From Adineta vaga (Eukaryota > Animalia > Rotifera), in assembly GCA_021613535.1 (NCBI GenBank), contig CP075494.1:1488001-1552000 (forward strand): a stretch of DNA of 64,000 nt, given 5' to 3'. The position numbers and the translations under genes are program-made. Positions 1 through 64,000 of this stretch are shown here, piece by piece. The notes beneath the pieces are model-generated. The model was given only the letters and a program-made list of their open reading frames with translations, was not told the origin of the DNA and did not search any database. How positions within the stretch are numbered: the first letter of the stretch is position 1; each line of letters opens with the position of its first letter.

Positions 1-312
1 ATTTAGAGTGAAAATGAGTTGGGACGTGGAGTTCATCTTGTGTGGAGTAATCTTTAGTAATAAATAAAAGTAAAATAGTAAACCAAGTACTCTGATCTCT
101 TTATTTATTGGAACGTAACTGAATTACGTTACATTAGATACTCCCCGTCTTAGCTAAATATATAAGAGTTGAACAAAACAAGTATTTTTTGGTTTTATCG
201 ATAGTTAGAATAGCTCAATTCTCGAAGTTCAATTGTAATTGAACACACACAAAGAAATATAATTTTTTAAATGATTGTCTATATCTTTTTTCAGTTTAAT
301 ATTATCATCTCA

Positions 313-1140
313 ATGTCTACTCAAGGACCAACATATATTGATCATAATGGATATTTAATACCATTTGGTTTTTCAATCGATTTATTAAATTCAGCTTTAG
401 AATTTCAACCTAAATCAAATACTATTTTCATTTGTTCTTATCCAAAATGTGGTACAACTTGGATGCAAAATATTGTATATTTATTAATGCATGCTGGAGA
501 ATCATTTCCATCGAATCTTCAAGTTGATAATGTAATGCCACATTTAGAATTGTCGGGAAGTAAATTTTGTGAAAATTTTCCTGTAATTAAAACACATTTA
601 CCACGAAATTTCTTACATATAAATCCACAAGCGAAATATATTGTTGTAGCACGAAATCCAAAAGATTGTTGTGTCTCTTTTTATCATCATACTCGTGGTT
701 TCGTTACTTATTACAATTATGCTAATGGCACATTTGATGATTATTTCGAACGTTTTATCAATGGAAAAGTTGATTTTAATGATTATTTCGATCATTTTCA
801 ATCATGGGAACCATATTTAAATGATTCAAATGTATTTTTCTGTACATATGAACAATTAAAATCTGATACAAAAGAAATCATCAAGAAATTAGCTTTATTT
901 CTTGGAATAGAAATGGATAAGAATATGTTAGAAAAAGTACTTAACAATTGTTCATTTGCATCAATGAAGAAAGATGGTCAACGTTGGACTGATGAACGTC
1001 CGGATGATATGCCATTATTTATGAGAAAAGGCGAAATTGGCGACTGGCGTAATCATTTTACACAAGAACAGTCTGATCGTATGGACATGAAAATTAAACA
1101 ATATCCTTTAATGAACGAACTTTGGGGAAAATACATGTAG
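313..1140 (+). CDS. Cytosolic sulfotransferase (SULT, Sulfotransfer_1 family)
   Basis: PAPS-binding motifs SYPKCGTTW (5'-PSB), RNPKDCCVS (3'-PB) and C-terminal RKGEIGDWRNHFT. Start taken at MSTQ (313) within ORF 271-1140. AATAAA follows the stop. Confidence 0.92.
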   Translation: MSTQGPTYIDHNGYLIPFGFSIDLLNSALEFQPKSNTIFICSYPKCGTTWMQNIVYLLMHAGESFPSNLQVDNVMPHLELSGSKFCENFPVIKTHLPRNFLHINPQAKYIVVARNPKDCCVSFYHHTRGFVTYYNYANGTFDDYFERFINGKVDFNDYFDHFQSWEPYLNDSNVFFCTYEQLKSDTKEIIKKLALFLGIEMDKNMLEKVLNNCSFASMKKDGQRWTDERPDDMPLFMRKGEIGDWRNHFTQEQSDRMDMKIKQYPLMNELWGKYM

Positions 1141-1632
1141 TCTTTTACTTATTGTTTTATTTTGTATTTAAAAAACATTCATCGTAGTTCAAATAAAACT
1201 TGTAAGACAATGGTAGACGCTATGGAATGAAAAGGTTATATTCGTGTTCACATCCAGGACATATAACGTCGACATCTAACTAACACGAAGAGATTTTTTC
1301 CATTCTTTAAATTTGTTGTCATAACTGATAAGAGTTCTCTATAAACAGATCGCAAGAAAAATGTTATTGAATAATAAATGCGAAAATTTCGGATTTTATC
1401 TGAAAGTTATGTATATTGCTTTCATAATGATATTAATCAGATAAATATAATGATTTTAGGTGTACTTAAAAAGTGAGTACATTACAGAATCGATCAGTGT
1501 GTACATCCCTCCGTTTACACGATAACTTTCGAAAGAAATGGCAGAGTCATCGAAAAACTTTTATTCTCAAAATCATTGAAAACGTTTATAAATCGACCCA
1601 CTTTTTAACGCTGATTACGAATATAATATCAG

Positions 1633-1683
1633 TTTTGAGGGTGTGGGTGTGAAAGAAGAACAGATACACCTACACCCTAAAGA
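1633..1683. repeat. Intergenic inverted-repeat element, copy 1
   Basis: TTTTGAGGGTGTGGGTGT-spacer-ACACCTACACCCTAAAGA. Confidence 0.9.
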
Positions 1684-1770
1684 TTTTCGTAATCATATGA
1701 ACTAGTACTGCTACTTTAACCGTCTGAAGAGTACCTTAGCAAGGGCGAAATCATGATCACGGCAGCTATA

Positions 1771-1790
1771 CTCACCCATCCACCCTCAAG
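1771..1790. repeat. Element, C-rich arm only
   Basis: CTCACCCATCCACCCTCAAG. Confidence 0.75.
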
Positions 1791-2198
1791 TAAATTGATT
1801 GATGGGACATACTATTTATAGTGGAACAATGTTTGTTAAGAGCTGTTATTACTGTTTCGTCACCCTCACTCTATTTACGAACTATTGAAAATAATTCTTT
1901 ATTTTTTATTTTATCTTTATTTCTATTTTATGAAGAATAAAAGTAACTCTTTTTCTTTTTCTTCATTGTAAAAATAAAGTAACAATCCTGTTTCTTACAA
2001 GATGACCCAAAGCGTCTACCTGCGCCATCAGATCCATTTTGTTTTTTTAAGTGTATAATGTCTTTGCTTATTGGTCTTTTGTTCTCGATCGACGCTTTCG
2101 CTTATCGCGGATTGTCAATATTGTCAGAAATATTTTTACCTTTATCTTTATATACTCTACAGTTTTCTGCCTATTTATTTTTGTTTCGTGATATATGG

Positions 2199-2250
2199 AT
2201 CTTGAGGGTGAAGGTGAGGATATGTAGAAATAATCGCACAACCACACTTC
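2199..2250. repeat. Element copy 2 (degenerate right arm)
   Basis: ATCTTGAGGGTGAAGGTGAG-spacer-CGCACAACCACACTTC. Confidence 0.7.
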
Positions 2251-2649
2251 TATCTTTTACGGTCAACAGCTCTTTCTATAGGAGTTAGAGTATCTATAAT
2301 TTAGCAATGTCTTTATTGACAATCGACATTTAGATTTTTTCCATTTTTTTCAGATGACGAAAAACAATGATCTTTTCATTCCAGAGCGGAAAAATAACTT
2401 GTTGTATATATGTTTTCTAGTTAATAATACGATTTGTAGTTGCAGTTTTTCTTCTTATATTTATAGACTCCAATGACCATAACAATCGTAACTATAAGAG
2501 TGGTTATGAGAGCATGTATCTTTCACGCTCATGCAGTCGCGTCATTTCTTTTTTTAACACAAACTCTGCTTTGATTATTCTAGATCCATAGAAAGATCAT
2601 TGTTTCCATAGGAATAATAAAAGTCCAGGCACGTATCAACATAATAGTT

Positions 2650-3738
2650 ATGAGTGGATATTTAGTTTTACTTGCAACTTTATTACTTTGTCATTTATCA
2701 AACAGTTGCTTCACTATTGTGCATTTGAACAATGATCCATGCTCATCTATTCAAGTTATTATTGCAAATAATCGAGATGAGAATATATTTCGCCCGACAG
2801 ATGATGCTGGCTACTGGCCCGGCGATCTTTCTTATATTTATGGTGGCCGGGACATTGTTCGAAATTATAGTACCTGGCTGAGTATGAACACAAAAACTGG
2901 ACGCATTGCAAATTTATTATTTCTAGCTGGTCAACGCTTGCCAGGCCCATCAATACCAAGAGGTCCTTTAGTATCTCTGTACCTACATTCAAACTACTCA
3001 TCTGTTAGTACAACTGCATAGATGAATGAATTTTACACAAATAGCCAAACATATGAAGGTGTTCATTTATTACTGCTCGATTATTCAGAAAAAGGTTATT
3101 GGAAACTACATTATTCGAATAATAATGAAACGGATGAGTCTAATGTTATTTTACAATCACTAGTATCCGGTACGTTTGTGTTATCGAACAATTTATTTGC
3201 AAGACCATTTCAAAAAGTTATATTCGGCAATAAAATGTTTAGCGATATTCTGGAGCATCATAATAATATACTTAATAAACATAGTGATACAGTCATTAAC
3301 AAGCAACATGTCGATTCCTTAGTTAATGATATAATGTATACTATTTTACAAAATCGCACTACCTTGTATAGAAATGGTCGCGATCAAAATCTTGATGATC
3401 GATTTTTAGCAACTGAACAATGGCAACTAGATGAAGTAAGTGCGATCGACGCAAACTATACGAATTTATGGGTAAATGCGCTAACAAGAACAAACACTGT
3501 CATACTTGTTTTTCAAAATGGTTCTACTATGTATATAGAAAGAACGCTAAAGTTTGATGAACGCAATAATTCATATTGGTTATTTACCAACAATACATTT
3601 GTAATTGAATCTATTAAAGGAAACAACATTTGCTCACAAAAAACCAGTCAGTCATCGAAACTAATCTGGGTCTATGAACATAGAATTATCTGGATCTTCT
3701 TCTACGTTATCGTCACATTAAGCGCTATTTCAACTTAA
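2650..3738 (+). pseudogene. TANGO2/NRDE-family protein with signal peptide and C-terminal hydrophobic tail, interrupted by an in-frame TAG at 3019-3021
   Basis: Motifs IANNRDE, GGRD, STWL, RGPLV, LSNN and TRTNTVILV. ORFs 2650-3021 and 3022-3738 are contiguous in the same frame. Confidence 0.75.
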
Positions 3739-4206
3739 TATTGATCATTTTAATCATTTTCACACAATTATTTCTGAGAGTTAATAATACATATCGCTTG
3801 AGCTATCAAGATTTAACAACATAGACATTTCACTAATTTTTCTACATACTAGGCTATGGCCAAAAAGTCATATACTGATAAATATACGAGTGTAAATCAT
3901 TCTTTTTTTTTCTTCTTTCTTCTTCTTCTAATCTATGTTGGTTTTTCAGTACAATAATTTTTATAAAAACATCATAATCAAGCTGTAATTTCACTTTCTT
4001 CTCTACTTTAAGAATGTATTTGCTACTGCAATTACAAATCAATAAATAGATGCAATTGACGTTCAAACATCAAGCGAATTCGTATCACCGTATATGGATG
4101 TTTTCAATCCACTAGAAACCATGAATTATATTAAAAAAATCACAAACGATATGTCAATCGATTTAGTATCATGAAAAATAGAATTACATTGACTCATGAC
4201 TTTTCA

Positions 4207-4260
4207 GAAGGTGGGTGGGTGTGGGGCTACATCTATCTAACACCCACACCCACACCCTAG
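4207..4260. repeat. Element copy 3
   Basis: GAAGGTGGGTGGGTGTGGGG-spacer-CACCCACACCCACACCCTAG. Confidence 0.9.
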
Positions 4261-5099
4261 TTTTTTACTAAACCTTTGCTACGAAAGCTCTGTTCTGAAA
4301 ATTTTCAGTAAGGTTATACGTGGAACATTTTCTCTACTAAACCAAAAAACGATCTTCCCGTGTATCGGTGGAAAGATTCTTTTATGGTTCGGTAAAAATC
4401 CTTTTTTTTAGTGTAGTAGTCAAGTAATTTGGTTCATGAACCAGAGCAAATCTTTGCCTTATCTTATAAGCGTGTTCACAGGTCTGAAAAGACGCTTTGA
4501 TTAGCGACTCAGTGGCACTTTCAATGCGTTATTTATTATAATTCTTGAGAAACTGAAAATAACTTGTTATTAACCATAAAAGACAAAATTCTGACTGTGA
4601 TTTCTTTGATAAAACTACTGGGTTCATCGAAGAAATTGTTTTTAAGTAGAAGTTGTAGGGATATTTGTAACGTGTTGCTTCTCATTCAAAGTATTTGAGT
4701 ATTTGGAGTCTAATTACAATTCTTTCAGAAAAGGGTCAGCGAATCCCAAGGATGAGCGCCATTTATATTCTATCTGAAATTTTAAAATTAGGCTCAACTG
4801 TCGGTGTATTTCAAAATTTGATTACAATGATCTCAATTGAAATATGATCAAATAGCGCTGAAAGACGGAACTTCATTTTCTCTATCAGATGGTATAGAAA
4901 AAAACTTTTTTAGGTGCCTACTTTTGGTATGTTCTAAGTATTAAGTTAAAATTTATGCAACTATGAGGTTGTTTTTTCTTTTTCAAAATTTTATTGCAAT
5001 AAATGAAATTAAATACAACGTCAAAGAAAAACCTTTCAGGCAATATTAATAAAACTCAAGGATAAATATTTCACTTATTATTCTCGGAATATTTAATAT

Positions 5100-6050
5100 C
5101 TATCGTGTCGCTGTTTGATTGGTTTGCATTCGATTCATTTTCATAAGTTGTGGAGCAACAATAGATCTTTTGCGCCAAAAAAAAATTGTATTTTTAAATT
5201 TCATTCGCAAGTTAGGTAATGAGTGAATACTTGCGAATGGAGTAAATAATATAATTCCATTGGCAAAAAATAAACTATCAAGATAGTAATCGGTTGCTAC
5301 ACTTCGTGATAGACCAGCTGAATAAGCAATATACAATGTTAATGGAGGAAGTTGTAAAAAAAGATATAAAAATGAAATTGGTAATAGTTGACTTGCTAAT
5401 TTTTTATAATTTCTCCAATCAATTCGTTGACGAGTGAGATATCTTCGATATAGAACACGTATAAGCAAAGCAACACTGAATATAATAATGACATATGCAG
5501 GTATTATGTTATTCACGATACTATCTAGAAGAGCCAACCATGATACATTAATAATACAAAAATAACGTAAACAAAATTCGTAGTCATAGAGGAAAGGTAC
5601 TTCACAAGGGACAACCAAAAATGCAAATAAATAAAATATTGTAGGGCCTATGACGCACAAAGATAAAGGAAGATAATGAAATAAAAGACGTCTTCTTCTT
5701 GTTCCGAACCAATGTCGATGAAAAATAAAAATATGTCGTTCAATTGATGCCCATGCCATCAACCAATAAATTGCTACCAACACACTTGAACTAATGGTAA
5801 CCCAAAAAATGCAAAATGAATGAGTTTGTATTGGAACAATTCCTGTACGATAGAATTGAACATGAAATGTAAGATCAGTCAATTCTGATATAAGACCAAA
5901 TAATAATAACCAAATGATAACATGATTATTTAAAGTATTACGAAGTAAATGATCTTTTAATAGATGATAAAGAACAAAGATACTTATGAGAATTGATGGA
6001 ATAAGAGGAACTAATAGAAGCCATGATTGGGCATAAAATGATAATACCAT
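5100..6050 (-). CDS. Rhodopsin-like (class A) GPCR
   Basis: Seven hydrophobic segments; Cys at the start of TM3 and DRY-equivalent ASIERH; intronless, 316 aa. Confidence 0.85.
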   Translation of the reverse strand: MVLSFYAQSWLLLVPLIPSILISIFVLYHLLKDHLLRNTLNNHVIIWLLLFGLISELTDLTFHVQFYRTGIVPIQTHSFCIFWVTISSSVLVAIYWLMAWASIERHIFIFHRHWFGTRRRRLLFHYLPLSLCVIGPTIFYLFAFLVVPCEVPFLYDYEFCLRYFCIINVSWLALLDSIVNNIIPAYVIIIFSVALLIRVLYRRYLTRQRIDWRNYKKLASQLLPISFLYLFLQLPPLTLYIAYSAGLSRSVATDYYLDSLFFANGIILFTPFASIHSLPNLRMKFKNTIFFWRKRSIVAPQLMKMNRMQTNQTATR

Positions 6051-7638
6051 TTTTGTGAAGTTTTTATTTTTTTCGAAATTAATAATAAACCAAAGACAAA
6101 ATAATTATAGTTATGCGTAATTATTTTACTGAATAACTCATAAAACTTCAACTTGTCGAAAGAATCTCGCAACTTATTACTAAAATGTAGTTCATTATTT
6201 GAAATGATGGTTAAATTGTCTTTATTTTTTACTTGTCAAATAAATGACACACAAAGATGTCGAGATGATATTTTTATTGTCCTTACAGGTGAACTAGATT
6301 TTATTATTTATCATGTTTTTTATAAAACACGGAAATTAGGAAAAAAAATGCCACATTATAGATAAAGAAGACAGCTAATGTTTTTAATAATAAGAGACTT
6401 GCGAGAAATTGTGATTAAATTTTTTTTGACATTTTGAGTTCCGAAGCAACACCTACTACATTGAATTGTGCAATAATCAACTAATTATCTTAAAGATTTA
6501 TTGTGTTTCTAAGGAAATCATTTTGTTTGCATTTGAAGCTCGTGTGAAATAAAAATAAAAATGAATATGAACCAATGCAATGATTGTTCACTTCTTATGA
6601 ATGTTTCTCCACACCCACAGTTGATTATATAAGAAGTACAGATAGAACTTTCAGTTATAAAAATATATTGAATACATGCCATTTTTTTGTTAACAAGCAC
6701 AACCTTTTCATTTATTCCCTCGATTGAAAGGGAGGATCATAGGAAAAAAATACTTTGTGCATATGTATGTGTATGTCAGGATCAAAGGTCAAAAAAACAT
6801 TTTTTTCGAAATTGTCCAATAAGTCAAAAGAAATCGATACGCGATGGATTCTAACGTCAAACAAACAAGTTTGTAAAATTCTACAGGCATTCATTGACAC
6901 AGCCGTTTTCAATCATGGGACATGAACCGATGATAGTTTTTCATGGTCTAGCATTACTCACATTTTTTGTTGACGTTCATTAATAAGAGTAGCAGAGAAA
7001 CATATAGTCAGAACAGAAAAGATGTCGTCTGCGCAGTTGAAATGTGTAATTGTTATTATTTTCTGTTTGCTTCTTTATAAAGATTTTTCTTATTGTGAAA
7101 TTTTAAAAAAATTCAAATGTTTGGCGGTCGAATTAGTTACCTAGGTGGAGTTAATTTTTAATTTATCACTATCGATAAGGAAATCAATAATAGAATCATT
7201 TTTTAAAGGATCACTTATAATTCTTTACTGCATAGAATGTTGTAATCTCCTTCCATATTATAATCTCATGAAGGCCTCTAATGTTACCCAACGCTAAAAA
7301 TTTTTCGAGGTAACTGCTCATGTGTTCTATGAATTTTAAACACATTTTAACCTTAAAATCCAATTATTTTTCAAACTTGGCTATGAAAAAGATGCACGAC
7401 TTTCCGAAAAAAGAGCTCAAAATGATTTAAAAACACGGATGTTTTTGATATGGTTCTCTTAGTCGAAAGTTGAAAAATAAACTTCTAGTATTTGGGAGGA
7501 GCAATATATTTCAGTTCGATTCGATCGATCATATTTGTTCGTTCAATATATCTAGCCAATTATGGATTTTTCGATACTCGCCTATGGACCGATATAAGGT
7601 TTTATCAGGCTGAATATTGAGTCAGTCAAAAATTGTAT

Positions 7639-7690
7639 AGGATGTGGGTGTGGGTGAGAGAAGAAGAGATACATCCACACCCTCAGGATG
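7639..7690. repeat. Element copy 4
   Basis: AGGATGTGGGTGTGGGTG-spacer-ACATCCACACCCTCAGGATG. Confidence 0.88.
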
Positions 7691-8507
7691 GTTGTCATCA
7701 CTGAAATATGATGAAATAGAAGTAGAGATAATTGATTTCATTCATTTTCAATTAAAGAAAATGCTCATTATCATTACTCGCTCTCAAACTGACAGAATGG
7801 AAAAAAACAAATTTTCCAACTGTTATATTGATAAGATCTAACTTCTTTTTAATTAATTTATAGTTTTCATATGTGATATTGTTGTCTGACTACGTAACGG
7901 TCCAACGGTGTGAGGAAAATCGATAATGTGGAAACTTCAAGCTAACATTACACATCGTTCGTAATCATTCGTTAAAATTCTACTAACATAGCTGATTTTC
8001 TTGTAGGAAAAATATTAAAACAAAACTGGAAAAATGGTTTACAATAAAATGTAACGTCAAACTCGAATTTTTCGACATCGACTATCTTCGGTGAAGTATT
8101 GCTGAAAATCATATTGCCGCTAAATTATTACTATTTAACGATAAAGAACAAACGTGTTTCATTCACTCTGCCTATACCGTTCCTTCAATAGACAAAATTT
8201 TCTAAAAGTATATATCGTCAAGGACATTCTTGACTGTTGCCTTTCGTTGAGTCGAGAAAACAATTCATATAGATTGATTCATATAAAAAGCATCGCATTT
8301 ACCTTTATTACGACAAACAAAATATTAATTCAATCAAAGCAAATGAGAACGATTTCTTCAAAAAGTAATTATTGTAACTTTTATTTTCATTTGGTCGTAA
8401 GCTTCTGTTCTAGAACAAAGTTATGACAACAAATAAAGAGAAATTTTATTGAATTTTCAAATTGGAAATTTCTTCTTCTCCTTAATTCTCATCTTCACAT
8501 TGCTCAC

Positions 8508-9494
8508 ATGGCTTTTCTCTTCATACGCAATGAAACTCACATCAAGTTTTTTCTGCTACTGACGCTCTTTTTCTGTATTCTTTACTTTTATAATACAAAT
8601 ATCGATGAGTTTAAGAAATGGTCTCCAGTCCAATCGCACGTCAACGTTAGTAAACAACGTGATACGATTATATTAAACGGTCTTCGATGGTGTGAAAGAA
8701 ATCCTTTTATAAAAAGTTATAATAAACAGTTAGTATTAGATTTTGAACACAAATACAACTTGTGGAAACAAGATGAATTTGCAAGAATTTTTGATTTCAT
8801 CAAAAAATACGTTCTTTCTCCAAATAAAACAAAGGGAGAATTTCCTCAAATTCTCTATCCAATTACTGACATGTTACCGTGTCCGTATAATAACAATCAA
8901 ATGAAACGTTATGGTCTTTCAGATGATGGTGGAAAGTTTCTCTGTGGTTTAGAAATCTTATCTTTGACTGATTCTTGTACGGTATATAGTTTAGGCTCCG
9001 GAAATCATTTCACTTTTGAAGAATCGATTTTGGCACAAACTAATTGTACTGTGTACACTTTCGACTGCACAAGTTTTCCACCACAAACAAAATACGATCG
9101 GTTACATTTTAATAGAATTTGTTTTGGTGAAAATTCAACTATACAGCGCTATATTTATTCGAAATCGAAGAAATATTTAAATAATTCAATTTACGTGCGG
9201 TTCGATGAGATCTTGAAGAGAAATCATCATACTCAAGTACATGTTCTAAAAATGGATATTGAAGCTGGAGAATATTCTGTATTTCGAGATTTATTGAAGA
9301 AAAACAATACACAAAATTTACCATATCAAATAGCGTTTGAATCCCATTGGTGGAATGGAGATATATACCATAGTATGATGCATATATCCTTATTTTCACA
9401 ACTATGGAAAAGTGGTTATCGTCTTCTTCAATACGAACTAAACAAACATGAAACTTCTTGTGTCGAATGGACTTTTATGCGAATATTTTGCTAA
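8508..9494 (+). CDS. Type II membrane-anchored SAM-dependent methyltransferase (Methyltransf_22 / METTL24-like)
   Basis: N-terminal TM segment; motifs DGGKFLC, VYSLGS, FTFE, YTFD and LKMDIEAGEY; AATAAA at 9518. Confidence 0.82.
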   Translation: MAFLFIRNETHIKFFLLLTLFFCILYFYNTNIDEFKKWSPVQSHVNVSKQRDTIILNGLRWCERNPFIKSYNKQLVLDFEHKYNLWKQDEFARIFDFIKKYVLSPNKTKGEFPQILYPITDMLPCPYNNNQMKRYGLSDDGGKFLCGLEILSLTDSCTVYSLGSGNHFTFEESILAQTNCTVYTFDCTSFPPQTKYDRLHFNRICFGENSTIQRYIYSKSKKYLNNSIYVRFDEILKRNHHTQVHVLKMDIEAGEYSVFRDLLKKNNTQNLPYQIAFESHWWNGDIYHSMMHISLFSQLWKSGYRLLQYELNKHETSCVEWTFMRIFC

Positions 9495-9530
9495 ACGACA
9501 TTTCAATACATTTTCATAATAAAATAACGA

Positions 9531-9593
9531 TGAGGGTGTGGGTGCGCGTGTCGGCCAAGAAGATATAACTATACATCCACAACTCACCCTCAG
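9531..9593. repeat. Element copy 5
   Basis: TGAGGGTGTGGGTG-spacer-CATCCACAACTCACCCTCAG, starting 8 nt after the AATAAA. Confidence 0.88.
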
Positions 9594-10063
9594 AAATATA
9601 TTGTTTCTTTTTTAATAGAAGATGAAGTACATAAAACAACATGGATATTTTTATGTTATTGCGGGTATCACTCTATTAACGCATTGTTTAAATCTTCTTT
9701 TTAATGCAGATTTAAGTAGATCTGTATGATATAAAATTATAAAAATCAACAATACGGAAGTAACAACGAGAAAAATCAAAACAATTCGATAATAATATTT
9801 TGGTGGATCAGTAAGAAAAGAAATTAGAGTAGCTGCCTAATTCGAGTTATAATATAAATGGAGATTTTAGAAACATATCTGAGCACAAAAATGGTGCTGG
9901 AGAAAGAGATAGTTTTACTTATTTATACCTATAATTCATATTTAAACATAGATGCACCTTGATATCTGAGTTATAATTAAGTAAGACTAAAAAAAAACTA
10001 TTCCTATCTATTCCTAACCATTCCTAAATCTACAGGAGAGCATATAAATGAACTATAAATGTA

Positions 10064-10933
10064 TCAAGCCAAAACTACAAGTAATCCTAATATATAGTAA
10101 AGTTTTAGTTTTCGTTTTGTTGATTTATTTTCGAAGTGACAACAATCGGCTGAATCTTCATTTATATTATAACTCACATTAGGCAGCTCATGAGAAATTA
10201 ATACTAGAATCGTATGTGGAATACCAAATAGTAAGAGAATATTTACAAGAATTATAGTTCTTCGAATCATTTCGAAATCTCTTTGTGCACGTGATAAAAT
10301 ATTTACAGGTGTTATTCGTTCATTCATTTCTTTGACATATCGAATTAATTTCAATTAAATCAACATAAGTAATGACACAGGAATGAGATAAACTGTACTT
10401 AACATATAAATGATAGAAAATGAGAAGTCAAATCGAATAATACACGTTTGATTTTCCATAACATAAACAACTTCATTACGAAGATAATATTCTAATGGAG
10501 TTAGTATACTCAGAATCCATAGAGAAGTAAGAAGAATTGATTGAAATTTCCATGATTGATAAAACACATGAAATGGATAAATAATACATAAATAACGATG
10601 AAATGCTTGTAAAAGTAAAGTATAATTCATTGCACTGACTGCTACATAACCAATATAGGTACGACCAAGGCAAAATGAATCTATAGAAGAGATTCCATTA
10701 CGATCTTTATGTAATGCATATGAAGTAATTAGAAGCAAAGACAATCCAAATAGAAATATCGATAAACATAAATTTGCAACAAACAACATTGGTACTGTAT
10801 GACATGATTTGTCTCTTATTATAACATATAGATAAATCAATGAGAATATTATTGTTAATATAAGAAATATGATATCTAGTGGAATATACCATATTTCAGG
10901 AATGAATCTTGAAGAATTTGATAGAGTCGACAT
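10064..10933 (-). pseudogene. Rhodopsin-like GPCR pseudogene
   Basis: TM1-5 with QAFHRY. In-frame TAA at 10355-10357 in LMLI*LKLIRY (probably a former Tyr). The frame continues through TM6, but TM7 looks deleted. Confidence 0.75.
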
Positions 10934-11770
10934 GATTACCATTTGTTTACATAAAAAATGCATTCCTTTTGAACAAAGATTAAGAAAACCGTTTTTTCTA
11001 TCTTTTGTATGTCAAGAAAATACATCAAAGAAAAAGCGATAATATGAAGTGTTAATTGGATGGGTTTTTTTCCATAAACAAAAATCTGTTTGAGACTGAG
11101 AAAATTCTCTTTCATAATAAGTGACGGATATTTATTTAGAAAAAAAACTTTTAGAAAATTAATTCTTTGTACGTGATCATATTCTAATTACTCGAACAGA
11201 GATTATAGAAAAGTTGGACTGGATCATTGAATTAAAAATTCATATACTTAAAGCGAAGTCGGTGTGCGATCTAATGTATAGATTGTGTACAAATAATATC
11301 AAGAAATATGTTACTTCGTAGCTATTCGTAAATACCGAGTAACAAAAGATCATTTGATAACTATACTCTGTAACAAAAAAGAAATAGCTCATTAGCGAAC
11401 GAATTTCTTCGGAGTGCAACACTAATTTAATTTTCCTCATCAATAGAGCCTGTAATAGAGAGAAAATTTCACTTTAACAGATGTTTCTATTTTGAAGAGA
11501 CAAGTGCTATGATCAGTCAATTATCTTGTTTTCTTAACAGGACTCATTTATTTGAGCTGACATTTTCTGCATGATAAAATTTCTAGACGAAAATTCAGTA
11601 AAATTACGATCGATCGAAGAAAGAAACATAAAAAGAGGACAACTGTTTGAAAGTTTTTCTCTACACCGTGAACTCAAACGCTTTCGTAATAGCACACTTA
11701 CGTGGCTCTGCATACTTAAAACTATGTTTTGACTTTATGTAGAAGTTTTAAGCTATTGGATGGTTCTCAC

Positions 11771-11785
11771 TCTTGCGAGTGTGGG
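11771..11785. repeat. Element, degenerate G-rich arm
   Basis: TCTTGCGAGTGTGGG, 13/15 match to TCTTGAGGGTGTGGG. Confidence 0.45.
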
Positions 11786-12546
11786 CATATTGAATCAAAT
11801 GTCTGAGATGGCATTAGCAAAGGTGTAGACCGAAGATTGCACTTAGTAAGTACTTTAGTGTCTTAATGAAACATACATGGACATACGTATTAGCTTTCTG
11901 TTAAAATGTGTAATTCATCTGTAGATTATATGAATAACATAGAGTGTAATGAAATTTCTATCTTAAGATGTAAAATATTTATTTTCTCTTGCAAATTGTT
12001 AACTTTAAAAAAGGAACAATAAAATTGAATGCAAAAAAAAAGTGTAATGAGATCATCTCTTTCTAATTGAATCCAAACAATGCGTGTAACACTCTTAAAA
12101 AAATTTTAAAAGTGTTGTCGAAGAACATCTATTTCAAATTAGATTTTGAAAGAATATCTTTGTTACAGACATGTACATACACATGCTTTCACATACTCTT
12201 ATTCATCTGTTTCTGTTATCTTCTATATACATTCGTTATTATATGATTCTCGAATAGACAGATTGAGATTCGTCTCTCGAGTGAAGACATCGCCAATAAT
12301 CTTCAATCATTTTCATTCTATTCAGTCTCACAGTAATGAGAGCACAAGTGTGAATATAATCGATGTTTTCTTTTCATATAATTCTATTAATAATGAAATA
12401 TATTCCAGTAAGAACAAAGGAACAAATGGCACCGTTTTTTAAAAGATAGAATAAAGAAGATTTCTATAGATATGATTTATTACTTCGATTTGCGATCACA
12501 AGCCGCCTATTTTCCATTTATTATTTACAAAGAAATTCATCAAAAT

Positions 12547-14587
12547 ATGAAAAGATTCTGGTTTATTTGGTTCCAGAGTTTAACGGATTATTTACAGGAA
12601 AATGTTGAGATAAAACGTTTTCAAACTTTAGTTGAGAATGTTATGTTCTTCGAAAATGAAAATGAATGTGAGATATATATAACAAATTTATTTAAAAATG
12701 ATAAAATTATCTTCATAATTAATGGTAAGCTGATCGAAAAAGTGCTTCCACATATTCATGAACTGCCACAAATCGTATCAATTTATATTTATTATGATAA
12801 TCAAGAAAAATATGAAGAATGGACTACTAAATATAAAAAGGTACAGATTTGTTAAGCTTTGTATTTCAACAAATCTTTTCAGCTTAAATGTGAACAATTA
12901 AAACAAAAGAAATATGTTCATTTAGATTAAAAGGGTATTTATTCAATTTAAGGAACTTATTGGCGAAGTTTTATCTGATTACAATGAGGAACCACATGAA
13001 ACCAATGACGGATCTAGTTCAATTTTTATCTTCAATGGACATTCGACAAATGAACTTAATGGAGCATTTATTCATTCACAAGTATTGATTAATTGTCTTA
13101 TTCGATTAAAACCAAATGAAAAAGACGAATTTATCTCTTTCTGCAAGAAATATTTCACAAAAGATGAAAAGACGGTTACAAATCTTGCCGCTTGTTTAAA
13201 AAACTACTCTAAAAAAATAGCATTAGAATGTTACATCATGAATAATGGCTTATTTGACGTGTTAAATAAAGCACTTCGTAATAAAGAAATTGATTTATTA
13301 TATCATTTGCGTTTCTTTCTTCGTGACATAGCAGAAGAGTTACAAGGCAAACAATGTAAATCGTCTTTTCGTGTTTATCGAGGTCAATTTATGTCATCCA
13401 GTGAGATGAAAAGGTTAAAAAATTCTGTCGGAAATTTAATTACGACCAATGCACTTTTCTCAACAACCCATGACTATAAAGTGGCTACATGGTTTTGTTC
13501 AAATGATTCAGAATATGGTTTGGGAGTGATTTTTGAGATCGAAATTAATTCTGCGTTGGATAAGATCAAACCATTTGCCGATCTTACTCCAGTAAATTTT
13601 CAAGAAAAGGAAGTTCTTTTTATGGAAGGAACTATTTTTAAACTTGATGACGTTTGTTTTAATGAAGCAACGAAAATCTGGAATGTTAAATTACGATTAT
13701 GTTTCCATAATGATGAACAACTTGAAGCACTTATGAATCACATGATTGATCAATCTAAGTCTAAAGAAGTAAATTTGTATTTATTTGGAAATATTCTTCG
13801 CAATATTGGTTTGCTACATGATGCTAAAAAATATTATAATCTATTTCTCGAAGAATCATCGGATGATCATGATGATAAGCTTCGATGTTATTATTCGATT
13901 GGTATTGTGGCAGATGAGGAAGGCAATTATGAAGAGAGTTTAAATGTCTATAAGAAAGCTCTTCAAATTGGTAAAAAATCGTTCTCAAATAAGAACCATT
14001 CTGACATTGCTGAAATTTACTATAATATGGCTATTGTATATCACAAAACGAAAGATAACCAGAAAGCACTGAATTTTGTCACTAAAGCGTTGACAGAATT
14101 CAAGCGTGTATATGGCAAGAATAGTTTGGAAGTTGCTAGATGTTACAACATTATTGGACATGTGTATCAGAGTACCAGAAATTACTCAAAATCACATGAT
14201 TATTATCAAAAAGCGTTACCAATTCTTCAAGATAAACTTCCACCAAATCATCTCGATGTCGGCCGATGTCAATGCAGTCTGGGAAATATTGACTTAATAT
14301 TGAAAAAATTTGATTTAGCACTAGAAAAATATGATATTGCACTTGTGATCTATAAAAAATCCTGTCCTGAACAACATATTGATGTAGCCATTGTCTTAGA
14401 AAATATGGGTCTTGCTTACGAAAAGAAAGGCTACTGGCAATATAGCTTGGCATATTTGCAGAAAGCAAAAACTGTTTACATTAATTTATCACTTTATGAA
14501 CATCCAACTGCAATAAAAATTGAAAATACTATTTCTCGTATTTTATCAAAAGTAGATAGGTTAAAAGACAATAAATCTTATAATTGA
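12547..14587 (+). CDS. ADP-ribosyltransferase (R-S-E type) domain plus TPR-repeat protein; exons 12547-12840 and 12926-14587
   Basis: ART motifs VYRGQ, FSTT and QEKEVLF, followed by ~42-aa TPRs (HSDIAEIYYNMA, LEVARCYNIIG, HLDVGRCQCSLG). The GT-AG intron 12841-12925 joins the two ORFs in frame. The 5' end is uncertain. Confidence 0.85.
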
Positions 14588-15134
14588 TATTTGATTAAGG
14601 ATAAGATTTTAATGGTTTTTTCTGTAAAATCTTTAAAAAATCACGGATATCTTAGTAGGTTTCAAGTGTTAAGTAAATAAAACAGTACAAATGTGTTACA
14701 AACGACAAAAAATTGCAAATAAATAGGCTTGTGTTCACTTAGCAATGGATTTCTGGTAGAAAGTTTAAACTGCATTCATTTCTTACTTTTTGTTGACTTT
14801 ACAACGTTGTAGTTTCTATTCATATGAGATAACGGTCGTTTAATCGATTTAACAATGAGAAGCTGGAACCTGACAAATTATCTCGTTTCGAAAGACTGTC
14901 AAAAGTAGACATTCATTTACTAAAGTAGGTTATTGAGGGAGACCCGGCATTAATTCCATACTCTGGCCAACAAAACAGTCTCAATGTTCTCATACTGAAG
15001 TTGAAGAATGCATTGCAAATCAAGAAATACGTAGATATATGAAGTTTAAGATCTCTGTAAATTCTTGTCGCTTCAACCTTAGCATAGTATTATGTCACTC
15101 AGGGATAGATATATCAAACTATACCAGATACTGG

Positions 15135-15612
15135 CAGATTATAATCGGATTTATGTGAAACAAAATCAAAATTATAATCGATTTAAATCTTTCAAATCGA
15201 CAACAATCTAATTTTTAACCCTAGTCCTCCCGTGCTCTTTTAGGTTTTTTTTGCAATTAGTCCTACAATTCAAGTTATGATATTTTACATATGATTTCGT
15301 AGAGAGCGTATTAAAACAATGACCTTTTTAATTCTAACGAAAAATCAAAACTAAATGTCATACTCTGTTACTTTTCAAAAAACGTCCATTTCAGATGTGG
15401 GTCCAGAATGACCCAGGTTGGTAGTACTGGGGTTAATCAAAAATATAATTACTTAAAATCAGTATACTTTGGATTCAACAATATATGATTTTAATCGAAA
15501 ATATATCTATCTTAGAAAATTATTTTTGATTAAAAAACAAATTATTATATTTTTCAAAATTTCAATTGATTATAATTTTGATTTTATTGCACAAAAATCC
15601 GGTTATAATCTG
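15135..15612. mobile_element. Non-autonomous inverted-repeat element (MITE) with ~49-bp imperfect arms
   Basis: 15135-15183 CAGATTATAATCGGATTTATGTGAAACAAAATCAAAATTATAATCGATT is the near reverse complement of 15564-15612. Confidence 0.7.
15219..15432. mobile_element. piggyBac-like MITE nested in the previous element
   Basis: TTAA|CCCTAGTCCTCCC ... GGTAGTACTGGGG|TTAA: imperfect 13-bp TIRs with a TTAA duplication. Confidence 0.65.
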
Positions 15613-15843
15613 TTCTAATCTAAAATATTTTACTATGAGTAATCACAGCTGCAAGTAACAATGGTTCGAAATTGAACAAAATTATATAGCAATACAAAAG
15701 GATGAATTTTGTTTAAAGATGATTATTACGAGAACTCAGTATGGTATAAAAAGAATACTTTATTAAGAACTTCTTCTAATTGGTATCATCGTTAACGCTT
15801 TGTGGCATATTATTGTGTTAACATGATTTTTACTGTAGCATAG

Positions 15844-16052
15844 TGTAACGATAAAGATATCACCCCATGTGGTGATATCAATATATGATCATCTCTCCCA
15901 ATCATGCGTATCCTCTTGTTCTTCTCTCTCTTCCTCTCTCTATATAAGTGTGCATTGTATTGTAGAGTGGTTACACTCTGGGTATGTGAGATAGCCGAAT
16001 AAACATCTGTACCGTGAGAAGCGGTCAGCTACTCAACCAGTTTGTCGTTACA
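15844..16052 (+). mobile_element. Solo LTR of an LTR retrotransposon (209 bp)
   Basis: Inverted termini TGTAACGA...TCGTTACA, perfect 5-bp TSD CATAG (15839-15843 and 16053-16057), internal TATATAA and AATAAA. Confidence 0.88.
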
Positions 16053-16475
16053 CATAGGAATTTCTCATGCAGTATTAAATTTGGTATGTGTCGGGTTGGT
16101 AAAAGGAGATCAAACTCTTCTATTCAGATATGCCACCAATATTAGGACTATTTGATTATAAATTCCATTAGATATTATCGATTCCACTTATTATTCATTG
16201 TAATTAAACTGATTGTCGATATTTGCTATTGTAAATAATAGATGTTTAAGAAAAGCGTTTCTTTGACTAAATCTGATCAATTATTCTGTATGATTATCAA
16301 CCTATAAAAATAATAATACAAATGAAGGAAAACAAAAAGAAGAAGGAAATTCTTATATTTTTATTATAAAATAAAGAAAATTTAATCAATATGATTTTTC
16401 TTTTACAAATAATGAAGCGTCAATGTCATAGCAATTTGATTTTGCCTCTCAAAAGTTTTCACCGATAAATGAATA

Positions 16476-16553
16476 GAGGGTGTAAGTGAATGAGGGTGAC
16501 TGTGGGTGTCTAAAATGTAAACAAGCTACCCTCAACCGCGCCCGCACCCTCAA
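16476..16553. repeat. Element copy 6 (doubled arms)
   Basis: GAGGGTGTAAGTGAATGAGGGTGACTGTGGGTG-spacer-ACCCTCAACCGCGCCCGCACCCTCAA. Confidence 0.85.
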
Positions 16554-16569
16554 CATAGGCTCGCTGCGT

Positions 16570-16802
16570 CTGCCGGTAACGCTGTGATGGAGTTGTCACG
16601 CTGTCGGTCACGTCTGTGATGGGATCATTAAGTCTGTAGGTCAATTCTATGACGGGATCATTGAGTCTGTCGGTAACGTCCGTGATGGATGATCGCCCCC
16701 TGTCGGTAACGTCTGTTAGGGGTAATTTAGCTGGTCGGTGACGTCTGTGGGGGAGGGCGAATTGTTCTTTACCTTGTCGGTCACGTCTGTGGGGGGGGGG
16801 GA
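16570..16802. repeat. GC-rich array of 7 repeats, core TGTCGGT(A/C)ACGTCTGT, with variable linkers (period ~31-43 nt)
   Basis: Copies start near 16570, 16601, 16634, 16667, 16700, 16731 and 16774. The array ends in a G-run followed by AGTCCAAATTTCTGCCCTTAA. Confidence 0.8.
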
Positions 16803-16887
16803 GTCCAAATTTCTGCCCTTAAACACTTCAACACTCTCTTTCAGATCGTGTTTCACAAAATGAGGTTACAGATAAAGAAAATATTAA

Positions 16888-17680
16888 ACAATCTAACGGG
16901 TGTCCCAGAATAAATTAGACTGTTTGTATTTTTAACATTTCTCCTCTATTATCGCCATGATGGAGACACGCTTTTTATCAAAAGATAGCCCTTGAAATTC
17001 TCTACAAAACTATATATCACTAGGTCCAAAAACTGTTTTTGATATATTTGAAACATGATGAAAAGTAATGACATATAAAAAAGCTGCAAAATATAACGAG
17101 TTGGGCATAATGAACGGGCGCGCTTTGCGTCTCAATTTTTATCACTTACTTTGCCTCGTGGGAAAAACAAAATAGGTCACAAGATGCAGCGTGAATACCT
17201 TTACAATTCATACAGAACAAATTATAAAAAGAGCAATAAGAAAAAAGAATTCAACTTGTACCAAAATATATACCATTTTCGCACAGTCGAAATTTGATGG
17301 CTCCAAACTTTGTCTATTTTGAAAGCAAAAATTGCAACTATAAAATAGGCGGTCGTATCTAAATTGTAGAGCTTTTCACGGTGCATATTTTTCTATATTG
17401 TTTTTCCTAACAGGGTGAAGTAAGCGATGAAAAAATGGGATGAAAAGTGGGACCATTCCCTATGTCCAACTCGTTACATTTGACAGCTTTTTGTGTCTTT
17501 ATTTTTCATCTTTTTTTCAAATATATCAAAAACAGTTTTTGGACCTAGTGATATATAGTTTTGTAGAGAATTTCAAGGGCTATCTTTTGATAAAAAGCGT
17601 GTCTCCATCATGGCGATAATAGAGGAGAAATGTTAAAAATACAAACAGTCTAATTTATTCTGGGACACCCGTTAGATTGT
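16888..17680. mobile_element. Foldback / Tc1-mariner-like MITE of ~790 bp with long TIRs
   Basis: 16888-17053 reads as the exact reverse complement of 17515-17680. Diverged inner inverted arms continue to ~17220 and ~17350. Termini are TA|ACGGGTGTCCCAGAA. Confidence 0.88.
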
Positions 17681-20487
17681 CAAATATTAAAGGATTGACA
17701 TTTTTTAAGTCTTGCAAAAGTTTATGACAAAATGAATAACCTGATATTATTGTTTTCGTGAAAATGTACATAATAATAACCTATAGAGAAGTTGTACGAA
17801 CAAGTCTCTAGAATTTTTCAACAAGTTTCTTTCTCTTTAATTGAAATTGAAAAAAATGAATATATGTACTATTCGTCATTATTGTCAATATAGAACTTTT
17901 GGAAGATATCCTTTTCTGAATCTAAATAATAAATGATAAATTCATGTTAAGAAATATCAAAGTTTTTTAGTTTTTTATGATCACTCTTTTGTTTTTTGTG
18001 CAAATTATGTTGTAATAGATGATATATTTTTGATCGAATTTGTGTGAGTGCACAGTGTTTAACTTCTCTTGCAGAAATATAGAATCAAATAAAACTATTG
18101 TTATGCAGCTTTAATATTAAAGAGAAAGCAAAACGTAAAATACAATTTTAATGATTTAGTACCTTAGCTTTTATGAAGAAAGAAAAGCAAGGTAAAACGA
18201 CGAAGCTATTGTCGCTTTTGCATTAAAGTATAATTTCTACTTCGTGTAATTTGAGTGAGTGAAATTTAAAACATTAAATTATTTTTATCACCTAAATTTT
18301 TTACATACATTGCTTTTTTGATTTCTCTTAATCCGTCCTCTCAATACTTCTCACAGCAAAACATTCCTTCGTTTTCCGTCCTTGAATTATTTGTAAAATA
18401 GTAAAAAAATCAATTTTTTCTCGCTCGTCTGAGTATACTTTTGATATTATTTTCTTCTCTTGAACTCAAGGGGATAAGTGCAGAATGGATGCCGTAGCAT
18501 CGAAGCATCCATTCATCATCTTAGCATCCTTCGGTGTTTTTGGGTACTGGATACCTGCACTTACCTCCTTGCTTGAACTACAAATATCATTGAGAAACAA
18601 TCACTCAACGATAAATATACAGAATAGTCTGAGATTAAATTTTCATATAAAAATATTCTCACAGAAGCATCCTGAAGTAATGCAATTTTTGATGACTTGT
18701 ATTTGCGAGTTGTTATGCCAACATATTTTATTGACTATGGCATTTTTTGTAAAAGTTATTATTGTGAAACGTATAAAAGCTCTTTCAAAAAGTCATTTTC
18801 ACAGAAGACCCATACGTTGTTGTGTCTCTTGTATCAGGGGATGAAAATAAATCTCCAGCTACCGTATATATCGTAGGCTGAACAACTATATGAACGTATG
18901 ATCTGATGTAAAATCGAGAATCACGTCAAAAATCCTACCAGAAATGGCTGGAGTGGAGGAGGAGATGAAGAAAATGGATGTGGATGAGATGAAAAGAGAT
19001 GATGGTGTTTTATTGGATGAAATCGAATAAAACACTAAAGAAAATGATAACAAAAGACTGACTGGAGAAAAAGAAAAACAATAATATAAATACAGATCGG
19101 AGATGATCTGAGAAAAAAATATAGAAAAGAGAAGAAATACAATCACAGAAATCATCATGAGAACGGACATGATAATCAACGAAAACGAAAAGACAACAGG
19201 AAAGAAAGAGAAAGAAGATATGTATATGTATAGAAAAGAAAGAAAACAACTGTTTAGAAGATAGCGTCATGAAATTATGTCCAATAACGCTAACAGTTGT
19301 TCACGTCAAGTGTAAATATTTACTCGATTCACGTCTATCTTGTAACATTATATTAGTTCTTTCATCAACATCAACTGTTATTCTTCTTCTCGATGTCTGA
19401 TCGTTAAAGGCATCATATAAGTAAACATTCTATAAAAAATTACTTATTTTTCATCTAATACAAATACAGAATATTTCGTTTTCTTCCAGTTTAATCATAC
19501 ATTTGTTCACATCTTCCTTGCGTAGTGAAGTATTTGATCTGCGCGCATAAATTTTATTCAAAGTTTAGAATAGTATAGTTTTCTAAAAAAAAACGACATG
19601 TGTTCTATATGAAGCTAAGCACTCTTCCATCGAGAAAAAACTTTTTTCTGAGTTTTAGAAAATTTTACACTGTTTTTAAATTGAAAAAAATTAAAGAGAT
19701 GATTTTTGCATGATTTTATAGAAAGATATCACATCTAATTTTTAAAGCAAATTGGATTTATTGACACGTATAAAATTGTGAATAATAGGTATTATAAAAT
19801 CTTTGTTAGACTAAAACCGATAAAATTCTTATCTTCAAGGATCTTAGAATAGCTTATGAGATACGCAGAAGCCTTATACACTTACATAATAATGCAACCT
19901 CAGCTCCCTAGTTCATTAAAATCCAGGGTTGTTACAAAGATAGTGCAAGGTATAGTTTCATTTGACGAGCAGTAAAGTATTAAAAAATATTACTATGACT
20001 AAACTAGAGATGAAATATGAGGAGCAGAAGACTTGATCAATGATATGAACACAATCAGTTACATTCAATGTACACTAAATCGCTATTGCCGTTGAAGAGA
20101 CTATAGTACGTATAATTTTCCAAGTGAACTTTTCTTGAAGAGAGCAATGAATACAGAATTATTTCGATTAGTAGATAGTAGTTAAATTAATACGAGATTG
20201 GTATCAATTGTTTTATATCAAACGATATGTTTATGTTCCTGAGAAAATCGTACACGAGCGTTCTAGATCACTCAATTAATCCTAAGACTTCTTTCATGTA
20301 TTTACAAGCTATTTATAAAACTTGACCGATTTTAAAAATGTATAATGATCGCCTATTCAAACGAAAACATTTTATTTTATCTTGAATGCGTATGTCAAAA
20401 CGTTCGATTATTTCTATAGTTTTTCATTCGAAGGTGTTATTTACAGAAAAGTTAGCAATTCAAACAAACCTGCAATTGATTGCTGTC

Positions 20488-20631
20488 ATGGGAAGCTGTT
20501 TGGGATGTCTAAACGATTTCACCTGTAATCACTGTTTAACATGCGAAACATGTCCAGAGTGTCACAAACTTCAAACATGCGGACATTGTTGCCCAATTGA
20601 CCCTTCACAACCCTATCTGCGTAAATCATGA
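20488..20631 (+). CDS. Small 47-aa Cys/His-rich peptide (metallothionein-like or lipid-anchored)
   Basis: MGSCLGCLNDFTCNHCLTCETCPECHKLQTCGHCCPIDPSQPYLRKS: 10 Cys with repeated CxxC; AATAAA near 20810. Confidence 0.55.
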   Translation: MGSCLGCLNDFTCNHCLTCETCPECHKLQTCGHCCPIDPSQPYLRKS

Positions 20632-20900
20632 TTATAAGAGACAAAGATACTACAAGAATGTTTTAGTGACAGATTAAAAAACGTCTCCTTTATAGCTTCT
20701 TATGTTTTCATTAAAACTGTCCTTCCTCTTAGTTATATCCCTTTTTATTCTGCTTTTAACTTTATTGTAGATTGCTCAACTCTTTTGTAATCACGTAATT
20801 AGACAAAATAAATAAATACCTTTTATTACAGCGTATCATTTCAAAGGTGGATCTGTCGATAAGGGTGCATCCCCGATCTGCGGGATATGTGACACCACTC

Positions 20901-20947
20901 GGGTGTGGATGAAATCGAGGGTGGGGGTATTGACCTGGGTGTGGGTG
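20901..20947. repeat. Element, G-rich arms only (three tandem partial arms)
   Basis: GGGTGTGGATG, GAGGGTGGGGGT and TGGGTGTGGGTG. Confidence 0.7.
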
Positions 20948-21493
20948 AAATTGATTTTACAAAAAATTTATTATTTTGTTTTCGAAAGCTTATACATATT
21001 TGAACAATAACATGCGAGCTGTTTTCTCGTATATTAAGTTGCCAGATCAATTCGTCTCGCTATTGGGACAAACTAAAAATACTTGTCCTCCACAGTCGAG
21101 GGTTAAGTAAGTCAGCATGGCGAGCGTTACTTGTTTTTTAATTAAAACTATTGAAAAGCTATATCATACGATTTTGAGTTTACTTACAATATCAAAATTC
21201 TCTAAGATCTGCTATAGATCTTATATGTGAAAATAAATCTAATAACGTTAGTATAAGGAAAATCATAGTTTTCTAAATCATTCATCATTTCTTAGAAGCG
21301 CATAAATAATATATGTCAAAACTGCTAATATTTATTGTAAGAGCAGAGAAAAATCTCTTTAAAGAAATATTTTAATTTATCTTTGAATATGCTTGAGAAA
21401 AATATTCACTTCAAATGAATGAAAGGTTTTCTTTCTCATAAAGTATTTGAAATTGATTGATATTGTTGGAAGATATGTTTATATTTGAATAAA

Positions 21494-21563
21494 TTAAGGG
21501 TGTGGGTGAGAGGGGAGATAGAGTAAGATGCAACCTCAACCGCATACACATCCACACCCTTGA
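21494..21563. repeat. Element copy 7
   Basis: TTAAGGGTGTGGGTGAG-spacer-CACATCCACACCCTTGA. Confidence 0.88.
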
Positions 21564-22704
21564 AATATTATCGACTCACAATTACTATTGTCAACTTAAT
21601 TGTTCCTGTTTCAATAAATAGCTACCATCTATCTATTGCACATTACTACTCGACGTAAACAGGGATTATAGCTACTACGACTGTAGACAATATTTTCTTC
21701 ATAACACTGAAAAAAACACTTGTTTCGTTATGTTTGTCCATATTATGTCTCATTCGATTTGACCATACACGCCTTATCTTCTCTTTTACGTTAATTTGTA
21801 TAAAATACGAGGATATTGAGAAACATCATTTATGATGATGCAGTTTTAAACCTAAGAGGAGCCCATTTAGCTGATAAGAAAATATTATGAAATAAATTAA
21901 GCAAGTACCGTATGCAAGATAAGAAATCTTTTTTTTTTGTTTAATGGACATGACTTTTGCAGCTATTTTTTATCATAATTCATACTAACTGTTATCGGAT
22001 GACTCATATAGTTGGATATTTCTTTCTTTCCTATTCTTGCAGTATGTCATCTACATGGTGACAAATCTATGGGAATTCAACCACTATTCAAGCAACGTTT
22101 TTTGCTATCTTTTTTGTACTGATCACAATATTAGATTGAAAAACACAGGTTTCGTATATACATAAAAGCTTTTATATGCTTGAAAACGTTTATAAACACG
22201 ATTTTAAAAAAATCTACGAAACTTTAAAAGGATCTGTCCGCGCGGATACACGGTTAAAACTATTTCCTAAATAGTATATCTTAAGCAAGAAGGTAAGTGC
22301 AGATATCCAACATCCAGAAATATTGCAAGATACCAAGATGTCGATTGGATATTTGCAAATTTTTAGATCTATCTATGTGTAGTGTTAGTTTACTGACTAC
22401 TGACTTTCACTAATACTGATATTTTTCGAGTATTTCTATGCTTAAACTGTAACTACACATGCATATAGTATGATACCTCCTTATGTCCTTGTGTATAGCG
22501 TATCCAAGCCATATTGGTACGTGTGAAAGTATAACTAAGATGAATTAAAAGTACTTTCGACATTTGTTATTTCGATTTCTCTTCCAATATGAATGTCGTG
22601 AGCGTTTAGTAAATAAAGTTAGTTATAGATGATACATCGTAGATCCAATTCCACATTAATACAGATAAAGATCTTCTACATTTTTCATTTTAGTTTGATA
22701 CGTA

Positions 22705-23853
22705 ATGGATTGGTTTAGTTTTCTAAATGGATTCGTATGTTTGGCTGCAACTACGGCATATTTGTGTTCCGGTATATTATTTGGTCGCATTCCAATGATT
22801 ATGTATGAAAAGGCAGATGAATTAGCATGTTCGGCAATAAAAGAATCTACTTTATTTTCAATATTATACTTTACAGTAATAACTATTGTTGATATGTATT
22901 ATGGTTATTATGATGGATTTATATTACCTGTATCGTTAATAGCATTAATGGTTTTAACATTTTTACTTGTTTCATTTGCTAGACAAAATGACGGTGTATT
23001 CACAGAAGATTTTTATCCGTTATTATTCATTTTATTTCAAGTAGTATTATTGATCAAATTGTCACATACAACATATTTTTTTATTGACAATAGGATAAAC
23101 TATAAATTACCAACAAGTGAAATGAAAGATAGAGTATTAACAGCATCATTAATATTAGAATTATTGCAGGTATTGTTTTGGACATTAATTCCATTTCTAT
23201 GCTATTCAACTTCAAAAAGGTAAAAGAAATTATTTTTGTCTAAAAAAAAAATATAGAAAAGAAAAATTGTAATCGAAAGTCAGCTTATAATATGATAAAT
23301 GACCAAAAATAAATTAGAGAACTAATATAACATATCATTTGTAAATATACGTATATTTAAACAGACGTGTCACTATATTTCTTTAATAGTTTAAGTAAAT
23401 GAATGAATTGCTTTTTTTAGGCATATAACATTATGGAGTTATGAATATGCTGATCTTATTTCACATATTATTGGTATTGTATTATATCTGAAACAATCGA
23501 ATATATCCTATTGGAATATTACAATAAAAGCATATTACGCGTTTTATATTATTAATCTTTTTCTTTGGGTAATTCCATTGACATTAGTGTGTTATCGAAG
23601 CAAATCAAATAAATTGCTTCCAGCTATTCATTGTATTATTATTGATGTTATTACAGATATTCCAATGTTTCTAATTACAATAGTCAAACGTACATATGTT
23701 AATAATATTTATATATGTTTTGGTATAGTTATTAAATTTATTGTGTTTGTTCGTTCTGTTATTTGGATACCTTGTCATCTTCTTCATGATCAAAGCGCGA
23801 AATATAATCGTCCAAATTTTATGATAGCATGTTCAAATAATCGAATACGATAA
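22705..23853 (+). CDS. Multi-pass membrane protein of unknown function; exons 22705-23219 and 23421-23853
   Basis: The GT-AG intron 23220-23420 joins two hydrophobic ORFs in frame, giving ~315 aa with many TM segments. Confidence 0.7.
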
Positions 23854-24204
23854 GAATAAGATATAAATATGGTGATGCAGTTGTTAGAGAAATGAATAAG
23901 TTGTAAAACTATATTTTTAATCATTTTTTTATAATATGAATTGGCAAAAAATCTAACAATCAATCATTTTTCTTTATTCATACTTAGTAAAAATAAACAG
24001 TAAATGTTAGTTTGATTTTTCTACATACTCGATTTTCAAACTTGTGTATGAAATCAGTTTAATAATTCAGAAAATTGTAGCACCGACGAATTTACATGGT
24101 AGGTTACAAATGTTTTTCCGTATAGAATTTCTACAAATACCTTAATTTGAATCTGATCACTCGATTATGATGTATAGAAATATTTAGAATTATACGTGGA
24201 AAAT

Positions 24205-24262
24205 TTGAGGATGGGTGTGGGTATGAGTGGGTAAGAATAAGATGTAAACCTATACCCTCAAG
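24205..24262. repeat. Element copy 8
   Basis: TTGAGGATGGGTGTGGGTATGAGTGGG-spacer-ACCTATACCCTCAAG. Confidence 0.85.
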
Positions 24263-24949
24263 TTCTGATTTTTCATTGGATTAAACGAAGATGCGAAACG
24301 AATTCCGCTATTATTTATCTTCATGAATACGAATAAAATCAAGGTTACATAGTTATTAGTAATTCTCAAAATGAAACTTTTATCTTCAATAGTCAATGAA
24401 ATTCGACGACGTTATGGACTAACGAAACTTACTCACTTATTTGCATTATCACAATATAGGACAATTGATCAACGGACCCAATGGACTGATTCGATTCAAA
24501 TCGGAAAAGTATGCAAAAAATAAAGAATATTGTTTGATGAGATCCAATGAATTCTATGAACGTGTTACAAGCAGATAGTACTGAAAGTCAGGTATATTTA
24601 ATTGCAACTGATACTTCAAATAAAGAGTTCTTCATGTAATTAAAAAGTTAAGAAGAAAAAAATCAAGTAAACCCAATCTTGATATTTATCTTTGTGAAAA
24701 ATCTGAATTACATCTCAATGATGAACGCATCGTTTCATTGTAAACAAAATCAGGATTGTTAAAGTGTAAATGACATTTGCAATCAACTATTCGATGAAAG
24801 AGAATTTCATAAGAGGATCACTCTTAATCCGTTTGTTTTATTTGGAAACAACATTACGTTAATTTGAGAAATGTTTTATATTGAAGGTTTTCTATTCATT
24901 GTTTAGATCGTCGTTTTTTTCCTGTTGATATTCACTCGGAAAAATCAGA

Positions 24950-25909
24950 ATGTCAACAAATTCTGTATTACAAAATATACAAAACGAATTCAGTCGTTAT
25001 GCTTCGTTGTTGATCATCACTACTGGTATTTTTGGAAATATTTGTATTATCATTCTGTTTGCTCCACGTTGGAAAAATTCCTGTGCATTATGTTTATTAA
25101 TCGCTGCAATATTCAATGGTCTTAACATTGCTCTTAATGTCTGGTCAAAATTTTCTCGTACATTTAGTCCAGATCCAGCAAATGTCAATATATATTTTTG
25201 CAAAATACAATTCTATTCTAGTCATGCATGGAGTCAAATTGGACGATATTTAGTTTGTTTGGCATGTATTGATCGTTATTTACTGATTAAAAATAATCCT
25301 CGTTTCAAAATTCTCACTCAACCTATCGTCATTCGAAGTATCATTGTATTTATCGTCGTCTTTTGGCATATATTGAGTATTCATGCGATTATTTTAACAA
25401 TCATTCAGAATGGTATATGTGGTCAATTTGGTATTTATAAACTTGTGTATTTTATTTATTTTTTAATTACTGTTTCGCTTATTCCACCGTTGTTATTGAT
25501 AGTTTTTGGAGGTTTATCTTATTATAATATGAAGAAATTACGTGTACGTATTCGACCAACTGGTAATGAAATTACAAATAATGGTGAAAATTTTGTTATC
25601 CAACGTAAAGATCGAGCATTATTAAAAATGGTTTTAGTTGAAAGTGCTGTTTATGTATTTACAACTATGCTTTATCCATTAATAAGTTTAGAAATTGAAA
25701 TAACCAATGATTTGAAAATTACAAAGACTTTTCTACATACTCAAATTGAAAATTTTCTTTTTAATCTCGGAATGATGTTTCTTTATTTTAACAATGCAGC
25801 TCCATTTTATACTTATTTATTTGCATCAAAAGCATTTCGTAAAGACACAAAAGAGTTATTTACGAAATTCCGGCAACGATTGTTATTTCGAGTCAATACG
25901 AACTCTTAA
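24950..25909 (+). CDS. Rhodopsin-like GPCR
   Basis: GIFGN in TM1, ACIDRY after TM3, and NNAAPFYTY plus SKAFRK at TM7/helix 8. Confidence 0.88.
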   Translation: MSTNSVLQNIQNEFSRYASLLIITTGIFGNICIIILFAPRWKNSCALCLLIAAIFNGLNIALNVWSKFSRTFSPDPANVNIYFCKIQFYSSHAWSQIGRYLVCLACIDRYLLIKNNPRFKILTQPIVIRSIIVFIVVFWHILSIHAIILTIIQNGICGQFGIYKLVYFIYFLITVSLIPPLLLIVFGGLSYYNMKKLRVRIRPTGNEITNNGENFVIQRKDRALLKMVLVESAVYVFTTMLYPLISLEIEITNDLKITKTFLHTQIENFLFNLGMMFLYFNNAAPFYTYLFASKAFRKDTKELFTKFRQRLLFRVNTNS

Positions 25910-26461
25910 TAAATTTTATCAGTACAACAATTGATTTTTCTCTAACGAACTCTAATAGTATAAAAATGCTTAATAATTAACCAGAATCAATGTGAGAATA
26001 TGAGTAAAATAGAATTTCTGTGATAAATGATTGAGTAAACATAATTTATTTATTTGCTTACTTGCTTATTTGTGTGTTTTCACTTTGGTTAAGAGTTATA
26101 ACGACTGATCGCACTCATCTTCAACAGCTTGACAGTGTACATGTCCATTATCCATCTATGCTTTTGATCCTGATTTGTGATAGATAGATCCAACATTTAT
26201 TGTCGCATTGTTTTTCGTTAGTTTTCCATCTTTTAATTATGTTAACTATATCTTCTAATATAATTTCTGCATTTTTCTTTCTCCCATACTACTTTTATGC
26301 TATATCATAAAAAAAAACTAAAATGTCCATGAATTGATAAGAAGTGTTTGAAGAAGAGAGAATAATTACTTCTTCACAACTTTCATATTGTATATGCGAA
26401 CGAGATATTACACCATCGTGACACGTGACATTTAAAAACAAATTTATAAATATCTAACAAA

Positions 26462-28838
26462 ATGACTCTGTCGCTTCATACATTACCGCTTGAACTGATT
26501 TATCATATTCTTGATCATCTCGATGAACTAACGATTCTTTGTTCATGTCGTCTAGTGTGCACAAGACTCGATGCCATCATAGACACATACCACCGATATC
26601 AAGTAATCTTTAATTTTCAAGTATTACATTTATGTCAGTAATTGTATGCACCTATTTTATTTTTTGTAGACACTTACTACATTAGATCTCACTTCCAATA
26701 AAATCGGTTTAGAAGGAACAATCTATCTAGCGCATGCATTGCAACACAATAAAGTAACACTATCGATATTCTTCACTTTCTTTTGCCACGATTTATTCAC
26801 TTTCTTTTCGTAGACCCTTACTATACTGAATCTTAAACATAATAAAATATATGACGAAGCTATCGAATATTTAGCGGATGCTTTACAAAAAAACAACGTA
26901 ATATATTATCTTTCTGCTCAATCAGCTAATCACTTACTCTTATTTTCAGACACTAACCATTCTAAACCTCGATTCCAATGGAATCGCCAATCGAGGAGCA
27001 CAGTACTTAGCCAATGCATTACGGATAAACAAAGTAATATAATCAATATGATTCATCTTTGTATTCAAACAGTTTTTTATTTATTTTATAGACACTCAAT
27101 ACACTTAATCTTGATTTTAATCAAATTGGGAATGAAGGAATACAACATCTAGCGAATGCTTTACAACAAAATAAAGTACAATTATGCAGCTCATTTCTCT
27201 GTATATCTAATCATTCACAATTCACCTTTCGTAGACGTTAACTACACTTGGTCTTGAAAACAATCAAACTGGTGATCAAGGAGCACAATATCTAGCTGAT
27301 GCTTTACAAATGAACAAAGTAATAAGATTGACACTTCTCTTCTTCTCCTATCATTCACTAGTAATTATACACAGACACTGACCGAACTAAATCTTCGACT
27401 AAATCGAATACGAGTCCAAGGAGCACAATATCTGGCTGATGCTTTACAACAAAACGAAGTAACATTACTTAGATCATCTTGTTGTTCATTCAACTATCAA
27501 TACATTCGATTTTACAGACACTCACCACACTCAATCTTAGTTGCAATGAAATTGGTACACAAGGTGCACAATATCTATCCAATACACTGAAAATAAACAA
27601 AGTAACACCAGTAGCATTATTCATCTTCTTATTGAAGCATTTATTTACTTTTGTTTTGGAGACACTCACTAAACTAAATCTCGAAATAAATGAAATCGGT
27701 GATGAAGGTGTACATTATTTAACGAATGCATTAAAACAAAACGAGGTAACATAACTCATACCATCCTTCAACTATATACATTTATTGTTCTTCGACAGAC
27801 ACTTACTACAATAAATTTCACATTTAATAGAATTACTTGTCAAGGAGCAGAACATCTAGCTAATGCTCTAGAACGCAACAAGGTAATATTATCTACATCG
27901 CTATTATTTTATAGAGCCAACCATTCATTATTTTTAACAGACACTGACCACACTAATCCTGAAGCATAATGAAATCGGTGATCAGGGAGTAGAACACTTA
28001 GCTGGTGCTTTACTGATAAACAAAGTAATATAATCAATATCATTCATCTACTTTTTCAAATATTTCTTTGTTTGATTTATAGACGCTCATCATACTAAAT
28101 CTTGATTTTAACCAAATAACGCATCAAGGAGTGCATCATTTAGCAAATGCTCTACTTGAAAATAAAGTACAATTACGCTGCTCATTTCTCTGTATATCCA
28201 ATTATTCATGAATAACCTTTTATAGACATTAACTACACTCTACCTTGAAAACAATCAAACTGGTGATCAAGGAGTACTATATCTAGCTATTGCTTTGCAA
28301 ATAAACAAAGTAATAGGATTAAAACTTTTCTTCTCCTTCTTCTTGTATCATCCACTGACAATTATGTACAGACACTGACCAAACTAAATCTCGAAAACAA
28401 TCAAATCGGTGTCCAAGGAGCACAATACCTAGGTGATGCTTTACGAGAAAACGAAGTAACATTACTTAGATCATCTTATTTTTCATTCAACTATTAATAC
28501 ACTCGATTTCGCAGACACTCACCACACTCGATCTTAGTTTCAATCGAGTTGGTTCACAAGGAGCACAACACCTAGCCAGAAGTTTAGAGCAAAACAAGGT
28601 AACATCATTCTTCTCAAGGAAGAAGCAGCTGATTTTGCGATAACAGAATCTCAAGATCATAAAATCAGCGATTTCTTCCTTAACTTTTCTGCATATTTAA
28701 ATATATATTTAGTGTATTTCACAGACACTCACCACATTAAATCTATCTTACAATCATGTCGATAGCACTACTCAGCAAGTTATTGTCACAGAAATACTAC
28801 AAAACAATGTACACTTGAAAGTTCAATTTGAATCCTGA
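26462..28838 (+). CDS. F-box plus ribonuclease-inhibitor-type LRR protein; 16 exons, ~476 aa (largely missed by the ORF track)
   Basis: Exon 1 (26462-26602) encodes the F-box LHTLPLELIYHILDHL. Fourteen 84-nt phase-0 exons start at 26670, 26814, 26950, 27092, 27235, 27375, 27518, 27662, 27799, 27941, 28083, 28226, 28372 and 28515, each encoding roughly TLTxLxLxxNxIGxxGAxxLAxALxxNK. Last exon is 28725-28838. Confidence 0.9.
28616..28681. mobile_element. Mini inverted-repeat insertion in the last intron of the LRR gene
   Basis: AAGGAAGAAGCAGCTGATTTTGCGAT ... ATCATAAAATCAGCGATTTCTTCCTT. This intron is 126 nt versus ~52-67 nt for the others. Confidence 0.6.
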
Positions 28839-29222
28839 AAAAATAAACGTAACATAGAAATAACATTAATATATGTGCTAAAAAAAATCATATTTTTCAA
28901 TCTAATACATAATTAATTAAATATTTTTTGTTTTCATCGTTTCTTTACATATAGTAATGTTTATGTTATTTGTATAAACGTGTATTTTTCTTCCTCCCGT
29001 TCTTTGGTATATAGATCAGTAATACTTTTCGAAATAGTTTGCACCATGATGACGAAATATTCGTACTAAAAAGGACAGTGTTGTGATGCAGAATAATATA
29101 AATTACATAAAGGTAAGTTTTATTATGATTGATAAAAAGCATAGATGTGCAAAATAGAAAAAAATGTTTTTGATTCTAAAACGTTTATTTTATTGGTATT
29201 TTTTTTCTAATCAATAGAATTC

Positions 29223-32200
29223 ATGGAGATTGAGATAATAACAACTAAACAATCATTGAATGATCAACATCATTCGAATGAAGTTAATATGAATAGTGAA
29301 TATATATTGGAGAAGCAAACAGGAACAGAGTTTGTATTTGTTTGTTAATAACACTATAATCTAATGAATATTTATTTTCAATAGAAAAAGTCTTTGCCTA
29401 CCGATAAGACCAATGACTGAACGTATAATAGGAGTTGGTATATTCGTCGGTATTTCATTACTCATCGGAATATTAGTCGTTTGTTTTACTACACCAAAAC
29501 TAAGTATGTTCTTCATTCATTTTTTTTTATTGTGATTTCAAATAATATTTTGTATTTATTTTTAGATAATACGTGTCAATGGATATTTCGGTCAACAATA
29601 AAAAGTTCAGTTGTTCGTAGTTCTCAACCACGTTCAGTTGCCCTTGGAGATTTAAATGATGATCAACAAATCGATATGGTTGTAGTTAATTCTGGTACAA
29701 ATACAATTGGTATTTTTATTTTAGATATTAATGGTACAATTATTAATCAACAAACATATTCAACCGGTCCAGGATCTCGTCCATGTTCTCTTGTTGTTAA
29801 TGATTTCGATAAAGATGGTTACAATGATATTGCTGTAGCAAATAATGGAACAAATAGTATTGGTCTATTCTTTAATAATGGAGATGGAACATTTCGTAAT
29901 CAACAAATTCATTCGACTGGTTCTTTTCATCCATCGTTTCTTTCTATTGGTGATTTTAATCATGATAATTATTCAGATATTGCTGTTGTTTATTATGGTA
30001 CTGATAATATTGGTATTCATTTAACAAATCTTGATGGATCTTTGCAAAGTGGAATTATTTATAGTACTGGCTATGATTCATTTCCATATTCGTTAGCCAT
30101 TGGAGATCTGAATAAAGATGAGAAATTAGATATTGCTGTTGCTAATTATGGTACAAATAATATTGGAATTTTTCTAGGATATGGTGATGGAACATTTGCA
30201 AGTCAAATAATTTATACAACTACACAAAATTCTCATCCAACATCTGTTAGTCTTGGAGATCTAAATCAAGATGATCAATTAGATATACTTGTCTCGCATT
30301 ATAGTCTCGGTAGTATTGGTATATTTCTTAATCAAGGTAACGGTAGTTTCGCAAAACAAATCATTCATCCAATTGACTCTCAATCTCGTCTACAATTTAT
30401 TACTGTTGGATATCTCAATATGGATAAATATCTTGATATTGTTATTGTTGATTCAGAAAATGATCGTATGCATGTTTTACCTGGTGTAGGTAATGTAAAT
30501 TTTGATACATTAACAACTTATGATTCGATCGTTGGATCACATCCATCATTTGTTGCAATCGTTGATTTTGATAAAGATAATCAATCGGATCTTATTGTTG
30601 CTAATTATGGAACGAATACTATAGGTATATTATGTAATTATTCAAGTAAACCATCTACTCGACAAACAACTTATTTTGTTGGACGTGATTCTCGTCCATC
30701 ATCAGTTGTTATTTATGATTTCAATAAAGATGGTCAATTAGATGCACTTGTTGATAATTTTAATAATGATTATGTGGTTATTTACAATGGTATTGGTAAT
30801 GGAAAATTTATTCGAGGAGATTCGTATTCAACTGGAGATAAATCTAGTCCACAATATATGTGTCTTGCTGATTTAAATAATGACAATCGAATAGATATGA
30901 TTGTAGCTAATTTAGGAAGTGATTCTATTGGTACTTTTTTTGGTAATGAAGATGGTACATTTGGATCGATGAAATCTTATTCGACTGGTATTAGTTCACA
31001 ACCATGGTTTACTGCTCTTGGTGATTTTAATAATGATACGTATTTAGATATTGTATCTGTGAATAGTGCCTCCAGTGGAATAAGTATATTTTTAAATGAT
31101 GGAAAAGGAAATTTTAATGATATGAAAACATATTCGTCTGGTGTCGGATCTGCACCTAATGCAATTGCTATTGGAGATCTTGATAATGATAATTATCTTG
31201 ATCTTGTCATTAGCAATTCACAACCTGGTCCAGTTGGAGTCTTTTTAGGTTATGGCGATGGCAGTTTTGGAGTAATGATACCATATTTAGCCGATTGTTT
31301 AGGATATTCTTTTATGATTGTTCTTGCTGATTTAAATCGAGACAATCATCTAGATATTATTGTTACTTGTACACCATCTAGCATTATATTTCTTTACTTT
31401 GCAATCGGCAATGGCACTTTTGAACCACCTGTAGCATTATTTACTGGAACTAGTACATATCCATTCTATGTATATGTTGCTGATTTGAATAATGATCAAT
31501 ATCTTGATATTGCTACGACATGTATTACATCAAGTGAAGTAGTGATTTTTTATGGAGATGGTACTGGAAATTTTACTTTAGCGAGAAGATATTCGACAGG
31601 TGATGGTTCAACTCCATATGCTATTACTACTGCAGATCTTAATAATGATAAACATTTAGAATATATAGTAACTTACTGGGGTAGTGGATATTTAGTAGTA
31701 TTAACTGAATATTATGCTGCAGATTTTACTAAACAATATTCTTACAAAACTGGATCTGCTCCACATCCATATTCATTAGCAACTAGTGATTTTAATAATG
31801 ATAATCAGTCGGATGTTGTTATTGCAAATTCCGATACTGATAGTATCAATATATTCTTTGGTTTAAATAATGGATTGTTTAGGACTCCAATGATATATTC
31901 AATTGGGACTGATAGTTCTCCACAATATGTTCTTACTGGTGATATTAATAAAGACAATTATTTAGATATAATTACTTTAAATTCAAAAGAAAATACAATG
32001 AGTTTAATTATGAATAATGGTAACGAAAGTTTTGCTCAACAAAAGAAATATTCAACTGGATCGAATTCATTTCCATCGAGTATAGCTATGGGTGATCTTA
32101 ATCTTGATAATCGAAATGATTTTATTATTGCCAATAAACAAGATGATAGTATTGGTATTTTTCTTGGATTTGATTATACATCATTTCAAAATCAACGAAC

Positions 32201-33863
32201 ATATTCATATGAAAATACTCGAGGACCAAGTGGTGTCAGAGCTCGCGATTTCAATAATGATAAGTACCTTGATATTCTTGTAACTTATGAATTAAGTAAT
32301 CAATTAGCTATTTTTCTTGGTCATGGTGATGGAACTTTTACCTTTTCAACACTTTATTCAACAGAACCTAATATTTATCCTTATGAACTCACTCTCGATG
32401 ATTTTAACAAAGATAATCACGTAGATATTGCCGTCGTTTATCCTTCTAGCAGCGCTATAGGTATTTTTTTTGGATATGGCAATGGAAGTTTTTCCAATCA
32501 AGTTACGCTTTCGACTGGAATCGATACTAATCCATGTGGCTTGGCTACTGGAGATTTTAACAATGATAATCAAATAGATATTGTTTCAGTCAATACTAAT
32601 ACTGCTACTATAGGTATTTTTATTGGAGATGGCATGGGAAATTTCACTTTGTTAAACATATATTCGACTGGAAATTCATCACAACCACAAACAGCAGCTG
32701 TTGATGATTTAAATAAAGATGGTAATATGGATATTGTTGTATGTAATTATCTTACTAGTATCGTAAATGTTTTTTTTGGATATGGTAATGGAAGTTTTCA
32801 AGCAAAAGGATTTTATTCTGTAGGTTACCAGTCATGGCCAAGCTCGATAAAACTAGCTGATTTCAATAATGATAGTCAATTAGATGTTGCTGTTACCAAT
32901 TTTAATGGTAATAATATTGGTATTCTTCTTGGATTAAAAGATGGTACTTTTGGTAATGTTAGTGCGTATTCAACAGGTGATGGCACTGGACCTTGGTTTC
33001 AAACTATAGCTGATTTCAATAATGACAAAATCTTAGATATTGCTGTTGCCAACTCGTTAATGGGTACAACTGTCATATTATTTGGGTTTGGAGATGGAAC
33101 TTTCTTATTAGGTACTGCTTATCCTAATGATGGAGATTCTCCTACATACTCAATAGATTCGGGTGATTTCAACCAGGATGATCAATTAGATGTTATTGTG
33201 GCCAATTACAATAGAGACAATGTCGGTGTTTTCCTTGCATATGGTCGTGAATCTTATGCTGGTATGAAAAAACATCCACTCATTGATGAATCACAACCAT
33301 ATTCAGTTGCTCTTAGTGATTTTAATCATGATGGTTGGTTGGATATTGTTGTAGCCAATTATGGTACTGATAGCATTGGTATTTTATTTGGAATTAGTAA
33401 TGCAATGTTTAGTCCAATGGTAACATATTCGACAGGAATTAATTCTCGTCCACATTCTCTTGCTATTGCTGATTTTAATCACGACAATTATTCGGATATT
33501 GTTGTTACTAATTCTGAAACGAATAATATTGCCATATTTTATAGTGATAGTAATGGAACATTGACTCTTCAAACATTGTACTCAACAGGTACTGGTTCTC
33601 GACCTTCTACAGTAAGTGTCGGTGATCTTAATAATGACAATAATTTAGATATTATTATTGCTAATTCTGGTACTAGTAATATATTTGTATTGTATGGTTA
33701 TACAAATGGAATATTTGGAAACGAAACTTCGTATCCATTAGGTTATGAAAGTATTCCATATTCAGTTGCTTTAACTGATTTAAATCAAGACGAACGAATG
33801 GATATGGTTATAGCGTGTTATGGTACAGACAATATAGATACATTAGTTAAAATATGTAATTAA
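29223..33863 (+). CDS. Type II membrane protein with more than 25 FG-GAP/VCBS beta-propeller repeats; exons 29223-29329, 29385-29503 and 29566-33863
   Basis: Repeated GDFNxDxxLDIxVxNxxxxxIGIFLGxGDGTF units. Two short GT-AG introns splice in frame and add a cytoplasmic tail and a TM helix (IIGVGIFVGISLLIGILVVCF). Confidence 0.9.
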
Positions 33864-34119
33864 TTCTTTCGATTATCAATAAATAAATTTCATTTATTTT
33901 ATTTTTTATGTTCAAAGAAAAGAAGAGGTAAGATTTTGATACAATGTAAAATTATTGTTGATTCATATGAAATCGAATCATTGAAGATACATCTTTGATA
34001 GATATTAAAAGTATCTCAATTCAAATGTTGGAAATATATTTTTGTAGAACAAAGTTTGTTCGACAAAATGTGCGATTCGCTTTGCTTTCCATAGATTTCT
34101 TATATTTTAAAATACGAAA

Positions 34120-34191
34120 TTGAGGGTAAGGGTGGGTGTGGGTAATATATTCGACTCTGTGCACCTAGATCCTCACCCACACCCTCAAGAT
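34120..34191. repeat. Element copy 9
   Basis: TTGAGGGTAAGGGTGGGTGTGGG-spacer-CTCACCCACACCCTCAAGAT. Confidence 0.92.
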
Positions 34192-35594
34192 TGATTTAGA
34201 CCGATTATTAGTTCCCGACAATGAAGAAAAGAATGAAATCTGTGCTGCCGATCGTGCTATTATGTAAAGTACCAATATGTTCGATTACAAACGAATTAGT
34301 TTTTTCATGTGAGCATAAGAAAATTGATTAATAGATATATATATATAAATATATATCAAGTCACTGGACTTATGAATTAAAATAACTCTTTTTGTCTTAT
34401 TTCAATAGACATAATCGATCTGATCATATTCTTTTAGCAGAGAATTATTGGCAATTACATCGCGTTATTTGTTATTTTGATTAACTTAATCAGGTCTCCA
34501 TCTATTTTATCGGAAGAATCTTTTTGAATTTTTCATTGACTTTTTTTTATAATAGTAAGACTAGTGACTGATATGAGACTTCGAACTGGACAGGCATAGA
34601 TCGGTTTCATCGATATTTTTGTCAAATTATACGATATGCAAACTGATTTACAAAATAATATAAATTTTTGATATAATGTAATTATGTATTTTACTTATAT
34701 TCATCTATCTATATTCAAATGCTTTATCTTGATATCATACAGTCCATTTAGCATTCATAACTTCAAACATATTATTATTTCAAAGTAATAATGCTACAAC
34801 TGATTGTCTTTTACTTTAAAGAAAACAGAAGGATATAAAATAGGTAATTAAATAATAATAATAGAATTTACTGCTAAATTGAAAATGATTAGGAGCTAAA
34901 TAACTAAAAATCGATTTTGTCAACTTTTCAAGGAGGATCGATATGAAGTAATACTAGACAAGAACAAGAACAAAATTATAATTTAAGTTCGCGATAAATT
35001 AGCATTCTATGACTTAGTAACGATTAAAACATAAAATTATTTAGATATAGAATACAGATGAACAATTAATCTATTATGTTTAACATTCTGACTATTGAGA
35101 AATGAAAAAGAAGTTTTTTAAATTTGAACTGTATAAATGTATGACCTATTCAGTCTATGTTCGGTCAACATTGCGCGAGCAATCGGTCACTATGTGGTTA
35201 GATGTTCTGACCTCGTGATCGATAGAAATTGTATGTTCTATTCTCTCCTATGTAAACTAATGTTTTATAATCTAAAGTGATACAGATAACGATACGTAGC
35301 CACTACTCTTGTTTGTCATTGTGATCGGAATAAAAGAAATACCGTAGAAAAAGTAACGAAAGTCTAGTATACATAATTTCCGTTACAGTCAATACTACGA
35401 TACTTTTTATTAAAATGAACTTTATCACATTCTCTGCAAGAGTAACATTCTGTATAAAGAATAGCGATGATGCATTCTACATTGGTCATCAGGTCAAATG
35501 ATATATTATTGAATCAAGCACTCTCTCCTTTTCCTTTGTATATCATTGCATTAATATCATATTCACTTATTGAAAACTAGCTTAAAACAATCTG

Positions 35595-36350
35595 ATGTAT
35601 GAAACAGATATGCACCGACGAGGTAATAGAAGATCATCGGAAGACGAAGAAGATATGTGCCGTTATTTAACTATTATTCTTTCTTTTATCGATTTGATTC
35701 CACTCTTCGGTTTATTACTAACAACTTCACCAAATTTAAACGAAGCACCTCCTCGTCTAAAATTCATTCCTGAAAATAATCAAACATGGCCTCAATTCTT
35801 TGCTAATTGTTCATATCAACTAAACTTTAGTGGAAATTATTCAATCGTTTGTCATAAAGCTATTGGACCAGTATCATCGTTCTTCTTAACTACAGCTTCT
35901 TTTCTCGCTTTCATTCTTCTCATAGTCAATTTAGTCACAGTAACTCGAGAACTCTCACGAAACGAACTCATTATTCGAACCGTTATGCATATGATCTACG
36001 CTTTGATACTTTTTACAACAGGACTTACCTATACTCTGACACACTATGAGTGTTCCAATTGTGGAGGATATCTTTTGTGTTTTAGTATTCCGATCCCAAC
36101 AACATTCTTTATGGCTTGTAATTGGTATGACGATGACGAGCAAATTCATTCACATCAACAAATATCTGTAGGAAATCAATCGCTTCAACTTAGACCTTCT
36201 ACTTCTAATCATTTATCAGTCTATTCTGGGAGAATAGTTTCGAATCAACTATCATCATCGATTCCTCGTCATTCACCAGAAAATAATGAAGATCCTCAAT
36301 TAGAGAATGAATTCAATGAATGGTTAGAAGCTCAACAACGTCACAATTAG
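35595..36350 (+). CDS. Hypothetical membrane protein (~4 TM segments)
   Basis: Intronless 251-aa ORF with hydrophobic segments and a polar C-tail; AATAAA downstream. Confidence 0.65.
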   Translation: MYETDMHRRGNRRSSEDEEDMCRYLTIILSFIDLIPLFGLLLTTSPNLNEAPPRLKFIPENNQTWPQFFANCSYQLNFSGNYSIVCHKAIGPVSSFFLTTASFLAFILLIVNLVTVTRELSRNELIIRTVMHMIYALILFTTGLTYTLTHYECSNCGGYLLCFSIPIPTTFFMACNWYDDDEQIHSHQQISVGNQSLQLRPSTSNHLSVYSGRIVSNQLSSSIPRHSPENNEDPQLENEFNEWLEAQQRHN

Positions 36351-36456
36351 TGAATTTGTTATTTTTTATAATCACATTTGTTATTTCAATAATAATAATA
36401 AAACTAAAAATTTTCTACTAATTAACCCTTTGGTTACGGGTTTCTTTTTGCAGATG

Positions 36457-36555
36457 CATCTTGATGGTGTGGGTGGGCGTGGTACTGGAGGGGGAGGGGG
36501 AAGCAAGGGAAGGATATAGATATCAATATCTACACCCACACCTACCCTTAAGATT
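36457..36555. repeat. Element copy 10
   Basis: CATCTTGATGGTGTGGGTGGGCGTGG, further G-runs, spacer, then ACACCCACACCTACCCTTAAGATT. Confidence 0.9.
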
Positions 36556-37031
36556 TTGAAATATCCTATAATGTTTCTTGCTTATCATTGTCTTTTCCTA
36601 AACACAGTCTTTAGATGAATTAGAAATAGAAAAAAAAAAGAATTGACTGACCGAAGTATCCATTTACAGCTAACTATAACTACGAGTCAAAAGAAACAAA
36701 TTTAGCTAAATATCTTTGAAACTAGTAATTTGTCAGTTAGAAACATCACTTTTAATATCAATATCAAAGATTTATCTCTAATGATTCGATTTCATTTTAC
36801 AAAAAGATTCCGAATATATACTTAGAGAGAGAGCATCGAAATCTCATTCTAGTTGATTAATTTGCATATTTTAAGATTAACTATTAAACAAAAAATGTTG
36901 ATGTAGAGCCTCAAAAGTACAGTGTATAGCACTAAGTGCCATTCAATATAAACAAAATCATATGGAACATTTAGTTTAATTTATTTTTTTTCAAAATATT
37001 TTTAAATTTTAATTAACCTTACGACAAATAC

Positions 37032-37102
37032 AATCTTGAGGGTATGAGTGTGAGTGGATTTGGAAGATTACATTGAAGTGACGCACTCACACTTCACTCT
37101 CA
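37032..37102. repeat. Element copy 11
   Basis: AATCTTGAGGGTATGAGTGTGAGTG-spacer-CACTCACACTTCACTCTCA. Confidence 0.8.
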
Positions 37103-37318
37103 TTTTTTATCGTAAAAGTGGCGAAAATTTTGTTTCGTGGTAATTTTTCTACTCCTCACTTTACGTTTTTGAAGAAAAAAGAAGCCAAATGAACATTTAT
37201 CAACAAACAATAAAGTTTGATACTGAATAAACATTTGATGTTGATGTCGTAGATTTGACGATCTAATTTTTGTTGTTTGATGTTGACGGAACAGAAGCTA
37301 AGTTTTCTGCTTATTTTA

Positions 37319-38260
37319 TTACTCCACTGTCAGCTTGTTTGACTCTTCCGCTTGTAGTAACAATAGAAATCTAAAAATAGAACAGATGCACATTAAAAGA
37401 TCCAAAATTAACACATTCCTTGATCTTTTCTCTCTTACGGATTGCCTTGCAAGTTGTTTTGACACAGATGATGTTCCCTGATATTTCTCTACTTCTTCTT
37501 CATAGTCTTTGAATTTCGAATATGAAGAACGAACTACTTCTTGTCGACATCGAGCTTGCTCTTGTGCCTCTTCTACTTGACGCTTATATTGTTCATATAA
37601 TTTTGTTTCTCGCGTATACCAGTATTTTTCTTCACGGCTGTGCTTGGCTTCCAATACACGTCCAGCTTGTTTTTTCCGCTTTGAGTTTTTCTTGTTCATG
37701 CTTGTCTGTTCTAGATTTTTATTGCGAAGCTGCAATAGTGCGTGTATGCGCTTCTACGATTGACTGTATGTCTTTTAATGCAGTAATTTTCTCTTTTAGC
37801 TCATCATCTGTCTTTTCAAGTACACGTAGCTTTTGTTGAGGATCTCTGTCAGCCTGAGGAAGTTCGTTTTCCTACAACACGCCGTGCTCACGAACACGTC
37901 TTAGCTCACGCATCCCCGTTGCATTGAGTGCACGAGAAAAGAAGATTCCTAACTTGAAGAAGCTGACGATTTCAGTTTGGCTCGCTTCTCTTTGCTTTTC
38001 GACTCGCAGTGGAAAACGATTAAACAAGAATTACTCGATATAGAGTCACCCAAAATTTGGAGCCCTAATCAGAGTATTTGGATATCTTGGTCACTAATAC
38101 TGCATGTGGTCGCTATACAGAAGCAGATGACATGACACTTGGTAAATTCACGATTGATACACTCAATAAGGATGTTCAGAATATTCTCATCGTCACGACC
38201 TTTACTCTTTTTTCTGCTAGATTGTTGTTCTTACGCACTCGGTCCCGAATTGAGATCTTC
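37319..38260 (-). pseudogene. Decayed paralog of the adjacent AIG1-like GTPase (lacks the P-loop; has stops, a deletion and a coiled-coil tail)
   Basis: The minus strand reads RDDENILNILIECINREFTKCHVICFCIA...DIQIL*LGLQILGDSISSNSCLIVFHCESK and FKLGIFFSRALN. These match RDNDIIMRAIDVYANQEITKVHVICFCVA...MGDKIASNSCLIITHCESK and FKMGIFFSGVLN in the neighbour. Confidence 0.8.
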
Positions 38261-38823
38261 AATGAAGATAAATATTATGAAACATGGTTTTTGTCCTCAA
38301 CGATATGCGCATATTTAAGAAATAATTATTTACCTTAGTTTTACCCAAGTTATCAGAAAAACAAGTTTGCTTCATCGCTCGTGTTTTAAACACTAGAATG
38401 TTATGAGACAATATTGCTCTTTATATGTAAAAGACAACGATGACCATACCATAAATTTATCATATTATGTCGATTCTACCTGTGATAGATAACAAGGCTG
38501 CCTGATAATAACAAGGAAAAAACCGTGCTTAGTCATTAATAGAGAACGTGTTGGAGCTAGCATATCCATTCACAATATGTTAATAAAGATGCATAGCAAG
38601 AACATGACATTCCTTGGAAATTTCGATGTTCTTTCTCTTTACAGGTGGCTCAGAGGAATGTTCCTCCTTATCAAACATTTTCGTTACGTTGTGTCATTAC
38701 ACCGATAATCAGCATTATCTAAGTGCTTTGTCTCCAAGATATATTTATATATATAAAGGGTAACATCGTCAAAACTCACTAACAAATTCAACTATCATAC
38801 AACATTCGAATATTGTTTCTCTC

Positions 38824-40061
38824 ATGTCTGCATCACAACCAAAGGTAAAAATTTATTTCTAAACACTTCATGTGTCTATTCATTTTCCTTTTCGTACCAG
38901 AAATCGCTCAGAGCACAACTAGGTGACAAAGATGTAAACACACAACGAGAAAAGTATATGAACGAAATTAAAACAGACCATGAAAACTTTGGCAAATTTC
39001 AAATGTCGAAATCGGTGCAAAGGAATATAATGCTAGTAGGACGAACACGTACCGGGAAATCGACTATCAAATCGATGCTTGCTAATCCAATGGTCGTTGC
39101 TGAAGAAGATAAACTAATGGTAGGTACCAAATACCCACAGTTTGAGACGTTCCATGTTGCTGTAAGAAAGAAGATTCCTACAGATGAGTCTTCTGAAGAT
39201 GTGTTTGAAGATTATTCTTCTGAAGATGATTCTTCTGAAGAAGATCTATCTACAACGGAATCGCCTGAAGATCTTGTCCTCAATATCATCGATACACCGG
39301 GCTTGTTCGAACGTGGTACCGATGAAATTACACCTCGCGACAATGACATCATCATGCGGGCCATCGATGTTTATGCCAATCAAGAAATTACCAAGGTTCA
39401 TGTCATCTGTTTTTGTGTAGCAATGACAGTTGGTATTAATGAACTGGATATTCAAGCACTCAAGCTATTGCTCAAAACGATGGGTGATAAAATAGCGTCA
39501 AATTCATGTTTGATTATAACCCATTGCGAGTCAAAAGACAAGAAGCAGCGAAAATCTATAATATCGCAACTGAAAGAAGATAAGGAATTCGAGTTGATCC
39601 GACCTTTCTTTAAAATGGGTATCTTCTTTTCTGGTGTACTCAACCGAGACGACTATAAGTGGGGTAGTGAAAATCTCATAGGTCAATATCTCACGGTCTC
39701 AAAGTATCGTACGAAACTTATTAAAATGTTTCGTAAGACTGTCAAGCCATTTCCACTGATTGACACGCTGATTAGTGACTCAAAACGCGCTTGCGACAAC
39801 CAAAAGTCAACAGCATTGGAACTTGAGCAGATGGAGATGAAAATTCGACATGCAAATGAAGATCTTAAGCACATCAAACACCGTCTTCAAGAGAAAGAGA
39901 AAGAACTTAATGAAACACAGAGCAAGCTTGAAAACACACAAAAAGAACTTAGAAAGAAAGACGCTGATCTAGAAGAATTGCATACTCTATTTTTATTTTA
40001 TTATATTTTATTTTCACTAGCAGAAAAACTGATGACCATGAGGTCCTACCATTACAAATGA
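38824..40061 (+). CDS. AIG1/GIMAP-like P-loop GTPase with C-terminal coiled coil; exons 38824-38844 and 38901-40061
   Basis: G1 GRTRTGKST, G3 IIDTPG and G4-like ITHCE. TATA-like TATATATAAA near 38750. In-frame intron 38845-38900. An acidic SSED repeat (TCTTCTGAAGAT x3) lies between G1 and G3. The 3' end is uncertain. Confidence 0.82.
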
Positions 40062-40483
40062 GTGATGTGAAGAGAGGGAGAAAAAAGGAAAAAAGATAAT
40101 AACTAAAGACATGAACTACTAGTAATCAGAACAGAAAACTCTCTATGAAATAAATGAGCAATACCCATGAAAATCAGAAAATAGAATCTAGCAACAAAAA
40201 TGCAATTAAACAAAAAATGATTTAGGAAAAAGGCGGATGATCTGAAACTCCTTCATATCAAAAGCAGGCGTAGAAGAAAGAGAAGAGAAAGAAATCCACT
40301 TCATACATCTTAATATCACTGATTCATTATGGATAAATCATTTAGAATTATCTTAAGACAATCTAAGAAGCATTTTTAAAGATCAATTCACCAACTAAAG
40401 AGTCAGCTAGTGAAATAAGAGATCTATTCCAATATCTAAAACATCTATCATCCAATGACAGTTCGTTAAATAAAAACGCAAAC

Positions 40484-40542
40484 AGGGTGTATGGGTGTGG
40501 GAATTTTGATTAAACTTATATCCTCACCCACACCCTCACGAT
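40484..40542. repeat. Element copy 12
   Basis: AGGGTGTATGGGTGTGGG-spacer-CTCACCCACACCCTCACGAT. Confidence 0.88.
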
Positions 40543-40729
40543 TCCACAATCTAACATATATCCAGCTGCATAATAAGAATTGTCTTATTACATTTGATAT
40601 GAGATCTTGATAATAGAGCGAATAATAAAAATCCAGATACAAATCTCAATAGAACGAAAGCACAAAAAAAACGAGACGATATTGTTTATTTTTTACTTCA
40701 CATAAGTAAGGAATAACTGTTGATGAGCG

Positions 40730-43248
40730 TCATTTCTTTTTCTTTTCTCCACCATAAACATTGACCGATGCATAAACATGACGGCTTTCAACTTGACCAG
40801 GTATATCAACTTGACATTGTAAATGCAATTTTTCACTAGGTGTATTCGCCGTTGGTGTGATTAGAACACTATTGTCTTGTTGCTATTCAGAAAAATAGAC
40901 ATGATAATCAATCGTTTCGATCGCTATCAATTAGCAATACATACACGAACATAATCGGGAAGACTTGTGTCATGTGCATATCGACTCCATGTCACTCGAT
41001 ATTGTTGAGTACCTTGAACATAACAAGTAATTTTCACTTTTTCATTCACTCCAACAGTGGCTTCAGTTGGATGAACAGTGACGCGAACTTCTTGTTGCTG
41101 TTGCTGTTGATGATGATAATAAGGTTCTCTAACATGTTCATATTGTCGTGATTCCACGCTGACACGCAATTCCTCACGAACTTCACCATATGAATTATGA
41201 ACAGTAATCTGATAAACACCAGCATCGTCAGGTGTCGCATGATGAAGAACGAGACGATTGGGTTCAACGGCAAACGCCGATGAAATTGGTTGATAACCTT
41301 GATCAGTTAATTTATGCCAAGTGATTTCAACTGGTTCATTTGACTAGAAAAAGATCAAGTTATTTTGTTTCTATTGTTCATAGATTATACTCACCACAAT
41401 TGTATATTGAATAATCATACGTTGACTTTCTTTTAAATTTATGGATTGTGGACGAATAGTTATTTTTGGTAGATGATCTAGCGAAGAGACAAAAAAATGG
41501 AAGTTTTTCTTCTTCTAATCCTATACTTACTATCGAATGAATGATGTGTATTACTACGTTGGATATGAATTTCATAAGGAATAGTCGTACGTGTACCATC
41601 AGCATTGTATAATTCACAATAATAGGTTCCCGAATGATCCGAACGCGCGTTCGTGATTTGTAAATCATTACCTCGTTGATAAATATCCGATGGTAGACTT
41701 TGACTATCATGACGTGTCCATACCGCACGATAATAACCAGTGGGTGGTTGAATCAATTGATTGGCGCCTTCTTGAATGGATAATGGACTTGATGGATGAA
41801 ATACCGGATAAACATCATGACGGGATGGTTGTTCTTCAAAATGAATGATTACACTAGGATTCGTTTCATTAGAAGCATAGTTACCTCGAAATTCAATGAT
41901 ACTATCTGCATCTCTATAATTAGATTCTGGAATGGAACAACGATAGTTTCCCACGTCAGATCTGGAAATAGGACGAATATGAAGAGTTTTTCCACGTGGA
42001 TAAAATGGATGTTCATCGTGAAGAAGCTAAATACCAGATATTCCAAATGAAAAAAAGATTTATATCAATGAAAATGTAAACATACTCGATTGTTAAAATA
42101 CCATTGGATTTTTCCTTCGTCTTCCGGTGCTGCATCTTCACATTGAATTTCCACGTAATCTCCATCAGCCACATCCGGTGAAACAATTCTTAAATTTTGC
42201 GCAGGACGATACACTATGAAAGAAAAAGTAAAAGCAAATAAAATTTCTCTATTGTTTCTTAAAATTTACCCTCCGGTGTACTTCCTGGTCTTTGATAAGG
42301 GTAATGATAATCAGTTTCTTCGTGCATAGTAAGAAGAGCTGAACCGCTACTTCCATGTGCATTTTGCGCCATACATGTATATTTTCCAATTTTACTCGGA
42401 TCATCCAGAGTAATACGTGCTCGCGATATCGCTTGTGATCCTGTGATATGTTGATCATTCGTATCCGTAAGAGCATAACGCTAAAGTAATGAAAAAACAC
42501 GTCTTTCTAATATTAAAGGTATTTTGCTCGTCCGTGCCGATCTATTGAAGTGAATATACTGAATGGACTGTGAAACTTTTTCTTCAGATCGAGAAAAGAG
42601 TAAATCTGACTCGGGACACATGCGATATCTTTCTCTATGTCCTTGATGACTTTACCCGCTCTGGTTCTTCTTGAATCCAATAAATATTTGTACTTGCATC
42701 AGCACCATAAACACTACAGATAAGTTCATAAGTTTGTCCACGTTGTACTCCAAGTGTATCCGGGCTGACAACCACTTGAAATTTAACTCGATCACTCGAT
42801 TCTGGTTGATTTGGTATTGATGTTGTGATTTCTATTCAATAATAAAACAAGTGAATCTGCTAGAACATCTTAACACTATACAACAGTCATGCGTAGACAA
42901 GTGATACACAAAATCCATACAAAGAGAAATCAAGAATTTCAAATGACATCTTCGATAAACCTACCATATGTATCAGTTTCAGTGTTGTTATCAATCGATG
43001 AAACTGTTGTTATATCTATATCAGTCATATTTGATACATTTCCTCCGTCGGTACTATTAAGATTATTTGTCTAATTTAGTTAATCTATCGAAAGAAGAAA
43101 AGACATACCTGGTGAAATCTGTAAAGACAATTGAGTCTGTTGTGAACAATTCTTCTTCCGATTCATTGATCGGCTTTGCGAAGAGTTTGTCGAAAGTAAT
43201 CAGATTCAGCAAAAATACGAGAGTTACACCCAATATTATTTTCATCAT
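40730..43248 (-). CDS. Secreted multi-Ig-domain protein (perlecan/hemicentin-like Ig repeats), multi-exon
   Basis: Signal peptide MMKIILGVTLVFLL and Ig signatures SGTYYC, AGVYQI, GNYRC and VKITCYV...VTWSR. Internal exon boundaries were only partly resolved. Confidence 0.75.
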
Positions 43249-43791
43249 GGTAAATAATATGGGAAAAAATGACACTGTTCTTCCATGTTGTGTTCGGGTA
43301 TATATGTATATAAAAGCTGTTGCGTTTGCTCTCACCACTTATGATGGCTATCGATGTTAGATATATCATAAGAAACGTTTTTATGTTAGAATAGGAAAAA
43401 AACGATGTTGTCGTGTTTGATATAACAAGACTGAGATGTATATCATCCACGAAAAAGAAATACTCGTCCGTACTGTTTTTATCTGTCGTTAAAAGATATA
43501 TACATTATCAATTTTGCACGTAGAAAAAATGATTGATTCATAGACAAATCATACGATTCAGATTCTTTTTTTGAAAAATTTTTGTGGTGTAATCTGATTT
43601 TTAAGTTAATATTTATGGGATTTCTTTATTGTTTGTAATATTAATCTATATACGAGTAGAAATATTTTTACGTCAACAGCCAATCAATCAAACATGGATG
43701 ATAAAATAACGTCAACAACGAGATTTAATTATTATTCGACGTATTTTCATTCTTATTGGCTTAATAATAATGCTTGAAATTCCATATTTTG

Positions 43792-43844
43792 TGAGGACAT
43801 GAGTGTGGGTAATACTTTTTTCTTCACCCATGTCCACACCCACA
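43792..43844. repeat. Element copy 13
   Basis: TGAGGACATGAGTGTGGGT-spacer-CACCCATGTCCACACCCACA. Confidence 0.78.
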
Positions 43845-44289
43845 TAACACGTTAGCACAGTGACTATTCTATAATTTCATATATTTATCTTTAAAAAATG
43901 ATATAAATATTAAACACGCGATAAAAATATGCTTGTTTATTGTGAGAGACCGTAGACATGAATATCATTACTGCGATACTCACATTCTCAAAAGAATTAA
44001 AAAGTCTAGAAACGAATAGTAATTTATAGAAAGTACAATTTCATTATAAATTGATGATAATGAAAGACTAAAAGTTAACCATCTAATAATATGTGACACT
44101 TCTTAACTATAATTGGAATTTAAAAGAAAAGATAAATCTTTTGTGTCACACTATTTCATATCTTAAAAAGAATAGCATTTTACTTCCTGAAATTATTAAG
44201 TACCAAGACCTCATCAGAAAAAAGATATTTTAATCTCTTTCACAAAGAAAAATAAAGTACATCTAAAATTTTGTCTAAAAAGACGCATT

Positions 44290-45393
44290 ATGTCGACATC
44301 ATTATCTTATCCATCACTTGTATTGATTCAAAAACTCTTGACATATTATGTTTATCCATTAATTATTACATTTGGATGTTTAGGAAATCTTTTAAATATA
44401 TTTCTTCTAAGTAAAAAAGTACTTCGTACAACATCATGTAATAATTGTAAGTTAAAAGAAAAGAATTTTGTTTAAATAAATTATTAAAATAAATAATTTT
44501 AAGATTTTTTAGCTTCATCATGCACTAATCTCGTCATTTTAAGTGTAGGTATTAGTACAACAATGTATATTTATGATCGACCATGGGCAATATCTACAAT
44601 TTATTGCCGAACTCGAAGTTATTTAATAAATGTTTCTCAACAAATCTCACGTTATATGATTATTATGGCGTGTTTTGATCGATTTGCACTTTGTTCAACA
44701 AATATCTATCTTCGTCAATTTTCTCGTATTAATATAGCTCGATATTATGTTATACCTATTATTATCATTATTTGGTTTATTTTTCCAATTTATATGTTAA
44801 TTTTTGGTACTGCCATCAATAATACATGTACATATTTAGGTATTGCCTTACTTTATAATAGTATTTATGGTATGACAATGGTTGGTTTTATTCCACCATT
44901 TCTAATGTTTATATTTTCTTTATTAACATTTTATAATTTAAAAATCAAACAACAACGACGACAACAAGGTCATTTATTAGCTTTTGTTAGTAATGAAGCT
45001 CGAATAAATGAAAATCGTAAACAACAAAAAAAAGATCAACAAGTTTTATCTATGCTAATGATTCAAGTTATTGTTTATATTAGTACAACAACTCTTGCTA
45101 GTAGTTATTTATTATATTCAACATTAACAACATATCTTGGTGTCATAAAATCTAATCAACGAATATCCATTGAAACATTTATTTCATTTATTGTAAATAC
45201 ATTAAATTTTACTTGTCCATGTTTATCATTTTATTTATTTTATTTTGTTTCACGTCTCTATCGAAAACAAATGAAATTAGCTTTTTTAACAATTCGTAGA
45301 CAATATTGTTGTTATCAATTTGTAACAAATAATCATAATATTCAACATCTAGCTATACGTCAAATGATTGCAAAAGTAGAACCTATTGAATAA
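44290..45393 (+). CDS. Rhodopsin-like GPCR; exons 44290-44446 and 44504-45393
   Basis: GCLGNLLN in TM1, ACFDRF, and SFYLFYFVSRLYRK. An in-frame GT-AG intron joins the two ORFs. Confidence 0.85.
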
Positions 45394-46176
45394 ATATATA
45401 TTTCGTTTTGTTTATGTTTTTTCTAATAAAATGAAATCAATTAACAGAAATGCTACGATTGATTACTAATATAATGTAAATAGGACAATAGGGAAAAAAA
45501 GAAGAGATGATAAAGTAATGTTAATTTTTATTGAAAAGATGCCTATTGCACGTTATAGATGGATGAGATTCAATTGATAATGTTCTTAACAATTACCGAT
45601 TTATATAATCTTTGATAATAATCAAATTTATTTTTCTCGTTTAAATAGATATCACTACACTTATTTTGACAGATAAAAATTACAAATATGGTTGATGCAA
45701 TAAATATACGACAACAAATGCACTATTATCAGTGAATTATTAACTGATGAACAGATTACTTTATATTTATCTTCTACATTGCTGAAAACCTTCTATTTCA
45801 TGGAAATAATTCTAATTTCAAAGGTTTGCCATTATATACAAGATAAAAATGATCGATAAAGAAAGAACTTGTTTATGTAATGCGCTAATTAATGGAAAAA
45901 ATTGTCAACTTCGTTATATCAATGTCCAATTGAATACTATTCTAAACAAGGGAGGAAAGTGCAGGCACCTCAGCACACTCCAAAACTATGGTAAGTATTG
46001 AGGGCATCTAATCTACACTTTTTCCTTTGATATTATTTTTTGCATAGAAATCTTTTTCATATTTATTAATAAATCGATATAGTTAGAAGAAAGATTAAAC
46101 TATATCATTTCATGATATCATGAAATTTGTTTGTAGAAATCGTTCTTCCTAACTTATCCTGCTCGAAATATTAATC

Positions 46177-46233
46177 GGTGTGGGTGGATGAATGATACTC
46201 TTCTCTTCACTCCCACCCACATCCTCAAGATGG
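46177..46233. repeat. Element copy 14
   Basis: GGTGTGGGTGGATG-spacer-CTCCCACCCACATCCTCAAGATGG. Confidence 0.85.
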
Positions 46234-46944
46234 TACAAATGGTGCTTGTACTACAGGTTATTCAGTGTACGAATGCTATTTTAAACAGTATTGCAACTCC
46301 ATTTGTTGGAAAAAATGATTGTGTTTAGTCAGCTGACAAATATCAATGTTATGGACTTATGCAGATGATTGTAACACAGCTGGACCGTTCTTAGCAGGGT
46401 CAGCTGTTCGTGGTGTAGATTTCACAGATCATTAATTGCGAAATTCTCTACAATTATCATTTTGTGGATCACTTTAATAGAGAAAAGATTAAACATAATG
46501 ATGATATTACTTCAATAAACAGAGAATGTAGGTGAAGAAAAATGTCTACAACACATCTACATCCAACCCTTTTATTGTATATTTATTTCATTTATTTCAA
46601 CAATGCTTATTTCTACTATCTTTGTTTTACCATCTAACAAAAAACCTATTAAAAAAAGACATATGATTCCTCGAAAGAAATCTTATATATAATGATCCTC
46701 ATCCCTCAAAAGTATTATATGTTGTATTATCTTCTTCATTAATAAATTATTTTTAGAAAAACAAATCCTTATCGCTGAGTTATGAAAATTTCATCTGGAC
46801 GTTTGTTTAGTAGAATGTAATTATTATTCTATTTTTATTTTGTTATTCGTAACTAGAAACTTGTCGATATGATTACACATTCTGATCTTCAAACTAAGAA
46901 AAAAACATGTTCATTAAAGTAGATATTCATTAATTGAAGAACAC

Positions 46945-47958
46945 ATGTCGAATTTAACAAATCAAAATAATGAAATATTACCTGATTTATCACGAGCCTT
47001 AATAATTCTTCCAATAATGGACAAATATATGTTATTAGTTATCTACACGAGTGGAGTTCTTGGTTCATTATTAAACATTATTACACTTCTTCAGAAAAGA
47101 TTTCGTAAAAATCCATGTTCATTATATTTTCTTTCGGCTTCTATTACTGATTTTTGTATTATGAATGCAGTTGTGATGACCGATGTTCTTAGACATCTAA
47201 ATCCCCCACTATTTGCTTATATCAATTTAACTGTAATTTGGTGTAAATTACAACAATATTTAATATATCTTTTATCTTGTTTATCATCTACATTTATTAC
47301 TCTTGCATGTATTGATCGATTTTGTACAAGTTCACGTAGCTCACAACTTCGTAAACTAAGTCAAATAAAAATCAGTCGTATAATTATTCCATTCGTATTA
47401 TTAGTATGGATTTTGTTTTCATTACATATGCTTATTTTATATGATGTCGTAGTATCAACATCAACAAAATCAGCTCAATGTCAAACACCATCTTATGCAG
47501 CGATGTTTGTTTTGATTTTTCATGGTTATTTCTTTGCTTTGTTTAATGGTGCAATTGTTCCTCTTTTTCTTTCCATTTTTGGGTTCTTAATTTATCGAAA
47601 TGTACGTTTAAGTCGTCGTCGACGAATCTCACCTACAATGAATATAAATAATAATCCAAATATAAATCGACAGAATTTACATTTAATAATTATGTTATTA
47701 GTACAAGCAAGTCTTACAGTGATTTTAAATATTCCTTATATGACAGTTTATCTAAGAGGATTATATTATGGAGTACCAACTGAACAATATCTTCTTCTTC
47801 TCTATGCGATATCTGTATATCTCGCTCGATGGTTTTGGTTTCTTAACTACGCTAAAACATTTTATCTTAATAGTTTATCAAGTCAAATATTTCGAAATGC
47901 TCTTAAACAACAATTACTCGGTTTTATTCATCAATCAAGAGTTTCAACTTTGACATGA
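46945..47958 (+). CDS. Rhodopsin-like GPCR
   Basis: NPCSLYF, ACIDRF and FYLNSLSSQIFR; seven TM segments. Confidence 0.88.
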   Translation: MSNLTNQNNEILPDLSRALIILPIMDKYMLLVIYTSGVLGSLLNIITLLQKRFRKNPCSLYFLSASITDFCIMNAVVMTDVLRHLNPPLFAYINLTVIWCKLQQYLIYLLSCLSSTFITLACIDRFCTSSRSSQLRKLSQIKISRIIIPFVLLVWILFSLHMLILYDVVVSTSTKSAQCQTPSYAAMFVLIFHGYFFALFNGAIVPLFLSIFGFLIYRNVRLSRRRRISPTMNINNNPNINRQNLHLIIMLLVQASLTVILNIPYMTVYLRGLYYGVPTEQYLLLLYAISVYLARWFWFLNYAKTFYLNSLSSQIFRNALKQQLLGFIHQSRVSTLT

Positions 47959-48335
47959 ATAATAAATTGAACTCGATATATTTTCATTTTAAAAGCAAAT
48001 AAAATAATAACTAAACTAAAACAATGAACATTTCACTTTTCTATCATTATGATTTGAGATGATCCATTATTTTAGCTAAAAGCTGTCTTGACTGTGTATT
48101 CAGATAAAATTTAGTTAGATAAACTTTTGATGGTATAAAGATGAATAAATGTCCATATAGGAAAGCAATAAGAAGAGTTTGTATTTCTGGGTTGATTATC
48201 CCAATTACATTTATATACAAACGTTAGTGTAGCAAGAGCAAGATCTATATTACAAAGATATAATTATGACAATAAGAAGAGATTGGCAATGAATACCATT
48301 CACTTTATTTTATTAAAATATATGATCAAACTCCT

Positions 48336-48411
48336 TTGACGGTGGATGTGAGTGTATCTACTTTGTATTTACTCTCATCCTTATCCACACCCGCCCACAC
48401 CCTCAAGATGG
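48336..48411. repeat. Element copy 15
   Basis: TTGACGGTGGATGTGAGTGT-spacer-CCACACCCGCCCACACCCTCAAGATGG. Confidence 0.88.
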
Positions 48412-48649
48412 CAACTAGTTGCCTCTTAAATTTTAGAGGCAACCGGATTTTAGAGTCAACTCCGACATATATATAGATATGATAACTATTCAAACAATTC
48501 CGATATAAAAAAGATTCTGGTTAAAACTATTATCTCTTAATTGGTTTTATTCTCGATCAATTACAAATGAAACATTGCATCGGGAACGTCTTTATACAAG
48601 AATTTATTTAATACTCTTCTTCATATCTATATTGATATTAATTATCGTT

Positions 48650-49612
48650 TGTTTATCACACAAATAAAAGCAACTTTTCATCCTGTATGTATGAGTAGTT
48701 GTATTGAAAGTAATAGTGAATGGATTTATTGGCTTAGTGGAAGACGTTATGGCATAGAATCGATATACTTAGCTGATTTTCGTCAGTGGGGTAGTGCATT
48801 TTTTATTTGAATTGGATCATTTTGTACATTAGCCAACATAACTATAAATAATGCTATTGCTAATTTTCAATCGACATCTCTCCTTATTAATCAACCAATG
48901 ACTCGTAATCAATTTCAATCCGAAATTAATTTACAAATTGATCGATTTTTAAATGGTTCACGTAATAGTTTTGCTCAAATATTAGAATTTTATCAAGATA
49001 TGATACAAGGAAATGCGTTGATGTCTTTTTATGCTACGAACTGGATGCCAATAATAAAACAATCTTATAATACGAGTAATATCACTGTTTTTACTAAACC
49101 AATTCTATATAATTCATCATGTTCTTGTTCTATTACACGTACTTGATGGTGTTCAACGTGGTTGTTCTCTACTTGAATCATATTCAGCATCGTCTCTTTC
49201 ATGTTTTTATTCAAATTCATATTTAGTTTCATTTTTTGAAGCGACAGCACTTGGTGTTGAAAATGGTACAATAAATCCATGGTACAGTCGTTTTTATATT
49301 CCGGAATTTAGTCCATTGAATGGCTCATCACTAAAACATTTTTCCATTAATGATACTTTTAAAACCATTGTTAATGAACTCTTTATCGGTGCTTCGTTAA
49401 CAAACATATCTTACGAACCATTTTTTAATGAATGTGCTGTTCATTATTGTTCCTATTCGATAATACAACGTTTTAATTTTCTTTATGTACTTACAACATT
49501 TCTTAGTCTTTTCACTGGAATATCATTAATTTTTCGTATTATCATACCGCATATAGGAACCATTATGACTTTCCTGAAAAATAAGATACGTATTAAACTA
49601 CGATTTGCTTAA
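48650..49612 (+). pseudogene. Decayed member of a Cys-rich uncharacterised transmembrane family
   Basis: FHPVCMSS, DFRQ, SFCTLA, CSCS and ISYEPFFNECAVHYCSYS followed by a C-terminal TM. In-frame TGA stops near 48808 and 49144, plus frameshifts. Confidence 0.65.
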
Positions 49613-49693
49613 ACATTTATTGTTCTCATTAAATTATATAAGCTATTATTAACTAGTCAGTAAAATAAATGAAAAGGCAGTAAAAATTTAGAA

Positions 49694-49724
49694 TGTGGAT
49701 ATGGGCGTGAGTGTGAGCGTAGGT
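49694..49724. repeat. Element, degenerate G-rich arm only
   Basis: TGTGGATATGGGCGTGAGTGTGAGCGTAGGT, with a hexamer-periodic TGTGGG-like pattern. Confidence 0.65.
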
Positions 49725-49746
49725 ATTTCTGTATTTAGATTTCGTT

Positions 49747-51537
49747 TCAACGAATCCATATTCGAATAAGGATGCTGTTGAGCGTCTGTCTTGTTACACA
49801 AACGGATGGCAATTGCTGGCGTAACCATTCGAGTAATTCATTATCAATATCGTCTATGAAATCATCTTCCACAGAATCATCTTTCTTAGTCCAATAGTCA
49901 TCCTCGCATTCGACAGCTAACGCTTGCAGATTCGGCATATTGTTCAGAAGATCAAGTATGTTTTGTCGAGTTTGCACTCTGATCAGAAGTGTGACGCACT
50001 GAATACCTAACGGCGAACGAGTCAGCTCATAACATTGTTCTTCATTGAAGCAACACCATGTATTTTGACTTGTATATCCTCGAACGTCCAATTGACGTAC
50101 TGAAGCACTGGTCAACTCCATCGGCGGCATGGGGGAATTGGCTACCGCCCATTCATTAAAAGTGAGCGAGCGGAGAGAAGGCGCCAGATCAAGTACGGAT
50201 TGCAGTTGTGAGTAAATATCAAGACTTTTGTCTGAACGGACGAAGACCTGGAGTGAGTTAAGTTGTTCGAAGTTGGGAACATTGGAGAACAATAGTTCTT
50301 CGATCGGAAAATATAGCGAAAGCGACCGAAGATGACGAAAACGAACACTGGATAGGCTGAAATTTGGGAAACATAGCGGATCGTAGATTAAGTGCCGGAC
50401 ACGATCACATATTAAGTACTCGTCAGCGTCTGGACAAGTCGATCTGCTTAAATCAGAAAGATAAGCACCGGTGAATTCATCGGAAGCATACGGGACGGTA
50501 AAAACGTCGTAGTCATCGAAATCACTTTCGTCATCGGACTTGTGCCAATAGCACCGAACAAACCACTGGTGTTCTTTGATCCAAAACTGAGATCGGAATG
50601 AATTAAGAATCGCCTCGGTATGGCTATCTTCAGAGGTGGGCACCGCTAATCTCATTTTGAACTGCAAGATTTTTAAGTGAGGTAAATACTTTCGGATCAA
50701 TGCTTCCCATTGATTTCCATCTATATAGATGGTGCGCGATTTCAAGGTGAGATGATTTAAATTGGGTACACTCTGGAAAAGGTGTGATAAAGTATGCGTC
50801 TTAGTAATGAAGAGAATGCTTATGTTTAGTCGAGTGATCGAAAGATGAACTGGTAATGGCGCAACTGGCCTAGAACGATCGTAGAAATTCAGCGAGAGGG
50901 ATTGAAGGGAAGGTGTAAACTGACACAAATGATCAAATGTTGATAAGGATGAGGTTGAACTTTGGATAGTTAAATTTCGAAGTGAAGTAGATACATGCGA
51001 TGGATTAGGAAAATAGTGTTCATAGTGAGAATGGACATTCAGACAACAGTAGATTAGTTTGGGTAACTGCCATATTTGATTGTGGAAACGCTGCAGATCC
51101 GTATCTTTCACAAGAATAGCGCTATGAAGAATTGTTAGATTTGTCAGACTAGGAAGGTAAGCACATTCGATCATTAGTCGATCGAGCGTTTGTTGCGACT
51201 GGAGATGCGATAATGATAATGATTGTAAATGAGTGAATTGACGAAGTTGAAAATAATTGAGAGAAATAAATAATTCAATCAATTGGGGAGTATCGTCATC
51301 GTTGGAGAGATGAACGGAAATAATTTGATCAAGGATCGATGGAACATAGGTTTGACAAATAAAAGTGACATCCGTTTTGGACATCGATTGACAATCGAAA
51401 TGAAATTTATGAAATCCTTGTGTAAGTAATTTGGTCAAACGTGAATTGAGACTGTAAAATCCATGGAAAATATGTTTGAGAGATAAATATTCGAATATAT
51501 CAATTAGAATTTCATTAGGTAAATCTTCAAAATTCAT
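49747..51537 (-). CDS. F-box protein with degenerate LRR region, intronless
   Basis: N-terminal F-box FEDLPNEILIDIFEYL and LxxLxL repeats; 596 aa. Confidence 0.85.
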   Translation of the reverse strand: MNFEDLPNEILIDIFEYLSLKHIFHGFYSLNSRLTKLLTQGFHKFHFDCQSMSKTDVTFICQTYVPSILDQIISVHLSNDDDTPQLIELFISLNYFQLRQFTHLQSLSLSHLQSQQTLDRLMIECAYLPSLTNLTILHSAILVKDTDLQRFHNQIWQLPKLIYCCLNVHSHYEHYFPNPSHVSTSLRNLTIQSSTSSLSTFDHLCQFTPSLQSLSLNFYDRSRPVAPLPVHLSITRLNISILFITKTHTLSHLFQSVPNLNHLTLKSRTIYIDGNQWEALIRKYLPHLKILQFKMRLAVPTSEDSHTEAILNSFRSQFWIKEHQWFVRCYWHKSDDESDFDDYDVFTVPYASDEFTGAYLSDLSRSTCPDADEYLICDRVRHLIYDPLCFPNFSLSSVRFRHLRSLSLYFPIEELLFSNVPNFEQLNSLQVFVRSDKSLDIYSQLQSVLDLAPSLRSLTFNEWAVANSPMPPMELTSASVRQLDVRGYTSQNTWCCFNEEQCYELTRSPLGIQCVTLLIRVQTRQNILDLLNNMPNLQALAVECEDDYWTKKDDSVEDDFIDDIDNELLEWLRQQLPSVCVTRQTLNSILIRIWIR

Positions 51538-51802
51538 CGTATGTTAGATAAATATTCAAAGTAATATGAATACGGTTGGAAGTGTTTTTCGTAATAGAGG
51601 TAGTGACGACTGAAGAGAGAAATAAATATGTCTGCATGACGCTTGTTTTTCACGTGACAATTTATACATCATTCGGACGAGAAATTAGTCATGGCTGTCG
51701 TCATCGTAGTCAACGAGTGTGACATCCGATATTGCATAGAATGACAATACTTCTCTTCTGTTGATTCAATACAGTCACGAGTAAGTGATATCAACGTTCG
51801 AT

Positions 51803-51822
51803 CACCGACACCCTCAAGATGG
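51803..51822. repeat. Element, C-rich arm only
   Basis: CACCGACACCCTCAAGATGG, followed by TACAA as in copy 14. Confidence 0.85.
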
Positions 51823-51985
51823 TACAATGTTTTTTCTGATTTTTGACCTTTCACAAACAAACAAATCTTTTTAGTTTTTTTTCGTATCACCCTCACTTCA
51901 GTACAAGACAACAATGAAAATTAGTAAAGAGATGAGCAAAAAATATTGATATGAGTTACAACGTTATATATGTATATAGTTTGAT

Positions 51986-53041
51986 TCATGTCTTTGCTTT
52001 TATTCGAAGCATTTGAGGAGGGCGAATAACTGATCTTCGTTGTACGCTTTCTCTAGTCCCATGTGTTTGTGCTGGTCTCGTATTATTCTGTGTTTGTATG
52101 GTTCCAATCCTATTGCCTGTTCGTAGACGATGATATTCTTGCATAATCCATCGAGTTAATTCAGGAAAGAAGCCAAGCCACATCCATGGAAGGAAAAAAT
52201 AAGTGATATAAATGAGATCACCAAAATAATTTTGTTCAACATAATTAAGAAAAGTTGGATCAATGAGAACATTGACAATATATACTGTAAGAAATGGTGC
52301 CCATCCAACTAAATAAAGTCCTGAAACAGAGAATAATTGTATTAGCATACGTCGTTGTTGTCGCCATCTTGTTGATTGTTGCATACGGCGTTTCTGTAGA
52401 AATACTCGTATAATTAACACTATATTTGATATAATATCGATAAAAACTGGCATACTATTGTTAACTACGAGATCAAATGAACCAAGAATGCTTCCATACA
52501 TTAAATAACAATTAGCAAAGCCACATACTCGACTACTAAAATCCCATTGAGTATTATCACATGGATACAAAACGATCGCATATACATAGAAAATTGTTGG
52601 ATAAATAATACAGAGTAAAAGTGGTACATGATGTAACAGAATAGCTATCCAACGTTTTCTCAAAAGATTATGATAGAAAATAAATATATGTCGTTGAAGA
52701 GATATAATTGCTATTAGATATTCACTTGAAGCATATATAATATATTCAAAAAATGTCCACCATATACAATAACTTGGAACAGGTGGACTTACATACCCAT
52801 GAATATAGAAACTAAGACTTAGTGGTATGTCAAATACAAGTTGTATTGAATTTACCATGAGTAAAACAAATAATCCATGGTTTTGTGATGCTTTAAGTGA
52901 AGTACGATGTTTTGCAAAATAAATGAAGATAAAAATAGAAACGATGATCGATGAAATTTGTAATAATAATAATATTGTAAATTTAATACGATAGAATATG
53001 AATTTACTGTTTCCAACGACTTCCAAATCGGTGATGTTCAT
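51986..53041 (-). CDS. Rhodopsin-like GPCR (same subfamily as 5100-6050)
   Basis: YCIWWTF, ISLQRHIFIF and LHHVPL parallel FCIFWVT, ASIERHIFIF and FHYLPL in the 5.1-kb gene. Confidence 0.85.
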   Translation of the reverse strand: MNITDLEVVGNSKFIFYRIKFTILLLLQISSIIVSIFIFIYFAKHRTSLKASQNHGLFVLLMVNSIQLVFDIPLSLSFYIHGYVSPPVPSYCIWWTFFEYIIYASSEYLIAIISLQRHIFIFYHNLLRKRWIAILLHHVPLLLCIIYPTIFYVYAIVLYPCDNTQWDFSSRVCGFANCYLMYGSILGSFDLVVNNSMPVFIDIISNIVLIIRVFLQKRRMQQSTRWRQQRRMLIQLFSVSGLYLVGWAPFLTVYIVNVLIDPTFLNYVEQNYFGDLIYITYFFLPWMWLGFFPELTRWIMQEYHRLRTGNRIGTIQTQNNTRPAQTHGTRESVQRRSVIRPPQMLRIKAKT

Positions 53042-54023
53042 TTTTTATAATGATATTATATGAAATGAACTGATATTATAAATATAAACTAGACAGAATT
53101 ATGTTTTTTTCTCTTTCTCTTTTCATTATTGAAGTACCAATGAACATGTCTTCACATATTATCAAAACTCCATTATGACCCATCGAGCAGTTAGAAACAA
53201 TTATCATGGATCCGTGTAAAAGAGCTTTCTTAATAGAATTAGAATGTTTTTCATTGAAATGAACATGTCGAGCGTAAACGATGTAAAACTGCCAGCTTAG
53301 TATAATGCATCAGTTTAGTAGTTTTAGTGATTTTTTTGAAACTATTCTGTTTCCTTATTTGTATTTTGTTGATTTCGAATAATTTCACTGTCATGACCAA
53401 AATATGAATGTAGAAATCAGAAAAGAACAATTATTCATTTTTATCAAATATGAAATTCCACTCGAATCTTAAGTGACACTTCGCTAATTAAGTCTTGAAA
53501 GATTCTCGTCTTGTCGATGTAGTTTTTCTTTAAGAAATTAAATTCTAAAATGTTTCAAAATCGTGTTTAGAATGGTCATAGGAAAAAGTTTGTTCAAAAA
53601 ATGTCTTTATACATATCATTCGATGCAGTATGAGCTTCCATACAAATGTATCGAATCCATTCTTGGGTAGAAATCTTCACAATACCGAGGTGACTCAAAC
53701 TTTAAAAAAATAACATAATTCTAAGTATCTAAAGAGTCTAAAAAATAATCAAAAAACAATATTGTGTCACAACACTACGTTTAGGCAAGTCGTTATATCA
53801 AATATCAAGTGATATGTTATAAAAATTCGATATGTTTTTATCAGCCTAACATTGAAATAATAGACCGTTAATAATATGAATGTTTTTTTTCCTTTCCTTC
53901 ATCATAAGAAATATTGAGCGAAGAAGAACATTTAGTGAAAGAGCCTCATCTTTATCATGAGAAATGAGAATGCAGTTGTACCTTCAACATCATGAATATG
54001 TGACTATGATGTAACCAAATTTT

Positions 54024-55673
54024 TTACAGCGTATATATTTCTGCTCTCAGAGTACTAGTGTACTCATCTCCACCAATTACTAAAACGTTTCCATTTGACA
54101 ATGTACATGCTACACTATCTATTCGTTCATAATTCATACTGTCTGTTATTGTCCAACTTTCTCTTTCAGGATCATACAATTCTGCACTGTTTAGGGGATT
54201 ATGATCGTCTATTCCACCTGGAACCAAGACTTTTCCATTTGTCAAGGCGGAGGCACTGTGACTCGCACGGATATGATTCATGCTAGCAGCATTAGTCCAA
54301 GTGCTTGTGGATGGATCAAATAACTCTGTACTGCTGAAACGAGTGTGGTCTGTATCTATCCCACCGCAGACCAGAACTTTGTCATTCATCAATAAAGATG
54401 CTGTGTGTAACATTCTTGTTACATTTATTCTTCGAGTATTTGTCCATCGTTGTGTTTGTGGAGTATATAATAGTGCTTCGCTTAAAGGTCTATCGTCTAT
54501 AAATCCACCGGCAACTAGAATTTGTCCATTTGATAATGTAACAGCGGTATGCCCAGATATTGGATCGTTGGTATCATCACTAGTAGTCCATGTTCTTGTC
54601 GCTGGATTGTATACTTCACTATTATAAAAAGGACCCTGTTGACTCTTTCCATGTATAACTACTACTCTTCCATCTGATAAGAGAGATGCGGTATGTGAAG
54701 CTCGTTTACTTTCCATTCTATCGACTGGTGTCCAACTTTGTGTAGTTGGATTGTATAACTCAGCACTGTCTATACTATGATGATCATCCTTGTTTTGTCC
54801 TCCAGTTACTAACACATCTCCATTGGTTAGTAATGTTACTGTGTGAAAATATCGATATTCGTTCATTGTTTCAGTGGTAATATTCCACGTTTCTGTCAAT
54901 GGATCATACAATTCTACACTATTCAGAGAACTATTACCATCATTACCACCAGTAATTAAAACTTTGCCGTTTCTTAAAAATGTTGCTGTATGCCATTTGC
55001 GTGCTTCATTCATACTACCGATAATTGCCCAATTGACCAGTTTTCTGTTAATGGATCATATAATTCAGTGCTGTTTAAACATTCGTTATCGCCACCACCA
55101 TTGCCACCAATCACTAGTACTTTTCCTTCATTCAATATTAGGGCGGTGTGCTGTTTCCATGCTGCATTCAAACTTCCAGTCGGTGTCCAAGTTGCTGCAG
55201 ATGGATCATACAATTCAGCATTTGAAAGGACACTATTATCTAGTCCATTTCCACCAGCAACCAAAACTCTTCCATTGCTTAACAATGATGCTGTATGTGA
55301 ACTTCGTTCAACTGTCATGTCAGCAGTGTCAGACCATTCTGAAAAAGAATGAATTTGATATCTATATTTATTAGTTAATGATTGAGGTGTTATTCTTCTA
55401 TTGTCGTAGCTTACTTGGTGGTTTTGGAGTAGTCGATGTTTCTGATGTTGTTGTTCTAGTTATTGTCGTCTTCGAGGTGACTGGTTTGATAATAACATAG
55501 TTCAATAGTAATGAAAAAGTAATTATGAAGATTACCATGGCAACAGAAAGAGAGATGATAATAATCCAACGACCTTGAAGACGACGAAATCTTGTTTGAT
55601 TTGCAGTGTTAATCTCATTCAATTCATCGTTTTGTTGCCTATCTTGTTTTTCTAGAGTTCTTAGTTAAAGCAT
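54024..55673 (-). pseudogene. Type II membrane Kelch-repeat protein with a frameshift and an early stop
   Basis: About 9 Kelch repeats (RxxHTAxLLxNGKVLxxGG...ELYDP) and a TM exon with intron 55414-55339. An 8-bp duplication at 55023-55038 shifts the frame, and the upstream start reads ATG-CTT-TAA at 55673. Confidence 0.75.
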
Positions 55674-55915
55674 TTTTGTTTGTCTCCCACTTATACAGAA
55701 ATTGAAAGAATTTTAAAAGAAAACAGGTGTACTTTTATCTTCATATAATCTATTGCATGTAAGAGAGATATAGACTAGACTGACGTTTTTTGTCAAAATT
55801 CCTCCTTTACATGTTCTTGTTTGGAAAGTGGGAATAAATACGTAATCATTATCACAAAGTACCACTGCCTTTAACGAATAGCTATTCGATTCTTGATGAT
55901 TATACTATATCCGAT

Positions 55916-55975
55916 GCATCTTGAGGGTGTGGGTGGAAAGTGACTTGTAAGACTGCCACCCATACCTGCCCTTAA
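55916..55975. repeat. Element copy 16
   Basis: GCATCTTGAGGGTGTGGGTGG-spacer-CCACCCATACCTGCCCTTAA. Confidence 0.9.
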
Positions 55976-56109
55976 TTAAGTGATCAAATGAAAATAAACT
56001 GTGTTTATTATATAATAATTGTTATTTATTAAATAAAAAATATTCTCTTACAACATTTCAAAGTGATTTTATTTATCTTATCAAACAAAGTAAAAATATT
56101 TATTGTCGT

Positions 56110-56525
56110 TAAGTTTCGATAAATAACATTATTAAAGTACGTTTTCCTCGACATTTTCGAATACAAAATGAAATAAATTTAACAATTCGTGGTATTATTA
56201 TTTGTAACATTTTTGTTAAACCACCAATTAATTCAACTACCGCGGGAATATTACAAACTATACTGTATTTTGTATAATAAGTATAAGTACATTGTAATGG
56301 TTTACATTTATTATAATCTTTATCATATGCTATTGATAATTTCCATTGTTCAATTGTTGAGATCGGAGTACATCAATCTATTAATGGTGAATAAACAAGT
56401 TCTGTTATATTCATTGGTGAACGTAATTCAAAATATGAAAGAAGTTTATCCAGACAAATTTGACCATGAAAACATCGAAGATCAGATTGAAGTAATAAGT
56501 TATACAATAACTAGATGAAGTTGAT
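56110..56525 (-). pseudogene. C-terminal fragment of the same Cys-rich TM family as 48650-49612
   Basis: The minus strand reads QSDLRCFHGQICLD...ID*CT...IEQWKLSIAYDKDYNKCKPLQCTYTY...LIGGLTKMLQIIIPRIVKF. Confidence 0.65.
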
Positions 56526-57578
56526 TTGACGATACCGTCCAAAATATCAAACTTCGCTTTCAAAAGCAAGAAAAGATATTGTCAGCTGTCTGTCATCACC
56601 GAAAGAGTGAATGGACTTTAAGAAGTGACCTTGCTATCGAATCGTTAGATAATTACCTCTCGTCTGATGCTGATAAAAAGTAGCGAAAATCTTAAGAATA
56701 ATAAAGGAAACAGGTCTTGCTCTTATTTTGTTAAAAGGCTTTTTTCTTGGTAGTTTATATATGATTTTGTGCGGACTCTCAGTTATGATCAGTTGGTAAA
56801 ATGAGTTAAATTTTACTCTTCGATGCTTCACTTCTCAATTACTTGTTTCAAAACTCCTGTTTTCCAACTATTTTACTTTCATTCCGGTAGAACTGGCAGA
56901 TCTATACGAAAATACTTACAGCAGCAGTACAATAAGTAACCAGGTAGTTTAAATCGTGTAATTCAATCATCAATTCACTCACATACTGTCTCTCTCTCTC
57001 ATTATTTCTATGCATTGATCGTGCATGATCATATGAGTGTGGTGTATTCAATGCGATGTAGATTAATGTGTTGCACTTTGTTTTGAAGTGTATCACACAT
57101 TAAAGAACTTTTAATAAAATAGAAATGTATATTGACTTATGATCAAATATGCGGCAAAAGAGAGCTTTTATTTATTTTTGCTAAAACAGAAACGTTTCTA
57201 AAGGGTAAAAGAGATGATGCAGCATATTTCTCTCGATAAAAAATCATGATTTTAGTTTGATATAGGGAGTAAAGAAATACAGTCAGTATTCGATAAGGAC
57301 ACACAATTTTATAACAAAATTTCGATAGATCAAACAAACCTTTTCTTCATAACAGAAATATACAAAATAAACATCTCAAATACATTTTACTAATTTTGTT
57401 AATAATAACATTTGAATAACTGATTGAGTTTATCGTACGGGCATGAATATGTGCTGAGAGAAAAACGTTTTTACTCTTTTAATTGTAAGAAATACTTAGT
57501 AGGATGGTGCAAAAGAGAACAGAAAAAAAGTATTTATTATATTCAAAAATTCTTATGCTCCTTCATTACAGAGAAAAT

Positions 57579-58591
57579 ATGCGACTTGTAATAGTATTGT
57601 TTCTCGGCGTTTTTCTCTCATGTGTAGAAAGTTTGTTAATTCGTTTCTTCGTGTATGCCTTTTCACAATATGTACTATTTCTAGGTCAAACTACAGAAGC
57701 ATCTACTTATTCTTGTAATGAGAATAATGGTAATATCAAATTTACATTATCTTCGTCGCCTCATTCTGCATGGAATCCAGATTCAAACTGTTCTTTGCAA
57801 CAATGTCATGTAAGCTCGATTAACAGTTGTTCTTCGTCGTCAACACCTTGCTTCGACTATCGTACGTTCGACAATAGTAGATATTGTGCACCTGGTATTC
57901 TATGTTCAATTTTGGAGCCATGCAACAATATAACATTTACCTGTGCATCAAATACTTCAGTGTGTATAGTTAATTCGTGTTGCTCGCCACAAGCAATGTG
58001 TTTGCCGTTATTATCGACAAATTTCTGCATATCAGGTGATGACACTCTTTAGATTGAGATTTGTGAGTGCTCAGAAGCGAATGAAAATACTTTGTCATTT
58101 CAAACTCACGATTGAGTCTGCCCCTATAACATCATCAAAGGATTTTGCTTAACAAACTTGAAACGTTTTCTCAGTCTAAAGACCGTTAAAATACTTTGTA
58201 CTAAAAATAACAGGTAGTATTCATTTTAAAGTATCTCGCCGATCAGCAGGCAATCTGCAATGTTCGATGATATAGTGCTTTTTAGTCTGAGTATATTGAA
58301 ATGATTCTTTTAGGATGGTTTAATATTGCCAGTATGAATTACCCACGGCAATGGCATACATCATCCGTATTATCCAATGGAAAAGTGTTAGTTACTGGTG
58401 GAATGAGTGATAGTAGTACTTATCTAAGCAGTGCTGAATTGTTCGATCCATCAACAGGAACTTGGACGACTACTGGCAGTATGAATAATGCACGAAGTCA
58501 GCACACAGCATCCGTATTAACCAATGGAAAAGTATTAGTTACTGGTGGAATGAATTATACTGACTATCTAAATACTGTCGAGTTATATTAA
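57579..58591 (+). CDS. Secreted protein with a Cys-rich domain and two Kelch repeats; exons 57579-57630, 57685-58035 and 58314-58591
   Basis: Signal peptide MRLVIVLFLGVFLSCVE, Cys-rich CAPGILCSILEPC...CIVNSCC, in-frame GT-AG junctions, and AATAAA after the stop. Confidence 0.75.
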
Positions 58592-58789
58592 TTATTATAA
58601 ACACACTTACAATAAACTGTTTTTTTTACTTACTATCACCAGTAGTCTCAATTTCAAATACTGTTCTAGTAGCATAACTGTCTTGTTCTAATAATAATGT
58701 AGTGTTTTCTTCAAAGTCTGTGTTAACGTTGATTAGTAACATTCATTTGAAGGACGTAGATCAGCTAAAACTTAAATCGGTCCACTGAG

Positions 58790-58839
58790 TTGAGGGTGTG
58801 GGTGTGATTATTCTTTTCGTTCGACACCCACACCCTCAA
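58790..58839. repeat. Element copy 17 (perfect 16-bp arms, 18-nt spacer)
   Basis: TTGAGGGTGTGGGTGT-GATTATTCTTTTCGTTCG-ACACCCACACCCTCAA. Confidence 0.95.
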
Positions 58840-58935
58840 AATTATGTTCATAAATATATTCAATATATTTTATTTGAAATTTTTATCGTAGTTTTCTTAT
58901 AGAATGATTCTTTTTAAAGAAATGTTCGACATCGA

Positions 58936-60199
58936 TCAGCAATTATAATATTTTTTAACTTTTTGTATATCAGTTGAAGTAAGTTTCACGTTCATAGCAT
59001 GAATGTTATAACCTGGATATGTAGGTACAAATGCTGGTTTACCATTACTTGAATAGGAATAATCAGGATAGTGCATGATGGAATAATAATCATATGGCAT
59101 ATTCATTGTAGTAAAATAATCTGCACTATACTTATCATAGTTATATTGGAATTCTAAAAGAAGTAAGAATGACAGTGAAATCTATTTGTTAATAATTTTC
59201 AAAAAATATGACATACTTGGATCAATATTTGCCCAATTCATTTTGACATAATAATCACGATCAGGTCTCTGATGTTCATGACCGAAACCAACAGCATGAC
59301 CTAGTTCATGAATATATTGTCCAACACTCATACATGTTGGAGAATACATTTTAACATATTGTCGTCCACCTTGACGACCAATATATGAATAACAATAATT
59401 ACTTGTTCCATCATCTGGTGTTAATTCGATATAATCACGATCAGCATTTGTTTTCGGTGCAAATCGAATACATGTTTTTGAATGCCATTCTTGAATGACT
59501 TGTGCAATGACTGCTCTCTCATTACTATTGTATCGCGAACTGATAACATATGGCACTCGAGCATTAGGCCATTTATATCGTGAGTCTCGCCATACATTCG
59601 CACGAGCTGAAGATGATTGTTTGGGTAATTCCTCACGTAAATCTGTAAGATTTATACCAATTTGTTCGTTAGTTAAGGTTTTAGATCGTTCAAAATCTTC
59701 TTCAGTTAAATAAGGTAGAGGAGATTGTAATTGCATAGAATCATTTTGAGTCAGATTGATGACTGACGGATCTAAAAAGAACAACGAATCCAATAAGTAA
59801 TGATAGAGTTCTTCGATGTCAAAACAAAATCGTATACTTACTGATCTTTAGATTAACAATAGGTTTACTTCGCTGATAAACTACAATAAATACAGCAGTC
59901 AAAAGCGCACCTATTACCAGCAAAGCTAATACACCAATAACAAATATTATTTTCTTGAAATAGTTTGATTTTTGTTGTCCAATCCTGAATAAATGAAAAA
60001 CAGACAAAATTTAATCAGTATTTGCGCTTGAACTACTTAGTTATATGTCTTACTGCTTCATTGTTCTTTCCTGAACAATCGGAATAGAACTGTGGATGCC
60101 AGATTGAATACTAGGAAACGAAGAAGGATATACATGGAATATGGTATTTTGTTCATTCGATAAATTCAAATTTCGATCATCTTCCATCGAAAGAGACAT
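58936..60199 (-). CDS. Astacin-family (M12A) zinc metalloprotease with an N-terminal membrane anchor; 4 exons
   Basis: Zinc motif HELGHAVGFGHEHQRPDRD, WPNARVPY, and Met-turn YDYYSIMHY. Exon 1 is 60199-60054, the TM exon starts at 59984, and the protein ends KKYYNC*. Confidence 0.88.
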
Positions 60200-60608
60200 T
60201 GTCAGGTTGAAAGTGTAATGAATGGATTGAGATACTTTTAACTTTTGTTATAATGTGTATTATCTGTTATAAAATATTATTGATGAGAAAAGCCCTTTAA
60301 ATATCTTGTTTATTCACGCTTCATAAATTACGAAAAAAGAATGAATGTATATTGCGTTCCAGATAAATATTTACAATTGCGTCAATAGGTTGGCTTTCCA
60401 ACATAAAACACAGGTAGAGTCATAGTTTGTCATGTACGTTACTCATTCTATACAATTGCTCGAATGATTCATTTCGATTTTCTATCCTAATTGACTTCCG
60501 TTCTCGTTCGATAGACAATGTCACTAAGTGGAAAATTTTGTTATGTTTTAAATGTTTCTTCATTTGAAACGATTACTCAATATCATAAATATTTCAATCG
60601 GATTTATG

Positions 60609-60684
60609 TTTGAGGACGTGGGTGTGGGTGTGAGTCTAGTTGACGATAGTACCCTCATATTCACATCTACCCCACCCTTAAGAT
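60609..60684. repeat. Element copy 18
   Basis: TTTGAGGACGTGGGTGTGGGTGTGAG-spacer-CACATCTACCCCACCCTTAAGAT. Confidence 0.88.
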
Positions 60685-60959
60685 CCAAATCATCAACATT
60701 TATTTAAAGTAGAAAAAAATGATCATAATCTAATACGGAAGGAATCTGATATATTGTGATCTATTTTATTTCATCAATTATTTTAATCATTAAAATTATA
60801 CTGTTCTTTATCTTTATTTAATCGAAAAAACTATTGTACAAGATCGAAATCAATTTCAACATATTTGTTTGTCTACGTTTATGAATTCAGTAATCTATAC
60901 TCCTATCACGTCAAATTCTGATGTAATTCTTTGTGTTTTAGGTCAAATCTATTTCACAA

Positions 60960-61329
60960 TAAAAATCGCAATCAAACAATAAATAATAACTAAACCACCT
61001 TCATGACCAACTAATGTTGATTGTAAAATTGATTCTAATGGATAGCAATCTGCTAGCATTGCTCCTCAAGATAAAGAAACACATTTTGATGATAATGCAC
61101 AACTACAACCATTGTAAGACGATGGTATATTATGCATGGCATACCCATTAATTATTTCAGATGAATAATCAATTACCGAATTCGTAGATAATGTATTCAT
61201 TAATATATATGCTCCTGTTGTTTCTCGAATTAATAAAAGAGTATTGATAAATAATTGTGGCATTTTAGTTTGAAAATCATTCATTGTTTTTTGAATTTGT
61301 TCATTTAATGTAATTGATGATAAAAGCAT
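60960..61329 (-). pseudogene. Internal fragment of the same Cys-rich TM family
   Basis: LLLIRETT...YNGCSCALSSKC, then after a break CYPLESILQSTL...GGLVII. Confidence 0.6.
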
Positions 61330-63004
61330 GGCTGTCGGAATGCATAAACCAGAAGAGGTTGATGAAGCATATAGGGATGTTCATTTACCATTGATTATTG
61401 GAACTGTGGTCTATACAATTGTGAAAAAACAAATATTGCCTGTATTCGAACTAAATAAACGGACACTTTTTTGTCTGTATTGAACAAATAAAATTAACTA
61501 TACATAATATATAACACCAACATATCTAATATCTCGTAATATATTTAATCCTCGTACGACAAACCATTTGCATTTGTAACATTTTCTGCTCATCGATATA
61601 GTTCAATTAAATATCAGAATCGATCATTATTTAAAATTAGAAAAAATGACCTACGATTTGTATTTCAACACAGTGGATCGCAATTTTGATAATTTCATTA
61701 CTATTTGTGTTATAATGTAATATGGTTACGAATTTATACACTTATGACGACAGTAATTGTATCATTAAGCATTAATATTATATTAAATGTTCGTATTTTT
61801 CATTACGTCGTTTTGTACCTCAATTAATAAATTCAAATAATTCAAAAGTAAAATTAAATCGATGAGAAATTTCTTTATTACAACAAATGATTTTTATATT
61901 TTTGACATTTATTGTTAATTGAACTTTAACTTACGTAATAGCAATGGTCGGTCAGTTGATCATAGTTTGAATCGATGAATTCGTCCAGATCTGGTAATCT
62001 TTAGTGAATATTTATCAGATCGTACATGTTCAGTCATGTATAAAGTCATATAAAGACGAATATTAATTTATTCATTTGTATTAAATCAATTTTGTTTTTT
62101 ATGAAATAAACAAACTATAAAAAATCCCCTAAAGAGATAAAACATTTCTTTATTTCCTCCAGATAGGATTGAAAGAGTTAAATTTATAAAACTATGTGCA
62201 AAAAAATTCTTTTATGAAATTATACAATGAGAATTATATAGCTAATGATTATCCAAATGTTCTTAATAAATCTCTTTTAAGTCATTTTTATCCGACCTCA
62301 TTTGTGACAATTGTTCAATTGATTGATGAATTATTTATTGAAAATATAATTGAATAACAACATTTCTTGATCTATTAACTATTGAATTCAAATTATTATT
62401 ATTATGGCATAGTTTAACTGTTCATTAAAAAAAAGACGCTATTCATCATTATTAAACAAATCATGCTGTAACCTTGAATTCAAATTAATCGTCGACAAAA
62501 AGAATCTGAAAAACAGCTTTCATTTACATTTATGCATATTATTGAGATGAATGTATGTGGCTCAAAATGACATTCACATCCTAGGCCAACAATACGGTCA
62601 TAACCTATGTATATCTCCTTCGATTACTATCAAGCTAGATATTCTGACCTCATGACCGATAGTAGCTATCTGTTCTATTCCTTTCTCTTTCTCCTGTATA
62701 ACCTTCTGCCCAATGTATGAAAGGGTCACTACTTGAATGATGTAGTGTATAGTTAACATCAGATCGAAGATGGCAGAAACGTTACTCCTCCAGCAGTTTG
62801 TCACTGTTAGCACAATAGAATAAAGTAATGAGAAATAAACAATTTGAATTAATATGAAGTGAAAATTAGATGTTTGTATAAGCGTGTTTTTTTCTTCTAT
62901 GAACCATTTTATTTTATTATGATTATGACTTGTAAATAGAATCCATAATGTATTTAGACAAATATTATTTTGAATGATGATGTAAATTTTTTCTAGATAA
63001 AGCG

Positions 63005-63999
63005 ATGTTTCGCTTAACAATATGCACTTTTATCTTTGTTCTTTTGATCACTGCTGTTCGAGCTCCTGGTGGAGGTGGAGGTGGTGGTGGAGGAGGAGGA
63101 TATCGTGGTGGTTTTATTAGCGGAGGTGGTCGATCTCGTGGTGCAATAGGCAATAGTACTAATGGTAAGCGTAGGAATAATTTAGTTATTTTTTAAAATA
63201 ATACAAAAAGAATTTACCATTCTATGTCTTCATCAACTAATATACTAAGATAACGTTGAGTATTGCCGTTGTTAACACGACTTTCCTATTTTGTTGTTGT
63301 AAAAAGATGTGAGTTAACAAAAATCCTTGTCACATATTTCCGAATACAGATTATAATTTAAAATTTGCATAGTATTATGTTGTTATTTTTCTCAATTTAG
63401 AAACTAACGGTGAACGATGGCTTGCGATAGGATCTAATAGATTTTACAGCATACTGATTATTCTTGCGATCTGTTGTGCAATTGCCTGTTTAGGCTGCTG
63501 TTCTCGCAATCCTTATGAAATGTCTTCTTATAACAATCAAGATGGAATATCACCACGAAACAATACTGACTTTATTCATGATAGCTCGCCACAGAATATT
63601 AGCCAGATGAGTGATCCTTTCAAGACAGGTATTTGGTCTTTCAATTACTATCAATATGGAAAATCGCATGGACCATATCGAATGTCTCTTCAATTCAATC
63701 ATTCATCAAGCATAGTAACTGGTCGAGGAACATATGATGTTGGTGATTTTACTATGGATGGTGTTTTTTCATCTGAAAATTTTCGATTAGGTATCAATCA
63801 AAGATATATAGAAGGCACAGGTGATGCAAATGAAAATTTAGGTCATACATCCATTTTACAAATGGCATGGAATTCGAATCAAAATCAATTTGAAGGTAAA
63901 TGGTATGTTAAAACGCATAAATATACTGGCAATGGAAACTTTCATTTACGTTTCGAGAAAACTGCTATGCCCTTGCTGTATGATGATTCTGCATGTTAA
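63005..63999 (+). CDS. Type I membrane protein with a short Gly-rich ectodomain and an unknown cytoplasmic domain; exons 63005-63164 and 63401-63999
   Basis: Signal peptide, poly-Gly/RGG segment, in-frame GT-AG intron, TM ILIILAICCAIACLGCC, then ORF 63520-63999. Confidence 0.75.
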
Positions 64000-64000
64000 T

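Follow-up and report, generated by a model that had tools for sequence, protein, structure and literature searches.

Stretches of telomeric repeat and chains of Athena/Terminon elements in bdelloid rotifers were reportedly described by Gladyshev & Arkhipova in 2007 and by Arkhipova et al. in 2017. Bdelloid subtelomeres carry short telomeric-repeat stretches and Athena/Terminon chains, and host genes have been reported as captured between the telomere-associated units (PMC6431247; PMC2861651). The published telomere repeat of Adineta vaga is (TGTGGG)n (PMC8494291), and stretches of (TCACCC)n have been reported at Terminon 3′ ends (PMC6431247). A. vaga lines have been found to carry telomeric repeats and Athena fragments at deletion breakpoints, which were read as neotelomere formation (PMC13564844). 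Vertebrate genomes contain short telomere tracts, the ITS and TERC-ITS loci, which have been attributed to telomerase at work on breaks; their junctions are untidy, and no transposon is involved (Sola et al. 2021, PMC8537989). Three of 41 TERC-ITS loci are head to head, an arrangement explained by a second enzyme working on the other end (PMC8537989).

The stretch of A. vaga DNA analyzed here (64,000 nt, hereafter the window; contig 5, 1.49 to 1.55 Mb) is studded with short inverted modules, each made of a G-strand arm, a spacer, and a C-strand arm, and we scanned the whole assembly (100.8 Mb, six contigs, 30% GC) for their like. The initial annotation had counted 18 two-armed copies and 5 single arms, and we recovered 17 to 18 two-armed copies and all 5 single arms at the same positions. 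The 16-mer arm CTTGAGGGTGTGGGTG, allowing up to two mismatches, had 16 occurrences across the window, where shuffled sequence predicts 0.01, and looser scans combined with direct reading gave the G-arm/spacer/C-arm order at 17 positions. Two of these modules have a purine-rich spacer family, A, in common (1633 to 1682, and 7639 to 7691, where the C-arm is followed by CTCAGGATGG), while that at 4207 to 4262 contains a family-B spacer in reverse orientation. The module at 9531 to 9593 begins 37 nt past the stop codon of a methyltransferase ORF (8508 to 9494), and that at 34120 to 34192, with a perfect C-arm, lies 257 nt past an FG-GAP gene. Extensions are present on both arms at 36457 to 36555, around a long G-rich spacer, and as GCATCTTGAG at 55916 to 55975, next to a perfect G-arm; at 46174 to 46232 and 48336 to 48414, the C-arm is followed by CTCAAGATGG. 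Degenerate modules occupy 16476 to 16554 and 37032 to 37105, the latter bounding on the left a segment that has a second copy on contig 1 at 13.136 Mb. The module at 58790 to 58840, whose 16-nt arms are 100% complementary, is probably young. Further two-armed modules lie at 21494 to 21564, 24205 to 24262, 40484 to 40542, 60609 to 60684, and 43792 to 43850, the last of these ~290 nt upstream of the ORF at 43163 to 43504; in an old paralogue, L058, a module is similarly placed. The copy at 2199 to 2247 pairs a G-arm bearing a ATCTTGAG extension with a weak second arm (CACAACCACAC). The single arms comprise a degenerate C-arm with terminal CCCTCAAG (1771 to 1790), a weak G-arm (11771 to 11787), clustered G-arm pieces without a C-arm (20901 to 20948), a degenerate G-arm located at the F-box transcript's 3′ end (49694 to 49723; RNA-like contigs end at 49658 to 49694), and a C-arm followed by CTCAAGATGG (51803 to 51824).

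As had been proposed, the copies are non-coding: 20 of 23 lie outside ORFs of at least 80 codons, and almost all lie outside long open frames (ORFs of at least 100 codons cover 46% of the window). The proposed spacing of about one copy per intergenic gap also held, in that two-armed copies occupied 15 to 16 inter-ORF gaps against 11.5 ± 1.5 for random placement within non-coding bases (P = 0.002 to 0.014), as judged on a crude gene map of open frames. Roughly one module per gap was also seen against real gene calls at the A. steineri locus L075. The distance from module to ORF end ranged from 24 to >2000 nt. Genome-wide, copies number in the hundreds to thousands and are dispersed, each within its own flanking sequence. 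They lie mainly in the terminal few megabases of each chromosome, a concentration near chromosome ends for which the initial annotation had suggested a test.

The arms turned out to be the species' own telomere repeat, (TGTGGG)n with TGAGGG variants, and the variant matches the (TCACCC)n stretches of Terminons. Their orientation is exclusively head to head. The G-strand arm came first and the C-strand arm second in 516 cases per strand genome-wide, against 4 for the reversed, tail-to-tail pattern that served as control, and the 270 kb that we analyzed contained 71 head-to-head and 3 tail-to-tail cases. Modules measure 40 to 100 nt, with spacers of 8 to 47 nt, and form stable hairpins (median z = −5.8). 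Arm length ranges from 9 to 169 nt, some arms at L023 and L043 being long irregular arrays, and the two arms of a copy differed by at least 10 nt in 17 of 65 copies. The conserved core of the arms described in the initial annotation is the telomere repeat, and their (CAT)CTTGAG part breaks down into the variant TGAGGG plus an extension that only a minority of arms possess. The outermost hexamer is usually (T)GAGGG, in A. vaga as in A. steineri and Rotaria sordida. Among A. vaga arms not chosen via the CTTGAG pattern, xGAGGG made up 30 of 55 outermost but 15 of 111 inner hexamers (P = 3 × 10⁻⁵), and an A preceding the outermost GGG was likewise enriched in A. steineri (7 of 11 versus 1 of 16) and in R. 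sordida (17 of 36 versus 2 of 129; P = 2 × 10⁻¹¹). Only ~25% of arms continue into CCATCT; scored against spacer orientation, the extension is balanced between the two arms (10 versus 9). Farther outward, past the first mismatch to CCATCT, the match rate was 0.31, compared with ~0.25 predicted from base composition. The outer junction is variable, and no fixed terminal sequence is common to all copies. Spacers had been described as unconserved, but ~40% of the 65 analyzed copies belong to recurrent spacer families; several unrelated families coexist within one genome, and within families the repeat phase is constant at both spacer junctions. Spacer similarity between genera was not significant (z = 0.8 to 1.4), and a conserved RNA source for the spacer therefore cannot be claimed.

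Comparison of orthologous haplotypes in other bdelloids showed that the modules evolve neutrally: their substitution rate (0.027) equals that of their flanks (0.026), and hence they are not conserved. They carry more indels and length changes than the flanks, the length changes coming in hexamer steps, and arms in paralogues had decayed by indels. All alignable modules were common to haplotypes diverged by 1 to 8% in A. steineri and R. sordida, with no empty allele and no presence/absence polymorphism among them. The turnover of units, which had been thought high, is therefore slow. In place of an empty allele, the cases that bear on insertion at a break are indirect ones, namely the paralogue and the 2154-nt indel described below. 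By eye, the few full-ended copies (L042, L015, L018, and window 36457) showed no target-site duplication, in line with the initial annotation. Its expectation of breakpoints at the element fared less uniformly. A few duplications or indels have a boundary precisely at a module: The duplication relating window 37040 to contig 1 at 13.136 Mb has its boundary on the module, the duplicated segment beginning at the outer edge of the G-arm; the boundary between L059 and window 33868 also falls on a module; and in R. sordida an indel of 2154 nt sits where a G-arm has its outer edge, its junction holding additional telomere repeats. Homology to a paralogue of 95% identity ends 10 nt short of a module. 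Only 3 of 14 structural variants between haplotypes touch a module, however (~4% expected, by a rough estimate), and one of these 3 is a change in arm length only, while the other 11 break elsewhere.

We consider it the best explanation, at a probability of roughly 0.4, that the modules are scars of rejoined, telomerase-healed ends, left within a rapidly changing region near the chromosome end, and that their spacers were copied from older modules. Telomerase would add a short tract of telomere repeat to a broken DNA end as a neotelomere, giving one arm. It would start from a fixed register of its RNA template, laying down (T)GAGGG first, sometimes with up to CCATCT before it, and then TGTGGG repeats, such that the template is predicted to read ...CCCACACCCUCA(AGAUGG). 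Joining two ends capped in this way would yield a module, and both strands would then necessarily read G-strand, spacer, and C-strand in that order. As two G-rich tails cannot pair together, we infer the invasion of an older module, from which one tail would copy the spacer and C-arm before annealing to the other tail (synthesis-dependent strand annealing). Such copying would lead to spacer families, yet each copy would have its own arm lengths and outer junctions. A single break may have supplied both joined ends, or these may come from unrelated fragments, in which case modules would mark where gene-sized pieces meet. Scars within genes would be removed by selection, and the remainder would drift neutrally. 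The telomerase origin of the arms, the end joining, and the spacer copying are our deductions. Several observations count against the scars: The gaps are occupied more regularly than simple random scarring predicts, 11 of the 14 structural variants avoid modules, no empty allele turned up, and the constant repeat phase around the spacer would also suit a transposon. A wider version, in which subtelomeres are assembled piecewise from gene-sized fragments, native or foreign, that were telomerase-capped and joined cap to cap with modules as the joints, we regard as unlikely. If true, it would offer a specific molecular mechanism by which horizontally acquired genes are integrated and subtelomeric genes reshuffled, and the register of the telomerase RNA template would be readable from the junction signature (...CCCACACCCUCAAGAUGG).

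Among the alternatives, a very short nonautonomous MITE or foldback element, with terminal inverted repeats of telomere-like hexamers, a transposase acting in trans, and spacer families as its subfamilies, is improbable but carries the most weight. Known foldback elements likewise build their arms from tandem repeats and vary in arm length. The dispersal of the modules in hundreds to thousands of intergenic copies with unique flanks would suit such an element, as would symmetric arms without polarity and recurrent spacer families that keep one phase at their junctions with the two arms; such phase constancy around the spacer is as much expected of a transposon family as of the rejoined ends. 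A transposon sits poorly, however, with an outer end that is not fixed and reaches CCATCT in about a quarter of arms, with arms often very unequal within one copy, with the lack of target-site duplications in the few full-ended copies viewed by eye and of insertion polymorphism among haplotypes 1 to 8% apart, and with a start signature common to two genera whose spacers are not significantly similar. Some modules, moreover, lie at rearrangement junctions rather than within otherwise collinear DNA, and a search of the genome for two families, the Y1 transposase (PF01797) and the circovirus-type Rep domain (PF02407), returned no match. Neither was a recombinase found among the ten window ORFs scanned, as the initial annotation had noted. 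Its comparison of the modules with integron attC sites, in which hairpins act in site-specific recombination and the intervals are mobile gene cassettes, draws on conserved-arm, variable-loop hairpins that separate single unrelated genes in either orientation and on the few segment boundaries that coincide with modules. We nevertheless consider it very improbable: The arms are ordinary telomere repeats, conserved no better than background, very unequal in length, and variable at their outer end, without a fixed site structure; most structural variants ignore the modules; no recombinase candidate emerged from the ten ORFs or from the genome search for Y1 and circovirus-type Rep; and haplotypes show no cassette presence/absence, bar one indel without an annotated gene. 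A related suggestion, that each interval is a unit with inward-facing terminal inverted repeats, is supported as regards polarity, every interval having inward-facing telomere-end polarity, but a transposon with fixed terminal inverted repeats is not supported.

One-step patching from an RNA template is also quite unlikely, and less probable than the transposon. Here, telomerase or an Athena-type enzyme would copy a hairpin RNA, for example telomerase RNA, into a break and deposit G-arm, spacer, and C-arm in a single event, on the model of the vertebrate TERC-ITS loci. Vertebrate breaks do receive telomere repeats and telomerase-RNA fragments in one step, and one Xenopus TERC-ITS locus is head to head with an RNA-derived piece (PMC8537989). 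The conserved start register with its CCATCT/AGATGG extension looks templated, the repeat phase is constant at both spacer junctions, and the extension and spacers are candidates for pieces derived from telomerase RNA. A single fixed template does not predict, however, that the two arms range widely in length, each independently of the other, nor do several unrelated spacer families in one genome fit it. No candidate RNA gene was found, and no Rfam family matched in the window. Still less probable is a selected cis-element, that is, a bidirectional boundary, insulator, or termination hairpin between subtelomeric genes, which might recruit a telomere-repeat-binding protein or work as a hairpin in RNA or DNA. 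This proposal concerns present use rather than origin and is compatible with the other readings. In its favor are the occupancy of gaps by about one module each, which is more regular than chance in A. vaga and recurs at A. steineri L075, stable hairpins whose symmetric design offers the same structure to transcripts from either side, and the termination of the one expressed gene's transcript at a G-arm. Against selection stand substitutions at the flank rate, length changes in excess of the flanks, arm decay in paralogues, the widely varying distance to ORF ends, and a near-confinement to chromosome-end regions, when genes in the rest of the genome need boundaries as well.

The modules resemble several known systems but differ from each. 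Like foldback transposons and the ciliate elements TBE1 and Tec, they have inverted arms of short tandem repeats or telomere-like terminal repeats, but those elements end at defined positions, duplicate their target sites, and encode a transposase, features that were not found for the modules. Bacterial REP/BIME sequences and integron attC sites are likewise short, GC-rich, extragenic palindromes in many intergenic copies; the modules differ from them in residing in a eukaryote, in having telomere-repeat arms without a conserved site structure, and in the lack of a detected Y1 (RAYT) transposase or integrase. The head-to-head arrangement of G- and C-strands is that of telomere-telomere fusions, for example in human chromosome 2, which together with neotelomere formation in A. 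vaga (PMC13564844) are among the nearest parallels; the modules differ in that their arms span two to a few repeats around a specific spacer and in being very numerous and placed between single genes. As internal tracts of the species' own telomere repeat, the modules resemble vertebrate ITS/TERC-ITS, but here head to head is the rule (516 versus 4), copies number hundreds to thousands, spacer families and the start signature TGAGGG (with or without CCATCT) are present, the distribution is strongly biased to chromosome-end regions and intergenic gaps, and no piece derived from telomerase RNA was recognized. With Athena/Terminon chains they share the organism group, the repeat (TGTGGG with the TCACCC/TGAGGG variant), and the genomic compartment. 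Terminon arrays are head to tail with telomere repeats all pointing one way, and they include reverse-transcriptase genes and hammerhead motifs; the modules, unlike these, are 40 to 100 nt long, inverted, and free of hammerheads (a core-motif scan of 270 kb gave one chance-like match, and Rfam none in the window), their spacers being in our judgement mostly too short for one. We found no description of the inverted hairpin form in the published accounts that we consulted.

The arms of the element are made of telomere repeat. GGGTGTGGGTG consists of two units of TGTGGG, the bdelloid telomere repeat (PMC8494291, PMC7943196), and the GAG of CTTGAGGG belongs to a variant unit, TGAGGG, which also occurs within long arms, for example at a contig 1 locus (L043); a counterpart of this variant, (TCACCC)n, has been reported beside (ACACCC)n at the 3' ends of Terminons (PMC6431247). 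A two-armed copy, here called a module, reads as a G-strand arm (G-arm), a spacer and an inverted C-strand arm (C-arm), and this order was almost exclusive: across the genome, G-strand repeats followed after 8 to 38 nt by C-strand repeats were found 516 times per strand, against 4 for the C-then-G order that served as the reversed-pattern control, and 71 head-to-head pairs against 3 in the opposite order were found in 270 kb of examined sequence. These counts indicate, therefore, that the two arms of each module arise jointly, with their telomeric ends facing each other.

The window (contig 5, 1,488,001-1,552,000, of a six-contig, 100.8-Mb assembly of ~30% GC) is densely occupied by such modules. 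Of the 18 places where the initial annotation had proposed two-armed copies, 17 showed G-arm, spacer and C-arm in looser scans and direct reading, the second arm at 2199 being weak; single arms were confirmed at 1771, 20901, 49694 and 51803, with only a weak one at 11771. With up to two mismatches, the arm 16-mer occurred 16 times in the window, where 0.01 would be expected. All copies had been thought to lie outside genes; this holds for 20 of 23 with respect to open frames of at least 80 codons, while the remaining 3 lie inside such frames (frames of at least 100 codons cover 46% of the window). The impression of about one copy per intergenic interval is statistically supported, because the two-armed copies occupied 15 to 16 gaps instead of the 11.5 ± 1.5 obtained by random placement within non-coding bases (P = 0.002 to 0.014, on a rough gene map of open-frame blocks). 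Genome-wide, the arm 16-mer with at most one mismatch was found 747 + 749 times, compared to 15 + 7 for the reversed control, and the 20-mer CACCCACACCCTCAAGATGG 160 + 162 times, compared to 0. The suspected subtelomeric clustering was borne out: in a hand count among the 89 exact 20-mer matches listed, all but four or five lay less than ~4 Mb from a contig end. The published A. vaga AV20 assembly has six chromosomes, scaffold ends of (TGTGGG)n and dynamic, foreign-gene-rich chromosome-end regions (PMC8494291).

Other bdelloid assemblies contain the same kind of module between genes at loci with gene calls. At one Adineta steineri locus (L075), exactly one module or arm was present in 5 of 7 intergenic intervals, some copies bearing CATCTTGAG/CTCAAGAT. 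A scan of environmental metagenomes returned 7 matches, 5 of which were chance matches in high-GC bacterial genes. Two low-GC metagenome contigs, Ga0116226_10392844 and Ga0116228_10355231, end in typical modules with the full CTCAAGATGG extension and presumably represent bdelloid DNA in the environmental samples.

Proteins encoded between the modules of the window include a sulfotransferase, an FkbM-type methyltransferase, a TPR protein, a 1460-amino acid FG-GAP protein, an AIG1-like GTPase, an F-box protein, two rhodopsin-type receptors and a Kelch protein. FG-GAP_3 repeats like those of the 1460-amino acid protein are typical of bacteria, and its gene (29481-33863) may therefore be of foreign origin. 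The F-box protein had homologues only in bdelloid rotifers (Rotaria species, A. steineri and A. vaga). Its gene (49747-51537, minus strand), bracketed by the single arms at 49694 and 51803, is the sole gene of the 5.9-kb stretch 46100-52000 that is covered by RNA-like contigs (49658-51590), and both receptor genes beside it were uncovered in the runs examined. An F-box gene adjoins a rhodopsin-type receptor gene both in the window (49747-53041) and in A. steineri (L073:10001-12938), with a different relative orientation; the two F-box genes, whose proteins are 44% identical, are at most putative orthologues. Near the module at 16476-16554 lies a G-rich stretch (16746-16804) that includes a run of 11 G.

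We determined the anatomy of the module from 65 distinct two-armed copies. Arms had a median length of 16 to 17 nt (range, 9 to 169 nt) and differed by at least 10 nt within a pair in 17 of the 65, while spacers had a median of 18 nt (range, 8 to 47 nt); the predicted hairpin was much more stable than those of shuffled sequences (median z, -5.8). The spacers had been described as unconserved, but ~40% of them fall into three families, A (GTGAAGAAGAT), B (AGATAGATGTA) and C (AAGAGTATAG), and in family B the phase of the telomere repeat at the spacer junction is identical on both sides. The 168-nt C-arm of L043:1466-1701 (contig 1, ~681.2 kb) carries a higher-order CCCTCA/CCCACA pattern repeated ~2.5 times, which suggests growth through unequal exchange as well as telomerase.

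The outer edge of the arms combines a common start signature with a variable extension. Among 70 arms from the window and from loci L039-L065, TTGAGGG was matched at 78 to 88% per position, whereas the CCATCT beyond it was matched at 31 to 72%, which is the level of random positions under the same best-match procedure; the extension was essentially complete (at least 10 of 12 positions) in 14 of the 70. Outward of the first CCATCT mismatch, the match rate fell to 0.31, compared to ~0.25 predicted by base composition. As the end of a merely mutated transposon would still match highly past a mismatch, this value speaks for an outer edge that is not fixed. In A. vaga arms chosen without the CTTGAG pattern, the outermost hexamer read xGAGGG in 30 of 55 cases, against 15 of 111 inner hexamers (P = 3e-5), and A in place of T before the outermost GGG was likewise enriched in A. 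steineri (7/11 vs 1/16, P = 0.002) and in Rotaria sordida (17/36 vs 2/129, P = 2e-11). In agreement with the initial annotation, no target-site duplication was visible by eye in the few copies that have two complete ends.

The claim that the arms are conserved did not hold. Comparing two loci across four A. steineri and four R. sordida versions that are 90 to 99.8% identical, we counted 47 substitutions in 1750 module positions (0.027) and 504 in 19,203 positions of the 250-nt flanks (0.026), comparisons that are partly non-independent in that some versions are nearly identical to one another. The module rate is close to the flank rate, and the arms therefore show no evidence of purifying selection. 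Every alignable module was present in every version, without insertion polymorphism. Gap nucleotides per aligned nucleotide amounted to 0.081 in modules and 0.033 in flanks, in steps mostly of 6, 12, 18 or 56 nt; arm length behaves like that of a microsatellite. Between two A. vaga paralogues of 85 to 89% identity, the spacer was retained and the arms had decayed via indels.

Breakpoints had been expected at the element, and this applied to 3 of the 14 structural variants of at least 40 nt between versions, against a chance expectation roughly estimated at ~4%; the other 11 lay elsewhere. One of the three is a plain change in arm length, and another is an indel of 140 nt that lies between direct repeats, at a distance of 12 nt from a module. 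The third is a 2154-nt indel in R. sordida (L082:6032-8186 versus L078:7934), whose right edge coincides with the outer edge of a G-arm and whose short allele carries ~16 extra nt of telomere repeat at the junction. The extra 2154 nt contain another module and no annotated gene. Within A. vaga, a partial copy of the FG-GAP gene on contig 3 (~16.70 Mb), 95% identical, loses homology 5 nt past the stop codon and 10 nt before a degenerate module. Window positions 37054-39991 are duplicated on contig 1 (13,135,856-13,139,537) at 85 to 89% identity, the duplicated segment starting at the outer edge of the G-arm at 37040. At the far side, homology ends at ~39987 within the open frame for an AIG1-like GTPase/coiled-coil protein; past this point the window frame soon stops and the paralogue runs on as coding-like sequence, so that the window gene may be truncated. 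In a third case (L009:1316-1630; contig 1, ~188.65-188.96 kb), a module centres a palindrome with ~115-nt arms that are 98% identical and occur nowhere else in the genome, which looks like a fold-back or sister-fusion product and not like a repeat family. From the 3 of 14 variants and these three A. vaga cases, we therefore conclude that modules sometimes mark joints, while most rearrangements ignore them.

Any account of the origin has to explain true telomere-repeat arms, exclusive head-to-head order, independent arm lengths and a start register held across genera, together with the variable extension, the lack of target-site duplication, neutral decay, occasional joints and spacer families. 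The reading we prefer, with a rough probability of 0.42, is that telomerase-capped ends were joined and that spacers were copied from older modules; all three steps, capping by telomerase, joining and copying, are inferred from these facts. Telomerase would add each arm to a free DNA end. If that end is not telomeric, the enzyme would start copying its RNA template at a point more 3' than the one used for ordinary repeat addition, so that TGAGGG would be laid down first, sometimes after part of CCATCT; the predicted template region is CCCACACCCUCA followed by AGAUGG. The two capped ends would then be joined. Two G-rich tails are unable to pair directly, and so one of them may first enter a module that already exists; after extension across the spacer and C-arm of that module, it could anneal to the second tail. 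No transposase would be needed for spacer families to spread in this way, the repeat phase at the spacer would be fixed while arm lengths stay free, and head-to-head order would be the only outcome. A central spacer is also required for a palindrome to be stable.

Several other origins have to be weighed against capped-end joining. A MITE or foldback-type transposon would account for the copy number and the spacer families; yet it fits badly with the variable ends and unequal arms, with a start signature common to two genera, and with the missing target-site duplication and insertion polymorphism, and we regard it as possible but unlikely. The templated look of the modules would also follow from a patch copied in one step from RNA, an improbable route that leaves the independent arm lengths unexplained. 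A selected boundary or terminator function, compatible with other origins, could be read from the even spacing and from a G-arm at which the contigs of one transcript end, but it conflicts with the neutral substitution rate and is more doubtful still. The integron-like cassette array with attC-like sites that the initial annotation had favoured is essentially without support, and the analogy should be dropped.

Further candidates were rejected. Bacterial REP/RAYT elements do not apply to a genome that is eukaryotic (F-box homologues in bdelloids only) and returned 0 matches to PF01797 (Y1 transposase). One family-B spacer subvariant (e.g., contig 4, 950,017-950,050) reads TAGTATTAC on the reverse strand, which we take to be the nonanucleotide of circovirus and nanovirus replication origins; a rolling-circle origin was discarded, other family-B subvariants being without this nonamer. 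A genome search for PF02407 (Viral_Rep) gave 0 matches, a weak result in that control genomes were equally silent. For a hammerhead or Terminon 3' end, Rfam gave none in the window and a core-motif scan one chance-like match. An apparent polarity, with one random healed end and one templated end, was an ascertainment effect of loci chosen by a perfect C-arm; in family B, genome counts of the extension by arm relative to spacer orientation were 10 versus 9. Spacer conservation across genera was persuasive by eye and not significant against shuffles (z = 0.8 and 1.4). The ATG of CTCAAGATGG, seen by eye in several copies, was rejected as a start codon or splice donor: downstream frames close fast and the orientation of neighbouring genes is inconsistent. 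The arm motif presumably has no match in the bdelloid spliced leader.

Bdelloid rotifers survive massive chromosome breakage, and their foreign-gene load is very high for an animal, mostly near chromosome ends. If modules are joints of telomerase-capped ends, they would constitute a genome-wide fossil record of such events, in the thousands, each locating a junction with base-pair precision. The start signature yields a testable prediction on the telomerase RNA template, and the head-to-head rule a simple diagnostic for irradiated or desiccated lines. Were modules instead a transposon family or boundary elements, they, too, would represent a new type of element built on telomere repeats. In the literature surveyed, which stopped short of the 2005, 2007 and 2017 primary papers on bdelloid transposons and telomeres, we found no description of the inverted two-armed module, nor of its near-exclusive orientation, start signature or approximately one-per-gap spacing; an earlier description is possible. 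Short stretches of telomeric repeat, enriched near transposons and foreign genes, are established features of bdelloid chromosome-end regions (PMC2861651, PMC7943196, PMC11258130, PMC8494291). In A. vaga lines, telomeric repeats and Athena fragments at deletion breakpoints have been read as neotelomere formation, with scars to be expected (PMC13564844). Vertebrate telomerase also inserts repeats at breaks, and the head-to-head arrangement of a few such loci has been explained by the action of a second enzyme at the opposite end (PMC8537989). Both published findings fit the reading of modules as scars of telomerase-capped ends.
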